In this document: piece after piece, positions 1 to 64,000 of the stretch | How positions within the stretch are numbered: the first letter of the stretch is position 1 | How the letters are laid out: every line of letters begins with the position of its first letter | Source of the DNA: Octopus sinensis | Taxonomy: Eukaryota | DNA length: 64,000 bases | Direction of reading: 5' to 3' | NCBI RefSeq assembly: GCF_006345805.1 | Contig: NC_043000.1 | Span: 73,780,001-73,844,000 of the forward strand | The notes under the pieces: generated by a model | What the model was told of the DNA's origin: nothing | What the model saw: only the letters and a program-made list of their open reading frames with translations | Database searches by the model: none | Program-made: the position numbers and the translations under genes

Positions 1-92
1 CTGGTATATAGAATTCTTGATCTTAAAATTATTAGACATAAATTTAATTCTGTTGGGGTTGTCCTCAGAGATCAAAACCATGTTTTTATTGC

Positions 93-159
<67 letters not shown>
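93..159. repeat. (TTA)n microsatellite directly 5' of Tx1 copy 1
   Basis: About 22 TTA units visible in the sequence. Confidence 0.95.
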
Positions 160-160
<1 letters not shown>

Positions 161-611
161 CTTCCGACGCCGATGGACGTACGTGAGTCGGCTCCGTGAA
201 TTTGACACCAGTTTCATTGGAGATCTATTGTTGGGTTCGAATATTTTTTAATGTTTTTGTGGCCAAGCCGACCGGCTTCTTGCGGAGCTCGTCGGTTGGG
301 CGAAGTTTTGCCCCATGCGGGGTGAAATTGCGTTTTAAAATTTTGAACATTTGACATTTTTCAACATTTTGAATATTACAACAAAAAAAAACATGGCTAT
401 GAAGCGAACAGTTGGCTGTTCCTTCCTTCAAGATACACTCCCTCCGCAAACACACACAACTCGTACAAAACACCCACTTCACGCCTTAAAAGGCAACAAA
501 GATTCTCCTTCCGAACCGCAGAGCACGAGCTCCGTTCAAAAGTAGAATGCAAGCCAGGACGTCGCGTTCGACGTAATTCTCGATTTTCCCCCTCTGCCTT
601 CACCTAATGCT

Positions 612-1997
612 TTGGTACGGAAGGAGGAGGAAAAAAAAACAAATACAAAAATCATCACAAACATTGACACGGAGATAAAAGAAAAAACTTCCAACAATTT
701 TGCTTCTGCTGCGAAGCAAATTTCGGAGGAAGTTAAGATAACTCTAGAAGATGTGAAAAGAGCGAAGGAATTGTTAAGGAAGGATGGCAATGGTATCTTC
801 CTCAATACTCCACAAGAGGTGATTGAAAGCACCAACAAGCAAACAATAATTTACAAAGTTTTCGACAGAAAACTAAAAAGAATAACAAATGCCACACCCC
901 AACAGTTGGAGATAGCTCTAAAGCCCATTTGGGCCCAAAAGAGCTACGTAACCAAGGGGAAGCGTTTTGGAACCGTGGAGGTTCGCTTCCCAACAGAGGA
1001 GCTTGCAAGGGCGAACGCCATTTCGCCCTTGCAAACTGAGAATTTGTTACTAATTCCGACCCACCTCGGGCGAAGAGTAACAAAAATAAAAATCGACCTC
1101 GTCCCCCCTGAGCTAAATATGTCATGGCTGGTGGCAGCTGTCCTCTATGATATAGAGGACACTACCACCATTCTAGATGTCAGGAGAGTGAGGGCGAAAA
1201 ACTGGTTGGGGATGGGAGTGCTGCTTCTTGCGCAAATTCAGCAAGAGAATATAAGTAAAATCCCTGATTTCGTAAGTTTGCCGGACGGCACCAGGCTAAA
1301 CGTTGCTGTGGAGGGGCGAAAGCCAAAATGTTTTCTCTGCAGCAGCGAAAGCCACTTAAAGAGGGACTGTCCCATTCACAAAAAGAGGATGGAGGCTTTC
1401 AGCAAGAGGCAGCAGCAACAACAACAACAACAACAACAACAACACAAGCAACAACAACAGAAACAACAAAAACAGCAAGAAACACCAAAGGCTGCCACAC
1501 CACCAACACCATCACCAACACCAGCACCAAGACGAACAACACCACCTCCAACAACAACAACCACCACCAAACCAACACCGACAACCACCAGCAAACCAAC
1601 ACCGACACCAGTACCTCGAAGGTCGACAGCAGCGACATCAACAGTAACAGGAGCAGCGGCACCACCGATACCGGCGGAACCAAAAGCTTTTCGTCCTGCT
1701 ACTGAAGCAGACCCCTCAACCATTCCTTTGCCGGATGAAGAGATCTCGGATTGTGCGAGCTCTGATTCCAACAAAGGAGAATGGAACATAGTACCTCCAA
1801 AAAAGAAAAGGAGGAAAACACAAAAAGATTTACAGGGGAAGCACGAACAAACAGTACTTCCCAACATCAACAACAACATCAACAACAACACACACTCACA
1901 ACAACAAACAACAACAACAACACTTTCGACACCACTACTGCCACTACCACAGACACAACAAACACAGACACAATTACAGACACGATTACAGCAGTGA
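612..1997 (+). CDS. ORF1 nucleic-acid-binding protein (zinc knuckle, poly-Q and P/T-rich tail); true start probably upstream and end probably 2266 via frameshifts
   Basis: CFLCSSESHLKRDC = CX2CX4HX4C; homologous to ORF 6566..7411. Confidence 0.8.
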   Translation: MVRKEEEKKTNTKIITNIDTEIKEKTSNNFASAAKQISEEVKITLEDVKRAKELLRKDGNGIFLNTPQEVIESTNKQTIIYKVFDRKLKRITNATPQQLEIALKPIWAQKSYVTKGKRFGTVEVRFPTEELARANAISPLQTENLLLIPTHLGRRVTKIKIDLVPPELNMSWLVAAVLYDIEDTTTILDVRRVRAKNWLGMGVLLLAQIQQENISKIPDFVSLPDGTRLNVAVEGRKPKCFLCSSESHLKRDCPIHKKRMEAFSKRQQQQQQQQQQQHKQQQQKQQKQQETPKAATPPTPSPTPAPRRTTPPPTTTTTTKPTPTTTSKPTPTPVPRRSTAATSTVTGAAAPPIPAEPKAFRPATEADPSTIPLPDEEISDCASSDSNKGEWNIVPPKKKRRKTQKDLQGKHEQTVLPNINNNINNNTHSQQQTTTTTLSTPLLPLPQTQQTQTQLQTRLQQ

Positions 1998-2304
1998 ATA
2001 CAAGAAACCAGGAACTGGTTGAGTATTTGAAAAACAAAACAAGCACAAACATTACAGATTTCATAATACCTACACACAACACACCACCAGCACACATTCT
2101 CACAATAAAAATAAACAAAACAGTTTACAACGAAATAAAACAAATATTCCCTAACGATGTGGGATCGTTAGGGAAAAGTTTCTCTCAGAAACTTTACAAA
2201 AATATTATTGAAGCACCCGTGCAAAAGCACAAGGGAGCCACCCCCACCACCAACAACAGTAAGTAGAGCCTTTTCTCTCCTTTTTTTCCCCTAACTTTTG
2301 AAAC

Positions 2305-5300
2305 ATGGCAAATCTTAGAATCGGTTGTTTGAATGTGAGAGGCCTCGGGTCACCTTGGAAACAGGGTCACCTGTTAAACGACCTGAGGTTTCATGATGTG
2401 GATGTAGCAGCCATCAGTGAAACCAGGCTCTCCGACCCGCAGGAACTCGCAGCCCTTTTCGGCGGATACGAGATATTTCTATCTCCGTGTCGGCCGGGAG
2501 CGGGCGGTGGTGGTACTGCGGTGTTGTTTCGGAAGGGCCTGGACCTGAAAATAAGGACAGTCTTCTTGGATCCGGAAGGTAAGTTGGTGGTCCTCGACGT
2601 GGACGGTAGTGACGGCGGTGCTTTCAGACTGCTGGCTGCCTACGCTCCGACAGGAGCAGGGCAGTCGGATTATTTCAAACGTCTGGAAGTTTTCCTGGGA
2701 ACGTCACGCACTCTAGAACTAGTTGGGGATTGGAACGCTGTCTTAGACGAACGTTTCGATCGGGTGGGCAGGGGAGCGTCTGATAGGAGAGGGGGAGGGT
2801 GCAAGAGCCTCGCCAACCTACTCGGCCGCTTTCAGCTGTCCGACAGGTTTCGACTAGAACCCGAATGTGCCAATGTGGACTTGGACAAACCGCATCGGGT
2901 CGTCTAGATCGTACTTAGATAGAGTGTTTTGTAGGCCAGCGGATAAGGACAGCGTAGGGTGTCCACAATTCCACCTAGTCGAATATACGGACCACAAATT
3001 AGTGATCTGTACGGTCGACTTAGATAGGCTACATAGACAGGGACCCGGCTACTGGAAGCTGAACGCGTCGTTAACGGCGTGCAAAGCTTACAGAGACCGG
3101 ATTAGTTTACTAGTTAAGCGGGCGCTCACGGGGGCAATCATCAACAACAACTGGTGGTTTGCCCTCAAGAGAGCAATTAGAGTAGAGTCGATTAGGTATA
3201 GTAAGACTCTAGCTATTGAACGTAGGAAGAGAGAGCGGGATTTAGTTAAGAAACTAGACGAGGCTCTTGACACTGGCATCGCGACCGACGTGTTGGCGGC
3301 AAGGTTGGCCCTCGACCAACACTTCGACGCCAAACACGAAGGCTGCGTTGTCAGAGCTAAGGCACGTTCGCTAAGCGGGGAGGGGACTAGAAGCCGCTCG
3401 ATGGGGCCCGCGTGGCGGAGGCGAAGCGAGGCAACAGAGCAACCATTCGGTCTTTGGTGGACCAGAACGGGCGCGAGGTTACCCAACCGAAGCAGATGTG
3501 TACGGTGCTTCAGCGGCACTTTACTCAACTGTTTGGGACGAGCGGTTGGAACGGACACCAACGGTACAGACTTCGGTGTGTACCTGGACGGACTGCCGCA
3601 ACTCTCGGACAGCGAGGCAGAGTGCTGCGAAGGACCGATATCTGCCTGGGAAGTACAGGAAGCGATGAAGAGTTGCACGAGAGGTAGATCGCCGGGTTTG
3701 GATGGTCTGCCCTACGAGCTTTACTTTTCAATGCCAGACTTGTTTGCGGACCTGTTGGCAAACGTCTACTGCAACTGGCAGCAAAACGGGAGAATTCCTG
3801 CTTTTGTCTGTCGAGGGGTGGTGGCTTTGCTAAAGAAGGACCCAAACAAGGGGGACGTTATAGGGAATTTCCGGCCCATCACTCTGCTCAATGCAGAGTT
3901 GAAGATTTTGGCCAAGGTGCTAGCCAAGAGATTGGCGCTTGTCGTTGACAAGCTGGTCGGCGGGACGCAGACATGCGCCGTGCCGACCAGGTCGATACAC
4001 GACAACCTCCATCTCATGCGCTACATCATAGAGAGGGTGGGTAACGACGCTGGCGCGGGTGGGGCTTTGATCAACTTGGATCAGAGTAAAGCCTTCGATA
4101 GGGTCGACCATCGGTACCTGGCAGCTGTCCTCAAGGCAGCCGGCTTCGGTCCAGTCTTCCGCGGGTGGATCGCTGCTTTATACAGCAACATCTGCTCGGT
4201 GATACGGGTGAACGGTCACCTTTCGGAACCGTTCGACATCTCGCGTTCGGTCCGCCAAGGATGTCCTCTCTCCTCCCTCTTGTACATTTTGACTCTCGAG
4301 CCATTACTGCGCAAGTTGGAGGCTTTGAGGGGCATCCCGCGCGATCTAGGAGGCGGAAACAGCGTGTCTGCTTATGCCGACGACGTCACCGTGGTGGTGT
4401 CGATCCACAGGCACATTGGCCTGATTGGCGAGACGCTAAACCAGTACGAAGCGGTGACAGGGGCAAAGATTAACGCGGAAAAGTCTGTGGGCTTGCAACT
4501 GGGCACCTGGAGAGGCAAGCCCATGCCGTCCAACAGCGTCGTAGGGCGCTGGACAGACGGACCCGTTAAACTGCTCGGGGTCTGGTTCGGTCCGGACCTC
4601 CAGGTGGATAAGAACTGGGAAGAGGTGACGAGCAGGGTGGCACGTCTCACCCAGAAATGGGCCGAGAGGAAGCTGTCCCTGAAAGGTCGAGCGGAGGTGG
4701 CGAAGCGTACATCGCATCCGTCATCTATTACCGCTTGACCGTCGTCCCTTGTCCCGACCGCTGGTTGGCCAAGCTGGTACGCCTGCTCTTCGACTTTTTG
4801 TGGAAGGGTCAGGTGCCACTGGTCAAGGCGATCCATCTGCTGTCAACGACCGCTGAACGGAGGCCTTGGAATGCCGTGGTTGCTGTTGCGCAGACATGCG
4901 CTCAGGCTGCGGCATCTCAAGCGCTTCCTAGACGGTGAACAGGTGTGGTCGTCTTTTGTCAGACGCGATTTTCCGCAGCTCGTCTCTTTGACGGAGCTGC
5001 AGACCTGGATCAAACGTAGACCGAGAAAGGGCGCGTGGCACCTCGAGTGCCGTCAAGCCCTCTCCGCCCTCCACCAGGCGGGCAATGCGGTCGGTTACAG
5101 CTCCACTCTAGCGTTCTATAGAGGGTTAGTGGAGGAAAAATGCGACGACGTTCTCGGGGAAACTCTAGGCGTTGAAGACGACGAACTGAGCGGTCTGTTC
5201 GGGAGGACTTTCGGGCCGGGACCGATGGATAATTTCCAGAGGTCTCTCGCCTGGCAGTGCTACCGAGGGGCTCTGCCTGTTCGAGATAAACTCTACCGGC

Positions 5301-5740
5301 ACGGAAGTGCCGTCAGCCGGGCCTGCCCGAGATGTTGCCAGGACGACGAAACCGTTCTGCACGCACTCGTCCAGTGCCCGAGTATTGCTGAAATATGGGT
5401 TTATGTCGAACAGCTACTGTCACGTGTAGGACGGATCCGACTATCGGCCGAATCCATAGTGAAGATTGCCCCGCCGACCTCCTTTAACAAGGAGGGCGAG
5501 GCCGTTTTCTTGTGCCTTGTGGCTGTGGCGAAAGAAGTCGTGTGGTGGACTCGTTTGAAAGGGCTAAAGTCAGACACTTTCCTCTTTGGTCAAGGCCTCA
5601 TCAACTTTTTCAAGTTTCACTTGAAAAGGAAGATGAGGTTAGAGAGGAAAGTGCTGTCCGATAGCAAGTTTTATGAAAGGTGGGTGAATTGTGCGAGACT
5701 GGCCTGTATAAATGGACCAGTTCTCAGGTTTCGCCTGTGA
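2305..5740 (+). pseudogene. ORF2 (APE endonuclease, reverse transcriptase, C-terminal zinc finger), broken by single-base frameshifts
   Basis: APE motifs LNVRG, SETR, YAP, GDWN, LDR, TDH; RT motifs SPGLDG, FRPITL, DQSKAFDRV, RQGCPLS, YADD; CPRCCQDDETVLHALVQC. Confidence 0.92.
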
Positions 5741-6565
5741 TTTCAAAGAAAAAGGTAATGTAAAAGGAGAAGAAAGGGGACTCTGTACACCCCCTTTTTT
5801 TGACCAGGCTCCCGTTGGCTTTTGTAGGGTTTTTTCCACCAGGAACCTTTCGAGACGTCTCCCCCTTTTGGGAGTTTTTCATTGTTGAATTTTATAAGTT
5901 GTTATAAAGATTTTTACTCGATGTTTTTAAAAAAACGGCAAAACCCTTTGTAACCTGTCGTCCTGTCTTGTCCCTTTATGTAATCATGCGTGTCAGCCCT
6001 TGTGGCCAATAAAAAAGAATTGATTATTATTATTATTATTCTTTCTTTCTTTCCGAGACGACGGACGTGTGTAAAGCAGCACCGTAAGTTTTGTGCCAAT
6101 TTGATTGGAAATTTCTCTAAAAGTTTTTACATTTTTTGATAATTGTGTGGCCAAGCCGACTAACTTCTTGCGGAGCTAGTTGGCTAGGCAAAATTTTACC
6201 CCATTGGGGGTAAAATCACTGTTTAAAATATTGACATTTGCATTTTATTTCACTTACAAATTTCCAAAATGTCGTTAAAAAGAGCAGCTGGCTCTTCCCT
6301 TCTTGCAACCCCCCCCCCCTCCACAAGAAAATATTGATTCTCCAAACCGCCCATTTCGTGCCTTAAAAGGCAAAGAAAACTCTTCGATGAAACATGTCGT
6401 TCCAAAAAAGAATGAAAATGAAAACGAAGGCGTCACTTTTGACGTCTTCGAAGACTTCCCTCCTCTTCCCTCTGCAAGCGTCCCAGTAGGGGGGAAAAGA
6501 CGGACAAAAGCAACAAAGATGGCGTCACCTTTGACGTCAATCAGAATTTTCTTTCTCTCCATTCC

Positions 6566-8170
6566 ATGAGTGCAACAGTAGGGGAAAAAGAAGAAAAGAA
6601 AATAACAAACATCATCACCGACAACACCACCAGCAACAACACAACAAGCCACCATAGCAATTTTGCTTCCATCACAAAAGAAAACACAGAGCAAATTCAA
6701 GTTACATTTGACGAAATAAAATCTGCTAAGGAGTTGTTGAGAAAAGAGGAAAACAGTGTTTTCCTCAATACACCTCAACAACTCATAAACGAAACAAAAA
6801 AAAAAAGAACTGTAATTTATAACGTTTTCGATAAGAAAAACAAAAAAATAACTAATGCAACACCCCAACAATTGGAAATGGCTCTTAAACCCATATGGGC
6901 CAAAAAGAGCTATGTCACAAGAGGGAAGCGTTACGGGACGGTGGAGGTTCGCTTCCCAACGGAAGACGATGCAAGGGCGCATACCATTTCGCCCTTGCAA
7001 AATGATAATTTCTTTCTGGTCCCATCATACCTCGGGCGGAAAGTACAAAAAATTAAAATTGATATAGTACCCCCCGAACTCAGTATATCATGGCTGGTGG
7101 CGGCTGTCCTCTATGACATAGAGGACACTGCCACTATTCTAGATGTACGAAGGGTAAGAGAGAAGAACTGGTCAGGTATGGATGTTCAACTGCTGGTACA
7201 AATCCAGCAGGAAAACATTAATGCCATACCTGACTCAGTCATTTTACCAGACGGAACCAGGCTGCACGTTACTGTGGAGGAGCGAAAGCCAAAATGTTAC
7301 CTCTGTAGTAGCGAAAACCACCTTAAGAAGGACTGCCCCATTCACAAAAAAAGAATGGAGACATACGGCAAGAGGCAGCAGCAGCAGCAGCAACAACAAC
7401 AACAACAATAGAAACAACAGCACGAAACACCAAAGGCTGCCACACCACCAACACCATCACCACCACCGCGACGAACGACACCACCTCCAACAACAACCAC
7501 CAAACCAACACCAACCCCAGCACCAAGAAAAACGACAACAAAAAAACAAGGAGAAACACCAACACCGTCACCATCACCAAAAGACAGCAACAACACCGCT
7601 ACCAGCAAAACCAACAAAAATCTTTCACCCTGCTGATGAAGCGGACCCGACAGCCATCCCCTTTCCGGATCAGGACAGCTCGGATTGTGCGAGCACTGAT
7701 ACCGAGAAAGGGGAATGGCACACAGTGCCTCCAAAGAAGAAAAGGAGGAAAAAACAAAAGGACACACAGGGGAAGCACGAACAAATAGTGCTTCCCAACA
7801 TCAACAACAACAACAACATACACTCACAACAACAAACAACAACAACACTTTCGACACCACTACTGCCACTGCCACACACACCAACACACACAGACACGAT
7901 TACAGCAATAAACACAAAAGATGAAAAACTAGTTACATATCTAAAAGACAATACAAGTACACAAATTGAAGATTTCATTATACCAACACACAACACACCA
8001 CCAGCACACAATCAAAATTAATCAAAAACATATAGCGAAATAAAACAAATATTCCCTAACGATGTCGGATCGCTAGGGAAAAGTTTCTCAAAGAAACTTT
8101 ATAAAAATATTATTGAAGCACCCGTGCAAAAGCACAAGGGAGCCACCCCCACCACCAACAACAGTAAGTA
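6566..8170 (+). pseudogene. ORF1 of Tx1 copy 2 (stop after poly-Q, frameshifts)
   Basis: CYLCSSENHLKKDC knuckle; homologous to 612..2266. Confidence 0.8.
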
Positions 8171-8212
8171 GAGCCTTTTTCTCCTTTTATTTTTTTTTCT
8201 CACCTTTGAAAC

Positions 8213-11200
8213 GTGGCAAAACTTAGAATCGGTTGCTTGAATATGAGAGGCCTCGGGTCACCTTGGAAACAGGGTCACCTGTTAAACGACCTGAGGTTTC
8301 ATGATGTGGATGTAGCAGCCATCAGTGAAACCAGGCTCTCCGACCCGCAGGAACTCGCAGCCCTTTTCGGCGGATACGAGATATTTCTATCTCCGTGTCG
8401 GCCGGGAGCGGGCGGTGGTGGTACTGTGGTGTTGTTTCGGAAGGGCCTGGACTTGAAAATAAGGACAGTCTTCCTGGATCCGGAAGGTAAGTTGGTGGTC
8501 CTCGACGTAGACGGTAGTGACGGCGGTGCTTTCAGACTGCTGGCTGCCTACGCTCCGACAGGAGCAGGGCAGTCGGATTATTTCAAACGTCCGGAAGTTT
8601 TCCTGGGAACGTCACGCACTCTAGTGCTAGTTGGGGATTGGAACGCTGTCTTAGACGAACGTTTCGATCGGGTGGGGCAGGGAAGCGTCTGATAAGAGAG
8701 GAGGGTGCAAGAGCCTCGCCAATCTACTCGGACGCTTTCAGCTGTCCGACAGATTTCGACTAGACAACCCGAATGTGCCAATGTGGACTTGGACCAATCG
8801 TATCGGGTCGTCTAGATCGTACTTAGATAGACTGTTTTGTAGGCCAGTGGATAAGGATAGCATAGGGTGTCCACAATTCCACATAGTCGACTACACGGAC
8901 AACAAATTCGTGATCTGTACGGTCGACTTAGATAGGCTACGTAGACAGGGACCCGGCTACTGGAAGCTGAACGCGTCGTTAACGGCGTGCAAAGCTTACA
9001 GAGACCGGATTAGTTTACTAGTTAAGCGGGCGCTCACGGGGGCAATCATCAACAACAACTGGTGGTTTGCCCTCAAGAGAGCAATTAGAGTAGAGTCGAT
9101 TAGGTTTAGTAAGACTCTAGCTATTGAACGTAGGAAGAGAGAGCGGATTTAGTTAAGAAACTAGACGAGGCTCTTGAGACTGGCATCGCGACCGACGTGT
9201 TGGCGGCAAGGTTGGCCCTCGACCAACACTTTGACGCCAAACACGAAGGCTGCGTTGTCAGAGCTAAGGCACGTTCGCTAAGCGGGGAGGGGATTAGAGC
9301 CACTCGATGGGCCCGCGTGGCGGAGGCGAAGCGAGGCAACAAAGCAACCATTCGGTCTTTGATGGACCAGAACGGGCGCAAGGTTACCGAACCGAAGCAG
9401 ATGTGTACGGTGTTTAAGCGGCACTTTTCTCAGCTGTTTGGGGTGAGCGGTGGTACGGCCAACAACGGTACAGACTTCAGTGTGTACCTGGACGGCCTAC
9501 CGCGGCTCTCGAACAACGAGGCAGAGTGCTGCGAAGGACCGATATCTGCCTGGGAAGTGGAGGAAGCGATGAAGAGTTGCACGAGAGGTAGATCGCCGGG
9601 TTTGGATGGTCTGCCCTACGAGCTTTACACTTCAATGTCAGACTTATTTGCGGGGCTGTTGGCAAACGTCTACTGCAACTGGCAGCAAAACGGGAGAATT
9701 CCTGCTTTTGTCTGTCGAGGGGTGGTGACTTTGCTAAAAAAAGGACCCAAACAAGGGGGACGTTATAGGGAATTTTCGGCCCATCACTCTGCTCAATGCA
9801 GAGTTGAAGATTTTGGCCAAGGTGCTAGCCAGAAATTGGCGCTTGTCGTGGACAAGCTGGTTGGCAAGACGCAGACATGCGCCGTGCCGACCAGGTCGAT
9901 ACACGACAACCTCCATCTCATGCGCTACATCATAGAGAGGGTGGGTAACGACGCTGGCGCGGGTGGGGCTTTGATCAATTTAGATCAGAGTAAAGCCTTC
10001 GATAGGGTCGACCATCGGTACCTGGCAGCTGTTCTCAGGCAGCCGGCTTCGGTCCAGTCTTCCGAGGGTGGGTCGCTGCTTTATACAGCAACATCTGCTC
10101 GGTGATACGGGTGAACGGTCACCTTTCGGAACCGTTCGACATCTCGCGTTCGGTCCGCCAAGGATGCCCTCTCTCCTCCCTCTTGTACATATTGACTCTC
10201 GAGCCATTACTGCGCAAGTTGGAGGCTTTGAGGGTATCCCGCGCGATCTAGGAGGCGGAAACAGCGTGTCTGCCTATGCCGAGACGACGTCACCGTGATG
10301 GTGTCGAGCCACAGGCACATTGGCCTGATTGGCGAGACACTAAACGAGTACGAAGCGGTGACAGGGGCAAAGATTAACGCGGAAAAGTCTGTGGGCTTGC
10401 AACTGGGCACCTGGAGAAGCAAGCCCATGCCGTCCAACAGCGTCGTAGGGCGCTGGACAGACGGACCCGTTAAACTGCTCGGGGTCTGGTTCGGTCCGGA
10501 CCTCCAGGTGAATAAAAACTGGGAAGAAGTGACGAGCAGGGTGGCACGTCTCACCCAGAAATGGGCCGAGAGGAAGCTGTCCCCGAAAGGTCGAGCGGAG
10601 GTGGCGAATGCATACATCGCATCCGTCATCTATTACCGCTTGACCGTCGTCCCTTGTCCCAACCGCTGGTTGGCCAAGCTGGTACGCCTGCTCTTCGACT
10701 TTTTGTGGAAGGGTCAGGTGCCACTGGTCAGGCGATCCATCTGCTGTCATCGACCGCTGAACGGAGGCATTGGCATGCCGTGGTTACTGATGCGCAGACA
10801 TGCGCTCAGGCTGCGATATCTCAAGCGTTTCCTAGACGGTGATCAGGTGTGGTCGTCTTTTGTCAGACGCGACTTTCCGCAGCTCGTCTCTTTGACAGAG
10901 CTGCAGACCTGGATCAAACGTAGACCGAGAAAGGGCGCCTGGCACCTCGAGTGCCGTCAAGCTCTCTCCGCCCTCCGCCAGGCGGGCAATGCGATCGGTT
11001 TTAGTTCCACTCAAGCGTTCTATAGAGGGTTAGTGGAGGGAAAATGCGACGACGTTCTCGGGGAAACTCTTGACGTTGATAACGAACTGAGCGATCTGTT
11101 CGGAAGGACTTCCGGGCTGGGGCCAATGGATAATTTCCAGTGCTACCGAGGGGCTCTGCTTTACACTTCAATGTCAGACTTATTTGCGGGGCTGTTGGCA

Positions 11201-12483
11201 AACGTCTACTGCAACTGGCAGCAAAACGGGAGAATTCCTGCTTTTGTCTGTCGAGGGGTGGTGACTTTGCTAAAAAAAGGACCCAAACAAGGGGGACGTT
11301 ATAGGGAATTTTCGGCCCATCACTCTGCTCAATGCAGAGTTGAAGATTTTGGCCAAGGTGCTAGCCAAGAAATTGGCGCTTGTCGTGGACAAGCTGGTTG
11401 GCAAGACGCAGACATGCGCCGTGCCGACCAGGTCGATACACGACAACCTCCATCTCATGCGCTACATCATAGAGAGGGTGGGTAACGACGCTGGCGCGGG
11501 TGGGGCTTTGATCAATTTAGATCAGAGTAAAGCCTTCGATAGGGTCGACCATCGGTACCTGGCAGCTGTTCTCAAGGCAGCCGGCTTCGGTCCAGTCTTC
11601 CGAGGGTGGGTCGCTGCTTTATACAGCAACATCTGCTCGGTGATACGGGTGAACGGTCACCTTTCGGAACCGTTCGACATCTCGCGTTCGGTCCGCCAAG
11701 GATGCCCTCTCTCCTCCCTCTTGTACATATTGACTCTCGAGCCATTACTGCGCAAGTTGGAGGCTTTGAGGGGTATCCCGCGCGATCTAGGAGGCGGAAA
11801 CAGCGTGTCTGCCTATGCCGAGACGACGTCACCGTGATGGTGTCGAGCCACAGGCACATTGGCCTGATTGGCGAGACACTAAACGAGTACGAAGAGGGTA
11901 TAGAGGGTTAGTGGAGGGAAAATGCGACGACGTTCTCGGGGAAACTCTTGACGTTGATGATAACGAACTGAGCGATCTGTTCGGAAGGACTTCCGGGCCG
12001 GGGCCAATGGATAATTTCCAGTGCTACCGAGGGGCTCTGCCTGTTCGGGATAAACTCTACCGGCACGGAAGTGCCGTCAGCCGGGCCTGCCCGAGGTGTT
12101 GCCAGGACGACGAAACCGTTCTGCACGCACCGGTCCAGTGCCCGAGTATTGCTGAACTATGGGTTTATGTCGAACAGCTACTGTCGCGCATAGGACGGAT
12201 CCGGCTATCAGCCGAATCCATAGTGAAGATTGCCCCACCGACAATGTGGAAGGGTCAGGTACACACTGTGGTGAAAGAGATTGTATGGTGGACCCGTTTG
12301 AAAGGGCTAAAGTCAGACACTTTCCTCTTTGGTCAAGGCCTCATCAACTTTTTCAAGTTTCACTTGAAAAGGAAGATGAGGTTAGAGAGGAGAGTGCTGT
12401 CCGATAGCAAGTTTTCTGAAAGGTGGGTGAATTGTGCGAGAATGGCCAGTATAAATGGACCAATTCTCAGGTTTCGCCTGTGA
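8213..12483 (+). pseudogene. ORF2 of Tx1 copy 2, frameshifted, RT segment duplicated
   Basis: ORF fragments 8213, 8775, 9197, 10295, 11340 and 11815 match copy 1 ORF2. Confidence 0.9.
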
Positions 12484-12750
12484 TTGAAAAAGGTTTTATA
12501 AAAGGAGAAAGAGGCTCTCTACCCCCCTTTTGACCAGGCTCCCGTTGGCTTCTATGAGGTTTTTTCCACCAGGAACCTTTCGAAGCCCCCCCCCCATTGG
12601 GAGTTTTTCATTGTTATAATATTTCGTTGTTAAACAGTTTTTACTCGGATTTTTTCAAAAACGGACAAAACCCTTTGTAACTTTTCGTCCTGTTTTGTCC
12701 CTTTATGTTTACTAATCATGTGTGTCAGCCCTTGTGGCCAATAAAAAGAA

Positions 12751-12821
<71 letters not shown>

Positions 12822-12865
12822 GTGAGGGTTGGAATTAACAAGATTAATGTTGGAACTCCCAGAAA

Positions 12866-13172
12866 ATGGCCGACCAATTCCCGGACGTCTGTGGAGGTCT
12901 TTATCGCGATGATTGTCTGCTTTATCTCCAAAACATTTCAAATCAAAAAATACAAAAGGTTAAGAATAGATTAGTTGGGTTTTTTTACATCGTTTTTGAC
13001 GATGAGTTAAATAAAGCTAATTTCTTAGACATTACTCTCAATTTACAAAATAGCTCGTACTTCCCATACCATAAACCTTCCACAAATCTCAAATATATTA
13101 GTCCTTACAGTAATCACGCTAGGGCAATTACTAAGAATTTAGTTAAAAACATTTCACTTAGATTATCTAAAT
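12866..13172 (+). pseudogene. Penelope-like element reverse transcriptase fragment
   Basis: GGLYRDD...NFLDITL...YHKP...YISPYSNH...NISLRLSKL, typical PLE RT core and thumb. Confidence 0.8.
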
Positions 13173-13204
13173 TATGCGCGTATTTTCCTTTTTTAATTTC
13201 TTTT

Positions 13205-13293
<89 letters not shown>

Positions 13294-13391
13294 TTTGTTT
13301 GTATATGTTTAATTTTTAATTTGGGGGCAACTTTTTATTTCAATAAAGTGTATGTGATATATATATGTATGTATATATGTATGTATGTATG

Positions 13392-13445
<54 letters not shown>

Positions 13446-13537
13446 ATAAAACGGTAAGATAACAAAAGAAAGAGACCTCAATATTATGTAAATAGAGGAA
13501 ATTTATCTATACAATATGTTACATTACTCGGTAGTCA

Positions 13538-13599
13538 AGATAAAACTCTGAGTTTCAGATGCCGAAGTGGAATCCACAACACCATCTCTTCGGTTATCT
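13538..13599 (-). ncRNA. Hammerhead-like ribozyme (variant core), left arm copy
   Basis: Reverse complement of 13612-13674. Confidence 0.5.
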
Positions 13600-13611
13600 G
13601 GCTAAATAGCC

Positions 13612-13674
13612 AGATAACCGAAGAGATGGTGTTGTGGATTTCCACTTCGGCATCTGAAACTCAGAGTTTTATCT
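13612..13674 (+). ncRNA. Hammerhead-like ribozyme (variant core CCGAAGA)
   Basis: AGATAA-CCGAAGA-GATG...CATC-T-GAAA-CTCAGAG-TT-TTATCT: 6 bp stem I, stem II, minimal stem III; U4C change and one extra base. Confidence 0.5.
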
Positions 13675-13696
13675 TGACTACCGATTAATGTAACAT

Positions 13697-13759
<63 letters not shown>

Positions 13760-13852
13760 ATATGTATGTATGTATGTATGTGCAGATTTTTATGTTTTAT
13801 GTATGTATACTCGTGCATATAGTTGCATATCTAGACATACTCATATATATTT

Positions 13853-14590
13853 AAATGATAAACTTCTGGAATGTTTTACAAATTTTTACAGTTCCAGTGA
13901 TGGATTGGATCTGTAGTCTTCGAATTAGCCTTCTCCTTTCTGGTTTTTAGAAGGCTAATTTCTCACGATTGGTATCTAGGCAGTGTGTTACATATCCCCG
14001 GGCCCCAATAATAACAGATAAAAACCTGAACTTGTAATCTGGATAGAGTAACTGCAGATTTCTCAGTAGTTCAGCATAGATGTTCTCTTTTTCACTAATC
14101 TTCTGCTTTATGTTAACATCCGCTGGGCAGCTAATTTCTACGACTACGCACAGTTTCTTTTCTCTATCCCAAATCATTATATCAGATCTATTGTGCTTAC
14201 ATTTTATTGAGGTCTTCACTGGTACATTCCACCAGTATTCCTTTTTGATAGCAAGTGGCTATGGTTTCTACCATATTTTGGGTTCTTTGTCCTTGGGATT
14301 ATCCTTCCAACAGATTTCATTATAGAGTGTCCTAGCTACAACAATATATCTCATCGGTAGATAATACCATGATGACATTTTCGAACAACTGCTTATGATG
14401 TGCGTGATATCTTCAGTGTGAACTCCACAAAGTCTGCATCAGTTGTCACATTTTACGGCTTTTCCTGCATCTCTATCCCTTTTGTGCATCAGGTACTTGG
14501 TTGGTATTTCTTGTTCCTGGATAGCAAACGCATACCCTTCAAATTGGGAGGTATTAATCCAGCTATTTTAGTCCATGATATACTGCTTTG
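13853..14590 (-). mobile_element. 3' fragment of an R4/NeSL-type non-LTR element (CCHC finger plus restriction-like endonuclease)
   Basis: Minus-strand CRLC...HIISSC motif, then WWNVPV..HNRSDIMIWD..VVEISCP..K..Y..L; followed by a (CATA)n/(TA)n tail. Confidence 0.8.
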
Positions 14591-14653
14591 ATGATCGATG
14601 TTACTATAATCACTGAAATTTCTACTGATATACCCATGCGTACATACACACGT

Positions 14654-15240
14654 ATGGATGGATGGATGGATGGATGGATGGATGGATGGATGGATGGATG
14701 GATGGATGGATGGATGGATGGATGGATGGATGGATGGATGGATGGATGGATGGATGGATGGATGGATGGATGCATCTATTAAAGAAATTTTTTTAAATGA
14801 TAAAAGCAAAAGGCTAAATGGATGTGTATGTGTAAAAGAATTCAGAACTGAGTATTTTCGCTATAATAGTTAAAGGTTAAAAGTTCAATTATTTTTGATG
14901 GTGGTTTGGTTGAAGTCTTTGTATTTATGTGTATGATTGTATGTATATGTATTTTTATTATGGGAAATTGTATACATACACACACACACGTGTGCACGTA
15001 TGTGTGTGTGATAGTGGGAGAGAGAATGATGGAAGAAGGAAATAAAATTTCTTGTTGCTTGTTCAAAAAAAAATATCTTTGCAATGGCACCCATTTTAAA
15101 AAATTTCTTTAATAAATGCATCCATCCATCCATCCATACATACATACATACATCCATCCATCCATCCATCCACCATCCATCCACACATACATACATACAT
15201 ACATACATACATACATACATACATACATACATACATACGT
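14654..15240. repeat. (GGAT)n and inverted (ATCC)n/(ATAC)n microsatellites with about 30 bp of inverted unique flank
   Basis: GATGCATCTATTAAAGAAATTTTT at about 14770 versus AAAAATTTCTTTAATAAATGCATC at about 15098. Confidence 0.75.
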
Positions 15241-16095
15241 ACGTACGTACGTACGTACGCATTCAGGTTTTGGACAAGCACAAACACATAGCCACACACA
15301 CACACACGGAGACATTTGGAGTCACACAGTGGTGCTAAATCCAGAAACATATAGCTAAGGAACAAAGTTCCTACCACACAGACAGGTCTGTGTCTTACAA
15401 CAGAGCTTATAGATAAAAAAAAATTATAAGTATATAACCAGCTTCCAAAAAATTCTAATTAATAATTATTATTAATTTGCATTTTGTGTATATCTCTTTT
15501 AGTGTAACAAAATGCAACAAAGTTGCATTTCTTTGGGACCTTGTTAAATTTCTTTCTGAGTTTTGCCAGAATATTTTTAAAAGGCATAGTTTAGATGAAG
15601 TTTGAATTTATAGTTTAACAACACCCAAGTTGATTTCGGTGAGAAATAATGTTTTCCCTTGTTTTTCTTTTTTCTTTTGCTATCAACTAATCTCATCAAA
15701 TATACTACAAAGACCTTTTCCCACTGAAATCGGAGTGGGGTGGGCCCTCAGAATCCTCCTCTCACCTCAGAGTTATATATTTCTGTGGGATGACGTCAGC
15801 AGCTGGGTGCACTGACCGGAGGTTGGGGCAACCAGAAGGGGCAGCCGTGAGGCGCGCGTAGGGAGCGGCGATTTCGGCCTTTTCGAACCAGGGTCATCGA
15901 CGTGTCGAGACGGGGGAAGACGTTGCTAAGGTTGGGTGAAGCAGCTGCTATCTTTAGCACTCGGGTCGGAGCTGTGTCGAAGGATCCGTTACCACTGAAG
16001 GGCTCCCTCGGAGCGAAGAGAAGGTAGGTGCCTTTATATTCGAATCGCGCACACACTACAAGCTATTTCGGCGCTCCACATAAGTCGTCACCACG

Positions 16096-16842
16096 ATGTC
16101 TGCGAAAATCAGGATCGCCAGCGACATCATCAGACCCTTCAATGGTGAAGGCGATGTAGTGGCCTGGATTCGTAAAATCAGGCTGGTGGCAAGACTGCAA
16201 GGTATAAGCGATGTGGCAAGTCTTATGTCGCTGTATTTAGAAGGGAGCGCGTTAACGCTATACCTTGAGATAGAGGATGAGGAACGCCTGAGCGAGGAAA
16301 AAATAGAGCAACGATTGCGGGATGCCTACACAGAATGTGAATACACAGCTTTTGCTAAGCTGGGTACGATTCGGTGGACAGGATGACAAGTGGACGAGTA
16401 CGCGGCAGAAGTTAGAAGGTTAGCGACGCTGGCTGGGTTTACGGGAGAAGGGCTGGAGAGAGCGGCGCGACTGGCCTTTGTAAATGGGTTCCCCGACGAT
16501 GTAGGGATTCACCTACAACGATTGCCCGGGATTAAAAAGATGGCGCTGAGCGAACTGGTGACTCAAGACCGCGTGTTGACGCGACACTCTGGGCGGAAGG
16601 CGATTGCGATGGCGGTGACGGAGGTGCTTAAAGACGGACGACGACCGGAGAAAGACGTACAGAAGCGGCCGTTCACAGGTCGGTGCTTTAGATGCCAGGG
16701 GTCGCACATGGCGCGGGACTGTACGCAACCGGGGCCCGTTTGCTATCGATGCAGGCAGACAGGGCACATCGCCCGTGATTGCGACCAGGGAAACGACCGC
16801 GAAGAAGTTGCTGCTTCTCGAACTTTCCCCGCAAACGAGTAG
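16096..16842 (+). pseudogene. Gypsy gag with premature stop
   Basis: CFRCQGSHMARDC and CYRCRQTGHIARDC. Confidence 0.85.
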
Positions 16843-19286
16843 AGGCGCTATTGGAGACGCTGCCATTAATTGACGTGGAGGCTTACACCATCGAGGACAA
16901 AGATTTTCAGGCGGCGTTCGGTGGTCAGTGGTGGACGATAGAGTGGCGATGGAAGGACGAGCCCGCGACGCTGGAAAACAGGGTGAGCTGTTACCAGCAT
17001 ACCCTGAAAGGCCACGCCAGGGTTGAGTTTGAAGACGAGGTGGAGAGGTGGATCGAGGAAGGGGTCCTTGTCCCTTGGGAGGAGGAGGTAGTGGATGGAG
17101 TGCTACCCCTGATGGCGGTGGTGCAGCCTACGATGGGAAAAGTCAGACCAGTATTGGACTTCAGGGAGCTAAAACAGCATATATCGTGTCTCACGGGAGG
17201 TGAGGCGACAGACATTTGTGGCGAGAGTTACGTGCGTGGAGACAGTCGACCGAGGCAGCGACGATTGTCGACTTGAAATCGGCATGCTTGCAGCTCCAAG
17301 TGAGCGACAAACTGTGGCGATATCAGCTGGTGCGGTACAAAGGCCGGACGTACTGTTTAACCAGGCTAGTTTTCGGGCTGAATTCCGCACCGAAGATCAT
17401 GGCGGCAGTCCGTCCTAGGGAAAGACGACAAGATTAGAAAGGCCACCAGCTCCTACATTGACGACATTTTGGTCGACGAAACTGTAGTGCCAGCCAACGA
17501 GGTAGTTAGACATCTGGAGAAGTTCGGACTGATTGCGAAGCCACCGGAGTCGATGGAAGGGGGAGCCGCGCTGGGGCTGAAGCTGCGAAGAGATAGATCA
17601 GGTGAATTGGTGTTCCGGAGAGGGAATGAAATCCCAGAGCTGAGTTCCAGTGTCAGCAGGAGAGAACTGTTCTCGGTGTGTGGGAAGTTGGTCGGTCACT
17701 ACCCGATCGCTGGATGGCTGCGTACGGCGTGTAATTACACCAAGAGATGAGCAGAGGGAGAGAGTTGGGGCGACAAGCTGGGAGAAGGGACGGTGGCGAT
17801 GATGCAGAAAATCCTAGAGAGGACGAGAGCGGAAGACCTGGTCAGGGGGAACTGGTACGTGCCCAAAACAGAATGCGGGACCGTCTGGTGTGATGCTAGC
17901 AGTATAGCGATAGGGGTTGTGTTGGCAATCGAAGGAGCTGCGGTGGAGGACGCGGTCTGGCTTCGGGAAGCAGATGATTTCAACCACATCAATGTCGCCG
18001 AATTAGACGCGGTGTTGAAAGGGGTGAACTTGGCCCTGAAATGGGGATGCGCACAATTGAAATCCGGACGGATTCGGCCACTGTGCTTGGCTGGGTAGGA
18101 TCAGTGATCACCGGTGAAAGGAGAGTGCAGACGAAAGGTGCCGCTGAGATGTTAGTGAAGCGCCGTCTAGGAGTTCTAGGTGAATTAATCGCCGAGTTCG
18201 GACTGAAGCTGAATGTGGTTTTCGTGCCTTCGGAGAAAAACAGGGCGGACGCACTGACCAGGGTGAAAAGAGCGTGGTTGAAAGAACCGGAGGAGGCCCG
18301 GAAAGGGATAGCTGCGGCGTGTCGGTTGGATGACTCCGAACTGAAGAGACTGCATGCTATGCATCACCTGGGTGTGGACAGGACCCTGTATCTGGCGAAG
18401 AAAATTGATGCTGACGTCATTAGGAGAAGCATCCGAAAGGTGGTCCGCAGCTGCGACAGGTGTCAGTCCATCGACCCTGCTCCGTGTGGGCATGAGCAGG
18501 GAAGCCTTTCGGTGGAGCAGAACTGGAAAAGGCTAGCTGTGGATGTGACACACTACCGTCAGGGAATGTACCTCTCCATGGTCGACTGCGGGCCAGGCCG
18601 GCTGGCCATTTGGAGGGAGTTGAGAACGGCATTGCTGACGAGATCGCGCAGATCCTGAACGGGATATTTTTAGAGAGAGGTCCCGTGGAAGAACTACTGA
18701 TGGACAAGGGGGCGGAGTTTCGTTCGAAAGCATTGAGGGTTATGCTTGATCGGTGGAATGTGCGTCGCTTGTTCAGAGCAGCGTATAGGCCAAGCGGTAA
18801 CGGGATCGTGGAGAGGCACCATTGGACAGTCAAGGCCATAGCGGAAAGAGGGCACATTTTGCCGCTGGAAGCAGTTTTTTGGTACAACTTGTCTCCCCGA
18901 TCCGGACAAGCTGAGGAATCTGTGCCGCAGAGAGCTGTATTCAAATATGAATGGAGGTACCCGAGCAAAGCGCCAGAGGGTCACGAGGAAAAGAAGGGAC
19001 CCGTTTGCGTGAAAATAGGGGAGGAAGTCTGGGTTAAGCCACCAAAGGCGAGCTGTACGTCTAATGGAGCAGAGGAACGGTGACGGCGGTCAATTCCAGA
19101 AACAACGTCTCCGTGGATGGAATGCCGCGACACGTCTTGGACCTTCGCAGGATTGTCGCTTCGACGGACGACGATTCTGGAGAGGGGGAGAACGAGGTGC
19201 CCAGCTTGAGAAGATCTCGACGCGCAAGACGCCCTCCCGGTTGGATGGTGGACTACGACATGGAGCGGAGAGATTGTGATCTTTAA
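16843..19286 (+). pseudogene. Gypsy pol (RT-RH-INT), frameshifted, no protease motif seen
   Basis: KVRPVLDFRELK, FGLNSAP, WCDAS, HHLG..CDRC, VDVTH, GNGIVER. Confidence 0.85.
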
Positions 19287-19576
19287 GATCAGGGTGGCGT
19301 GTGGGATGACGTCAGCAGCTGGGTGCGCTGACCGGAAGTAAGGGTAACCAGAAGGGGCAGCCGTGAGACGCGCGTAGGGAGCGGCGATTTCGGCCTTTTC
19401 GAACCGGGGTCGTCGACGTGTCGAGACGGGGGAAGACGTTGCTAAGGTTGGGTGAAGCAGCTGCTATTTTTAGCGTTCGGGTCGGGGCTGTGTCGAAGGA
19501 TCCGTTACCACTGAAGGGCTCCCTCGGAGCGAAGAGAAGGTAGGTGCCTTTATATTCGAATCGCGCACACACTACA

Positions 19577-19765
19577 GTTTCTTCGTTTTCTTTTTCGCGT
19601 ACTATCAACTAATTTCAGCTCCTAGTATATTGCAAAGGACTTTTTCCCCCTTTGCGGTGTATTAGGAGGTCAGAATAGTGGCTGTTTTTTATTCCTAATA
19701 ACTGCTGTTTTTAGTATACTAAACAACCACGTTAAGGACCGGCCACCTTTGAGTTTATTTGTTGT
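19577..19765. repeat. Dispersed repeat also present at 15650-15725 and 23761-25345
   Basis: Shared CTATCAACTAAT...CCTTTGCGG...ATAACTGCT..TAGTATACTAAAC...CACGTTAAGGAC. Confidence 0.75.
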
Positions 19766-19876
19766 TTTACACAGCAAATTCCGATATAATCGTAATCTAC
19801 ACCATCTGAGACGTACATGTAGAAAATTTTATTAACAAATTATCCATGTTTCAGAAAGTTACCACACACACACATG

Positions 19877-19943
<67 letters not shown>

Positions 19944-19949
<6 letters not shown>

Positions 19950-20195
19950 GTTTTTGTGGCTGGACGCCCCTCCTAACGCCACCACTTTACAGAGTGGACG
20001 GAGTGTTTTTAAGTGGCATTGTACGGGAGCATGGTTCTAATGGCTGAATAACCTTCCTAACACCATCACTTCACGGCGTCGATTGAGTGCTTTTACGTGG
20101 AACCACACAGAAGCATTGTTTCAACGGCTGGATACCCTTCCTAATACCACCACTTTACAGTATGGACAGGATGCTTTTACGTGACACCAACACAG
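19944..20195. repeat. About 3 tandem ~80 bp units related to the RTE 3' UTR
   Basis: Repeated GGCTGGA..CCCTTCCTAA..CCACCACTTTACAG..GGAC..GTGCTTTTACGTG; similar to 32055-32100. Confidence 0.65.
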
Positions 20196-20271
20196 TGCCA
20201 TATATATATATATATATATAATTTTTATTTTATTTTATCTAGTTTCAGCTTACGAGCTGTGGCATGCTGGG

Positions 20272-20315
<44 letters not shown>

Positions 20316-20326
20316 ACACACACACG

Positions 20327-20361
<35 letters not shown>

Positions 20362-22148
20362 TGTTATGTGTAGTTTCGTTCTAATGGGATAGACAACTCA
20401 AATGAAAGCCATTGTTATTGTTTTACGTGTTTATTTACTTTTCATGTTACACGAACAGTCAACATTCGGCATTTATACTTTAGACACAGTTCGTACTGTT
20501 CTAACAAAATAGTGCCAAAAGTGGGGATGTATTCTACATACGTATACCTGCGTATACACATAGATATAACTGTGTAACATCCCTTCTTCTTGAAAAGAAA
20601 TAAAGGGGTCTTTTGGCAGTGAAGACAAACACAAGTAGTCTCCCTTACTCTAATGGATTGTCACCGCGAGGTGGCAATCCTGCAGCAGTTTCGTGAGATT
20701 ATTCTGCCTCTGCTTTGTAATCTAACTGAATTAGTTACTTATCTTTTCATTTTCTTTTTTTTTTTTCTTTAACAGTATCGAACCGGTGGCAGAATGTTCT
20801 TTCTCCATCTGGTGGATCTTGTGCTTCGCACCGGTGTCTGGGGTGTGTTGTTGGGCTGCTGATGGGTGGTTGGTGCCCGTTGGGGTGATGATTCTGTGGG
20901 TGTTGTCACTGATGCAGCAGGTGTTGTACACGTTGTCCTCGACAGCTTTGGTGTTGGACGGATGTGGGCCCTGTTGCGTCTCAGCTGCCTACCAGATTCC
21001 GTTTCTATTATATACGATCTTGGAGTTTCAGCTCTACTGTCAACCTGTGCTGGAATCCATGTTTTAGTTATGGGATCTTGAGTATGTACATGTTGTCCTC
21101 CAAGTATCTCAGGTATTGTGCATGTTTGTTGTAATGTTTCTGTGATTGTTCTTGAGTGGCTGCTAGCTTTGCCCTTGTCTCTTCCTGGTCAATAGGAGGT
21201 TGGATCTTAGTTGGCAGGCTAGTTTTGTACTGTGCCTAGATACAATATATACACTGCTGCCTAGTGAGCTTGTTTGTAAGGTAAGTGAGGCCATTTGTTT
21301 GGTAGTGGCTTCGAATGTTCTTGCATTGTTACCTATGGGGGATTTCTGAACTTCTTTATGAGCACACCTCCATATTAATTGATCAACAATTCTTTCGTCC
21401 TTATCTTTGAATTTGCATTTTTCGGCAACATTCTTTAGTCTGGACAGGAAATTGTCAATCGTTTCTTGTGGGTCTTGTTTCAGGCCCTGGAATTCGTATC
21501 TGTGAATTCTATGGTTCGATCTGGGCTCTAGGTGCCTTTCAAATTTCTCTGAAAGTGTGTCTGGGTTATTGCAATCTGATTCCGACATGTCCCAGCTATT
21601 GAATAGGTCTAGACCCTTCTCGCCCGTCCATAAAAGGATATAGCTTACCTTTTCATCTTCAGTTGTGCCTTTCAGGAAACTTTTGAAAGCTAGTTGAGTT
21701 TTCTGTTTGAATTTCTTGAACGCTTCTACGATATCACCGGAGTCCCAGTTCATGATCGGATGTAGATTCATCTGTACGGCGACGGGGGTCGCCATTTTGG
21801 ATTCTCGTGTATGTGTGTCCGAAGACGAAGCGATGTTTTGTTTGTTAAATTTCTGGTTCGTTGCGTTTCTGTTTTGTTGTAAAGGCACAGTTTCCGATTA
21901 ATTATTTACCGCTGCCACCATGTTATGTGTAGTTTCGTTCTAATGGGATAGACAACTCAAATGAAAGCCATTGTTATTGTTTTACGTGTTTATTTACTTT
22001 TCATGTTACACGAACTGTCGACATTCGGCGTAGTGATACATTTATACTTTAGACACAGTTCGTACTGTTCTAACAAAATAGTGCCAAAAGTGGGGATGTA
22101 TTCTACATACGTATACCTGCGTATACACATAGATATAAATGTGTAACA
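20362..22148 (-). mobile_element. Small non-autonomous LTR element carrying only gag
   Basis: LTRs 20362-20579 and 21921-22148 (TG...CA); PBS TGGTGGCAGCGGT at 21908-21920 (tRNA-Leu type); PPT AAGAAGAAGGGA at 20580-20591; inserted in a (TA)n tract. Confidence 0.88.
21163..21888 (-). CDS. Gypsy-type gag (capsid) ORF, likely truncated
   Basis: FKKFKQK..LLWTGEKGLDLF..FERHLEP..RYEF..QDPQETIDNFLSRLK..AEKCKF..IVDQLI. Confidence 0.75.
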   Translation of the reverse strand: MPLQQNRNATNQKFNKQNIASSSDTHTRESKMATPVAVQMNLHPIMNWDSGDIVEAFKKFKQKTQLAFKSFLKGTTEDEKVSYILLWTGEKGLDLFNSWDMSESDCNNPDTLSEKFERHLEPRSNHRIHRYEFQGLKQDPQETIDNFLSRLKNVAEKCKFKDKDERIVDQLIWRCAHKEVQKSPIGNNARTFEATTKQMASLTLQTSSLGSSVYIVSRHSTKLACQLRSNLLLTRKRQGQS

Positions 22149-23760
22149 TATATATATACGTATATATATACATATATATGTATTATATATATACACACAC
22201 ATACACATACATACACACATATACATCATATACATACATATACATATACGAGCAAAACGCCCTCCGTCCAATGGATGGTGCTGAGTTGTCAAACATTTAA
22301 ACCAAATTTTCTCAAAACAACTTGTCCGACCGTCCCATAAGCCTCCCCTTTGAGAAACACTGATTTAACCTAAATTTGAGACACCAGCAAAAGAAGAAAT
22401 AAAGATAGACTTTTTTCTATTCCAAAGAAAAATGATTTTATTCACACAAATATACAACCGAAGAGTTTAAAGTACCAGCAATGATAAGGCTGTTGATTGG
22501 GAGAACACAAATATGGTTTAAACAGTAAGCTTGGCAGGAAAGAAACGTGCCTTTAAGCAGTACAAAAACAACAAAAAATGGAAGGTGCAGTTATATACAG
22601 GTTGACGGAAGAAAAGCAGGACAAAAACGATGCATGCGAATGGGTTAGCTGGCGGTAAATTTATATGGAAAAGCATGATGAATTTATGACAATAATGGGA
22701 CAATAATGAGTTTAGTGCATTTTTCTCGCGTACGTGTAGTATCGATCGCAACAGCTGATGTACTTGCGCGTACAAATGCAAGTTCCCACGGCTTTATCGA
22801 TCGCATTCTCACCTGGAATCGATTTTTGTAATTTTTTCAAGACTTATACACGCCCTGATACCGTCGGTATCTACATATCAAATTTGAGCGCAATCTAATG
22901 GAGGATGCCCGAGATCCTTGAAGACACACACGCAGCCAGACAGAATGGATTTTATGTAAAAGATATACATATGTAGTGGATCTTGCATGCATGAAGTGGA
23001 TTCGATCCACCATAGCCAAATTTAAATTAACGCTGGGACAGAACTGTTCCCATGGTGAAACAATGGTTTTTCTCTGATAGCAATCGTACATCTTTCAGAC
23101 GCCTTTAGCTAGGCCGAAATAATGTCTTCACCACTTGACCCTTTCTAACCCCTTCTACTTCACCAAAAGCGAGAATAGAGATAACAAGACCACCAACTAA
23201 ATCTATTGTTTTCAATGGTATGTCTATCCTTCTGGATAGTTATATAAGCCAGCACTTCCCAAGCAAAAATCAGTTCGTCACAGTCGTGACGACTCGACGG
23301 AGTTAGTCACAGTCAGTGACGACTCAATGAGGTCTGGCTGACCAACTTTGGTCAGAGGGAGAAAGCAACTGCGAGACAAGACCCTACAATTCTCTCTAGC
23401 TCTAATTCTGTTCTCTTACAACATCATTCTATGTCTCCGCAATTACTACTAAACAATGAAGAGGACACAAACACAAACTTTACTTCGCATGCTTTTGGAT
23501 TTATCATAACCTGTCCGTCGAGGCAAGGTATTGTAGCGTAACGGTAAATAAATATTTTCTTAAAACATCATGCATTGTTCATCTTTCCCATCATACAACT
23601 TGTTATAAGAATAACTTTTTATCGTTGCATTTGCTGACCACAACATTTCATAATATTGTGTACCAAATCAATTAATGCCGTTACACATACATACGTACAC
23701 ACACACACACACACATATTATATATACACACATTATATACAGACATATGTACACACACAC

Positions 23761-25176
23761 ACACACATTATACTCTGTTTTAAATAGACTGAAAGGCAGC
23801 TTGTCCTTAACGTGGCGTTTAGTATACTAGAAATAGCAGTTATTAAACATACTGTTACGAAACGGACGGAATCGCCCGCCGTCGTCGCTCGCCCCGAACG
23901 GCTCACAAGTTCGCCACGGAACCCAAAGAGGAGAGAGGAGAGATACAACAACAACCACAACCGCAGCAGCACAGAGATACAGAGGCACAACCCAGAGAGA
24001 CACCCAAAAGAGGCACAGAGGCAACAGAGACACTGGCTTATATTTAACAACAGTTTATACGACAATCAATGGTTACAACATCAAATACATTTAAGGCAGA
24101 CATTTAAAGGAAGACATGCACGTGACTACTCAATACATCATACAACAGATCAAAGCATAATACAACAGCAATTCAAGAGTACAATTTAAAGTTCACGTCC
24201 GAAGACAACAGTTCTCTAAAGTCTCTTCCTAAACATCACAGATAAAGTCACATCAACAAGTCCTTTACTCAATTCTGAACATAAATACCACAACTCGATA
24301 ATCGACATATCGACAGAGTCCTTGACTGTTCTCTTCACTGTTCAATACACCGTGACACATATCAATGCACAACACATACCTCAATTCCTAATTGAATCTG
24401 CCAGTGTCCCATTCCTCTCAATACTGCTAAATCCTCTGAATACTGCTAATTCCCTTCTGTGCCGCCAAGCGTTCTCGCATCCAACTTGCTCCTAAAATTC
24501 CAACGCTTCTAAGATTCCATCTACTCGCTCTGACCTCCAGAATCCGACTGTCTTCTTCGAGGACCGGCCAGCGACTGCAAGATCCGTCTGTGTTCTTCGA
24601 CGACCGCTCAACAACTGCCAGACCTCACTTCGTCTCTGTCCTTCTTCCACTACCTCATCTCCCTCTGTCTATATCGCTCTTACCCTTTCTAACTGCTCTC
24701 TTAGCCTTATACTCTATCTCTATTCTCAATCTGTCCCTTACTGCTCTCTTAGCCTTTCTATTTGCTATCTGATTCCTTACTCTATCTATATCGCCTCAAT
24801 CTATTACCCTCTCCATCTGTTCTTAGATTCCCTTAATCTGTCCTCCTCTCTCACTGCTCACTGACCCTCTTCTCAGCCGCACGAGGTCACAGGTCATTCC
24901 AAAACCCATCAGTCCTCCATTAGACAAAAGACTGTCACATTTTCACCAGACATGATGGTGCCATTATTCCTATGTGGGTCATAAACACTGCACTAGTTAA
25001 ACCCGTAACAATACAAAACAGCCACGATTCTAATCACTTAATATGCCGCAAAGGAGGAAAAAAGTCCTCTGCAGTATATTGGGAAGCGAGATTAGTTGAT
25101 AGCACCTGAAAACAAAGCAAGGGGAAAAAAATAACTCCGAGGTGGCAGGGAGGGGATTTGTATGTATTTCTGCATG

Positions 25177-25210
<34 letters not shown>

Positions 25211-25342
25211 CACACACATATATTTTTTCTCCTTTGCGGCATATTAAGTGATCAGAATCGTGGGTGTTTTTTTATGTTTAATAACTGCTATTTCTAGTAT
25301 ACTAAACGACACGTTAAGGACAAGCTGCCTTTCAGTTTATTT
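23761..25342. repeat. Fold-back element (arms about 120-150 bp) interrupted by a solo LTR
   Basis: 23761-23852 plus 25015-25062 is the reverse complement of 25224-25342. Confidence 0.85.
23853..25010. mobile_element. Solo LTR-like insertion (1158 bp)
   Basis: Termini TGTTACG...CGTAACA; 4 bp TSD ATAC at 23849-23852 and 25011-25014. Confidence 0.85.
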
Positions 25343-25383
25343 AAAACAGAGTATAATATGTGTGCGTGCGTGTGTGTGTGTGT

Positions 25384-25420
<37 letters not shown>

Positions 25421-25421
<1 letters not shown>

Positions 25422-25614
25422 TAGGTGCAGGCGTGGCTGTGTGGTAAGAAGCTTGCTTACCAAGAAGAAGCTTGTGTGGTAAGAAACTTGCTTACATAGT
25501 TCCGGGTTCAGTCCTGCTGCATGGCACCTTGGGCAAGTGTTTTCTGCTATAGCCTCAGGCCGACCAAAGCTTTGTGAGTGGATCTGGTAGACGGAAACTG
25601 AAAGAAGCCCATTG

Positions 25615-25655
<41 letters not shown>

Positions 25656-25830
25656 TTATCCCCTCACCATCGATCGCTTGATAACTGATGTTAGTGTGTT
25701 TACATCCCCGTAACTTAGTGGTTCGGCACAAGAGACCGATAGAATAAGTACTAGGCTTACAAAGAATAAGTCCTGGGGTCGATTTGTTTGACTAAAGACG
25801 GTGGAACAAATAAAAGAAAGGAATAAAAGA
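25421..25830 (+). mobile_element. tRNA-derived SINE, family A, with internal (TA)/(TG) microsatellite
   Basis: Box A TGGCTGTGTGG, box B GGTTCAGTCC, CCTTGGGCAAGT core; four further copies in the window. Confidence 0.85.
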
Positions 25831-26080
25831 ATATATATTATTCAATAAACATAATACATGTATTTATGTGTTATTATTAGTTTCATGTGTGTAATAAACT
25901 TATTCATTATGACATGAGGGTAGTGTGTATGATTTAAGACACTATACTTGTTAAAAACACTGTTTGGTATGCTCTCATCTCATGAAACTAATAGTAGCAC
26001 ATAATACATATATAGTGTTTATTAAATAACATTTAACTCTCATCAGGATTACTTTTTTTACCATCTCGGAACAGTACACC

Positions 26081-26123
<43 letters not shown>

Positions 26124-26135
26124 ATATATATATAC

Positions 26136-26166
<31 letters not shown>

Positions 26167-26384
26167 TAATAATAAATATTAGGGAATAAATCCAAACTTA
26201 CAGGGAAAAATCAGATTTAGGATTGAATCCAATTTTATAGTAAAATATTATATTATATTAAATTAGAGACAAAACCACTATTAGGCAAATCATACAATGA
26301 AAAACTTAAGCCAATACATAAGATTATTTAATTTATATTATTTAAATATATAACAAAATTATTAAAAAAATATAATTAATATAT

Positions 26385-26448
26385 CACTACGATCGTTTCA
26401 TGGCTGTTAATTTCTTTAAATTTTCAAGTCACAGTCATTCATCAGGTG
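26385..26448 (-). ncRNA. Hammerhead ribozyme (type I, minimal palindromic stem III)
   Basis: CAC-CTGATGA-ATGACTGT...ACAGCCAT-GAAA-CGATCG-TA-GTG. Confidence 0.75.
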
Positions 26449-27123
26449 GTTTAAATATCAGACTCAATATTCAATAAACCATTAAATATTTATTATTTAG
26501 TAATAAAATATTTAGTAATAAAATGAACAACCATCTATAATCTAACTATAATTAAAAACAAAACCTAACTAACTAAAATAATCTATTATAATAAGTACTA
26601 CAAATCACCTGGTATATTTATAATACTATTACATAAAACAACAAATAGGGAGCTAATTAAGGCTAAGAAATAATCATTATTTATCAAGAAATTTATTATA
26701 TAAGTAAAGTAACTTGTGTCTGCATTTTATTTTGCGCTCATCACAGGTATTCAGTAAATTATCATGCTTATAAAATAAAATTTCCTTAAACTCATTAGAG
26801 CATAAATAACAAAAATTCGCTCCTATAGTATATGATTTAGTTTTACTAATTATTTCCCAAGATAAATTATAATTAATAAATTTCTTGATAAATAATGATT
26901 ATTTCTTAGCCTTAATTAGCTCCCTATTTGTTGTTTTATGTAATAGTATTATAAATATACCAGGTGATTTGTAGTACTTATTATAATAGATTATTTTAGT
27001 TAGTTAGGTTTTGTTTTTAATTATAGTTAGATTATAGATGGTTGTTCATTTTATTACTAAATATTTTATTACTAAATAATAAATATTTAATGGTTTATTG
27101 AATATTGAGTCTGATATTTAAAC

Positions 27124-27187
27124 CACCTGATGAATGACTGTGACTTGAAAATTTAAAGAAATTAACAGCCATGAAACGATAGTAGTG
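27124..27187 (+). ncRNA. Hammerhead ribozyme, right-arm copy (stem III CGATAG, one substitution)
   Basis: CAC-CTGATGA-ATGACTGT...ACAGCCAT-GAAA-CGATAG-TA-GTG. Confidence 0.7.
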
Positions 27188-27348
27188 ATATATTAATTAT
27201 ATTTTTTTAATAATTTTGTTATATATTTAAATAATATAAATTAAATAATCTTATGTATTGGCTTAAGTTTTTCATTGTATGATTTGCCTATTAGTGGTTT
27301 TGTCTCTAATTTAATATATATACATATATATATATATATGTGTGTGTG

Positions 27349-27420
<72 letters not shown>

Positions 27421-29503
27421 AGAGAGAGAGAGAGATGTATATATATATATATATACTACACATATGAGGAATTCTGTCAGTGGGTGTGTTTGTTCGTGGA
27501 ATTGTTAGCAAATCCTCCTACATTGTCTTATCGATTTTGATGAAACTTGACACGTGAGTAGAACTCAGGTCTGGAAACCTCGTGACATACTTAGATTGTT
27601 GAAAACAAAATCAATAATAGGGCCCCTGGAATGGATCGTTATATCTTCTACATATAACGAATATATCTTATTTAAACACCCAAGGGAAATAACCCATAGC
27701 ACCTGCACTTACAATTGTCAGTTTTTAGCGAAGCGATCAATATTTGATTCTCACGATCAGCGGACCTAATTCTGCATTTCACTACTTACAGTTTTGATCT
27801 GCTAAACCTTATTATTGCACTTTCTTGATTTGAATTTTAAACCTTAAAGACTTCATGCAAATTTATATACATACATACTTTTTTGCGCTTATATATAGTA
27901 CATTTATATATTAGCTTTAATAAATTAGCCTTTGATAAAGTTAACCTTTAAAATGCTACGATAAGTAAGAGTATGAATGAGTATTTCTATTTCACAAGCT
28001 GCTCTAATGCGACAACGGCGATCTCAAGTAAGTCTCCAATTCATTATATTTGATATTTACTAAATCAAACAATTATTCTTTGTCTATTCTACTTCAATAT
28101 CTAAACAGTTATATACATATTGCTGTAATTAATTTAGACATTGCATGAATAGACATTTTTTCAATATCTCCAAATAACTAAATGCTGGTAATCTATGTAG
28201 AGTTTTCAGTTAAATTTGATTACATTTTAAATGCCCATAACTCCGATAATTCTGCATATAAAAAGACGAGTGACAATGATCTCATCTTTGTGGCTAGGGA
28301 TTTCAATGGGCATGTCGGACGGCAGCTTGGTATCTTCCACGGTGTTCATGGGAGACATGGAATTGGTTCCTGAAATGAAGACAGAACAAGGCTACTGGAG
28401 TTCTGCTTGCCAGATCGATTTCATTCTCACCAGACAGCAGGATGCGTGTCTGGTTGCTCTTAAGTACAAAGACCGTCTTTCATGAAGAATGTAACCTCCA
28501 CTCCAGCATAAATTAGTCATTAGCAACTTTAGACTCCATGCCAGAAGGATGCCAAGAAGCAGACCAATCTGGAAAAGAAGGATTTGGAAAGGACCCTTCA
28601 TATAGTCAGAGATTTAGGGACATCCTAATTGAGAAATTTGATGAGTGGGAGGAGGAGCTACAAACTTATGACAAAGAGGGAAATGAGAATTCCTGCAGGA
28701 CATCTTGCTGAGTGTCACAGACCAAATCTGTGGCCGGTGCAAATTCCTATCCAGACTGAGGGTAACGTGGTGGTGGAACAATACTGTAGACAGGGCCATT
28801 AGGGCAAAGAAACAGGCCTGGAAGAGTAGGGGCAGCAGGGAACTATATCAGATAGCCAGACGAGAAGCTAGGAGACAGGCGTATCTAGCCAAGAGAGAAG
28901 CAGAAAAGAATTTTTCCTATGTTTAGTGTTGTGAAGACCAAAGAACTTAAGTATTTCGGATTGCAAGACAGTGTGTGAGAGAAATGTGTCTGCATGAATG
29001 ATGGTGAACTTGCTTTCAATGGGTCTGCAAAGAAAGAGGTTTGGAGATGCCGTTATGAAAGACTGCTGAATGTGGAGAATGAATGGGAGGAGAGTGCCAA
29101 ATGTTGACCCAATTGAGGAACCAGGTACCCGAATCAATAGTACTTTGGTAGATAAAGCAATTAAGGATATGAAGACAGGGAAAGCCACCAGACCATCAGG
29201 AATCACCACTGAGATGCTTCAAATATCTGGTGGTGTGGGTTATGGTCTAGTCATCCATTTTGTAAATCAGGTGGTTCATGAAGGAGTCATATGCAATGAC
29301 TTGTGTAACAGCATAGTCAACTGCTACAAAGGTAAAGGTGATGCCTTAGAGAGAAATAATTACAGAGGTAATGGAAGTTACGGAGAGAGCCATAGCTTAA
29401 CTAATTGGGGAGAGAGTTAGTCTAGATGAGATGCAGTTTGGTTTTGTGCCAGGTAGAAGCACCACTGATAAGGCAACTACAGGAGAAATACCTAGACAAA
29501 GAT

Positions 29504-30639
29504 TGTGTGTAGACAATTCGTCAATTGGACAATAAACCAACATGCAAAAGTATTGATCACGGAATTCATCAAAATGGAACGAGGAGGCAGAAAGTTTCTA
29601 TACAAAGGGTACGCCTATATTATTCATGGAACCAAGAAAAAAACTTTTTGGAGATGCACAAATTGTAAATTGTGCACTGCTTGACTGATGAAATTAGCAT
29701 GACTCCTTCTGAACATGTATATCCAGCTACACCGATTGAAAATCACACTGCAAAGGTTAAGGAAGAAATAAAGCTTCTTTCTGGATGAGCTGAACAATTG
29801 CTAAGCTCTATAGTTGAAACCGTAGCTTCCAATATCCCCTTCAGCATTGCTGGATGCTTACTGAACATGGAATCTCTTAAACATACAGTGCGATGGAAAA
29901 GACCAGTTATTAATGGAGATGAATTGTATAAAATGCCAAGAGGTGATAATTTTTTACTATATAGAAATGATGAGGTTTCTATATTTGCTACTTTCTTTAT
30001 TTGTTTCAGTCATTTGACTGCAGCTATGCTGGAGCACCACCTTTGGTCGAGCAAATCGGCCTCAGAGCTTATTCTGTGTAAATCTAGTACTTATTCTAGC
30101 GGTCTTTTTTGTCGAACCGCTAAGTTACAGGGGCGTAAACACACCAGCATCGGTTGTCAAGCAATGTTGGGGGGACAAACATGGACACACAAACATATGC
30201 ACACATACACACACATATATATACATATACGACGGGCTTTTTCTAGTTTCCGTCAACCAAATCCACTCACAAGGCTTTGGTCGGCCCGAGGCTATAGCAG
30301 AAGGCACTTGCCGAAGGTGCCACGCTGTGGAACTGAACCCATGACCCTGTGGTTGGTAAGCAAGCTACTAACCACACAGCCACCAAAAATTTAGAAATTT
30401 TATCCAAGAAAAGTGAATGGTTTTGTAACGGAACGTTTGACTGTGATCCTTTAGGTAAGTAATATCTTTTTATAAAGGATCACAAATTTTTACTTTGTTT
30501 TTAAAAAATGTCAATATATTATTCTTTTGGCAAATTGTCCAATCGGTCAATTGTCCTGCCTGTAAGTTGTCCGTCAGACAATTGTCTGTTGGCCAGTTGT
30601 CTGTCGGCCAACTATCTGTCAATAAATTGTCCATCTACC
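29504..30639 (+). mobile_element. FLYWCH/MULE (Mutator superfamily, Phantom-like) DNA transposon relic
   Basis: 9 bp TSD GACAAAGAT/GCCAAAGAT inside the RTE ORF; RGGRKFLYKGYAY..FWRC..C; EWFCNGTF; about 15 bp subterminal repeats (AATTGTCC-like) at 30530-30635. Confidence 0.75.
29992..30381 (-). mobile_element. SINE family A inserted in the MULE relic
   Basis: Reverse complement of the 63231-63635 type. Confidence 0.85.
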
Positions 30640-31758
30640 GCCAAAGATAAACCTCTATACTTGGCTTTTGTTGACTCGGAAAAGCTTTTGACAGGATTAC
30701 CTTATCTGGTGGTCAATGTAGAAACAAGGGATAGATAAGTGGTTGGTGAGAGCCGTACAAGACTTGTACAAGGACGCTACCAGTAAGGTGAGAGTGGGCA
30801 ACGAGTACAGTGAAGAATTCAGGGTACAAGTAGGGATTCACCAGGGTTATGTGATGCGTATGGATGAGGAAAGCTGTGCAAAGAAGTGCCGATGTCTAAC
30901 TGTGGAGGGAAACAGTGGTAGACATGGGACAAGGCGGTGAAGCATGATCCTCGAACTTTGAGCTTCACAGAGGCAATGACTGGTGACAAAGACCTTTGGT
31001 GATGTGTTGTGCTTGAGAGGACCCATCAAGCCAAGTGCACCTGTGTTGGTGGCATGTAAAGAGCATCTTTTGAGTGTTGGGCCTTGCGATGGCAAAGTGA
31101 CTGAGTTCCTCTCAAGCATTGGGCCTCACAGAGGTAAAGTGGCCGAGTTCCTCTTGAGTGCTACGCCTCACAGAGGCAAAGCGGCTGAGTTCCTTTCAAG
31201 TGTTGAACCACATGGAGACAAGTTGGCTGACTTCCTCTCGAGTGTTGGGCCTAATGGAGGCAAAGTGGCTGAGTTTCTGTTGAGTGTTGGGCCTCATGGA
31301 GGCAATGACCAAGACCACTGGCATTCTGTCATGCTTGAGATTACTTGTCAAGCTGAGCAAAATTGCAGTTGTAGCAAACAACTGTCTCACCGGTGTGTGT
31401 TTATGTGCCACCAGCACGAGTGCCAATATTGGTGGCGCATAAACACACACCGTTATCACACAAATGGTACCTATGCCCGTGGCACGTAAGAGCACCCATT
31501 ACACTCTCAGAGTGGTTGGTATTAGGTAGGGCATCCATCTGTAGAAAATTGTACCAAGTCTAGTACAGCCTTCGAGCTGCATCCAACCCATGCCAGCATG
31601 GACAACGGACATTAAATGATGATAATGGTGATATATAAAAGTATGCAGCAATAGATTCAAGATTTCTCTCTCTTAGTTTTGTAAAATATTTACAGCTAGA
31701 GCACCAAGAAGAGTAACTTGTGTGATAACGGTGTGTGTTTATGCGCTTTTATGTTTTT

Positions 31759-31785
31759 AAACCAAGGAAAGGAATTCCTTCAAAG

Positions 31786-31847
<62 letters not shown>

Positions 31848-31849
31848 AG

Positions 31850-31899
<50 letters not shown>

Positions 31900-31926
31900 C
31901 TTTGAAGGAATTCCTTTCCTTAGTTT
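31759..31926. repeat. About 30 bp inverted repeat enclosing a (TA)n tract
   Basis: AAGGAAAGGAATTCCTTCAAAGGAATA...TATTCCTTTGAAGGAATTCCTTTCCTT. Confidence 0.85.
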
Positions 31927-31975
31927 GTTACATTAATGTGTGCGTGTGTGTCTGTGTGTCTGTGTGTGTGTGTGC

Positions 31976-34900
31976 TAGTATGGATTGGACGATTTGACTG
32001 AGGTCTCGCAGATGGCTGCACCATGCTCCAATCTGATCTGGCAGAGTTTCTAAGCTGGATGCCCTTCCTAATGCCAACCACTCCGAGAGTGTAGTGGGTG
32101 CCTTGCTGTGCCACCGGCACGGGGGCCAGTCAGGCGGTAATGCCAATGGCCACGCTCCAATGGTGCTTTTTATGCGCCACCTGAACAGGAGCCAGGCCAG
32201 CGGCACTGGCAACGACCTCGCTCGACTGTTTTTTCACGGGCCACCAGCACAAGTGCCAGTAAGGCGACGCAGGTAACGATCACACTCGAATGGTGCTTTT
32301 TACGTGCCACCGGCACGGAAGTCAGCTTGTTGCACTGACAACGATCACGCAGGGAGCACCAGCTCTTAGTGCTTCCACTAGCACGGATGCCAGTCATCGA
32401 ATTTGATTTCGATTTCAATTTCACTTGCCTCACCATGTCTTCGCGAGCAGAGTTTAATGTCCAATGAAATAATGGTACGCATAAGTGGGCTGGTTACACA
32501 GTTACACCCCTGGCATAGGCCACGTAGTTATGGCCTTTCTTGGCTTGCCGAGTCTTCTCAAGCACAGTATATTTCCAAAGGTCCGGTCACTAGTCATTGC
32601 CTCGGTGAGGCCCAGTGTTCGAAGGTCATGCTTAACCAACTCATCCCAGGTCTTCCTGGGTCTGCCTCTTCCACAAGTTCCCTCAACCACTAGGGTGTGG
32701 AACTTTTTCACACAGCTATCCACATCCATTCTCACCACATGACCATACCAGCGTAGTCATCTCTCTTGCACACCACATCTTCTTAGGTCCAACTTTTCTC
32801 TCAAGGTACTTACACTGACATTACACATCCATCGGATCATACTGGCTTCATTCCTTGCGAGCTTACGCATGTCCTCGGCAGTCAAGCATGGCTGTTCGTA
32901 CACATGCGTTATACTGTCTACCTTTTACTCTGAGCGAGAGGCCCTTTGTCACCAGCAAGATAAGAGCTCTCTGAACTTTGCCCAAGCTATTCTAGCAGCT
33001 ACACTTTCAGTGCAACCTCACCCGTTACTAACTTGGTCACCTAGGTAACGGACGCTATCAACTACTTCTAGTTTATCTCCCGTGAATGTGGCAGTTGTTC
33101 TCTGCACGTTTTCAGTGTTTATTGCTCCTGAGCATCTGCCACATACAAAAACGATCTTCCCAGTTAGCCTTCCTTTGATATTGTTGCACCCCTTATGTGT
33201 CCATAGCTTACACTAGGTACATCTTATAGAGTTTCTACCTACGCCTTTTCTACAGATCGAGCAGGGCCAGCTACCTGAAGGGATTTGTGGTTTGCCTGCC
33301 TTCCTACTTATTAGGACTTTGGTTTTAGCTAGGTTGGCTCTAAAGCACTTTGATTCTAATCCTTGTTTCTACACTTGAAACTTCTCCTCTGGTTCTGATA
33401 GTGACTCAGCAATTAGAGCAAGGTTGTCAGCATAGAGAAGTTCCCAGGGGCATCCTGAGGAGGCTGAAGACTGAACCTTGGTGGACCCTAACCCTAACCC
33501 TACCTCTACGCTGAATTCTTCCGTGTACTTGTTGCCAACCCTCACCTTACTGACAGCGTCCCTGTACATGGCTTGCACAGCTCCCACTAACCATTCTTCT
33601 ATCCCTAGTTTCCTCATTGACCACGAACCCAAACTGCATCTCATCTAAACTGACTCTCTCCCTAATTAGTTGGGCTATTACCCTCTCTGTGATCTTCATT
33701 ACCTGATCCAACAGCTTGATACCTCTGTAATTATTTGTATCTACCTTTATAGCAGTTGACTATTATGCTGCTACACCAGTCATTGGGTATGACTCCTTCG
33801 TGTATCACCTGGTTAACTATACGGATGACTAGGCTATAGCCGACACTGCCATATATTTTGAGCATCTCTGTAGTAATTCCTGATGGGCCGGGGGCTTTCC
33901 CTGTCTTCATATTCTTAATTGCTTTATCTAACAAGGTACTGTCAACTCGGATAGCTGGTCCCTCTGTTGGGTCAACATTCGGCAGACTCTCTTTCTCCCA
34001 TTCATTTTCTTTATTCAGCAACCTTTCATAGCCTCGTTTAGTGTAAGAGAACCATCATCCATGCGGACACATTTCTCTCCTACAACATCGCGATTCTCTC
34101 TCACACACTATCTTGCAACACGAAATACCTCAAGTCTTTAGTCCTCAGGGCGCAGAACAATGGAAAATTTTTTCTTATCTGCTTCCCCTCTGGCTATTAC
34201 CCTGTCTCCAAGCTTCCTTTCTGGCAGTCTGATACAATTTTCTGCTACCATCGTTCTTCCAGTCCTTCCAAGCCTGTTTCTTTTCTCTAATAGCCCTGTC
34301 AACAACATTGTTCCATCACCACGTGATTTTGGGTCGAGAGTGGACTTTGCACCATCCACGGATCTTGTCAGTGGCCCTCAGCAGGATGTCCCGTAGACAC
34401 CTCCAGTTGTCTTTTACATCGTGTGAAGATATATCCCCCTTCTATTTCGTCAAAGGCTTCGAGTAATATGTCTCTAAATCTCTGTCCATTCGCAGGATCT
34501 TTAAGCTTCCAGACCCTTCTCCTCCATGCTGATCGTCTTCTGGGCATCCATTTAGCCCTGATCCTGAAGTCACTAACTACCAGTCTATGTTGTGGAGTAC
34601 ATTCTTCGCCTGGGAAGGTTTTGGCATTTATAAGCAGCCATCTTGCCCTTTTTCTGGTGAGGATATAGTCAATTTGGCTAGTATGTCTGCCAGAACGATA
34701 GGTAACTAGGTGACTGGCAGGTTTCCTGAAGTTAGTATTGCAAACCATAAGATCATTTGCATCGCAGAACTCCAGCAGCTTGGTTCCCTCCAAATTGCGG
34801 GAACCAAAACCGTAGCCTCCATGTACGCCATGGAAGCCATATGTATGTTTCCAACATGTCCATTGAAGTCACCATCCACAAAGAGAAGTTCCCTGTCATT

Positions 34901-35000
34901 CATCAACAAGGTAGTCTGCAAGAGAGTGTCATAGAATCGGTCTTTCTGTCCATCGGGTTGCCCCGGCTGAGGGGCATAGGCCGAGATAATGGTTGCTAAA
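31976..35000 (-). mobile_element. Degenerate RTE-clade LINE with tandem subrepeats in the 3' UTR
   Basis: GDFNGHVG, SQIDYIL, QHRLVV, GKAPGPSGI, WELLYAD, GRGRPRKTW. Confidence 0.88.
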
Positions 35001-35027
35001 TATATATGAGCAGGCTCGAATCAGGTC

Positions 35028-36985
35028 TGGCAAAGTTTCTACAGCTGAATGTCCTTCCTAACGCCAACCACCCCGAGAGTGTAGTGGGTGCTTTTATGTT
35101 TCACTGGCATGAGGGCCAGTCAGGTGGTACTGGCACGACCATGCTCATATGGTGCTTTTTACGTGCCACCTGCACAGGAGTCAGTCCGGTGGAACTGGCA
35201 GCGACCACGCTCGAATGGTACTTTTTACGTGCTACCGGCACAGGAGCCAGTTAGGCAATGCTGGTTACAATCACGCTCAAATGGTGATTTTTACGTGCCA
35301 CAGGCATGGGAGCCAGTCAGCGGCCCTGGCAACAATCACACTCAAATGATGCTTTTAACATTCTACTGGCACAGGTGCCAATCAGGTGGTGCTGTCATCG
35401 GCCACAACAATGATTTCACTTGCCTCAACAAGTCTTTGCAAGCGTAGTTTATTGTTAAGGGTAACCTTAAATGGGCTGGTTATACAGCACTGGCATAAGA
35501 CACAGTTATGGTCTCATTTGGCTTGCCAGGTCTTCTCAAGCACAGGTTGAGCTCATCTCCGAAGGTCTCGGTCATTTGTCATTGCCTTGGTGAGGCCCAG
35601 TTTTCCTCAACTGCTAGGGTGCGACGCTTCTTCACACAACTATCCTTATCCATTCGCAACACATGACCATACCAGCAGTCATCTCTCTTGCACACCACAT
35701 CTCATGCTTCTTAAGTACAAATTTTCTTTCAGGGCGCTTACACTCTTTTGTGTATGCACACTGATATTACACATCCAGCGGATCATACTGGCTTCATTCC
35801 TTGCAACCTTCACGTGTCCTCAGCAGTCACAGCCCATGTTTCACTGCCATGTAGCATGTCTGTTTGCACACATGCTTCATACAGTCCACCAGCAGGTGTA
35901 TGAGCTCTCTGAATTTGCCCGGGCTATTCTTATTCTAGCAGCTACACTTTCAGAGCATCCACTCCAGCTACTGACTTGGTCACCTAGGTAATGGAAGCTA
36001 TCAACCACTTGTAGTTTTTCCCCCTGGAATGTGATGGAAGCTGTTCTCAGCACGTTTTCAGTGTTTATTGCTCCTGAGCATTTACCACATACAAAAACTA
36101 TCTTCCCAGTTAGCTTTCCTTTGATATTGCTGCACCTCTTATGTGTCCATAGGTTAAACAGGGTACATCTTATGGAATTTCTACCTACGCCTTTTCTACA
36201 GATTGAGCAGAGCCGTCTACCTGAAAGGATTTGTAGATGTCTGACTTCCTACTAATTAAAATTTTCGCTTTTGCTAGATTGACTCTAAGACCCTTTTATT
36301 CTAGACCTTGCTTCCATACCTGAAATTTCTCCTCTAGTTCTGATAGTGACTCAGCAATTAGAGCAAGGTCATCAGCATAGAGGAGCTCCCAGGGGCATCC
36401 TGTCTTGAATTCCTCTGTTATTGCCTGGAGGACTATGACGAATAAGAGAGGGCTGAGGGCTGATACTTGGTGGACCCTACCCCTACTCAGAATTCTTCCC
36501 TGTACTTGTTGCCAACTCTCACCTTACTGACAGCACCCCTGTACATGGCTTGTACAACTCTCACTAACCATTCATCTATTCCTAGTTTCCTCATTGATCA
36601 CCAGATAAGGGATTGGCGGACCCTACCAAAGTATTTCTCCATGTCAACGAAAGCCAGGTACAGAGGTTATTCTTTGGCTAGGTATTTCTCTTGCAGCTGT
36701 CTTACCAGAAATATAGCATCAGTGGTGCTTTTTCCTGGCACAGACCCAAACTACATCTCATCTAGACAGACTCTCTCCCTAATTAGTTGGGCTATAACCC
36801 TCTCCGTGACTTTCATTACCTGATCCACCAACTTGATACCTATGTAATTATTTGCATCTAATAGGTCACCTTTACCTTTGTAGCAGTTGACTATTATGCT
36901 GCTACACCAGTCATTGGGTATGACTCCTTCGTGTATCACCTGGTTGACTATAAGCCTAACTAGACTATGGCCGACACTACCATAC
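35028..36985 (-). mobile_element. 5'-truncated RTE-clade LINE
   Basis: IPNDWCSSIIVNCYKGKGD, LLYADDL region; same 3' UTR subrepeats as the 31976-35000 copy. Confidence 0.85.
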
Positions 36986-37061
36986 ATACATATATATATA
37001 TATATACAATATATATATTATATATTATTATATATATACATATATATATAATATAATATAT

Positions 37062-37094
<33 letters not shown>

Positions 37095-37143
37095 TACCTA
37101 TATATATATATATATCTACATAATATATATATATATTATATAC

Positions 37144-37185
<42 letters not shown>

Positions 37186-37187
37186 TA

Positions 37188-37219
<32 letters not shown>

Positions 37220-37266
37220 TATATATATATTACATATTATATACATATATATATATATATCATATA

Positions 37267-37306
<40 letters not shown>

Positions 37307-37433
37307 CATGATATTATATTATATATACATATATATTATATATATACATATATATATATATATTATACATATATATATATATATATACATCTATATATAT
37401 ATCTATATATATATAATACACATATATATATAT

Positions 37434-37483
<50 letters not shown>

Positions 37484-37496
37484 TTATATATATATA

Positions 37497-37571
<75 letters not shown>

Positions 37572-37704
37572 TATATATCTTATATATATATACATATATA
37601 TATATATATAATAATTATACATATATATATCTATATATATATCTTACATATATATTATATATAATCTATTATATATCTATATATATCTATATATATATAT
37701 ATAC

Positions 37705-37755
<51 letters not shown>

Positions 37756-37838
37756 AGACATATATATAATATATATTATATACATATATATATACATATA
37801 ATATACATATATATATACATATATATAATATATATATA

Positions 37839-37882
<44 letters not shown>

Positions 37883-38091
37883 ATATATATATATAATATA
37901 TACATATATATATAATATATATATATATACATAGATATCTTATATATAATATATATATCTATATATATATATATATCTATCATATAAGATATATATATAC
38001 ATATATCTATAATATATATACAATATTATAATATATATATATATACATATATATATATCTACATATATATATATATATATCTAATATACTC

Positions 38092-38125
<34 letters not shown>

Positions 38126-38441
38126 CATATATAATATATATACATATATACATACTATATATATACATATACTATAATATATATATATACATATATATAT
38201 ATATAATATATATATACATATATATATATACATATATATATATATTCATATATATTATATATCCATATCTATATATATATATATATATATACATATATAC
38301 TATATATTATATATATACATATATATATATATATCTATAATATATATATATATATATATATCTATATATCTATACATTATATTATATATATAATATAATA
38401 TATATATATACACTAATATATATATATATCTATAGACTATA

Positions 38442-38491
<50 letters not shown>

Positions 38492-38871
38492 ATATATCTA
38501 TATATATATATATATACTTCATATATATACTTATATATATATATATATACAATATATATATATATAATATATATATCATATATATATATCTAATATATAT
38601 ATAACATATATATATATATATATATATAATATATATTATAGATATATAATATATCTATTATATAGTATATATATATATTATACATATATATATATATATA
38701 TACATATATATATAATATACTATACAATTATATATATTATATATATATACATATATCTATATATAATATATATATATATATTATATATATATCTATATAT
38801 ACATATATATATATCATATCTATACATATATATTCTATATACATATATATATATATATATATTATATATAC

Positions 38872-38907
<36 letters not shown>

Positions 38908-38981
38908 TATATATACATACATAGCATATATCTATATCTATATATACTATATATATCTATATATACATATATTCTATATCC

Positions 38982-39035
<54 letters not shown>
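36986..39035. repeat. About 2 kb imperfect (TA)n tract
   Basis: Direct inspection. Confidence 0.95.
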
Positions 39036-39036
<1 letters not shown>

Positions 39037-39208
39037 TGAGTGTATTTTTGCCTTGTTAACAATTAACACGAAAAAAAATAGTTACCACAGGGTAGCAAAA
39101 ATCACACAAGTAAAGAGGTTGTAACGCCTTGTTCATAAAGGTAGAAACTTCGTGTTTACGTGGAATGTTTTGTATAATATATAAATCAGGTATAAATCAA
39201 ATACTTTT

Positions 39209-39295
39209 ACTTTCGACACATGTTTCGAAAATTCCACTGATATTATTCAAAAGAATAAATGGTATAAAACAATGCAATCTTCTCTTCAGGAAAGT
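39209..39295 (-). ncRNA. Hammerhead ribozyme (canonical core, GUC site)
   Basis: ACTTTC-CTGAAGA-GAAGATT...AATTTTC-GAAA-CATGTG-TC-GAAAGT. Confidence 0.8.
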
Positions 39296-39343
39296 GAAAA
39301 AACTAAACTCGTCAATAAGATATTTTAGCATATATATATATAT

Positions 39344-39382
<39 letters not shown>

Positions 39383-39408
39383 TATATGTATATATATGTA
39401 TATATATG

Positions 39409-39459
<51 letters not shown>

Positions 39460-39642
39460 AGTGATAGTCTATTCTATTCTATTATTCTATTTATTCTTTT
39501 ATCTACTTTATCACTGATTCTTTTGACCACTCCCCTAAGAAAGACAGTTTGCGCCATGCCTACCCCAAAAAGTCCCCCACCACCACCACCACCACTTTAA
39601 ATCTGCCTAAATGTATAAATGCCAAAACTATTCTTGTCACCA

Positions 39643-39693
39643 AGCTTCCTGATGATTTCTTTTGAATGAAACAGTTCTAGTCCTGTAGAAGCT
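39643..39693 (+). ncRNA. Hammerhead ribozyme (compact, GUA site)
   Basis: AGCTTC-CTGATGA-TTTC TTTT GAAT-GAAA-CAG TTCTAGTC CTG-TA-GAAGCT. Confidence 0.85.
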
Positions 39694-39906
39694 CCTTCTA
39701 TAAAATAAATTAATTTACTCTGCTATGTATTGAGTACTTTATTTACTGTGGTTAACCCCGACTCAACCCGGGACCTACATATATATATATATATATATAG
39801 AAATTCAGGGTGAGCACTTGATAATTGTAAGCACCTGTATATACCGTTTGGTGGTGTAGGTGGTGGAGTAAATTAATCAAAATAAAAACATGATGCCAAG
39901 GATTCA

Positions 39907-39984
39907 GCGGTACATATGTTTCGGGCCTTTATTAGAAGGATTTATAACAATGCATAATGTGTGTCTATGGCCTTCTTCAGCCGC
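39907..39984 (-). ncRNA. Hammerhead ribozyme (palindromic minimal stem III)
   Basis: GCGG-CTGAAGA-AGGCC...GGCCC-GAAA-CATATG-TA-CCGC. Confidence 0.78.
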
Positions 39985-40243
39985 GCACAATTACTACCTC
40001 AAGGACATGTATTACATCAAAATTTCTACGTTGGGGATGCAAATCCTCTCATTCGCGTACGACATAATGCGGCAACAGCACAAAAATGAAGCGTCCATCT
40101 CGTCCTTCTCTACATTGAGAGAAGGACGAGATGGACGCTTCATTTTTGTGCTGTTGCCGCATTATGTCGTACGCGAATAAGAGGATTTGCATCCCTAACG
40201 TAGAATTTTGATGTAATACATGTCCTTGAGGTAGTAATTGTGC

Positions 40244-40321
40244 GCGGCTGAAGAAGGCCATAGACACACATTATGCATTGTTATAAATCCGTCTAATAAA
40301 GGCCCGAAATATATGTACCGC
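40244..40321 (+). ncRNA. Hammerhead ribozyme, right-arm copy
   Basis: GCGG-CTGAAGA-AGGCC...GGCCC-GAAA-TATATG-TA-CCGC. Confidence 0.75.
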
Positions 40322-40354
40322 TGAATCCTTGGCATCATGTTTTTATTTTGATTA

Positions 40355-40394
<40 letters not shown>

Positions 40395-40409
40395 TTATTA
40401 TATAGAAGG

Positions 40410-40460
40410 AGCTTCTACAGGACTAGAACTGTTTCATTCAAGAGAAATCTTCAGGAAGCT
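40410..40460 (-). ncRNA. Hammerhead ribozyme
   Basis: AGCTTC-CTGAAGA-TTTC TCTT GAAT-GAAA-CAG TTCTAGTC CTG-TA-GAAGCT. Confidence 0.85.
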
Positions 40461-41679
40461 AGTTGACAAGAATTGTATTGGCATTTATACATTTAGGCAG
40501 GTTTAACGGGGTGTTGGTGGGGGACTTTTTTGGGGGTAGGCATAGCACAAAATATCATACTTGGGGGAGTGGTCAAGGAGTCAGTGTTAAATTAGATAGA
40601 AGAATAAATAAAAATAAAAATAAAAAAATAAAAAAATAAAAAATAAAAAAATAAAATAAAAAAACCTATATATAAAAAAAGGGGGGATAGAGTTTTAGGT
40701 AAATAAGGAGATTCTCACTTATACCTATGCACACATGTATACATACATACACACACATACAAACACATATACATATACATACACACACATATATATACAT
40801 ATATATACACTTACACATACACATGCATATACATATCTACACATACACATATAGACAGATAAATGGACTGGCTGTCATAGCCAAGATGTTTGTGACCAAG
40901 CGGCCAAAGATAACAAAAGTAATAAACAGAAGATAATAAAATTAAAATTAGGGAATGGGCCTGTATTAGTATGTGTATATATATGTGTGTATGTGTAGGT
41001 TTGCATAGGTACACATATGTATATGTATACATGTATGTATATGTATGTATGTGTGTGTATATGTGTGTGTATGTGTATATATGTGTATATAGGGACTAGT
41101 GCGCTGTGTGTGCATGTGTGTGTGTGGATATGTGTGTGTATGCGTGTATGTGAGTATGTGTGTGTATGTGTATATATATTTTTCTGTGCGTATATGTATG
41201 TGAGGTTGTGTGTGTATATATACATGTGTGTATACGTGTATGCATGTGAGTGTGTGTGTGTATACATATATGTGTATGTGTAGATATGTATATGCATGTG
41301 TATGTGTAAGTGTATATATATGTATATATATGTGTGTGTATGTGTGTATGTATATGTATATGTGTTTGTATGTGTGTGTATGTATGTATACATGTGTGCA
41401 TAGGTATAAGTGAGAATCTCCTTATTTACCTAAAACTCTATCCCCCCTTTTTTTATATATAGGTTTTTTTGTTTTTTTTATATATAGGTTTTTTTATTTT
41501 ATTTTTTTATTTTTTTATTTTTTTATTTTTATTTATTCTTCTATCTAATTTAACACTGACTCCTTGACCACTCCCCCAAGTATGATATTTTGTGCTATGC
41601 CTACCCCCAAAAAAGTCCCCCACCAACACCCCGTTAAACTTGCCTAAATGTATAAATGCCAATACAATTCTTGTCAACT

Positions 41680-41730
41680 AGCTTCCTGAAGATTTCTCTT
41701 GAATGAAACAGTTCTAGTCCTGTAGAAGCT
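41680..41730 (+). ncRNA. Hammerhead ribozyme
   Basis: Identical to 40410-40460 on the opposite strand. Confidence 0.85.
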
Positions 41731-41818
41731 CCTTCTATATAATAAATTAATTTTACTCTGCTATGTATTGAGTACCTTATTTACTGTGGTTAACCCCGAA
41801 TCAACCCGGGACCTACAT

Positions 41819-41854
<36 letters not shown>

Positions 41855-42102
41855 AATGGTTGTTGCCACCTCAACGTGGTTGTTCTGTACAAAAATCTCC
41901 CATCCAGAGGTGACAAGTGTCCAGTACTGAGGTAGGGTAAGACCCTGAAACCAGTTCTGATCTACTAGTCCTGTTGTCGATGGCAATATAATGGACACAG
42001 ATATTGTGTTCTTAACCAGCTGGAGAAGGCGTCCTCCTGGGTTAAAAAGAATAGTAACATTGTTCTGTAAGGAACAACTACGCTGAGGTGGGAACAACCA
42101 TT
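41855..42102. mobile_element. 248 bp element with ~35 bp inverted termini inside (TA)n
   Basis: AATGGTTGTTGCCACCTCAACGTGGTTGTTC versus GAACAACTACGCTGAGGTGGGAACAACCATT. Confidence 0.7.
41923..41966 (+). ncRNA. Hammerhead-like motif (A9U variant)
   Basis: AGTA-CTGAGGT-AGGGT AAG ACCCT-GAAA-CCAGTTCTGA-TC-TACT. Confidence 0.55.
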
Positions 42103-42140
<38 letters not shown>

Positions 42141-42237
42141 TAACAATAAAGGGTGAAATTAATTAATTTGGAATAATTATTAATTACACCAAGTAGATTT
42201 CGGCATGTAAAAGCCTCATTCGAGGAAAATTTAAGTA

Positions 42238-42405
42238 ATACTAAGCAATTAAGGGTTTAGCAACGAATTGCCTCACCACACACCGAATTTAGAAATAGCA
42301 GTCAAAGAGTTATAGTAGAAAGAATAGCTATAACTCTTTGACTGCTATTTCTAAATTCGGTGTGTGGTGAGGCAATTCGTTGCTAAACCCTTAATTGCTT
42401 AGTAT
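42238..42405. repeat. Perfect palindrome (78 bp arms, 12 nt loop) between (TA)n tracts
   Basis: 42238-42315 is the reverse complement of 42328-42405. Confidence 0.95.
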
Positions 42406-43320
42406 ATATATATATATATATACAAATATATACACACGTGCATACATACATATATATATCATTCAACTACATTAGTAGTTGAATATTATCGCAGGTTTTT
42501 TTGTTGCAGTCGGCGTCTTCCTAGCAGTCTCAATAAGTCGGTTTTAATAGAAATCAAATTTAGTTTCTTGAATTTTGCTTGACTAGTGATAAGCTACATT
42601 TAGACATAAAATACTTAAAATCTGGTGCAGTAGAACAAACATTAAGAGAAAAAAATGTATAGACCATACTGGTTGACTGTGTAACAGGATGAAAGGTCTG
42701 TAACACTGGATGGGTGCAGCTCTCATTCTTATTAATCGAAGAAAAAGCCAAAACTTCTGATTATCTTCAACAGCATAAATATTTCATTTCTGGATTCGCA
42801 ATATATACATTCTTCTTTCAGGGCCAACCGGTAGCCTAGGAGTTCGTCGCAATAGTCAAGTGAAGTGAGCCAAATCCTGTCCGTTCAAGCATAGCATAGC
42901 AACGCCACGATGTGCAGCTTGAGAAAGCTGCTAAAACACGTCCGTCTTGTTGGGCTGTCAGCATTCGAGAGACCGATACGTGGGAAATTTTGCTGCTGCT
43001 AGTTTTCTGCGTAAGCGCATGAGGGAACTTCCGGCAGGCCTCCCTGAAGAATCCAACTCTGCGCATGCGTGCTGAAGATTTCCAAAATTGCATCACTACA
43101 AGGCTCCCCTCGAGTGCGGAAGCACGAAACAGAAGATTGTAGTGGTTTCAGAAAACAAGTTGGCTACCGATCACCCAGAAGATGTGGTACACAACATGAC
43201 AACACAAATAACTGTGCAAAAAAAATAATAATAATAACATGCACAAAGTTGTTTTTTTTCTCTCAACAAAATGTCCAAGAGTAAAACATGAAATTGACCA
43301 GGAGAAAAAAAGTATGTCAA

Positions 43321-45967
43321 TTATAAATTGTTTTTGATTGTTTCTTGGGCCAGTGAACAGTTCTGCCCGATCTGGTAACATAAGGTTTGCTCGGGGCACT
43401 TTTCGACAACGAAGGTAGTGTTGTAGGCGTTGGTAGAGGCAAAGGTGCCTGTGTAGGTGAATGTGTTGTCAAAGGTGCATAGGTGGGTGTCATCGAAAGA
43501 TATAGACACCTCAAAATATGCTTTTTTCAGTCGGTCAACAGAAACTGTCTCCGTACGACCATTCATCTCGATGGTGAAAACTTTAAGTGTGCGAGAAAGC
43601 ACACGGAAAGGTCCTTTATAAAGAGGAACAAGAGGTCCCTTGACAGAGTCGTTTCGAACAAAAACATACGACCAAGAGTCCATATCTGGTGGGACATGAG
43701 AGGGTGGAGATTGTTCCCTGGAAACCATGGGCGGAAGATTTGAAAAATAAGTACGAAATCTGGCGACATAAAACGCTGGATCATGGAGCTGTGAAGTGTC
43801 TGGTACCAACATCGTACCAAACAATGCCAGTGTGGTACCATACAGTAGCTCTGCAGAAGAAAAACCCAGGTCTGCCTTGACAGCAGTACGACAACCAAGA
43901 AGCACAATTGGCAGAAATTCAGTCCAAGACTGTGGATCTGCAGAGGCACGAAGAGCGGCCTTGAGCTGTCTATGGAACCGTTCAACTAATCCATTAGAAG
44001 CTGGATTATCATTATCACTGGTAGTGTGAATGTTATGCACACCTAGAATACGTGACAATTCACAAAATAACGAATCTTCAAACTGACGTCCACGAAATGG
44101 GAAATCCAGTTAGAAACAAAAGCTCGAGCAACAGACTCAACAGTAATATCTGCTATTGGAGTGGCTTCTTGCCAACGGGAGAAGCGATCGACACAGGTTA
44201 AAAGATAAGAAAACCCGCGATTCACAGGCCATGGTCCAACCAGATCAATGTGGACATGGCGAAAACGGGCCTCCGTAGGTGGAAAGTGTCCAACGAGGCA
44301 CGAACAGGACGGAAAGCACGAGGCGTGAGTTTGTCCGTTTTAGATGACAGGGCAAACGTAAGAGGCTTGTGATCAGTATAGATCACAAAATCTCGACCTT
44401 TGAGTTGATACTGGAAATGACGAACCGATAGATAGACCGCTAGGAGCTCACGATCAAAAGTGCTGTATCGTCGCTCAGCTGGTTGCAGTTGGCGAGAAAA
44501 GAAAGCCAGAGGTCGAGTACGATCGTCCACTGTGTGTTGCAGCACAGCGCCAATCGCAGTGTCCGATGCATCTACAGTTAAAGAGAGAGAAACACCAGGA
44601 ACCGGATGTGTAAGCAAAGGAACAGAAGCTAAATCCTTCTTGATGGACTCAAAAGCTGTCAGTGCCTCAGTGAAGAAGGTGACTTGACCGTCCTTTTAGT
44701 GAGAGGAAGTAGCTTATCTACACAACCGGGAATGAAACGTCTATAGAAATTGACCATCCCTAGATAATGCCTGAGCTGGCGCTAGGAAATAGGAGGTGCG
44801 ATGCGTTGAATGGCATCGACTTTTGATGACAGAGGTCTGATTCCACTCGAATCAGTATGATGACCTAGAAAATCTAGAGAAGATTGTCCGAAAACACAAT
44901 TGTCGGGATTTATGCGTACACTATAAGACACTGAAAGAGCTGAGACAGGTGCCGGAGATGATTTTCACGGGTGTCGCTCACAATGAGTATATCATCAACA
45001 TAAGCAAACACGAAATCAAGACCGCGGACAACTTCATCAATGAAACGCTGGAAAGTGCTGGTAGCGTTCCACGAACCGAAACTCATGTATAAAAACTCAA
45101 AGCACCCAAAAGGGGTGGTAATAGCAGTTTTCGGAACATCGGCTGGGTTGACCGGTATTTGGTGATAAGCGCGTATAAGATTGACTTTTGAAAAAATGGT
45201 ACAGCCATGAAGATTCGCCGAAAAATCCTGAAGATCTGGTATCGTTACTGCATTGAGGCGTTGATAATCTCCTACCGGGCGAAAATCAGACTCCTCTTTT
45301 CGCGACAAGTGAGGGGTAGACGCCCATGGGCTGGTGGAGGGGCGTATCAGGCCAAGTTGGAGCATGTGCTCAAACTTGGCCCTGGCCGTTTTTAGACGGT
45401 CAGGCGCAAGGCGCCGTGGGTGCGAAAATACAGGCGGCCCAGTGGTGGTGATAAAATGAAGGGTTGAATGGGCAGGCTTTGCCGGCTGAAAAGTAATGTC
45501 CAATAGCTCCGGAAATGAAGCAAAAGTGAATGAAAGGCGTCTCCAGAGGTGGTAACAAAAAATGTCGGGCTAAGAACCGCATTGGTAGAACCTCTAGTCG
45601 GCGTGGAGAGCGATGTAGTACCGTCGAGAAGCCTCCGACACCTGATATCTACCAATAGATTAAAATGATCCAAGAAATCAGCACCGAGAATAGGATGCAG
45701 TATGTCAGCGACGACGAAAATCCATTGAAAATCTCGACGAAGATTAATATCGAGGCGCAGAGAAATCTGACCGAAGGTGGCTATGGGAGGTGAGTCGATA
45801 GCGTGCAAAACAATAGAAGAGCGTTTAGGCTTGTATGCAGTGAGACGAAAAGGCCAAATGCTACAACAAGAACCGGTGTCTACCATGAAGAATTTCTTCG
45901 ACACCAGATCTTTGACAAAGAATGCACGATTAGTAGGAAGAGAAAAGGAGGAAGGTGCCATGCTCAA
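43321..45967 (-). pseudogene. Gypsy pol (PR-RT-RH-INT), frameshifted; integrase zinc-binding region deleted
   Basis: ORFs 45392..45967, 44910..45503, 44222..44617, 43321..44058; RH joins INT at about 44315, whereas the related copy keeps this segment at 50967-51530. Confidence 0.88.
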
Positions 45968-46051
45968 CTTCTCCGAATTTAGTTTCCCCGAAAGTTTTAA
46001 ACTGCACGGCTGGATGCACTTGCGTGCTTTATCAGCAAATTTGGAATGGTA

Positions 46052-46810
46052 CTAGCACAGCCCGGAACGAGTGTCCGAGGCGGCCGGTACGTTCACTGTG
46101 AAAAAATTAGAGTGCTCAGAGCGAGCCCCGCCGGCTTGCATACGAAAAGCATGGAATGAGGCACGAGAGGTAGAGCGACTCCGACTACGCCAACGACGCC
46201 TATTTTCCCGGCATAGCTCGTCCGTGCGTCGTGTCAGCGCGTCTATTTTGTCTGATATAGTGTCAGGTGACAGAGAAGAGGCTGAAACTGAGGCTGTCGA
46301 AGGGGTCTCAGTGCAAACGCACATGCCACGCGACTTTGGCTGGCCAGAAAATTCCAAAGTTTTATCTGCCATCGTGGCAATTTGGTCCACACTGTTGGAC
46401 TCAAGGGCTGTGGCCAAAATTGCTTGAAGGTTGGCAGGCAACATAGAGAAGAATATTTTACGAAGCAGAGGTGCGTCTGCGAAGTTCCCGCTTAACTCTC
46501 GCAAGCAACGCAAGAATTGTGAGGGGGTCTTGTCTCCTAGCCGCTCATCCGCCATTAGCTCATTAAACCTACTTTCTTCTGACCGAGTGTTGCGTCGAAG
46601 AATTTCCGCCTTGATAGACGCATAGGTGGCGTCTGGACTAGGATCTATAATGAGATCTCTAGCAGATGTGGCGAGTTGAGGAGGCAAGCTACAATAGAGG
46701 AGGTGTAACTGTTGAATGGGAGAAACGCCATGAGCCGCAAAATGGGCTTCTACTTGTGCGAACCACAGAGTCGCATCTCCCGTGAATGAATGTAAGTGTG
46801 GAACGGACAT
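46052..46810 (-). pseudogene. Gypsy gag
   Basis: LWFAQVEAHF, LGDKTPSQFLR, RSRSRS; followed by a C..H..F....C..PC knuckle broken by a stop. Confidence 0.85.
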
Positions 46811-48063
46811 GTTTCTTCGAGACGCCTGTCACAGAGAAAGGTAAACGAATGGAGGCAAAACAACGAGAAAGGAACAAATAGAATTGAGATGAAACATGAG
46901 AAACGGTGAAAAAAAAGCAACTAGCGAAACCGACAAAATATGTTTGGGGACTGGTGCGTGTGCACAAAATGAGAAAAGCAAATAAAAATTTTTTTTTTAA
47001 TTGTGAGAACAATTTTGTTAATCGTGTACTGTGTGCAGATCGAATTTTTTCCTGTTGCTGTTACGAGCAAAAATAACAGTTGCATTGCTGGAAAATGTGT
47101 TTTTTCTGCTTGTTGAGACTTCGTTCGTATTCAGTTCAGCTAACTTATGAAGATAGTGACAGTGACAGTGGAGACACATCAATATAGTGGTGGCATTGGT
47201 GGCGAGAGATAGTGTGGCCTGCAGGTCGTATACTAGCTGTGAAAATGACAGTGAAATGATTCGCAAACAGTACTGTATAAAAACCTGGGCGAGTTGCTGT
47301 GTACGTCTGTTGGCTGGCATGTTCGTTTTATTTTCAATGATCACCAATTGTAACAGGATGAAAGGTCTGTAACACTAGATGGGTGCAGCTCTCATCCTTT
47401 ACATTAAAATTATTAATCGAAGAAAAAGCCAAAACTTCCGATTATCAACAGCATAAATATCTTATTCCATGGATTCGCAATATATACATTCTTCTTTCAG
47501 GGCCAATCGGTAGCCTAGGAGCTCGTCACAGTAGTCAAGTGAAGTAAGTCAAATCCTGTCCGTTCAAGCATAGCGTAGCAACGCCACGATGTGCGGCTTG
47601 AGAGAGTTGCTAAAACACGTCCGTCCTGTTAGGCTGTCAGCATTCGAGAGACCGATACGCGGGAAATTTTGCTGCTGCTAGTTTTCTGCGCATGAGAATG
47701 AGGGAACGTCCGGCAGGCATCCCGGAAGAATGCAACTCAGCGCATGCATGCTGAAGATTTCCAAAATGGCGTCACTACAACTGACTGGTAGCAACGCCCG
47801 ACATCGACACTTTGAATCCACACCATTCTTTTAATTTCCATTAAAAATTATTATATTGTTATTGATATGAAAGAGAAATGTTAAAGGAATATAAAGGTTT
47901 CGTAAAATTTTATCCATTAGAAAAAAAGATATTTAATTTTAATTCTCAAATTTTTATCAATTTTTGCGTGATATTAAAGGGACACGACTCAGATTTCTGC
48001 CACCCCACACGAATTTGGATGATCATAACGAAATTTTGTACGAATATGTGTTACATTATGTAG

Positions 48064-48440
48064 GTGGAGGCGCAATGGCCCAGTGGTTAGGGCAGCGGAC
48101 TTGCGGCTTCGATTCCCAGACCGGGCGTTGTGAGTGTTTATTGAGCGAAAACACCTAAAAGTTCCACGAGGCTCCGGCAGAGGATGGTGGTGATCCCTGC
48201 TGTACTCTTTCACCACAACTTTCTCTCACTCTTACTTCCTATTTCTGTTGTACCTGTATTTCAAAGGGCCGGCCTTGTCACTCTCTGTGTCACGCTGAAT
48301 ATCCCCGAGAACTACGTTAAAGGTACACGTGTCTGTGGAGTGCTCAGCCACTTACACGTTAATTTCACGAGCAGGCTGTTCCGTTGATTCGGATCAACCG
48401 GAACCCTCGTCGTCGTAACCGACGGAGTGCTTCCATCCAT
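48064..48440 (+). mobile_element. tRNA-derived SINE, family B
   Basis: Box A TGGCCCAGTGG, box B TTCGATTCC; 9 bp TSD ATTATGTAG at 48055-48063 and 48441-48449. Confidence 0.88.
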
Positions 48441-49290
48441 ATTATGTAGATTCTGAATATACAAAATTTGGTGGGGTGGAGTGTTTTAGGGAGGGTGAGG
48501 TGAGGAATTTCGGAAAATTCATCGGAGTCCTCTTCAATTGGTCTTAACTTTCAAGAAAATGGATATTTTTTAATGAAATTCTCTATAAACATATGTAGAT
48601 TCTAAGGGCATAGGAATTTGTGGGGAAAACAATTGGGGGTTATTCTTTAGCACTGTTCCCCACCCGGGGGTGTTTCAGAACAAGTCGTCTATATTTCCTT
48701 CTTTTTCTCCTTTTTGTACGATTGTTCATCCGTAGATTTCTACTGAAGCAACAAAGTAGCAATAAAAATAAATGAAGCCTTCATCAGAACACTCGTTGTG
48801 CTAAAAATAACAGCTAACGGTCTGGTACACAGAAATATGTTATTAAGACGACTTATCTGTTGCATGCGATTTTTTTTCCCACTTTAAGTAAATTCCCAAA
48901 AGACACCAGAAGCAAAAATAAGGAATATACACGCACAATTAGATATAGAATGTGTAAAGTATAATTTGTTACATAATCTCCATAATAAACATGATATTGA
49001 ATGGAATAATTCACCGTTTAAACTTTTAAAATTACGTGTGTGCGCGCGCGCATCTGTTTGTCTGTGCGTGGTAGAAATCTACGGATGCAAAAACGTACAG
49101 AACAGAGAAAATGAAACAAATATGGACATGTTCCGAAACACCCCCAGAGGGGGGAACAGTTCTCAAAAATAACCCCCAATTGTTTCCCCACACCCCACAA
49201 AAATTGCTATGTCCTCGGAATCTACATAGTCCAAGGTATATTTGTAGAGAATTTCATTAAAAAATATCCATTTTCTTGAAAGCTAAGACA

Positions 49291-52200
49291 TATAATGGGA
49301 CTCGAAGGTTCATGATACCTGCGGAGTATCTCCTCCCATTATAATTATTTTCTGTAGTCTTAGGATTTGGAATTCAAAGAAGAAGCTTACAAGTGGATGC
49401 AATTCAATGGTTGTTTATTTTAGTTCTCATTCATGGGGTTCACTCCCGACAACCATCTGTATCGCAGCATTAGTTCGTTATAGTTCCGTTCATATGAGGC
49501 ACATTGCCTCTGGAGATAATGGGTAAAGTTAGAGCAGGTTAAAAATCTGCTCTGAGCTGCCAGTTTACAGCGTTATTCAGCGTGAGCAAGAACGCGAGAG
49601 AGAATCACCTTAATACGCCTCCTTAAATAGATGTTGCCCACGAGAGCCTCGCTGTGGTCTCGCGCATGGTAAACATGATTGTAGGTGAAATGTCGCTCTT
49701 GTCTTGGACATGGTAATGACTGCCAGCGAGATCTTGCACAAAATGGCACTGGCTTCTTGTGTCAAGCTACAGGGGCTCCCCCCTGAGAACGCTAGTGCGA
49801 AATTAGAATGACTAGAGCATGCACAAGAAAGCAAAGATGGCCACCAATCACAAACAACAAGATGTGGTACAAAATATAATACAAAATGTGAAATTGAGAA
49901 AAAATAATCACAAGCAATATAAAAGGAGCATGCACAAAATATTTTCTACAAAGTTCAGTGGTGAGGCATTGGTATTGTTCAGCACACGAGAAAACAATTG
50001 TCTGTCACAGGAAGAAAAAAGAAAAAAAAGGTTAGCTGTAAATAGTTCTAGTGAGTTTTTTGGGTGAATGCACAGTGCAGCCTGTCCTGGTGATATAAGG
50101 TTTGTTCGTGTTGGGTAGTAGCGACAAAGGTGGAGGTGGAGGTGATGGTATGATAAAAGTACATATGCAGGTGGATGTGTAGGTGGTTGTAAAAGATCAA
50201 AAGTTGGCGTGGTTGGGGTGTCATCAAAGGGTGTGGACACCTCCAAATGTGCCCTTTTAAGTCTGTTGACCAACACAGTCTCTGCCCAACCAGTGATGTC
50301 GAGACTAAAAGTTTTGGGTGTGCGCGATAGCACACGAAATGGTTCCTTATAAGGAGAAATGAAAGGTCCCTTGACAGAATCATCCCAAACAAAAACATGA
50401 GTCCATTTGTCAATGTCTGGTGGGACGTGAGAAGGAATAGACTGGTCATATGGATGCATGGGTGGAAGACTTGAGAAATACGAGCGAAGTCTGGTGACAT
50501 ACGACATTGGATCAAGATACGATAAATTGTCTGGCGCCAACATTGTGCCAAGAAGTGCCAGGATGGTACCGTAAAAGAGTTCAGCAGATGAGAAACCTAA
50601 GTCTGTTTTAACAGCAGTGCGACAACCAAGAAGAACGATAGGCAAGAATTCTGTCCAAGACAGTGGTGCGAAGAGCAACCTTCAGTTGCCTGGGAAAACG
50701 TTCGACCATCCCATTGGGAGCTGGATGGTAGCTGGTCATATGAATGTGATGAACACCTAGGATTCGCAACAATTCACGAAATAAGGAAGCTTTGAACTGG
50801 TGTCCATGATCAGTGGTTATTTTAGCTGGGACTCCAAAGCGAGCAATCCAGTCAGAAACGAAAGCCCAAGCAACTGACTCAGTGGAAATGTCCACTATTG
50901 GAATGGCTTCAGGCCAATGAGAGAAACGATCAACGCATGTCAATATGTAAGAGAACCTGCGACAGGCTATGGTCCAACCAGATCAATGTGGACATGGTGA
51001 AAGTGAGTCTCCGGAGGAGAAAACTGTCCAAGAGGAGCGCAACTGTGCCTGTGGACTTTAGAACGCTGGCATTTCACACAAGAGCATGCCCAAGCGGTGA
51101 TCATGCAGCCAGAAAAACCACAAGCCATAATAAGCTTCACTGAGGCAGCGATGCCAGGGTGCGACAGTGAATGCAAGGCATCGAAAACAGAATGCTGGTG
51201 GGTCACAGGTACAAACGATCTGGGAGAACCAGTAGCTGTGTCACAAAGGATTGTGACTTCAGCAGACAGAAGTGGAAGATAGGCAAACTTGCAACAGGAC
51301 AGCTTGGTGGAAGTTAGATCCAATGTGTCCAGAGCTGGCTGATCCTGCGCAATGGCAGTTAAATCGATTGTGACAGGAGTTGAAATAGAACATACAGGAA
51401 AACGAGAGTGTATCAGCAGGCATGTTCTCTGTTCCAGGTATATGCCAAATCTCACTCGTGAACTGGGAAATGTAGTCCAGGTGACGGAAAGCACAAGGCG
51501 AGTGTTTATCCGATTTAGATGACAGAGCAAACGTAAGAGGCTTGTGATCAGTATAAATTACAAAATCCCGACCTTCGAGTTGATGCTGAAAGTGACAAAT
51601 TGACTGGTAGATCACTAAGAGTTCATGATCAAACATACTGTGATGATACTTGGCTGGCTGTAATTGACGAGAAAAAAATGCCAAAGGCCGAGTTTGATTG
51701 TCGATGGTATGTTGCAAAACAGCACCAACTGCAGAATCCAATTATATCAACTGTTAAAGAGAGACAAGCATAAAGAGCCAGACGTGCAAGCAAGGGAACA
51801 GAAGCTATTTCCTTCTTAATTTACTCAAAAGAAGATAATGCCTTTGCAGATAGAGTGATAGGAGCATCTCTTTTTGTATTTGCTTTCAGTAGTTGAGTCA
51901 GTGGAAGTAACTTGTCTGCACATTTATGTATGAATCTTCCATAGAAGTTGACTATTCCCAAAAAGTGATGCAATTGGCGTAGAGAAGTGGGAGGTGAGAT
52001 GTGTTGAATTGCATCGACTTTAGAGGAGAGATGTCAGATACCATTAGAGTCAATATAATGACCTAGGAATTCCAGAGAGGCCTTTCCAAAAACACACTTA
52101 TCGGGGTTGGTTCGCACATTGTAGGTAGCGCGTACATAGTTCATTATAGCTCCATTCAAGTGAGGTACATTACCTCTGGAGATAATGAGTAAAGTTAGAG

Positions 52201-52437
52201 CAGGTTAAAAATCTGCTCTGAGCTGCCAGTTTGCAGTGTTGTTCAGCGTAAGCGTGGATGCAAAAGAGAATCACCTTAATATGTCTCCTTAAATAGATGT
52301 TGCCCACGAGAGCCTCGCTGTGGTCTCTCACATGGCAAATATGGTTGTAGGCAAGATCTCACTCTTGTCTTGGACATGGTAATGACTGCCGGTGAGATCT
52401 CACACAAAAGGGTGCTGGCTTCTTGTGTTACGCTACA
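49291..52437 (-). mobile_element. Internally deleted Gypsy element (end of RT, RH, INT; gag, PR and most of RT lost)
   Basis: 3' LTR 49291-49771, partial 5' LTR about 52120-52437; PPT GGGGGAGCCCC; flanks GACA/GACG; DHKPL, HSLSHPG..CVKCQ, NGMVER. Confidence 0.88.
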
Positions 52438-52814
52438 GACGAATTGAAGTAGACTCCGGTGAATTTCCCAAAATTCCTCACCCCCACCCTCTCCTAAAAC
52501 ACTTTTCCCCCAAAATTATATTGAAAATCTACATGACATAACACATATTCGGAGAAAATTTCATTAAAAAAATATCCATTTTTCTGAATCTTATGATCAT
52601 CCAAAGTCGGGTGGGGGTGAGCAGAAATCTAACAAAAGATAAAAGACAACACAAATCGACACAAGGTTCTAATATTTATTTTCATTAGTCTAAATTATTT
52701 TTTATAAAAAATGGAATTTTTTTACTTAATTTTTTTTTTGTAGTAAGGCTTTTTAAAGTCCATTTTTGAATAAATTATCTTAATAACAAGATTATTTATT
52801 AATTTAAAAAAAAA

Positions 52815-52967
52815 TTTTGTGACTATGAGCAGTACTGAATCATGTAGCAGGGCTGTTCAGAAAAGGCAAATGACAAAAATTCAAATATTTTCACAGTCAA
52901 TATTGAGGCTTTGTCTCTATGAGCAGTACTGAAGTCTCTAGTAAGGCTGTTCAGAAAAGGCAAATGC
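52815..52967. repeat. Direct repeat of ~57 bp with ~94 bp period; weaker third copy near 53100
   Basis: CTATGAGCAGTACTGAA...GGCTGTTCAGAAAAGGCAAATG occurs twice. Confidence 0.75.
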
Positions 52968-53337
52968 TACTTGTAATTATATTCTGTTCAATATTAATTT
53001 AATTTAATTTATTTAAAATAAAGTCATTTTGTTAAACTTGTATCCTCATTTTTATTTTTTCATTATTTCAAAAATTCTTTAAATATATTCATTTGTAACT
53101 TTGTCTCTGTACAGAACTGAAATTACAGTCCATACATTATGTCCAGAAATGGCAAAGTTGAAATGATTATCATTCATTTTTAATTTAATTTCTAAATGAG
53201 AATTAGTCAAATGAAAAAATCAAAATTTTGTTTGAATTTTCTTGGAAATCTTTGAATTCAAAGTGACTGCAAAAATGGTAATTTTATATATTTTTCATTA
53301 AAATTTTACTGTTACTGCAATGCCTGTAAAACACTGG

Positions 53338-53698
53338 ACTAGCCAATGAAAATGCGAATGCATACTAACAATATTCTTAACAATTAAACCTGGAAAAGTA
53401 GAGGAAAAGAAAAAACTCATTAAAATTAGAGCTCAAAATATTGCTGCTAAAATTAAAACTTAAAATGTTTTTATTAATTCATTTAGTACAAAAAATAAAA
53501 TTAAAATAAAAAAAGGAAAGGTGAAATTAAATGAATTTTTAAAAAAAGATGGAAAAGTACGTAAGAGGTACATTTTAATGTTAATTTTAGCAGCAATATT
53601 TTAAGCTCTAATTCTAATGAGATTTTTCTTGTCCTCTACTTTTCCAGGTTTAATTGTTAATAATATTGTTTGTATGCATCTGAATTTTTCATTGGTTA

Positions 53699-53700
<2 letters not shown>
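53338..53700. repeat. Diverged fold-back (about 130 bp arms, 100 bp spacer) abutting (TA)n
   Basis: 53338-53467 is inverted relative to 53570-53700. Confidence 0.85.
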
Positions 53701-53731
<31 letters not shown>

Positions 53732-53732
<1 letters not shown>

Positions 53733-55034
53733 GAGGTGGTACCAAAAGTTTCCTAGACTTGTTATGTTTAATAAAAAATAACTTATTTACTTAAAATTTT
53801 AATATCATCTCCTTCAAAATAGTCACCTTGCGCAGCAATATACCCGTCCAAGCATTTCTGCCACTTTTAGTATCTGGCCTGGTAGTCATTTTCTGCAAGC
53901 AAGTCAAGGACTTTCTGCAATTCTCTGTTGGTCTTCACAACGATATTAAAACAGCAACCTTTGAGCTGCATTTTCCAATTGGGGAAGAGATTGAAGTCCA
54001 CAGGTGCTAAATCTGGTGAATAGGGCAGGTGCAGAAGTGATACCATGTTGCCTTTGGCAAGAAACTCACAAGTGAGGAGAGCTTGGTGACAGAGTGCATT
54101 GTTGTCCAAAAGAATCCAATTCTTTGCACTCCACAGATCCAGTCACTTTCCTCAAACACTTCAAATGTCTCAAACGCTTCAATGTCACAGTAGAACTTTC
54201 AATTGATGCTTTGGCTCTGGGGAACGAATTCTTGATACGCAATACCACAGATGTCAAAAAAACAATGAGCATACTCTTGATTGAGCTGTGGCTCTGCCGT
54301 GCTTTATTTGGTCATGGAGATGAAGGTCCCTTCCATTGTGATGACTGCTGTTTCGTCTCGGGATTGTACCCGTAAACCCAACTCTCATCACTTGTGATGA
54401 TCCTCAACATGAAGGATGGGTCATCAGTGGCATGCTGATGGAGATCTTGACAGATTTTGATGAGATGTTCTTTCTGTTCAGTGGTCAGTAAGCGGGGGAC
54501 AAACTTGGCAGAGATAGCCACATGTTCAGTTCAGATGTTAGGATTGCCTGCATGAACCCATATGACAGACCAACAATCAGCAATGTCATTGATTGTCCTC
54601 TGGCAATCCTCATTTCTCCACATTCCTGGGGTTGACACTTGTAGCAGGTCTTCTAGATCGCTTGTTGTCTTCCAGGGACGTTCTTCCACTTTTGAAGTGC
54701 CTGTGCCACTCAAAACATTGCATATGACCCATTGCCTCATCGCCATAAGCTTGTCAAAGCATACTCAATGTCTCTGTAGCAAACTTTCCAAGTTTAACAC
54801 AAAATTTCACATTGGCTCTTTGTTCCAACTTTCTGTCCATGACAAATTCGCAGACTACAACATAAATGTGATCACAGAAACACAAATTTCACAACTTACG
54901 AGGTAAACACAGTGATGTCACTCAGCACACTGCCTCATGAAGGGCACTGCTAGCTCTCACTGTGCATGCAACCATGTGCTGTCATCTGTTGGTGTGCTAC
55001 AGAACTAGTCTGGTAACTTTTTGATACCACTTCA
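53732..55034 (-). mobile_element. Degenerate mariner (DD34D) transposon
   Basis: TIRs CGAGGTGGTACCAAAAG.../...CTTTTTGATACCACTTCA; motifs FVPRLL, ITSDESW, DNNA, YSPDLAPVDF. Confidence 0.9.
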
Positions 55035-55821
55035 CATATATATATGTATATATTACCATAATATTAGCACCAAGCAGTGTTTAGGCATAAGCCAATGGTT
55101 CCCAAACAGTGTAGTGCACCTCATGAGTGCAGCAGAAGAGTATAGCAAGTGAGGTGGAATGATTGAAAGACAATGAAACATTCAGAAACAGTTTCAAAAA
55201 ATGTATCTTATTTCTTTTCTTTTTCCTACTTGATACCCTTCATGAATGCTGTTTCATACATTTCTTTTTCTTTTTTTCCCTCTCCCACTGCCACTAATTC
55301 AATTCTATTTTTTTTTCATTCTCTTCTTTTTTTAACTAGCAACAGTAAATGTTGTGTAGAGAAACATATTAACACAAACGCAAGGGGATGTATTGTGTAT
55401 ATATATATGCATGTAGATATTTATATTTGCCTGTATATGTATGTATCAGCTTCTGTATGTGTTTGCATATATATGTTCATATATGTTTTAGTATGTGTGT
55501 GTTTTGTATGTATGTGAATAACGTGTGTCAATATTTTTATGCTTTTAGACTTCTGTAAATAAATATTTTATTAAAAACAAACTTACTTTATATTAATTAA
55601 ACATATTTATCATTAATTAATTTACTCTGGGTATGTATGTTTTTCCTTTTAAACTATTTATTTTGATTTAAGGTTTTCTTTGATTTTACACAATATATTT
55701 AAGCCTTTTAATTTTTGATGTTTTTATTTAGATCACTGTTTTTAAAAAAACATGACAAATCAGATTCAAATGTATATCTGTCAATGTAAATTTATTCTTA
55801 ATTCTTCCATTCTCAATCACA

Positions 55822-55861
55822 ACTGTCTGACGAATGGGAACATGAAACTCTGAGCAGCAGT
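55822..55861 (+). ncRNA. Hammerhead-like motif (U16.1C, probably dead)
   Basis: ACTGT-CTGACGA-ATG GGAA CAT-GAAA-CTCTGAG-CA-GCAGT; AATAAA follows at about 55898. Confidence 0.6.
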
Positions 55862-56009
55862 TTTTGTGATATTTTGAGATATTTTGGTAGCTTTAATAAT
55901 AAAGTATATACAGGGTGCAGCAGAAAGGTTGCCCCAATTTCAAAAGTAAATAAAAAAAAAACACATGAAGATGCATGAAAAAACTTTGTATTTCTATGAA
56001 GTTCATTAA

Positions 56010-56228
56010 CCCTTTAGTGTTCAGATTATTCTATCAAACATAATGCTTAATGATTCCCATTGATTTGAATTAATCATGCATTATCTCATATCTTCAAGAT
56101 CTTGATGGTGTAATTACCTAATGTAGAATAACATTGTAGGGTAGGTGTGAGAGCCTGGATCTGGTCAGTTTGAACATAAAACAGATTAAACATTTTGGCC
56201 GGATATGGCCGGTTTAAATACTAAAGGG
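56010..56228. mobile_element. piggyBac-type MITE
   Basis: TTAA|CCCTTTAGTGTT...AATACTAAAGGG|TTAA, inside the left TIR of the Tc1-like element. Confidence 0.85.
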
Positions 56229-56286
56229 TTAAATACCATTTCTTTTTCTGTTTCAGGTAGTACCCACCATGCCCTGTAGTGGAGAG

Positions 56287-56774
56287 TGTAAAGGAACTGG
56301 TTGTGTCTTTACACTGTTTGGGTGCAACGCAATTTCCTTTTTTGTTTCCAGAAACTACCAGTCAGGAACAAGAAAGCAACCTTGAAAAATATATGACTCT
56401 TTATTTTCTTATTTACAAAAAAAAGGCACGTTGGTATATTGGTAACCACTTGGTGTCGGTACAGCAAGGCTGAAGTTTAACACTTGTAAGATAAACCTCA
56501 CAACTAATTCAGCAGCAACAGAGCAGGTCAAATCCCAAGCGTCTGGGACAGGAGAATAGGCTAATCACACGTTTAAACACGTCCTCTCTCTTCAATAGCT
56601 GTGCCTCAAGTCACTGACGCTAACAAGGAATGCGATAGAATTTTTTTTTCCCAGTTTTTAGCGCATGTGCATGAGGGAACTTCCTTAGGCCTTTCCAGAA
56701 GGTTCCAGCCCTGCACACGCACACTGAAGAATGACGTCCCGCACACACACACACTGGAAAATGACATCACTACA
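56287..56774. mobile_element. Solo LTR (488 bp) in the transposase 5' end
   Basis: TGTAA...TCACTACA with AGAG TSD; end resembles the 47779 LTR end AAAATGGCGTCACTACA. Confidence 0.85.
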
Positions 56775-57939
56775 AGAGCTTCATGCATTTGTTGTTGAAG
56801 AGTTTGTTAAGAATGGTGAACCCATCGTAATGATACAACATTCCTTCTGAAGACACTTTGCGCTTTGTCATCATGATCCTATACCATTCATGATCCCATA
56901 CCATTCATCAGTGGGTTTCCAACATTAGACAAACATCATCAGCTTTAAACAGGAAAAGTCCTGGCTGTTCTAAGACTGCTACAGGGCCAGAAAATGCTGT
57001 AGCTGTAGTAGCTTCAATATGCATCTGCCTTACACATGTCTGATCAAAGTGTCCGCAAAATCTTACACACGTCTCTCCACATGCATCCGTACAAGATAAT
57101 GGTTGTACAGGAGTTAAGCAAGAGAGATTATGAAATCCACGCAACTTTGTATCGAGATATCCTCCAGACCATCCTCTTAACAGCTGTTCTGATCTGCAGT
57201 GATGAAGCTCACTTCCATTTCTTGGAGATGGTTAATAAACAAAACTTTTGATACTGGTCAAACAATAACCTTCGTGAATTCCATGAATGACCACTCTACA
57301 ATGTGAAGGTTACCATCTGGTGTGCCATGGGTGATTTCAGCATGTGGGGTCCTTATTTTCTTGAAGAGGAAGGTGATTCAGTAACTGCTACATCGGACCA
57401 CTGTTGTGAACTGCTTGAAAGATTTCTCACCAATCATGATCTAGATGATCTATGGTTTCAACAAGACGGTGCCACATCATATACCTCTCAATATTGATTC
57501 AGAGTCCTTTGTGACATGTTTCTGGGTCATCTTGTTTCTCTGCAAGGTGATCTTGGGTGGCCCCCACATTCCCCGGATTTAATCCCATGTGATTTTTTTT
57601 CTATGGGGGCATCTCAAATCACAAGTGTATCAACACCGGTCAGCAACTGTAGAAGGTTTAAAGACAGCAATAACTCAGAAATCAATGCAATTCAATAGGA
57701 CATGGTTCAAAGGGCTATAGTGAACTTTCAAGAGAGACTTCAAAACTGCATCAATATTGGCGGTCGCCACATAAGTGATACAATTTTCAAAACCACTTGA
57801 ATCACAATGGCATTTAATGTACTTTATAGAAATACAAATTTTTTTTTTGTATCTTCTTGTTTGTTATATATTAACCTTTGAAATCAAGGTAACCTTTCTG
57901 CTGCACCCTAAATATATGTATGTATATTCCTTTATCATA

Positions 57940-58142
57940 TTATTTGTTTCAGTCATTTGACTGTGGGCATGCTGAAGCACTGCCTTTAGTCAAACAAATC
58001 AATCCCAGGACTTATTCTTTGTAAGCCCATTACTTATTCTACTGATCTCTTTGCTGAACCGCTACATTACGGGGACATAAACACCAGCATCGGTTGTCAA
58101 GCAATGGTGGGCTGACAGACAGACAGACACACACACACACAC

Positions 58143-58193
<51 letters not shown>

Positions 58194-58352
58194 GCTTCTT
58201 TCAGTTTCCGTCTTCCAAATCCACTCACAGGGCTTTGGTCAGCCCAAGGCTATAGTAGACGACACTTGCCCAAGGTGCTACGCACTGGGACTGAACCCGG
58301 AACCATGTGGTTGGTAAGGAAGCGACTTACCACACAGCCCCTCCTGCACCTG
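57940..58352 (-). mobile_element. SINE family A
   Basis: Reverse complement of the 63231-63635 type. Confidence 0.85.
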
Positions 58353-58367
58353 CTTTCCATGTATGTA

Positions 58368-59658
58368 TTGGGTTGGCAACTAAGTTTCCGCCATTTTTTA
58401 AACTTTGGAATTTATTGTGTTAAATTTTGGAATCTATTTTTTCTGAGAATTCTATTTTTGAATCATTTTGAAATCTATTTTGTGTTTTTTTTTCTAGTTA
58501 ATTTTAGTTAATTTTTGTTTATTTTCAGCTCATTAAAATGGAATGTCAAGTTAAGAAAAACGAGCATTTTTGACACCTCCTTCTTTGTTGCTTTTAATCA
58601 AGGTTCTAAGGCCACAAAAGCTGCTCACGACATTTATACTGTATATGGAGAGGGTGCCATAGCTGAAAGAACCACTTGTGATTTGTATGCCAAGTTCAAA
58701 AATGGAAATTTTGACCTCAAAGATGCAACTCGTTCTGGCCGTCCAGTTGAGTTAGATGAAGAGCGATTAAACCATCTTTTGCATGAAAATTCTCGTCAAA
58801 TGACAAGGAAACTGGCAGAGAAAATGGAATGCTCCAACACTGCTATAGAGAAGCATCTTCACCCGGTGGGAAAGGTTCAGAAGTATGGAGCATGGGTTCT
58901 GCATCCTTTAAGTGACAACAACAAAAATCAACGAGCCACAATCTCCGCTGGTTTGCTTGCTTGTCACCAATCAACTTATGGACACTAGCAACAATTTATT
59001 TATTGAATCATTACTGGTGATGAAAAATGGTGCCTTTAGATCAATATGAAGCAGTGTAAGGAATGGTTTAGCCCCAGTAAACAAGCAACACCGCGCAAGA
59101 AACAAGATCTTCATCCGCATAAAGCGATGTTGTGCGTATGGTGGGACTGGGAAGGGATTATCCATTATGAATTGCTAGTACGGAACCAAACGGTGAATGT
59201 GGAGCTCTATGTTCAACAGATGGAACGACTCAACACAGCTATTCAAGAGAAAAGACCTAATCGGCAGCATGGAGTTCTGCTGCACAACAATGCCCACCCT
59301 CATATTGCCAATATGACCAAGGAAGCAATTCAAACGCATGACTGGGAAGTGCTGCCACAACTGCCGTACTCTCCTGATTTGGCACCAACAGATTTCCACC
59401 TCTTTTGATCTCTTTCAAATGCTATGCACAGAGTTTCGTTTAATACTAATGCAGAATTGAGAGCTTGGTTGGATCAATTTTTCGAGTCAAAATTGGGTGA
59501 TTTCTACCAACGAGGTATTGAAAATCTTGTTGAACACTGGGAAGAAGTTGTAAACAACAAGGGTAAATACGTTATTGATTAATTAGTTGTTATATTTTAT
59601 TAAACCTTTTAAAAAATCTAAAGTTTAAAAAATGGCATGAACTTAGTTGCCAACCTAA
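58368..59658 (+). mobile_element. Full-length degenerate mariner (DD34D)
   Basis: TA-flanked TIRs TTGGGTTGGCAACTAAGTT/AACTTAGTTGCCAACCTAA; RSGRP, WVLH, ITGDEKW, HNNA, YSPDLAPTDFHLF. Confidence 0.93.
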
Positions 59659-59690
59659 TATATACATGTGTGTGTGTGTGTGTCCACATT

Positions 59691-60176
59691 TGTAGCAGCA
59701 CAAGCAGTTACCACCATATTGGATGAGATTTTACAAGCAACCATTGTCATCTCCGAGACTGGGGCAAGATCTCACCTGCATCCATTTGCTATGCACGAGA
59801 TCATAACAAGGCTTGTGATGACAAACTGGATATACGGGTCCAACAAACAGATTCTCTCTCTTCTTCCCCACAAGTGCTCGCTGAACACACACATATTCGC
59901 TGGCTGGGTCTCCAGGCTAGTCCTGTCAGCATGTCGTATCTCCAGAAGTAATGGGCCTACATTAACGGAAATACAATGAGACGTACACTGATTGAGATGG
60001 TCTACTGAGAGCGACACCCATCATGTATTCTGTGTAACTATGTAAAACTGGTTGTGAATTGCATTTTCCCTTGGGACTTCTTTCCTCGCTTGCTGAAACC
60101 TGAAACAACACAAAGAACAATTTTAATGGGAGCGGGTGATATCCATCCAATATCATGAACCTTGCCTCCCATTATA
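59691..60176 (+). mobile_element. Solo LTR related to the 49291-49771 LTR
   Basis: Begins TGTAGC, ends TATCATGAACCTT..CCCATTATA, alignable by eye with the reverse complement of 49291-49771. Confidence 0.78.
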
Positions 60177-60409
60177 TATATAAAGGAATACCAAAAATGG
60201 GACAAGAACGCAAAACATCCAGACAGTCAAATGATACAAAAAGGGACAACAAAACATTCAGACAGACGATACAAAAAAAACAAGGATGGGTCATTCGGAG
60301 TTTTCTTTCTTCAGTCAAGTTCCAGATTATCTTTGCAATTTCGGCTGGTTATAAAACTAGCAGAGATACCCAGCCTTGCTCGAGATTAAAATGGTATAGT
60401 TTTTTATTG

Positions 60410-60685
60410 TTTTACTTGTTTCAGTCATGTGATTGTGGCCATGCTGGAGGACCGCCTTTGGTTGAAAAAAATCAACCACAGGATTTATTCTTTGTAAGCC
60501 TAGCGTCTTTCATTCGGTGTCTTTCACCGAACTGCTAAGTTATGGAAACATCGGTTTCAAGCAATAGTGGGAGCACAAACACAGATACACACACACACAC
60601 ACAAATATACACATATATACAACAGTCTTCTTTCAGTTTCCATGAACAAAATACACTCACAATGTTTTGGTCAGCCTGAGACTAT
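60410..60685 (-). mobile_element. 5'-truncated SINE family A
   Basis: GTTTCAGTCAT..GGCCATGCTGGAG..TTATTCTTTGTAAGCC. Confidence 0.75.
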
Positions 60686-60913
60686 AATATTTATATATAT
60701 ACTCATATATATATGCCAGCATGGAAAGCAGATGTTAAACGATGATGATGATATATCTATATCTATATATATATATATATACAAATATACACACATGTAT
60801 ATATTTATATCCATATATATATATAATTATATAGATATATATATACATATGTATATATATATATACATACACACACACATATATGCATATAATTATATAT
60901 ATATGTATCTGTG

Positions 60914-60948
<35 letters not shown>

Positions 60949-61340
60949 AAAGGCAAAATTGATTTCTGAAATAACGGATGCAAAAGTAAAAAAATGTGGT
61001 AGACCAAACTGCGCAACATGCCCAAACCTTCTAGAAGGATCAGAATTCCTCTTCAAAGAGGGACAAAAATTCAAGATCAAATCTTAATTTTACTTGTGCT
61101 TCAGAAAACCTAATTTATGTCATTAGATGCTCAGACACAAATGCACTCTGCATCGACAAGATTGCATTCCCAGAATACAGAATGATACCCTTTAGTGAGC
61201 ATATTGAGAAATGTGTAAAGCAACTACTACCACAATTTATAATCTTTCCATTCTATCAATGTGCTATTGGAACACCAACACAAGTTAGATTAAACAAGAA
61301 AACATTCTTCATTGAAAAATATTAGCCAAAACTTAACCAT
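60949..61340 (+). pseudogene. Penelope-like GIY-YIG endonuclease fragment with cysteine-rich linker
   Basis: KKCGRPNCATC...FTCASENLIYVIRC...EHIEKC...IFPFYQ...FFIEKY.PKLN. Confidence 0.78.
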
Positions 61341-61758
61341 TTCTAACATTTTTAATCAAGGAAACTCATCTCATTGAAAAAATATAAAAGCAAAACCTAA
61401 TCACATTCTATTCCTTCTAAACTAACTCATGTTTATTTAGTCATACCCAACATGTTTGATTATCTCCCTTATACCGGAAAAAATCCCTGATTACCTTCCA
61501 CTGCCTGGAACTCCATATTTCACAACATAGCGAAGACGTGACACGATGTAGGTAAAGAAATTTGAAAAATTTGAAAAGAAAATAGGAAACCGGTTATTTC
61601 TCCAAAAACTATGTTACTATACACAAACTTTTCTAACATTTTTCTAACATAAGGACTTAAATATATTCTTTAACCATATAACACAAGCCTTCTGTAGTTT
61701 TTTCATTCTTTTTTATTTTTTATGCATCTAACCATGTGCTTTCACTCTCATATATATA

Positions 61759-61794
<36 letters not shown>

Positions 61795-61844
61795 TGTATG
61801 TATGTATGTAGTATGTATGTATGTATGTATGTATGTATGCATGC

Positions 61845-61877
<33 letters not shown>

Positions 61878-62341
61878 TGTATGTATGTATGTATGTATAG
61901 AGTGTTAGGAGTGATATACGGAAGTTGAATAATGAGAAAAATAGTCATCAGAATTTTGGAAAAAAATCTTTTTATTTCTTCATTATTATTAGCACTTTTA
62001 TTCCTTTCTTGAACTTGTCAAATAAAATTTTGTGAATGTACAAACAACTTGTTCATTTATATAAAACAGATGTTTTTGGGGTGTTTTGTTTGGAAGAGAA
62101 CATTGTTTTTGTTTTTTGGGGTGAATTTCCATGACAGTGGAGATGGATAGATAGAAATATAGGTAGGTAGATAGGCTGATAGATAGATAGTTAGATAGAT
62201 AAATAGATAGATAGATAGATAAATAGAGAGAGAGAGAGAGAAAGAGAGATGATGATAGGCAGATAGATCGATTGAGAGAGAGAAAGAGAGGTTGATAGAC
62301 AGACAGATAGATAGATAGATATATAGACAGACAGATAGATG

Positions 62342-62379
<38 letters not shown>

Positions 62380-62394
62380 GATAGATAGATAGAT

Positions 62395-62600
62395 AGATAG
62401 ATAGATGGATAGATAGATAGTCAAACAGGTAGAGGGAGGGAGAGAGAGAGAGAGAGAGAAGGGGTATCCCCTTCCTATTCACCATTCATTCATTTATTTA
62501 TTTAGTCCTTTACAATTGTATTGGAATGGGTCTAAGGATGGTGACTTCTTCAAAAGAAAAAAAAAATATGGCAGTTTGGTCATCACTAAAAAATCATTTT

Positions 62601-62631
<31 letters not shown>

Positions 62632-62797
62632 GGATAGATAGATAGTCAGACAGGTAGAGGGAGGGAGAGAGAGAGAGAGAGAGAAGGGGTATCCCCTTCC
62701 TATTCACCATTCATTCATTCATTATTTATTTAGTCCTTTACAATTCTTCAAAAGAAAAAAAAATATGGCAGTTTGGTCATCACTAAAAAATCATTTT

Positions 62798-62828
<31 letters not shown>

Positions 62829-62995
62829 GGATAGATAGATAGTCAGACAGGTAGAGGGAGGGAGAGAGAGAGAGAGAGAGAAGGGGTATCCCCTTCCTAT
62901 TCACCATTCATTCATTCATTTATTTATTTAGTCCTTTACAATTCTTCAAAAGAAAAAAAAATATGGCAGTTTGGTCATCACTAAAAAATCATTTT
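62395..62995. repeat. Tandem triplication of a ~198 bp unit containing (GATA)n and (GA)n
   Basis: Units end CATCACTAAAAAATCATTTT at 62600, 62797 and 62995; the first has an extra ~30 bp. Confidence 0.92.
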
Positions 62996-63230
62996 GCTTT
63001 CTTTCTCTCTTCCCCTTTTTTCCTTCTTTTTTCCCTCTGTCTTTCTTTTTCTCCTCTTTAAGTTATATTTAGAACACAAAATGAACTGTCATCCCTTCCA
63101 AACATTCATTTTTGGAGGGAATTTTTTGATGAAATGTAGTTCTACATGCAAAAACATTAGTATATTTGCAAATTAACAATTTGAAAAATCAATTAATAAA
63201 TAAAATAAAATGAAAACATATATATATATA

Positions 63231-63635
63231 TAGGCACAGGAGTAGCTGTGTGGTAAGTAGCTTGCTTACCAACCACATGGTTCTGAGTTCAGTCCCACTG
63301 CATAGCACCTTGGGCAAGTGTCTTCTACTATAGCCTCAGGCTGACCAAAGCCTTGTGAGTGGATTTGGTAGACGGAAACTGAAAGAAGCCCTCCGTATAT
63401 ATGTATATATACATATGTATGTGTGTGTATATGCTTATTTGTCTGTGTTTGTCCCCTGAACATCACCGGACAACTGATGCTGGTGTGTTTATGTCCCCGT
63501 AACTTAGCGGTTTGGCAAAAGAGATCGATAGAATAAGTACTAGGCTTACAAAGAATAAGTCCTGGGGTTGATTTGCTCAACTAAAGGCGGTGCTCAAGCA
63601 TGATCACAGTCAAATGACTGAAACAAGTAAAAAGA
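63231..63635 (+). mobile_element. SINE family A, full length
   Basis: Box A and B head, CCTTGGGCAAGT, internal microsatellite, tail CAAATGACTGAAACAAG. Confidence 0.88.
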
Positions 63636-64000
63636 ATATACAACAAAAAAAGAATATACACACACACACATATGTATATATATATATATAATATATATAT
63701 ATACATAAAGCTAGAACATCCCAATGCTACATATATATATATATATATGAACATTTGTAGAAATGAGCCACATTTGGAATAAAGAATTCAAATTCTCCAC
63801 TTTACCTTCAAGCATTCAATTTTAGAGAGAATCTCTTGATGAAGTGTGTGTGTGTTTGGGAACAGTTCTTAGTTTATACTGTGTAAGTTCAATCACCTCT
63901 TTTAATTTCATGATTTTGCATTAGAGAACATTAGTATAACATTTACAAAATGTACTCTCTCGGCTTTTTTTTCAAACATTCAATTTTAGAGAGAATTTTT

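Follow-up and report, generated by a model that had tools for sequence, protein, structure and literature searches.

Head-to-head palindromes in an Octopus sinensis window as very probable 5'-truncated PLE insertions with one-sided tails on either arm

The five palindromes (P1 to P5) that have been identified in a window of 64,000 nt from Octopus sinensis (NC_043000.1, 73,780,001-73,844,000) are very probably 5'-truncated insertions of Penelope-like elements (PLEs). In the small sample analysed, here and in other organisms, tail and spacer do not go together, and this favours two primings rather than self-priming. As a PLE signature the architecture is known and published, and the finding as originally posed is ordinary. 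Inverted pLTRs placed head-to-head, tails on one side, and hammerhead pairs on opposite strands have all been published, as have siRNAs from, and editing of, Penelope repeats. The origin of the inverted pLTRs and one-sided tails in PLEs is called open in a passage of PMC8557442. This work adds Hydra-type tails of about 65-100 nt rather than 30-40 nt, two end sites, tails found on either arm, and a recurrent CTC/GAG stem that was observed post hoc. The value of these stubs is mechanistic since they allow a countable test of tail-spacer coupling. The features of the window are as follows.

13444..13704, no strand: P1 head-to-head palindrome, arms 13508-13604 and 13607-13704, 2-nt loop, (TA)n on both sides
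13444..13507, minus: P1 tail, 64 nt, CCTC/GAGG stem
13544..13593, minus: P1 left hammerhead, variant C-C-G-A core, GUU site
13618..13668, plus: P1 right hammerhead, by descriptor
26176..27318, no strand: P2 palindrome, arms 26254-26703 and about 26870-27318
26176..26253, minus: P2 tail, 78 nt, then (AAT)n, then (TA)n
26388..26445, minus: P2 left hammerhead, 235 nt past the end of the endonuclease frame
26680..26877, minus: Hydra-type PLE GIY-YIG endonuclease, C-terminal end with CxxC..E..N..CxH, truncated at the inversion junction
27127..27184, plus: P2 right hammerhead, stem III altered
39035..39329, minus: solo element of a different family with hammerhead 39289-39215, flanked by two (TA)n arrays
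39460..39778, plus: solo non-inverted copy of the P4 family, distal end that of the P4 long arm, hammerhead 39649-39687
39800..40359, no strand: P3 palindrome, arms 39869-40111 and 40118-40359
39800..39868, minus: P3 tail, 69 nt, AC-rich start, without CTC/GAG stem
39911..39980, minus: P3 left hammerhead, by descriptor
40248..40317, plus: P3 right hammerhead, by descriptor
40393..41816, no strand: P4 palindrome, arms 40393-40853 and 41267-41747
40416..40454, minus: P4 left hammerhead, by descriptor
41686..41724, plus: P4 right hammerhead, by descriptor
41748..41816, plus: P4 tail, 69 nt, ACTC/GAGT stem
42138..42405, no strand: P5 palindrome, identical 78-nt arms 42238-42315 and 42328-42405, 12-nt loop, no hammerhead
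42138..42237, minus: P5 tail, 100 nt, CCTC/GAGG stem

The last base common to both arms agrees with the sequence-only reading in all five palindromes (13508/13704, 26254/27318, 39869/40359, 40393/41747, and 42238/42405). A comparable inverted repeat is absent from 10 of 10 block-shuffled windows. That reading had one arm extending 60-80 bp beyond the other, which is the case for P1 (64 nt), P2 (78 nt), P3 (69 nt), and P4 (69 nt) and too narrow for P5 (100 nt), and it correctly gave P5 the same single-sided asymmetry. The palindromes are also mutually unrelated as it had proposed, with distinct families and P4 and the solo copy at 39.5 kb as the sole exception. The arms of P1 to P4 differ by 2 in 97, 2 substitutions in about 450, 5 in 243, and slippage indels, respectively. 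All insertions are in (TA)n, and both flanks, which were inspected for target-site duplication, are microsatellite. Many tails contain the small CTC/GAG stem, which was not found in those of P2 and P3.

The centres of the palindromes vary. The P2 spacer of ~160 nt is native to the left, tailed arm, and frame continuity points to an overlap of about 4 nt with the inverted arm (26874-26877). The 6-nt loop of P3 (40112-40117) is native to the right, tail-less arm with a 3-nt overlap at 40109-40111, and the junction sits inside a native imperfect hairpin. The spacer of P4 has 413 nt, and its arms take in duplicated low-complexity DNA.

With the type I hammerhead descriptor, the window gives 10 cores and the shuffles give 0-1 each (one core in 6 of 20 shuffles). 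Eight cores are in the arms of P1 to P4 and two are in the solo copies. The claim that the hammerhead strand always points away from the centre is borne out by P1 to P4 where 8/8 arms read outward. As the two arms of a palindrome are mirror images, this amounts to just four independent orientations. Neither descriptor detects a hammerhead in P5, and a hammerhead-like half motif in its tail was discounted as it has no core. None of the 90 Rfam matches at E<=1 is a hammerhead, and they are just chance miRNA-like hairpins. The hammerheads resemble the minimal hammerheads of PLEs in their type I fold, long stem II, and palindromic stem III (Cervera and de la Pena 2014, PMC4209133). Opposite-strand hammerhead pairs 100-700 bp apart are reported for Schistosoma in the same paper, in a passage that gives neither pair orientation nor tail.

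The PLE origin that had been proposed is upheld directly by the endonuclease of P2 and by geometry for the other four palindromes. The peptide of the P2 spacer (P0001) has 39 protein matches at E<=1e-3, and its conserved endonuclease E and N are flanked by CxxC and CxH, which is a Hydra-clade feature. The P2 hammerhead is in sense orientation to the endonuclease frame. One matched protein, P0020, is a full RT and GIY-YIG relative that has the DKT, RW (as RWQ), and CxC..C (as CxCX6C) linker motifs, a region that P2 itself lacks. The Hydra clade is described with DKT, RWK, a CxCX5C linker, and no CCHH (PMC8557442, section 11). In Pfam, the P2 peptide has no match, P0020 has no RT match, and GIY-YIG is above the cut-off in one of 11 proteins and below it in three. 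No coding remnant was found in P1, P3, P4, and P5 against these protein references, as expected of stubs, and no convincing DNA similarity was found between the window elements and 68 related loci.

The window palindromes share with EN+ PLEs the 5'-truncated head-to-head inverted copy at the 5' end, the palindromic junction, the tail at one end, the pLTR hammerhead, and the (TA)n bias in the parts of PMC3846280 and PMC8557442 that describe these. However, the window copies are reduced almost to a pLTR stub, and their tails are 64-100 nt compared to the 30-40 nt given there. The likeness to the Hydra clade lies in the CxxC/CxH of P2, the canonical hammerhead, and the (TA)n target, and in the DKT, RW, and CxC..C linker of the relatives, whereas the account in section 11 of PMC8557442 makes no mention of a CTC/GAG stem, a two-ended geometry, or the length of the tail. 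Several PLE families are probably represented by independent, heavily 5'-truncated insertions into (TA)n, with P2 from the Hydra clade and P1, P4, and P5 probably from Hydra-like families.

The tail of the P4 family is bounded by two family-wide ends. The distal end is common to the solo copy and the long arm. The proximal end is found in 14 contigs of run X5 that switch to (TA)n at the base of the P4 short arm, and three more switch three bases earlier. The corresponding end of the P3 family is weak (5 contigs in one run). The ownership of the P3 loop is concordant in 4/4 runs with a loose end at 40109 (8, 9, 6, and 5 contigs). Both families are multi-copy with 870-3045 contigs per run.

The same head-to-head architecture is present in unrelated assemblies. 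A sense-strand descriptor hammerhead lies past the endonuclease in 28 of the 68 related loci. The 24 copies of families A and B, from other organisms, reduce to about 19 distinct ones that end at two sites only (11 proximal and 8 distal), and the spacing in family A is 66 nt. All three events of family A with both ends visible have one proximal and one distal arm. L021 has its tail on the 5'-longer arm with the spacer on that same arm, whereas L030/L032, in which the arms share only 28-37 nt, and the interrupted L028 carry it on the 5'-shorter arm. Proximal-site copies without an inverted copy in the contig are common (L016, L023, L026, L034, L039, and L056), some in short contigs. Six loci have an ORF on both strands, and the inverted piece is upstream in five of them. 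The downstream piece of the sixth (L014), the zero overlap at the L021 junction, and the palindrome of L026 (family C), which has a 2-nt loop, arms ending at the same base, and no evident tail, were counted against two primings. L030 and L032 have common flanks and were merged as one insertion. The minus-strand hammerheads in L062-L064 were dropped as they have no matching inverted arm, and the inverted repeats in L030, L031, L054, and L066 were discounted as they lie away from the element.

The geometry, the identity of the P2 protein, the two family ends, and the independence of tail and spacer are direct observations of this work. We consider it rather likely that each insertion was primed twice, once per side. 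The PLE endonuclease would nick both target strands, and the element RNA would be reverse-transcribed from each 3'-OH, with one start at the distal site and the other 65-100 nt upstream at the proximal site. The two cDNAs would head for the 5' end of the element and stop early, and they would be joined at the centre with a 0-4 nt overlap and then filled in, often after one cDNA had folded back on itself. The palindrome would thus be a by-product of insertion. The product would be head-to-head so that any hammerhead points outward, and distal priming on one arm only would leave a tail on that arm only. The fold-back step and the sequence of these events are our inference. The nicking of both strands and the two start sites would carry over from in vitro work on another clade, namely PAc (Poseidon, Anolis), where both strands of an AT-rich target are nicked and extended, two RT start sites bound the tail, and a dimer is predicted (Frangieh et al. 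2024, PMC11167929). The sections of that paper on these results do not derive inverted insertions from them, and the PAc start sites lie in the ORF start whereas no intact ORF start was found in the window tails. The source of the in vitro data in a Poseidon rather than a Hydra element, and of the coding evidence in P2 only, was also counted against two primings.

The alternative that is already in print is a single priming where the first cDNA or an antisense template copies itself by fold-back and EN cuts the intermediate at the proximal site (Arkhipova 2013, PMC3846280; Craig 2021, PMC8557442, in the passages that put forward self-priming and EN resolution). The near-identical arms, the spacers of P2 and L021 on tailed arms, and the P3 junction within its native hairpin are consistent with it, as are the very short centres. 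The loops of 2, 6, and 12 nt in P1, P3, and P5 and of 2 nt in L026 are below the expectation for two independent stops, and low-complexity 5' DNA is present in both P4 arms. These two observations speak for a fold-back step, and snap-back may still shape the centre. However, a single priming provides no source for the tail where the arm that owns the spacer is tail-less (P3, L030/L032, and L028), and the proximal-end copies with no visible inverted copy also argue against it, so we regard it as unlikely. The sequence-only reading had allowed either snap-back or a second priming. The second priming is needed, since tails that fall on the 5'-longer arm in some cases and on the 5'-shorter arm in others are impossible for plain snap-back, and snap-back alone cannot suffice given P3 and two of the three two-ended events elsewhere. 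P3 by itself is weak evidence as its 6-nt loop is open to later flipping by arm-to-arm recombination.

It is very improbable that the palindromes are mobile non-autonomous foldback units, MITE-like or retrozyme-like, that are copied whole. Both examined families are multi-copy and non-autonomous PLE derivatives have been described, yet P3-family joints have four other centres (single contigs, sides 21-46 nt), a non-inverted P4-family copy lies 0.6 kb from P4, and the sole common junction is that of L030/L032, which is one insertion. The asymmetric ends and the varying centres within the P3 family also differ from MITE or foldback DNA transposons. Non-LTR retrozymes (bioRxiv 10.64898/2026.07.22.740005) are likewise short non-coding hammerhead units related to pLTRs, but they form head-to-tail tandems, which were not found in the window where the elements are single head-to-head insertions. 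Least probable of all is an assembly or library artefact from fold-back chimeric reads. The P3 centre is not bridged among the 32 listed of 7188 independent pieces and the P5 arms are identical, whereas the arms of P1 to P4 differ, the left arm of P3 carries a private change at 39937 where the right arm has the family allele, the short-arm ends coincide with a family-wide end, and unrelated assemblies exhibit the same architecture.

Two primings from different RNA start sites on each strand, with the CTC/GAG stem past the proximal site positioning the Hydra-clade enzyme, is a tentative extension that we hold somewhat less probable than not. If true, the palindromes would be genomic evidence linking the head-to-head pLTR, so far unexplained, with the two-site, two-strand result obtained in vitro, and the stem would be a mutable cis signal. 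A search on twin priming with inverted Penelope gave no paper, judged by title, on a PLE mechanism.

The proposed masking of the ribozyme in a read-through hairpin is seen in silico, and folding is the support that was found for it. Stem I is predicted to form alone with a probability of at least 0.6 in 3/6 cases, and its predicted pairing probability falls to 0 in 6/6 read-through folds. The literature search gave no paper joining octopus, ADAR, inverted repeats, and Penelope. siRNAs that map to inverted Penelope regions have been published for flies, and heavy editing of Penelope repeats for lizard and frog. These are consistent with selection that keeps the palindromes, whether to feed dsRNA into ADAR or small-RNA pathways or to switch ribozymes off, which nonetheless seems highly doubtful: the 30 scanned ORFs gave transposon domains only and no recognised host gene, the arms decay by ordinary substitutions without A-to-G excess, an older look-alike differs at 13 of 132 positions, and masking is a trivial outcome of the geometry. 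In an animal with heavy A-to-I editing, such stubs could supply edited dsRNA if they occur commonly within introns.

All five inverted repeats (palindromes P1 to P5) were recovered by self-comparison of the window, and no comparable inverted repeats were found in 10 block-shuffled windows. The coordinates given by the sequence-only reading equal the last base common to both arms in 5/5 palindromes.

Palindromes of the window, with the spacer between the arms and the tail, the extra stretch on the longer arm
P1: 13508-13704, spacer 2 nt, tail 64 nt
P2: 26254-27318, spacer about 160 nt, tail 78 nt
P3: 39869-40359, spacer 6 nt, tail 69 nt
P4: 40393-41747, spacer 413 nt, tail 69 nt
P5: 42238-42405, spacer 12 nt, tail 100 nt

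The shorter arm of each palindrome runs directly into (TA)n and the longer arm continues for 64-100 nt. The earlier claim that one arm is 60-80 bp longer holds for P1 to P4 (64, 78, 69, and 69 nt) but not for P5 (100 nt). P5 had been likened to the other four; it shares the one-sided tail but exhibits no hammerhead by the strict or relaxed descriptor. A sixth, older inverted repeat is located at 53338-53700 (13 differences in 132, 101-nt spacer). Its right arm terminates in (TA)16, whereas no microsatellite was seen within 130 nt past its left arm. It contains no hammerhead.

The Rfam search of the window reported no hammerhead. The type I descriptor, written for this analysis in strict and relaxed forms, identified 10 cores in the window and 0-1 in each of 20 shuffles. 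Eight of the 10 cores lie within the arms of P1 to P4 and 8/8 read outward, as had been claimed; these are four independent cases because the arms mirror each other. The remaining two belong to solo elements at 39649 (+), of the P4 family, and 39289 (-), which is unrelated. The P2 hammerhead is located 235 nt past the end of the endonuclease frame on the same strand, so that reading outward amounts to reading in the sense direction of the element. In P2 and P3, stem III, which is self-complementary, is intact in the tailed arm and altered in the arm lacking the tail (27127-27184 and 40248-40317, respectively), two cases only.

The assignment to Penelope-like elements (PLEs) is most direct for P2. 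The minus strand of its spacer and left arm contains a 63-residue open stretch that matches 39 proteins at E<=1e-3, of which eight were retrieved. One relative, P0020, is a 696-residue RT and GIY-YIG protein with DKT, RWQ, a CxC..C linker, and CxxC..E..N..CxH, the last being invariant across the 15 rows of an alignment with the P2 peptide. These features (with an RW-type motif), canonical hammerheads, and (TA)n targeting are described for the Hydra clade of PLEs in PMC8557442. P2 is accordingly assigned to the Hydra clade by its endonuclease sequence. Comparison with the P2-related protein references identified no coding remnant in P1, P3, P4, and P5, which are assigned by their hammerhead, tail, and target (for P5, without the hammerhead). 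The stretch 12822-13210 (+), flanked by (TTA)n and by the microsatellite to the left of P1, is an internal piece of the RT of a Hydra-type PLE.

The palindromes are instances of a known PLE insertion signature, which the sequence-only reading described accurately. PMC3846280 reports inverted terminal repeats (pLTRs) arranged head-to-head, with palindromic junctions and a tail on one side, and proposes self-priming as a model; PMC4209133 reports hammerhead pairs on opposite strands, 100-700 bp apart. PMC8557442 calls an inverted 5'-truncated copy with a 30-40 bp one-sided tail typical, whereas the tails here are 64-100 nt. Two-sided priming for inverted pLTRs, the longer Hydra tail, and the CTC/GAG stem were not found in the literature searched (Repbase, most subscription papers, and the supplements of PMC8557442 and PMC11167929 lay outside it). 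The addition to the known signature is a modest, testable mechanistic point.

Alignment of six of the protein matches yielded 68 related loci (L) from metagenome contigs, and 28/68 exhibit a sense-strand hammerhead after the endonuclease by the descriptor. Two related families (A and B) comprise 24 copies, or about 19 distinct copies after removal of duplicates (L022, L031, L068, the tandem copy in L039, and L030/L032), although microsatellite flanks leave some doubt over this removal. Eleven of these end at the proximal site and eight at the distal site, the two family-wide element ends bounding the tail; the eight include two that were used as references for comparison. In family A, 66 nt separate the two sites. 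Comparison of 23 loci with a family-A reference exhibited upstream inverted copies in seven events (L013, L020, L021, L024, L028, L030/L032, and L059) and downstream copies in none. At the protein level, 5/6 two-strand loci are head-to-head (except L014). Where both ends are visible, one arm is proximal and the other distal in 3/3 events. Arm asymmetry is usual but not universal, since a palindrome of another family with outward hammerheads (L026, 7055-7244) has both arms ending at the same base. The inverted family-A arm of L028 (890-1490) is interrupted within its tail stem region by an element from a different hammerhead family. L039 (391-564) has two family-A hammerhead units head-to-tail, 100 nt apart, which is retrozyme-like.

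The sequence-only reading had offered snap-back or second priming as the mechanism. The informative test is which arm owns extra 5' sequence and which bears the tail, and five events are informative. The extra sequence is on the tailed arm in P2 and L021. In P3 it is the 6-nt loop, which is native to the tail-less arm, as shown by a loose end at 40109 on which 4/4 public runs agree. The endonuclease-bearing spacer of L030/L032 (about 460 nt) also belongs to the tail-less arm, and L028 exhibits a similar but interrupted arrangement. The arms of L030/L032 have only 28-37 nt in common, which is too little for easy later flipping. A proximally started, folded-back cDNA cannot yield a tail that it never contained, so P3, L030/L032, and L028 argue against plain snap-back alone and require that the other target strand primed a second cDNA at the distal site. 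We consider this two-priming mechanism moderately probable. It fits PMC11167929, where purified PLE protein cuts and extends both strands, two RNA start sites bound the tail, and a dimer is predicted. Fold-back would be retained at the centre: very short loops and the low-complexity DNA common to the P4 arms suggest that the centre is often formed by fold-back of one cDNA, with which the second cDNA would then pair. Junction overlaps are about 4 nt in P2 (inferred from frame continuity), 3 nt in P3, about 1 nt in L030, and 0 nt in L021. Both arms of P4 hold poly-T and TATG-rich DNA outside the stretch that they have in common with the solo copy; this may be donor flank that was captured and copied into the two arms.

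An N-CTC...GAG-N' stem, spotted by eye and therefore post hoc, is located shortly past the proximal end in 3/5 window tails (P1, P4, and P5; missing from P2 and P3) and also in the P4-family solo copy. Among the family A/B copies scanned, it is found in 7/8 distal-ended versus 0/11 proximal-ended copies. Three further loci (L002, L004, and L009) have it. In total, 11/28 loci scanned contain such a stem; that of L060 is far off and probably due to chance. The outer pair varies (G-C, A-U, and C-G), and shuffle frequencies are 0.01-0.10 per sequence. The stem may be an RNA signal that positions the enzyme.

An assembly or library artefact is an unlikely source of the palindromes, since the arms differ from each other in P1 to P4. 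Contigs of four public runs from four studies were compared with 39480-40175 only, where both families are multi-copy (870-3045 contigs per run). In one run (X5), 14 P4-family contigs become (TA)n at 39710, which corresponds to the P4 short end, and three more do so at 39707. Six joints are listed: two are P4-family deletions and four are antisense-then-sense junctions at other centres of the P3 family, each represented by one contig whose sides measure 21-46 nt and can be unreliable. P3's own centre is not bridged among the 32 listed pieces of 7188.

The claim that a read-through hairpin masks its own ribozyme agrees with folding predictions. Nearly every hammerhead base is predicted to pair with the mirror arm, and stem I probability is 0 in 6/6 folds; the masking follows from palindrome geometry. 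In flies, inverted Penelope regions have matching siRNAs (PMC3681739), and Penelope ranks with the most edited repeats of lizard and frog (PMC5625713, PMC10636886). A dsRNA role for ADAR or small-RNA pathways at the palindromes is plausible, though ideas of this kind have been published before.

The window consists of transposon-rich animal DNA. The region 36982-42460 comprises a 2-kb (TA)n array followed by a cluster of five or more PLE-type insertions with (TA)n between each, and is a landing hot spot for such insertions. Other elements are as follows.

243-12821: two tandem non-LTR elements, about 94% identical (APE endonuclease, RT, and zf-RVT), with an internal 740-bp duplication and (TTA)n at the end
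15784-19576: direct repeat pair (277 bp, 96%) around LTR-retrotransposon domains
42680-47780: direct repeat pair (435 bp, 89%) around LTR-retrotransposon domains
62546-62996: tandem duplication of 197 bp (99% identity) with (GATA)n inside

Follow-up and report, generated by a model that had tools for sequence, protein, structure and literature searches.

A hammerhead-bearing palindrome in Octopus sinensis interpreted as a truncated Penelope-like element of the Hydra clade

The closest described relatives of the locus analyzed here are Penelope-like elements (PLEs) of the Hydra clade. As characterized in PMC8557442, this clade carries RWK, DKT and CxCX5C motifs, a C-terminal CxxC and CxH, hammerheads and (TA)n targets, and Fig. 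S7 of that paper labels the C-terminal CxxC/CxH as Hydra-specific. Truncated copies, an inverted 5' copy, a one-sided tail and a bias toward (TA)n have all been described for PLEs (PMC8557442, PMC3846280), and the origin of the inverted insertions is named as unresolved in PMC8557442. The hammerheads of these elements have been studied in vitro. Minimal PLE hammerheads showed no cleavage as monomers and low cleavage as dimers and trimers, according to PMC4209133. The hammerhead of the element PAc required protein and was dispensable for insertion in vitro, as reported in PMC11167929.

Here, we describe a palindrome in a 64-kb stretch of Octopus sinensis DNA (64,000 nt, hereafter the window; positions are counted from its first letter). 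In our view its best explanation is a young, dead-on-arrival Hydra-clade PLE insertion made by target-primed reverse transcription followed by fold-back of the cDNA, a reading to which we assign a probability of about 0.85. A sequence-only reading of this DNA had taken the palindrome to link the hairpins to PLEs. Such a link is not new: the arrangement is the insertion structure already described for PLEs in the papers cited above.

The insertion, its endonuclease remnant and other copies of the family

The insertion spans 26175..27318 and can be read as a 5'-truncated Hydra-clade PLE copy on the minus strand with an inverted partial copy on the plus strand at its 5' end. The left arm (26254-26698, minus) contains the final ORF codons, the stop codons and the 3' UTR of the sense copy, and the right arm (26874-27318, plus) repeats these 445 nt in inverted orientation but lacks the tail. 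The two arms align without gaps and differ at 2 of 445 positions (26281/27291 and 26391/27181), a divergence of 0.45%. Between them lies a single-copy spacer, or hairpin loop, of 175 nt (26699..26873). Both the palindrome with its 175-nt spacer and the very small number of arm differences had been correctly recognized from the letters. On the left, the element extends a further ~79 nt (about 26175-26253) that are unpaired on the right. The focal locus therefore has the architecture of a PLE insertion: a 5' truncation, an inverted 5' copy and a tail at one end. (TA)n/(TAA)n adjoins both outer ends of the palindrome. The left target flank is a (TA)n/(TAA)n microsatellite (26080..26174) and the right one a (TA)n/(TG)n/(GA)n microsatellite (27319..27460), and no target-site duplication was discernible in these (TA)n-type flanks. 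The host DNA looks rich in AT microsatellites, and the locus is also flanked by SINE-like repeats, which may resemble cephalopod SINEs.

The minus strand encodes a 68-aa peptide within 26883-26680 that is followed by two stops and is exactly the one quoted in the sequence-only reading. Its final codons lie inside the left arm and its first isoleucine overlaps the right arm. The segment 26680..26878 (minus) comprises the last 66 codons of a predicted RT-endonuclease ORF, a GIY-YIG C-terminus with W, CxxC, E, N, E and CxH. An exhaustive phmmer search with the peptide identified 84 proteins with E-values of 1e-3 or lower, the lowest being 1.3e-7. In an alignment of the peptide with 21 homologues (22 sequences), W, C25, C28, E31, N45, E49 and C54 were invariant and H56 nearly so. 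One homologue, P0018 (696 aa), matched over residues 634-696, its last 63 aa, with 45% identity, and carries RLRW, DKT, YRDD, CxC..C and YIG, the signature of an RT plus endonuclease. Pfam GIY-YIG scored above cut-off in one of 10 homologues scanned (P0024) and below cut-off in three more. Among 40 long homologues from a profile search, we found RW[KR] in 25, DK[TS] in 30, DKG in 4, YxDD in 37, CxC..C in 38 and the C-terminal motif in 34; the C-terminal counts are partly circular because the homologues were chosen with the peptide, whereas the RT motifs are not. The protein ends 9-20 aa past the CxH in the long homologues and 12 aa past it in the focal peptide. A profile built from 83 matches without the query gave the focal frame 77.7 bits compared to 4.4 bits for the next of 1998 window segments, a comparison that is also partly circular. 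Thus, a single RT-EN ORF with a C-terminal GIY-YIG endonuclease is documented through the homologues, and the window is without the YIG part. Pfam gave no match for the 68-aa peptide itself and no RT family for P0018 or five other long homologues (6 proteins). Word-indexed protein searches with the peptide yielded no relative at longer or near lengths, and a scan of metagenome contigs produced 329 pattern matches, of which 0 were confirmed.

The peptide has both CxxC and CxH, contrary to the end of the Penelope/Poseidon endonuclease. Since the motifs of the peptide and its homologues are the Hydra traits given in PMC8557442, the fragment is of Hydra type rather than Penelope/Poseidon. On this sequence evidence, the focal palindrome is almost certainly the stump of a Hydra-clade Penelope-like retroelement. 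It had previously been described as enclosing a Penelope endonuclease C-terminus. The assignment to PLE GIY-YIG proteins stands (84 homologues, Pfam in P0024, the last 63 aa of P0018 aligned), but the clade is Hydra, as judged by CxxC..E..N..CxH, and not Penelope proper. The ORF remnant is without the YIG catalytic motif and without the whole RT and so encodes no working enzyme. The locus is an inert retroelement stump. Elsewhere in the window, a Hydra-type RT fragment lies between microsatellites at 12860-13180 (plus), with YRDD, FLDITL... and HKP..NH (TBLASTN E 2e-13 with P0024); it could belong to the family of the focal element or to another.

Part of the stretch is present in 20 of 24 public runs, which may derive from other species. 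We compared 26165-26960 with four of these runs, in which 10462, 2214, 3136 and 94 contigs were placed. The contigs show that the focal element belongs to a multi-copy family. Twelve contigs, from three of the four runs, match up to 26878, beyond which they depart from the window with 16 letters common to all of them. These letters are in frame, have 0 stops in five complete codons (read by hand) and supply the Leu-Lys of a conserved W-x-L-K motif with the spacing of the homologue alignment. Because other copies continue in frame past 26878, the focal ORF is cut at this position, and 26874-26878 are consequently shared between the sense copy, where they are part of the ORF, and the inverted arm. 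The point of contig divergence in this way places a 5-nt microhomology, complementary to 26694-26698, at the inversion junction. A 5-nt match in 80%-AT sequence has p about 0.004 for one fixed position and is weak alone.

Contig ends onto (TA)n were found in all four runs, in line with the (TA)n seen at both focal flanks, and they cluster at 26249-26257 (at least 119 contigs) and at 26175 (at least 56 contigs). These positions are the two ends of the focal insertion, indicating a family with two 3' termini ~75-80 nt apart. The one-sided tail (26175..26253, minus) is the segment between these preferred termini. The tail and the 3' end folded no better than shuffled sequences (z 0.27 and 0.82) and thus lend no support to a start-site stem-loop, and a six-frame reading of the tail found neither a Hydra N-terminus nor first ORF codons. 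Separately, the tail contains a perfect splice-donor hexamer at 26197-26202 (minus), about 22 nt from the outer terminus, that may be due to chance (~2%, a rough estimate); PLEs can have a 5' UTR intron, as noted in PMC8557442. Tail patterns had 0, 0 and 0 matches in viral, prokaryote-genome and metagenome contigs. No contig in the four runs spans the focal junction (depth 0 at 26894-26920), which carries no evidential weight. A full-length ORF joined to the focal UTR was not recovered from the public-run contigs, which provided the 16 further in-frame letters upstream and no long contig.

Hammerhead motifs at the locus and elsewhere in the window

A minimal type I hammerhead motif is present in the left arm at 26385..26448 (minus). 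It consists of a 3-bp stem I, CUGAUGA (26445-26439), a stem II of 3+4 bp, GAAA, and a palindromic stem III, ACGATCGT (26396-26389 on the minus strand), and its predicted cleavage site falls after 26388. The second copy (27124..27187, plus) has a stem III that is not palindromic any more, because one of the two arm mismatches (27181) falls in it. The earlier description of a 3' UTR hammerhead with a palindromic stem III is therefore accurate for the left arm but not for the right. The core and its three stems sit 134 and 213 nt from the two 3' termini. In our analysis of variants among the copies (40 of 68 listed; five seen only in run X7 dropped and two at one site merged), none of those listed fell in the hammerhead core, stem I or stem III. 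The core pattern had 7 matches in the 64-kb window compared to a shuffle mean of 0.34, with 0 of 100 shuffles reaching 7, and a stem-checked scan found 9 motifs compared to a mean of 0.13 (30 resamples). Rfam reported no hammerhead and nothing at gathering score in the window, and at E<=10 gave microsatellite-driven miRNA models only.

We next consider how these motifs would fold. Computed as a monomer, the left motif has a stem III pair probability of 0.002 and a hammerhead fold of -2.6 kcal/mol compared to -6.8 kcal/mol for the MFE. In computed homoduplexes, stem III of the left copy forms 8 bp at -10.0 kcal/mol and that of the right copy reaches -0.5 kcal/mol. A left stem III that is self-complementary and predicted to be unstable as a monomer agrees with the model of cleavage as dimers that Cervera and de la Pena set out in PMC4209133. 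By contrast, in a 1144-nt transcript of either strand the motif is computed to pair with the opposite arm (about -690 kcal/mol). Each strand has one sense hammerhead, buried in the 445-bp arm duplex, and cis-dimer cleavage would thus be unavailable at the focal locus. A hammerhead is the customary 3' motif of the clade, and the palindromic stem III of the focal one would lend itself to dimer formation where the source element yields tandem RNAs or RNAs that pair in trans. The proposal of dimer cleavage accordingly keeps its footing in the self-complementary left stem III but fails in cis, where the copies are on opposite strands, the arms form a duplex and the plus-strand copy cannot pair with itself. 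If the locus were transcribed, read-through RNA would form a 445-bp duplex that buries the hammerhead, so that the likelier effect would be dsRNA for silencing or editing. We also considered selective breakage of stem III in one arm. It was seen in 2 of 4 hairpins compared to ~0.77 expected from mismatch counts, and we attribute it to chance.

The window contains three further hammerhead hairpins, with sequences unrelated to the focal one or to each other. Like the focal hairpin, each is embedded in (TA)n and is extended at one end by ~55-80 unpaired nt. The first (13444-13711) has arms at 13501-13603 and 13608-13711, a 4-nt loop and a ~55-nt one-sided tail; each arm has the variant core CCGAAGA together with stem III ACTCAGAGT, resembling in this the hammerheads that PMC8557442 lists for Hydra elements (File S2). 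The second (39800-40359, arms within 39869-40359) has 242-nt arms, a 6-nt loop and a ~69-nt tail, and the stem III palindrome ACATATGT is present in one arm and altered in the other. The third family is represented by a solo 3' end (39460-39785) and a hairpin (40389-41815) with 465-nt arms (40389-41751), a 413-nt spacer and a ~64-nt tail. Its solo end and hairpin are 87% alike, and its stem III is 4 bp with an 8-nt loop. ORF sequence is kept only in the focal hairpin, and the link of the other three to PLEs accordingly rests on hammerhead, tail and target.

Several other repeats were observed in the window. A solo 290-nt piece between (TA)n tracts (39036-39330) has a hammerhead at 39207-39297 (minus) with stems of 6, 7 and 3-4 bp, and ~2 kb of degenerate (TA)n (36980-39035) lies directly upstream of the cluster of hammerhead-bearing ends. 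Two 57-nt direct copies (86% alike) starting CTATGAGCAGTACTGAA and an older 130-nt inverted repeat beside (TA)n occur at 52815-52970 and 53338-53700; a hammerhead scan of these two segments found none. A LINE-like element forms a ~5.9-kb direct repeat at 546-12483 (RVT_1, 2858-4735; zf-RVT, 4739-5737) with copies 92-97% alike. Finally, LTR retroelement remnants with integrase zinc-binding, gag and DUF7041 matches are present at 16000-22000 and 42800-52500.

Age of the insertion and origin of the inverted arm

Comparison with other copies of the family bears on both the age of the insertion and its template. The listed variants include 12 arm sites at which the majority of other copies depart from the window, and at 12 of 12 the two arms agree on the window's letter. 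The arms share these minority letters yet differ at 2 sites, arguing that they derive from one template. In the ORF, 7 of 8 majority-differing sites among the listed variants are third positions (P=0.003); for all listed ORF sites the numbers are 10 of 15 third positions (P=0.009) and 8 of 15 synonymous. Since the ORF differences are mainly at third positions, the divergence is likely to have arisen in an active lineage. These patterns suggest that the copy is young and stems from an active lineage that had diverged, and they speak against an old insertion whose arms were homogenized by conversion.

How might such a copy have acquired its inverted arm? The RT/GIY-YIG protein of an autonomous copy elsewhere would have cut the (TA)n tract, as the flanks and the biochemistry of PAc suggest. 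Reverse transcription would have begun at the outer 3' terminus (~26175) and stopped early at 26878, two ends that other copies display. The 3' end of the cDNA, which has a 5-nt match to its own complement at 26694-26698, may then have folded onto this site and copied 445 nt of itself. Synthesis would have ended at the inner terminus (~26254), and the product would have been joined to the other (TA)n end. A stop at the inner terminus followed by this joining would leave a tail on one side only, the pattern seen at the focal locus. Self-priming was argued from junction palindromes by Arkhipova et al. in PMC3846280. Fold-back is favored by near-zero loops, the junction microhomology and the shared alleles. 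It predicts near-zero loops and one-sided tails, and we found loops of 4 and 6 nt in two of the three other hairpins and tails in 4 of 4. We therefore consider fold-back of nascent cDNA the somewhat more probable route to the inverted arm.

Its principal competitor is twin target-primed reverse transcription, in which both nicked strands would prime cDNA, at the outer and inner start sites, and the products would be joined by the 5-nt microhomology. The templates would be two RNAs of one source locus, or one RNA used twice. According to PMC11167929, PAc cleaves both strands and extends each of them, its tail is set by a pair of adjacent start sites, and it is modeled as a dimer. Furthermore, the outer end of each arm of the focal palindrome is one of the family's two termini, and a right arm ending at a family-preferred terminus is explained more simply by two priming events than by fold-back. 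It is this end of the inverted arm that keeps twin priming in contention. However, independent truncations should rarely stop within 4-6 nt, as in 2 of 4 hairpins, and 12 of 12 shared minority alleles would require a single active source. We judge twin priming possible but distinctly less probable than fold-back.

Alternatively, the insertion could be older, its arms kept identical by arm-to-arm gene conversion, such that arm identity would provide no date. In keeping with this idea, about 2.7% of arm sites deviate from the majority of other copies, every deviation being common to both arms, and the window's letter at 26569 is absent from all contigs of the four runs. The single-copy spacer, which could not be converted, nevertheless has an open frame and mostly third-position differences, unlike random decay, and we regard this history as improbable. 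The insertion had been called recent on account of its similar arms, and the copy does look young: its arms are 0.45% apart, its frame is open and third codon positions account for most of its differences from other copies.

It is very unlikely that the hairpin is a MITE- or retrozyme-like non-autonomous element that amplifies as a unit by means of its two hammerheads. The 3' end is covered far deeper than the ORF in the run contigs, as such an element might predict, and retrozymes have been proposed to derive from PLE pLTRs (bioRxiv 10.64898/2026.07.22.740005). But retrozymes, as described in that preprint, are head-to-tail tandems, whereas the focal locus is a single head-to-head pair. In addition, another copy has its opposite-strand joint elsewhere, at 26374/26456 (1 contig), and junctions are hence variable, while each strand of the focal hairpin offers one sense hammerhead buried in duplex. 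Perfect palindromes are a known class of artefact. A fold-back chimera of AT-rich repeat generated in the library or assembly is nonetheless the least likely account, even with the focal junction unconfirmed in reads: there are 2 mismatches between the arms, the end of the right arm coincides exactly with a family terminus, and the one-sided-tail layout recurs in three unrelated families of the window and in PMC8557442 and PMC3846280.

Relation to described elements

The literature surveyed, to the exclusion of subscription journals, Repbase and Dfam but including a 2026 repeat annotation (PMC13282606), describes in the portions available neither the focal family nor a tail of 75-80 nt. The focal family matches no published family compared, the Repbase Hydra families being represented in this comparison by their File S2 hammerheads only (PMC8557442). 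Through this locus, a hammerhead-bearing repeat of high copy number can be assigned to the Hydra clade, which has been sampled poorly. The locus also defines where the copy was truncated, the 5-nt microhomology at its junction and the two 3' termini of the family, all of which are relevant to the way in which inverted PLE insertions arise. Should the autonomous parent be found, it would represent a new family within Hydra, one that seems to have been active recently. More tentatively, Hydra-type and related PLEs in this genome may routinely complete insertion by fold-back of the nascent cDNA, their two fixed 3' termini being separated by 55-80 nt, roughly double the tail length published. A large proportion of insertions would then be hairpins in which the hammerhead is buried, and these could supply dsRNA for silencing or editing directed against the family. 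This generalization is speculative and we hold it to be rather less probable than not. If it is true, four hairpins from four families in 64 kb imply that the genome holds enough junctions for fold-back to be told apart from twin priming, a question about PLE replication that is still open.

Among known systems, the Hydra-clade PLEs of PMC8557442 (Penelope-13_HM, Hydra-2_Amil and Hydra-1_Obim) are alike in the C-terminal CxxC..E..N..CxH and (TA)n targets, and also have, at the 3' end, a type I hammerhead whose stem III is short and near-palindromic. Penelope-13_HM is listed, like the focal locus, as having an inverted and 5'-truncated copy at the 5' end, with hammerheads on each of the two strands. 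Compared by eye, the focal peptide and hammerhead differ from those of Hydra-1_Obim, and the hammerhead differs from all in File S2. The focal element further differs from the Hydra PLEs described there in its longer 3' UTR (about 500 nt), 3-bp stem I and long loop II, and its tail is ~75-80 nt compared to the 30-40 bp given for PLEs.

The Penelope/Poseidon elements Adineta vaga Pen2a (PMC3846280) and Anolis PAc (PMC11167929) share the tail at one end and AT-rich targets. As in the focal insertion, the 5' inverted repeat of Pen2a overlaps the direct copy by a few bases, and the tail of PAc is defined by two RT start sites. Unlike the focal peptide, the Penelope/Poseidon endonuclease is described as CCHH without the C-terminal CxxC/CxH. 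Likewise, the Penelope/Poseidon pLTR and tail include the first ORF codons, of which the six-frame reading found none in the focal tail.

The minimal type I hammerheads of metazoan PLEs reported in PMC4209133 have a short stem I, long stem II and palindromic stem III, like the focal motif, and that paper already reports dual motifs 100-700 bp apart on opposite strands. In contrast to those hammerheads, one of the two focal copies, both predicted from sequence, has lost the palindrome. Finally, non-LTR retrozymes (bioRxiv 10.64898/2026.07.22.740005) resemble the focal locus in having a type I hammerhead of probable PLE origin; they are tandem, head-to-tail and non-coding, whereas the focal locus is head-to-head and keeps ORF sequence.

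Follow-up and report, generated by a model that had tools for sequence, protein, structure and literature searches.

How do several hammerhead ribozyme motifs come to lie side by side within a few kilobases of (TA)n repeat, and do they serve a purpose there? This question is raised by positions 39,036–42,405 of a 64,000-nt stretch of the Octopus sinensis genome (GCF_006345805.1, NC_043000.1, 73,780,001–73,844,000), hereafter the window. The answer that we consider highly probable is that six retrotransposition events, each independent of the others, built the pile in a single (TA)n tract by Penelope-type machinery, which two of the families involved, D and E, would borrow.

Six insertions at one end of a (TA)n tract

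The pile consists of six pieces from five families, namely A (two insertions), B, C, D and E (Table 1). As an earlier note on this DNA had recognised, it comprises six short islands separated by (TA)n, here perfect runs of 20–43 nt, all within 3.4 kb of a single tract. All six insertions are placed at one end of this tract, whose terminal 43-nt perfect run adjoins the first of them; 17 further perfect runs of 20–39 nt inside the tract carry no insertion. LINE, Gypsy-type and mariner-type remnants make up the rest of the window around the pile. The three long palindromes that had been reported could be located arm by arm and are inverted insertions of Penelope-like elements (PLEs).

The islands had also been called unique, which they are not: each is a high-copy repeat, with 292–3604 first-look candidates per query in the animal's own genome (B 3604; A 1656; A′ 1402; C 1566; D 292 and 1086; E 2305 and 2150, two queries each for D and E), numbers that denote candidates, not copy numbers. 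Identity to the nearest genomic copies is 99% for A, 98% for C and A′, 96% for E, 87% for B and 77–86% for D, and this spread from 77 to 99% therefore indicates insertions of different dates.

Table 1. Features of the (TA)n tract and the pile, in window coordinates. Family assignments and cut sites are predictions from sequence.
Feature	Positions	Strand	Description	Hammerhead C3	Predicted cut after
Degenerate (TA)n tract	36982–39034	.	~1050 units, 80% matches		
Family B	39036–39330	-	5′-truncated 3′ end (pLTR + long 'tail' end) of putative coding PLE	39289	39215
Family A, second subfamily (A′, ~91% to A)	39460–39778	+	3′ end with tail	39649	39687
Family C, inverted arm	39801–40111	-	long-site end, ~69-nt tail (39801–39869)	39980	39911
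Family C, direct arm	40118–40357	+	short-site end	40248	40317
Family A, inverted arm	40403–40853	-	short-site end	40454	40416
Family A, direct arm	40861–41816	+	last 950 nt of TG/TA-rich 3′ UTR, pLTR, tail	41686	41724
Family D, inverted stub	41855–41887	-	short, 33 nt matched		
Family D	41912–42106	+	part of old 357-nt candidate retrozyme monomer	41927 (decayed motif 41921–41968, A9U at 41933)	
Family E, long end	42140–42315	-	positions 416–591 of 593-nt candidate retrozyme monomer		
Family E, opposite arm	42310–42405	+	short end, monomer positions 398–493		
Long palindrome, arms	39869–40111/40118–40359				
Long palindrome, arms	40389–40861/41267–41751				
Long palindrome, arms	42238–42315/42328–42405				

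Hammerhead motifs

Six type I motifs with helices I–III and an intact CUGANGA/GAAA/UH core are present in the pile, compared with a chance expectation of 0.002 on average and 1 at most in 500 dinucleotide shuffles of its 2551 non-repeat bases. Families A, B, C and D carry motifs here, the same number of families as noted before; the piece of E has none because it is truncated ~120 nt downstream of its family's hammerhead. Since the C pair and the A pair are inverted duplicates, the seven motifs originally counted represent only five insertion events. Six of the seven stand, in place and with their cores intact, while the seventh, in D, is rejected by the descriptor even when any base is allowed at position 9. 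In addition to A9U, it has a mismatch at 15.2/16.2 and another in helix I. A9U had been taken for a natural variant of the core, a reading excluded by the canonical consensus of the family (A at position 9 in 9 of 11 copies), which marks the D motif of the window as a decayed copy.

The helices, formerly described as unrelated, are so only in part, given that B and C have a loop II stretch in common and resemble each other in their palindromic helix III. Five of the six motifs have a mismatch where helix II starts (10.1/11.1), U.U in A (including A′) and A.C in C. A strict descriptor recovered one motif of seven, that of B, which combines a 6-bp helix I, a 7-bp helix II with a long loop and a near-palindromic helix III. 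Predicted minimum-energy folds likewise recovered helices I and II of B and contained no full hammerhead for A, C and D; folding stability was not significant for any of the seven window motifs (z-scores −0.97 to +1.11).

Across genomic copies, core position 7 is the most variable one in B and D and the sole differing core position in A. U4C is common to 6 of 24 B copies, and an intact core is therefore dispensable for spread. The stems of D pair at 81.9% (22–37% for slid partners) and show changes on both sides in 4 of 14 pairs, a level reached by 2 of 500 shuffles, which is a weak signal as the structure was drawn from these same sequences; copies of A, C and E are too similar to one another for stem covariation. 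Overall, the window motifs are predicted hammerheads of a known kind and seem largely real.

A search with Rfam hammerhead models, the check proposed in the earlier note, came back empty: there was no match at the gathering score in the whole window, and no hammerhead family among the 78 matches at E ≤ 10 in 39000–42500. The miRNA and snoRNA matches obtained at this threshold were discarded as hairpin and simple-repeat noise. The expectation that standard annotation would miss the locus thus holds for Rfam and not for de novo repeat finders, which would catch such high-copy families, probably without naming the ribozyme. Genome-wide, hammerhead motifs are estimated at ~34,000 (11,000–79,000).

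Coding elements behind families A, B and C

Judged by sequence, A, B and C are 5′-truncated 3′ ends of protein-coding PLEs resembling the Hydra clade. An RT followed by a GIY-YIG endonuclease, identified by motifs and neighbours, is linked to the 3′ ends of all three elsewhere in the genome; Pfam gave no match for the three PLE proteins tried. In B, a 541-aa open RT and endonuclease frame is followed 170 nt further on by B sequence (L116), and the protein of this locus was matched at 17 of 23 B loci. At another locus (L002), the B end continues into an ORF start with RWLT and DKT in the RWK/DKT region, the fetched loci being without the N-termini of A and C. In C, RT and endonuclease frames lie on the same strand, 2.2 kb upstream of the hammerhead (L129), and in A they are found in the inverted arm at two loci (L122, L023), running into the A 3′ UTR (94.6% over 1885 nt), the same 3′ UTR that, in the direct arm, extends to the hammerhead. 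The pLTR structure is present too, with tandem or inverted 5′-truncated copies and a tail on one end. Description of the elements as non-coding consequently suits D and E, which look ORF-less, and not A, B and C.

A CxCX5C linker precedes GIY-YIG in A and C. No linker cysteine was found in any B frame covering this region, which is why B is classed here as Hydra-like without membership of the clade. In A and B, CxxC and CxH flank a conserved E and N, with no CCHH; the end of C is frameshifted in the single copy read. The 3′ UTR of A is 76–81% purine/pyrimidine alternating and has perfect TA runs of its own, which recur at matching distances from the end (~1250 and 1700–1780 nt) in 4/4 long copies in a survey of four of the seven loci. 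An E-like piece inside it (score 49, shuffle maximum 29) is, by its sequence, a putative old insertion now carried along.

Families D and E as candidate retrozymes

Two families look like ORF-less retrozymes, the old D with 357 nt and the young, tandem E with 593 nt. E occurs in head-to-tail arrays with a period of 592–593 nt and one type I hammerhead per monomer, its tail-to-head junction was seen at 30 of 30 loci, and its copies are 99% identical. D was found as permuted matches and as a 357-nt unit with terminal redundancy. Among the best-scoring copies, a Hydra-type ORF match was found at none of 50 E loci with ±1.5 kb of flank and, within 1.5 kb, at one of 25 D loci (L058). When contigs of four runs were compared with one E monomer, three (two guessed to be RNA, one unlabelled and large) contained an end-to-start joint, to which a circle and a genomic tandem would contribute indistinguishably, and the fourth did not. 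Classification of E as a Tc1/mariner MITE, considered for its CAGT start and TA flanks, was dropped in view of the tandem 593-nt units with their hammerhead.

(TA)n targeting and two fixed 3′ ends

(TA)5 or longer lies within 20 nt of the 3′ end in 24/24 copies of A, 16/19 of B, 21/23 of C, 40/42 of E and 6/23 of D, counted on matches other than those from the D-monomer and A′ queries; the background, taken from 400 kb of arbitrarily chosen stretches, is 1.7% of positions. These counts bear out the core of the earlier note, that several hammerhead-bearing retroelement families repeatedly target (TA)n; the genome-wide copies, (TA)n-enriched flanks and, for A, B and C, linked PLE ORFs that it had suggested looking for were all found. 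B ends at (TA)n even though it is without the cysteine linker, for which a role in choosing this target has been proposed.

The 3′ ends are bimodal, falling ~23 or 92 nt (A), 53 or 199 nt (B), 42 or 111 nt (C), 170 or 231 nt (D) and 195 or 294 nt (E) after the predicted cut site. Among inverted pairs in which both ends could be seen, a long end is combined with a short one in A (2/2), B (5/5), C (2/2) and E (23/23, of which 16 were fetched by a query of that same shape, leaving an unbiased set of 7/7). The D insertion of the window breaks this rule, both of its arms being short. E shows the two-site 'tail' signature of PLEs, which is less expected for a retrozyme.

Proposed mechanism and alternatives

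In the mechanism that we propose, a Penelope-like RT/GIY-YIG protein would nick (TA)n, and reverse transcription would be primed at one of two fixed internal sites, 20–300 nt downstream of the hammerhead on the RNA. Copying would usually stop early, so that most insertions would consist of the hammerhead-bearing 3′ end only. If both strands are primed, one per site, a head-to-head palindrome with a 'tail' on a single arm would result. A (twice), B and C would represent the ends of coding Hydra-type PLEs, and D and E ORF-less monomers using PLE machinery. As perfect (TA)n is left on both sides of each insertion, the place would remain a target, and the hammerheads would be passengers from master elements, not selected at this locus. 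The scheme builds on the motifs, copy families, ORF linkage, tandem monomers, TA adjacency and two end positions found here, and on the nicking of both strands and the two internal initiation sites described in vitro for a Poseidon PLE (PMC11167929); priming of one arm per site, trans-mobilisation of D and E and the absence of a local function are what we infer.

Could the elements instead make their own targets? In such a self-reinforcing hotspot, the TA-run 3′ UTRs of A and C and the regeneration of (TA)n would lead insertions to attract further insertions, making ribozyme piles commoner than TA content predicts. The ~3.3-kb 3′ UTR of A with its recurrent TA runs and E-like piece fits this idea, as do adjacent pairs elsewhere (A and E at L102 and L140, A and B at L121, A and C at L130), and uniform insertion predicts only 0.1–3 genome-wide 3.4-kb windows with four intact-motif events. 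We nevertheless regard it as rather unlikely: foreign hammerheads lie within 1.5 kb of 9/131 copies versus five motifs in 400 kb of arbitrary stretches, an about twofold excess that is not significant (p = 0.14, computed on 10 copies including L005, a mis-sorted own-family motif), TA targeting by itself confines insertions to 2.4% of the genome, and none of the six window insertions lies inside another's 3′ UTR. The same count gives no support to the 'ribozyme island' of the earlier note as a structure of general occurrence or with a function.

Any read-through transcript would presumably be cut and folded, given three long hairpins and six motifs (both strands) within 3.4 kb, as expected of a functional, selected RNA-processing locus that provides multiple cleavage, long dsRNA or a source of small RNAs. 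Such a role is very improbable, however, for every piece is shaped like an ordinary truncated copy, D is decayed, E brings no motif, and the insertions differ in age and sit among remnants of other elements. An alternative status for D and E, as common PLE 3′ ends or DNA-level satellites and not as RNA-mobilised retrozymes, seems improbable as well. While partial tandems are normal for PLEs and the TA link of D is weak, the exact arrays of E with their constant junction and lack of ORFs argue against this view, and with their 5′ truncation, inverted arms and fixed 3′ ends the copies look like products of reverse transcription instead of unequal crossing-over. Finally, reads with a missed adapter can yield inverted duplications, yet the arms of the palindromes differ in substitutions and family-specific tail and the long/short layout was found again at 32 other loci, which makes long-read assembly artefacts scarcely credible.

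With repeated Penelope-type insertion as the preferred reading, the element types are known and the pile is a dense case of known elements; the new side is passengers with a Penelope landing signature. In the texts consulted, the case for PLEs as movers of non-LTR retrozymes consists of shared motifs, co-occurrence and trees. In E, with 99% identical copies and the PLE footprint of tail and inversion, and near-intact candidate helpers, one genome offers a setting in which trans-mobilisation is directly assayable. Family B puts to the test a published proposal, according to which PLEs are directed to (TA)n by the cysteine linker. Moreover, the estimated ~34,000 hammerheads, of the kind that Rfam missed in the window, and PLEs with kilobase microsatellites bear on the simple-repeat richness of such genomes. 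Tentatively, one may go further: retrozymes inserted by Penelope-type double priming, (TA)n aiming without a cysteine linker (B) and Hydra-type microsatellite 3′ UTRs that seed (TA)n targets could together let PLEs, retrozymes and microsatellites amplify one another, resulting in tens of thousands of unannotated hammerheads, a scenario that we hold to be possible and no stronger.

Comparison with known systems

PLEs of the Hydra clade possess canonical hammerheads, many showing U.U at the helix II base, target (TA)n and include an octopus member, Hydra-1_Obim of Octopus bimaculoides (Craig et al. 2021, PMC8557442). The coding families described here resemble them in a C-terminal GIY-YIG after the RT with a CxxC..E..N..CxH ending, the CxCX5C linker (A and C), DKT (B), a type I hammerhead close to the 3′ end and often with U.U in that same place, the (TA)n target and inverted truncated copies. 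Unlike in the clade, all linker cysteines are gone from B, the microsatellite-like 3′ UTRs of A (~3.3 kb alone) and C (~2.2 kb) exceed or strain a total length that is generally under 3 kb, and tails measure 60–146 nt instead of 30–40 (PMC8557442). The motif listed for Hydra-1_Obim, compared by eye, is matched by none of the five motifs here. Among the literature titles listed, with most subscription journals outside the coverage, none concerned cephalopod hammerheads or retrozymes beyond the Hydra-1_Obim entry and none pointed to the tail signature in retrozymes; neither hammerheads nor ribozymes are named in the main text of a recent repeat annotation for octopus.

Non-LTR retrozymes (Cervera and de la Pena 2020, PMC7229834; Li, Clavereau and Pollet, bioRxiv 10.64898/2026.07.22.740005) resemble D and E in being AT-rich monomers that have no ORF, are joined head to tail and bear a single type I hammerhead apiece. 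They are known from a mollusc (mussel, 350–390 bp, about the size of D), and PLE pLTRs are their proposed origin (PMC7229834; bioRxiv 10.64898/2026.07.22.740005). D (357 nt) lies inside the given size range of 150–450 bp, whereas E (593 nt) exceeds it. D and E are set apart by inverted arms of the PLE type and by their two fixed 3′ ends, and E also by its (TA)n targeting; the main text of the bioRxiv study does not contain 'tail' and has 'inverted' only in a reference. In non-LTR retrozymes, expression yields linear as well as circular RNA, whereas D and E are known here from genomic sequence.

The Poseidon PLE of the green anole, PAc (Frangieh et al. 2024, PMC11167929), is similar in that two internal RT start sites give rise to an optional tail, both DNA strands are nicked and extended, targets are AT-rich, and a hammerhead, dispensable for PAc insertion in vitro, lies upstream of the copy ends. 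It differs in belonging to another clade and in its much closer start sites, and the PAc assay used a coding element and no retrozyme. In Adineta vaga, where target-site duplications hidden here by (TA)n are visible, Penelope insertions likewise combine a direct and an inverted pLTR with a tail on one arm, and pLTR sequence suffices for mobilisation in trans (Arkhipova et al. 2013, PMC3846280).

Hammerhead motifs in the cluster

A descriptor search in which the foot of helix II could hold a mismatch or an additional base found six type I hammerheads among the six insertions (families A to E) of the (TA)n tract, compared with 0.002 in shuffled sequence. The earlier note had counted seven, including one with A9U as a variant core (41921-41968); this motif fails the descriptor, is also mismatched in helices I and III and belongs to a family with a canonical consensus, which speaks against a variant core. 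The three palindromes that it described are present. Rfam, one of the checks named there, misses the motifs, with zero matches at the gathering score in the whole window and no hammerhead among the 78 weak matches in 39000-42500.

Hammerhead and associated features of the window
Feature	Position	Strand	Basis
Type I hammerhead	C3 (core position) 39289	-	descriptor
Type I hammerhead	C3 39649	+	descriptor
Type I hammerhead	C3 39980	-	descriptor
Type I hammerhead	C3 40248	+	descriptor
Type I hammerhead	C3 40454	-	descriptor
Type I hammerhead	C3 41686	+	descriptor
Endonuclease remnant of the 26200-27313 palindrome	26683-26874	-	
Hammerhead-like motif, sixth family	about 26390-26450	-	
Hammerhead-like motif, sixth family	about 27125-27190	+	

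By sequence, the six motifs with intact cores are type I hammerheads whose self-cleavage is putative. The predicted stable fold of the A and C motifs is not the hammerhead, in agreement with reports that hammerheads from Penelope-like elements (PLEs; PMC4209133) show little activity in vitro and require dimers. Precedents for U.U at the helix II base come from a weakly cleaving axolotl retrozyme (an ORF-less hammerhead-bearing retroelement; PMC7229834) and from many PLEs of the Hydra clade (PMC8557442 supplement). Both the U4C change in the core of 6 of 24 B motif copies and the weak stem covariation among copies count against the proposed reading. The U4C subfamily of B has spread (loci L014, L017, L018, L019 and others).

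Outside the cluster, a further Hydra-type PLE palindrome lies at 26200-27313, and the scan missed its sixth-family motifs because their helix I is too short for it. At least 10 further hammerhead families were seen in the genome (L012, L020, L043, L070, L078, L083, L101, L116, L136, L170, L180, L188, L198); helix III is palindromic or nearly so in almost all of them.

Coding elements and retrozymes

The families had been taken as non-coding. This appears to hold for D and E, with ORF absence judged from short flanks, whereas A, B and C are ends of PLEs with reverse transcriptase (RT) and endonuclease. In L116, B comes after an open RT-plus-endonuclease frame of 541 aa, and in L002 it continues into the start of an ORF bearing RWLT and DKT motifs; in L129, RT/endonuclease frames precede C by 2.2 kb and share its strand; and A is linked to RT and endonuclease frames via a common 3′ UTR of about 3.3 kb (inverted arms, L122 and L023). 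Of 27 relatives of the B protein, the two with a named source are octopus proteins, at 56% and 47% identity over parts. An RT fragment at 12863-13180, between (TTA)n and TA/TG repeats, is 72% identical to this protein. Hydra-type ORF fragments occur in 4 of 40 arbitrary 10-kb stretches (L161, L169, L192, L198), so these PLEs are abundant in the genome.

Judged by their sequence organization, D and E are retrozymes. E forms exact head-to-tail arrays of 592-593-nt units with one hammerhead each; the tail-to-head junction recurs at 30/30 loci of a second search (7 overlap another locus), and the short flanks of 50 E loci held no Hydra-type ORF. Because the window's E piece begins past the hammerhead, the earlier note saw no E motif. 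The older D unit measures 357 nt and shows terminal redundancy as well as permuted matches. Copies of A carry an E-like retrozyme remnant in their 3′ UTR (about 3150 nt upstream of the 3′ end in L122; also L023).

Target site and insertion ends

Targeting of (TA)n, proposed for several families, is strong for A, B, C and E and weak for D: (TA)5+ lies at most 20 nt past the 3′ end in 24/24 A, 16/19 B, 21/23 C, 40/42 E and 6/23 D copies (excluding six loci identical with the window and eight repeated places), against a background of 1.7% in 40 arbitrary 10-kb stretches. The weak link of D counts against the proposed reading.

The hammerhead cut site is the end of no family. Instead, every family has two 3′ ends downstream of the predicted cut site, 60-146 nt apart, the long one carrying an extra tail. 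Inverted insertions with both arms readable combine one long and one short arm throughout (A 2/2, B 5/5, C 2/2, E 23/23, with 7 E pairs from a query blind to ends); within the window, the C, A and E insertions comply and D does not. In a Poseidon PLE studied by Frangieh et al., both strands are nicked and extended, the tail is set by two internal RT start sites and the hammerhead is dispensable for in vitro insertion (PMC11167929). An inverted pLTR (pseudo-LTR) with a one-arm tail has also been described, as has trans-mobilisation by way of the pLTR sequence (Arkhipova et al., PMC3846280). Each arm is probably primed from one of the two start sites, and E and D were probably moved by a PLE protein.

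An extreme of an ordinary process

The islands, previously described as unique, each have hundreds to thousands of first-look candidates genome-wide; scoring covered the best 40 per search, which biases the copy samples towards young, similar copies. Identity to the nearest copy ranges from 99% (A) down to 77-86% (D), which points to six insertions of different arrival times. All lie at one end of a 2-kb (TA)n tract (36982-39034), where 17 other perfect runs are empty. Base composition in this tract is strongly skewed towards C over G (about -0.87), and the tract's start directly abuts a truncated LINE RT remnant with a second copy about 3 kb upstream. The window otherwise holds LINE, Gypsy-type and mariner-type remnants plus simple repeats, among them two similar LINEs in tandem (546-12483; zinc knuckle, RT, zf-RVT) and a minus-strand Gypsy-type LTR element (42791-47769; terminal repeats 92% alike, frames interrupted), to which a fragment near 50960-51740 is related.

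The same hammerhead scan found 5 motifs in 400 kb of arbitrary stretches versus 0-1 in shuffles. Extrapolated to the 2.72-Gb genome, this gives about 34,000 hammerheads (11,000-79,000), a lower bound because the scan missed the window's sixth-family pair. Uniform insertion predicts 0.1-3 cases genome-wide of four intact-motif events in 3.4 kb, a number that TA targeting raises, since (TA)n makes up 2.4% of the arbitrary-stretch sample. Foreign hammerheads around other copies (9/131 loci) reach about twice background, which is not significant. By these figures, the pile is an extreme outcome of an ordinary process. Insertion feedback, whereby elements create their own targets, has some signs short of proof: TA runs at fixed places in the A 3′ UTR, the E-like piece inside it and a few adjacent pairs of different families.

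Comparison with known elements

The literature already covers hammerheads in PLEs, targeting of (TA)n, inverted ends and retrozymes, and a 2026 preprint (bioRxiv 10.64898/2026.07.22.740005) argues for a PLE origin of retrozymes. In the texts read, we found no report of a tail-and-inversion footprint on a retrozyme, of a 593-nt monomer, of a linker-less (TA)n-targeting PLE family or of kilobase microsatellite 3′ UTRs in PLEs; paper supplements may contain retrozymes from cephalopods or the consensus sequences of these families.

The Hydra clade combines canonical hammerheads with (TA)n targeting and is represented in Octopus bimaculoides (PMC8557442). Its marks are matched by the endonuclease C-terminal pattern CxxC..E..N..CxH in A and B and by the CxCX5C linker in A and C. 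In contrast to Hydra as described there, no linker cysteine is left in the B protein, and A and C exceed the described length. Because of these differences, B is filed as Hydra-like, and A and C are, by their motifs, probable members of the clade.

Follow-up and report, generated by a model that had tools for sequence, protein, structure and literature searches.

Hammerhead-bearing inserts in (TA)n tracts of Octopus sinensis are probably 5'-truncated ends of a family mobilized by Penelope-like machinery

Introduction

The locus analyzed here raises the question of which kind of element leaves several hammerhead motifs between runs of (TA)n, and whether the motifs are kept by selection. A first-pass annotation of the window, the whole 64,000-nt (64-kb) stretch of Octopus sinensis DNA that was analyzed, had proposed a single retrozyme-like ribozyme family. 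Hammerheads in the ends of Penelope-like elements (PLEs) are well known, so the finding itself was to be expected; what they do in PLEs is still under discussion (PMC8557442; PMC11167929).

Three hammerhead motifs of one design

The window contained three type I hammerheads of 51 nt each (Table 1). All of them had intact core boxes (CUGANGA, GAAA, and NUH) around three helices with helix I open. A type III topology was ruled out because no core follows the downstream hairpin. Stem I had 6 bp in each copy. Stem III, CAG/CTG, had 4 bp with A15.1-U16.1 included and carried an 8-nt loop, which in copy 3 holds a centered 4-nt palindrome. The cleavage triplet was GUA (39685-39687 in copy 1). Stem II began in all three copies with a U10.1·U11.1 mismatch, in place of the R10.1-Y11.1 pair that closes helix II, followed by 3 bp and a 4-nt loop. 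We regard the U·U as a variant trait and not as a disqualifying one, because a natural U·U variant cleaves weakly in axolotl (PMC7229834). An extension of stem I, for contact between loops I and II, was not clear by eye.

A relaxed hammerhead descriptor matched five times in the window and not once in any of 40 locally shuffled windows. This bears out the earlier description of a 51-nt hammerhead with a 6-bp stem I and a CAG/CTG stem III at three sites. The statement that variation falls only on N7 and the stem II loop was also right: copies 2 and 3 were identical across all 51 nt, and copy 1 differed from them only at N7 and one letter of loop II. The U10.1·U11.1 mismatch, the 3-bp stem II, and a second 3' terminus had been missed.

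The Rfam search gave no gathering match in the window, and no hammerhead family was among the 75 matches at E ≤ 10 in 39000-42450; neighboring PLE-type hammerhead motifs were likewise missed by the Rfam models. Matches to miRNA families scored below gathering and were set aside as hairpin and microsatellite noise.

Table 1. Positions of the hammerheads, insertions, and neighboring palindromes in the window
Feature	Position	Strand	Basis or remark
Type I hammerhead, copy 1	39643..39693	+	Cleavage predicted after 39687, from hammerhead numbering
Type I hammerhead, copy 2	40410..40460	-	Same sequence as copy 3; cleavage predicted after 40416
Type I hammerhead, copy 3	41680..41730	+	Cleavage predicted after 41724; variants only at 41690 and 41713
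Insertion A, single 5'-truncated 3' end (pLTR-like), long terminus	39460..39779	+	BLAST likeness and TA flanks
Insertion B, head-to-head inverted insert; short tail-less arm on -, long tailed arm on +	40389..41817	.	Self-BLAST
Short inverted arm, ending at short 3' terminus (equivalent to 41747-41751)	40389..40853	-	94.6% to 41267-41751
Long arm, at least 960 nt, non-coding	40854..41817	+	In order: unique stretch (about 100 nt), degenerate TG/TA repeat, T-rich tract, and a last stretch of about 280 nt that holds hammerhead and tail
Optional 3' tail, 66-70 nt, between short and long termini	41748..41817	+	Run contigs
Terminal stem-loop with A/C-rich loop beside long terminus	41785..41817	+	-8.5 kcal/mol
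8-bp hairpin over cleavage triplet and 3' strand of stem I	41721..41739	+	MFE; recurs in copies 1 and 2
(TA)n target run right of insertion B	41817..41854	.	Remaining flanks 39330-39459, 39780-39799, 40358-40390
Solo element between (TA)n runs	39030-39330	.	PLE-type hammerhead 39209-39295(-), long helix II, palindromic stem III, GUC
Palindromic insert between (TA)n runs, 69-nt one-sided tail	39801-40359	.	PLE-type hammerhead 39907-39984(-)
Palindrome with 57-nt tail	13444-13711	.	Hammerheads on both arms, 13538-13599/13612-13674, core U4 to C, GUU triplet
Near-perfect palindrome (99%), 1.1 kb, about 110 extra nt on left	26135-27327	.	Hammerhead-like motif about 27124-27189(+) and its mirror, by eye

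Two insertions between (TA)n runs

In self-BLAST, 40389-40853 and 41267-41751 proved to be inverted, head-to-head copies of each other (94.6% across 485 columns), and the unique 5' part of the two arms was identical at 144 of 145 positions. Copies 2 and 3 are thus the arms of a single inverted insert between (TA)n runs (insertion B), so that the three copies claimed earlier are three motifs in two insertion events. The left arm of insertion B borders directly on (TA)n, and the right arm extends 65 letters further before its own run begins. We assign the 413-nt center (40854-41266) to the long arm, as its probable continuation. Insertion A is a separate solo end with (TA)n on both sides, 87% alike to 41513-41818. 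All four flanks of the two insertions are (TA)n, and target-site duplications cannot be discerned within such runs.

The long arm (40854-41817) contained no open reading frame except those opened by simple repeats, and no coding sequence for an RT or a GIY-YIG endonuclease, the copies being 5'-truncated; the lack of coding sequence stated by the first-pass annotation was thereby upheld. An ATG within the motif of copy 3 (41703) reads four codons and then a stop.

The start of insertion A (39455-39470) resembles 41406-41419 (compared with 41404-41420). This likeness suggests that an upstream boundary is shared and that a variable T-rich tract separates this boundary from the conserved part.

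Two 3' termini across a family seen in public runs

Copies 1 and 3 end alike before (TA)n (39779 and 41817), as had been reported, and the motif ends 87 nt before this long terminus. The stretch was present in 20 of the 24 listed public runs, from 11 studies and under five organism labels. Four of the 24 runs, labelled as three organisms, were compared with 41536-41828 at 80% likeness (with about 76% of run X1 covered), which matched 13013, 2261, 315, and 57 contigs. Among the 24 of 130 loose-end rows that were listed, contigs passed from the element into (AT)n at 41747 in each of the four runs (20, 12, 6, and 2 contigs) and at 41751 in X1 (11) and X15 (2); the 3' loose ends among these rows led into (AT)n. 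The short loose ends coincide with the stop of copy 2; therefore the family ends at either of two 3' termini, which lie 66-70 nt from each other. The short end falls in AT-rich sequence, and microhomology there might also promote junctions. The earlier view of a ribozyme family that has a fixed 3' end and may be non-autonomous is upheld, with this second end (41747-41751) added. The stem-loop beside the long terminus is a candidate RT start signal, by analogy to the anole PLE (PMC11167929).

Joints were absent from the table of run contigs in the four runs, apart from a single 62-nt back-joint (41741 to 41680) in X1, with a depth of 30.7 against a summed depth of about 10^6. The region is repeat-rich, and no single listed contig of any run spans the whole stretch. 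In three runs the depth rose over 41686-41745; this rise was left out of account, since summed contig depth does not measure copy number. An exact 30-letter motif scan gave no match in metagenome, viral, or prokaryote genome contigs. Literature searches found no description of the family, which may already be contained in public repeat libraries or in the supplements of PMC4209133 and PMC8557442.

Conservation of the hammerhead and its flanks

Between copies 1 and 3 the core showed two differences against 49 matches. The 5' flank had 21 mismatches and four gaps against 125 matches, significantly more than the core (Fisher p = 0.018). The 3' flank (3 + 1 against 83 matches) was the same as the core (p = 1.0), and both flanks pooled gave p = 0.13. 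The claim that flanks diverge more than the core holds therefore on the 5' side and fails on the 3' side.

In the wider family, 17 variant rows were found over four runs: 12 in the 144 nt 5' of the hammerhead, several of which are the window copy departing from the majority letter and not family polymorphism, two inside the hammerhead, and three on the 3' side. The two within the 51 nt were N7 (41690, about 19-23% of depth) and a letter of loop III (41713, 5-26%). The core positions and all three stems had no listed variants in these runs, which carry three organism labels. The confinement of variable sites to the 13 free positions had p = 0.06 for two of two sites and 0.014 for three of three.

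In each of the four runs dissimilar 5' flanks joined the element at 41680, the first base of stem I (25, 7, 2, and 3 contigs; agreement 0.59-0.66). The X1 consensus at this boundary includes the reverse complement of the hammerhead, and therefore some of the joins are mini-palindromes centered on stem I. The boundary could reflect subfamily divergence, fold-back at a local palindrome, or a splice acceptor like that of D. virilis Penelope. By eye, the first AG of stem I could serve as the 3' splice site in such a case, but the mixed loose-end consensus is unlike the upstream sequence.

Conservation thus extends over everything from stem I to the terminus. Constraint on the ribozyme is likely, though not separated from constraint on a priming signal. 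Selection would presumably act on master elements and not on the inserted window copies. The purifying selection proposed earlier accordingly finds modest backing in the wider family, where common variants fall only on N7 and loop III and the joins lie at stem I; the window copies themselves represent only two events, and their 3' flank is as conserved as the core.

Predicted folding and cleavage

The active fold of the 51-mer had a predicted energy of -7.3 kcal/mol, compared with -8.5 for the MFE structure, and the 51-mer folded no better than shuffles (z 0.04-0.17). The stable stem III described by the first-pass annotation was overstated, as this hairpin alone gave -1.4 kcal/mol. Stem III pairing between two copies gave -12.8 kcal/mol; the common variant at 41713, with its longer loop palindrome, gave -15.2. 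We discarded the palindrome of loop III as proof of dimer cleavage, since it was matched by 12.5% of loop permutations (9.6% for the 41713 variant) and is not significant.

In the MFE structure a hairpin just 3' of the motif covers the cleavage triplet and one strand of stem I (Table 1). Predicted stem I pairing fell from 0.93 to 0.45 when the 3' end was placed at 41739 and to 0.24 at 41744; overall, a native 3' flank of 9-15 nt lowered it to 0.09-0.45. The best candidate for testing, as the motif had been called, may still serve, with care in the choice of construct, because such a short flank cuts the predicted pairing. An equally stable hairpin arose in 231 of 5000 shuffled downstream sequences (p about 0.05), and when 30 nt of upstream sequence were included, predicted stem I was lost in two neighboring hammerheads as well (0.00-0.04). 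For both reasons the folding result is weak, and the hairpin switch was rejected as a special feature.

Taken as models, these structures suggest that the hammerhead is probably a weak or conditional cutter, because of the U·U at the base of stem II, a stem III that pairs better as a dimer, and the competing 3' hairpin. An axolotl hammerhead with a U·U helix II was 22% cleaved in 1 h as a monomer and was cleaved better as a dimer (PMC7229834). Metazoan PLE hammerheads were weak in vitro (PMC4209133), and that of an anole PLE required protein for cleavage but was not itself required for insertion (PMC11167929).

Origin of the insertions

We consider it highly probable that the insertions are 5'-truncated, hammerhead-bearing 3' ends (pseudo-LTRs) of a young, high-copy family mobilized by PLE machinery. 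An inverted 5' arm, an optional tail, and a bias for microsatellites are hallmarks of PLEs (PMC8557442, PMC3846280), and the insertions show an inverted, 5'-truncated arm, an optional tail, a hammerhead in the terminal repeat, and a (TA)n target. PLE insertions share with the family 5' truncation, a head-to-head tail-less inverted arm, two 3' termini, (TA)n or AT-rich targets, a type I hammerhead near the 3' end, and an A/C-rich stem-loop near the terminus (PMC3846280; PMC8557442; PMC11167929). They differ in the tail, for which 30-40 bp is reported versus 66-70 nt here, and the 960 nt available here hold no RT or EN gene. The family also has no ORF start in or after the hammerhead, in contrast to the anole PLE (PMC11167929). 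The feature is real, with a mildly unusual hammerhead and a tail longer than reported for PLEs. Because no RT/endonuclease gene is linked to the copies, membership in an autonomous PLE is unproven; that the master element encodes its own protein and that it borrows one seem about equally probable.

The helices fit less closely. With the PLE hammerheads of PMC4209133, both metazoan minimal and fungal/protist, the family shares type I topology in a pLTR-like end and the palindromic character of loop III. The metazoan minimal form (min-HHR) has a long helix II with G10.1-C11.1 and a tiny helix III, whereas helix II is short here, with U·U. Helix I has 6 bp, and helix III, with 4 bp and an 8-nt loop, is closer to the fungal/protist 'large helix III' form than to the metazoan minimal one (PMC4209133).

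The mechanism that we propose is borrowed from the anole PLE, and in it a PLE protein, an RNA intermediate, priming, and any cleavage would all take part by analogy. The anole protein cuts both strands of AT-rich DNA in vitro, and an A/C-rich stem-loop holds two internal sites at which its RT starts, the tail being the stretch from one of these sites to the other (PMC11167929). Here, a PLE RT-endonuclease would cut both strands of a (TA)n run, and uncleaved RNA would be primed internally at one of two preferred sites, 41817 (long) or 41747-41751 (short). A single priming would give one truncated copy, such as insertion A with its long end. Priming at both sites, or fold-back, would give a palindrome of two head-to-head arms, of which one has the tail and the other lacks it, as in insertion B. 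Selection in master elements would keep the hammerhead.

Two other origins were weighed against truncated PLE ends. Non-LTR retrozymes are tandem units of 170-400 nt, cut by successive hammerheads, whose monomers circularise; the window copies would be dispersed monomers. Such elements, especially those with the axolotl HHR_Amex2, resemble the family in being non-coding, low in GC, and high in copy number, with a type I hammerhead that has U·U at the base of a short helix II and a 6-bp helix I (PMC7229834; preprint 10.64898/2026.07.22.740005), and the helix sizes are closer to theirs than to those of the metazoan PLE min-HHR. Retrozymes are moreover described as derivatives of PLE pLTRs, with solo monomers (preprint 10.64898/2026.07.22.740005), stem III can dimerise in prediction, and the X1 back-joint is of the expected kind. 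A search for tandem direct repeats, which the first-pass annotation had called for, nevertheless placed none of the three window copies in direct tandem, and the tail does not recur in the long arm, which is at least 960 nt long, against monomers of 170-400 nt; retrozyme consensus lengths reach 972 bp (preprint 10.64898/2026.07.22.740005). The back-joint is isolated and shallow, the listed 3' loose ends enter (TA)n, the loop palindrome is not significant, and the inverted insertion with its tail is of the PLE type. As no tandem array was seen in the window or in the contigs of the four runs, the name retrozyme is unsupported, and we think this origin improbable. Still less credible, indeed very unlikely, is an origin outside the PLEs, as a MITE or a SINE-like element, or an assembly error that made the palindrome. 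The palindromic outline suits it, as do the repeats of the region and the absence of one listed contig over the whole stretch in any run. The arms are, however, asymmetric, with a tail on one side only, and they lie head-to-head; insertion A is an arm on its own, and each of the two termini was found again in independent runs. A simple assembly duplication is unlikely because the arms differ at one of 145 unique positions and in repeat length.

A further reading concerns the motif more than the insertion: the hammerhead may be a decayed passenger, with 41680-41817 kept as a protein-binding or priming signal, or conserved because the family is young. The 3' flank as conserved as the core would follow from it; the restriction to unpaired positions rests on two or three variable sites, and in context the MFE structure differs from the active fold. 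In addition, hammerhead mutants of the anole PLE did not affect insertion in vitro (PMC11167929), and among the 24 of 130 rows listed no loose end lies at the cleavage site. Set against this are the core and stems free of listed variants in four runs, and the dissimilar 5' flanks that meet the first base of stem I in every run, as expected if diverged subfamilies keep the motif. We judge it doubtful, and yet the most serious of the alternatives.

Within the PLE reading, a more specific version is unlikely though slightly less so than retrozymes: a fully non-coding, very high-copy PLE parasite (a SINE-like passenger), whose near-canonical hammerhead would be switched off by the hairpin formed 9 nt after transcription of the motif. 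This would keep RNA uncleaved for priming at termini 66-70 nt apart, and the hammerhead would be switched on co-transcriptionally, by dimerisation, or by binding of PLE protein. If true, such a parasite with a hairpin switch would give a concrete structural basis for a 'protein-assisted' PLE ribozyme. The family offers a compact three-helix motif with numerous natural variants, two termini whose positions are mapped, and a hairpin known to compete with the active fold in prediction; therefore a simple test of control of cleavage by flank length, dimerisation, or PLE protein is possible.

Neighboring palindromes and repeats

Five of the six local palindromes examined had one arm against (TA)n and the other with 57-110 extra nt. 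Besides insertion B, three of these five carried outward-facing hammerhead motifs with a palindromic stem III, as in PLE min-HHRs. The hammerheads of the palindrome at 13444-13711 are probably impaired, judging by their core. Palindromes 42138-42405 and 53338-53700, both ending at (TA)n, had no hammerhead by the descriptor. Several families of this kind seem to have inserted again and again in 36982-42405, as though this region were a (TA)n hot spot.

Some further features were seen beside these. In palindrome 39801-40359, the hammerhead copy of the + arm (near 40245-40321) has a change in stem III, and in palindrome 26135-27327 a hammerhead-like motif with a 3-bp stem I (about 27124-27189, +) and its mirror were noted by eye. 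A degenerate (TA)n array of 2 kb (36982-39034) lies immediately left of the cluster of hammerhead-bearing inserts. The open frame 12848-13180 contains a GLYRDD motif, which we take to be typical of Penelope/Naiad-type RTs; it had no match in Pfam or PDB, and its reading as an RT fragment, putative only, was not retained. Two to three tandem LINE copies, about 5.9 kb apart and 94-97% alike, occupy 546-12483, with remnants of a gag-like ORF1, an endonuclease, and an RT (domains named by eye). The window as a whole is repeat-rich, animal-type DNA with many microsatellites and, by eye, remnants of LINE-, LTR-, and mariner-like ORFs.
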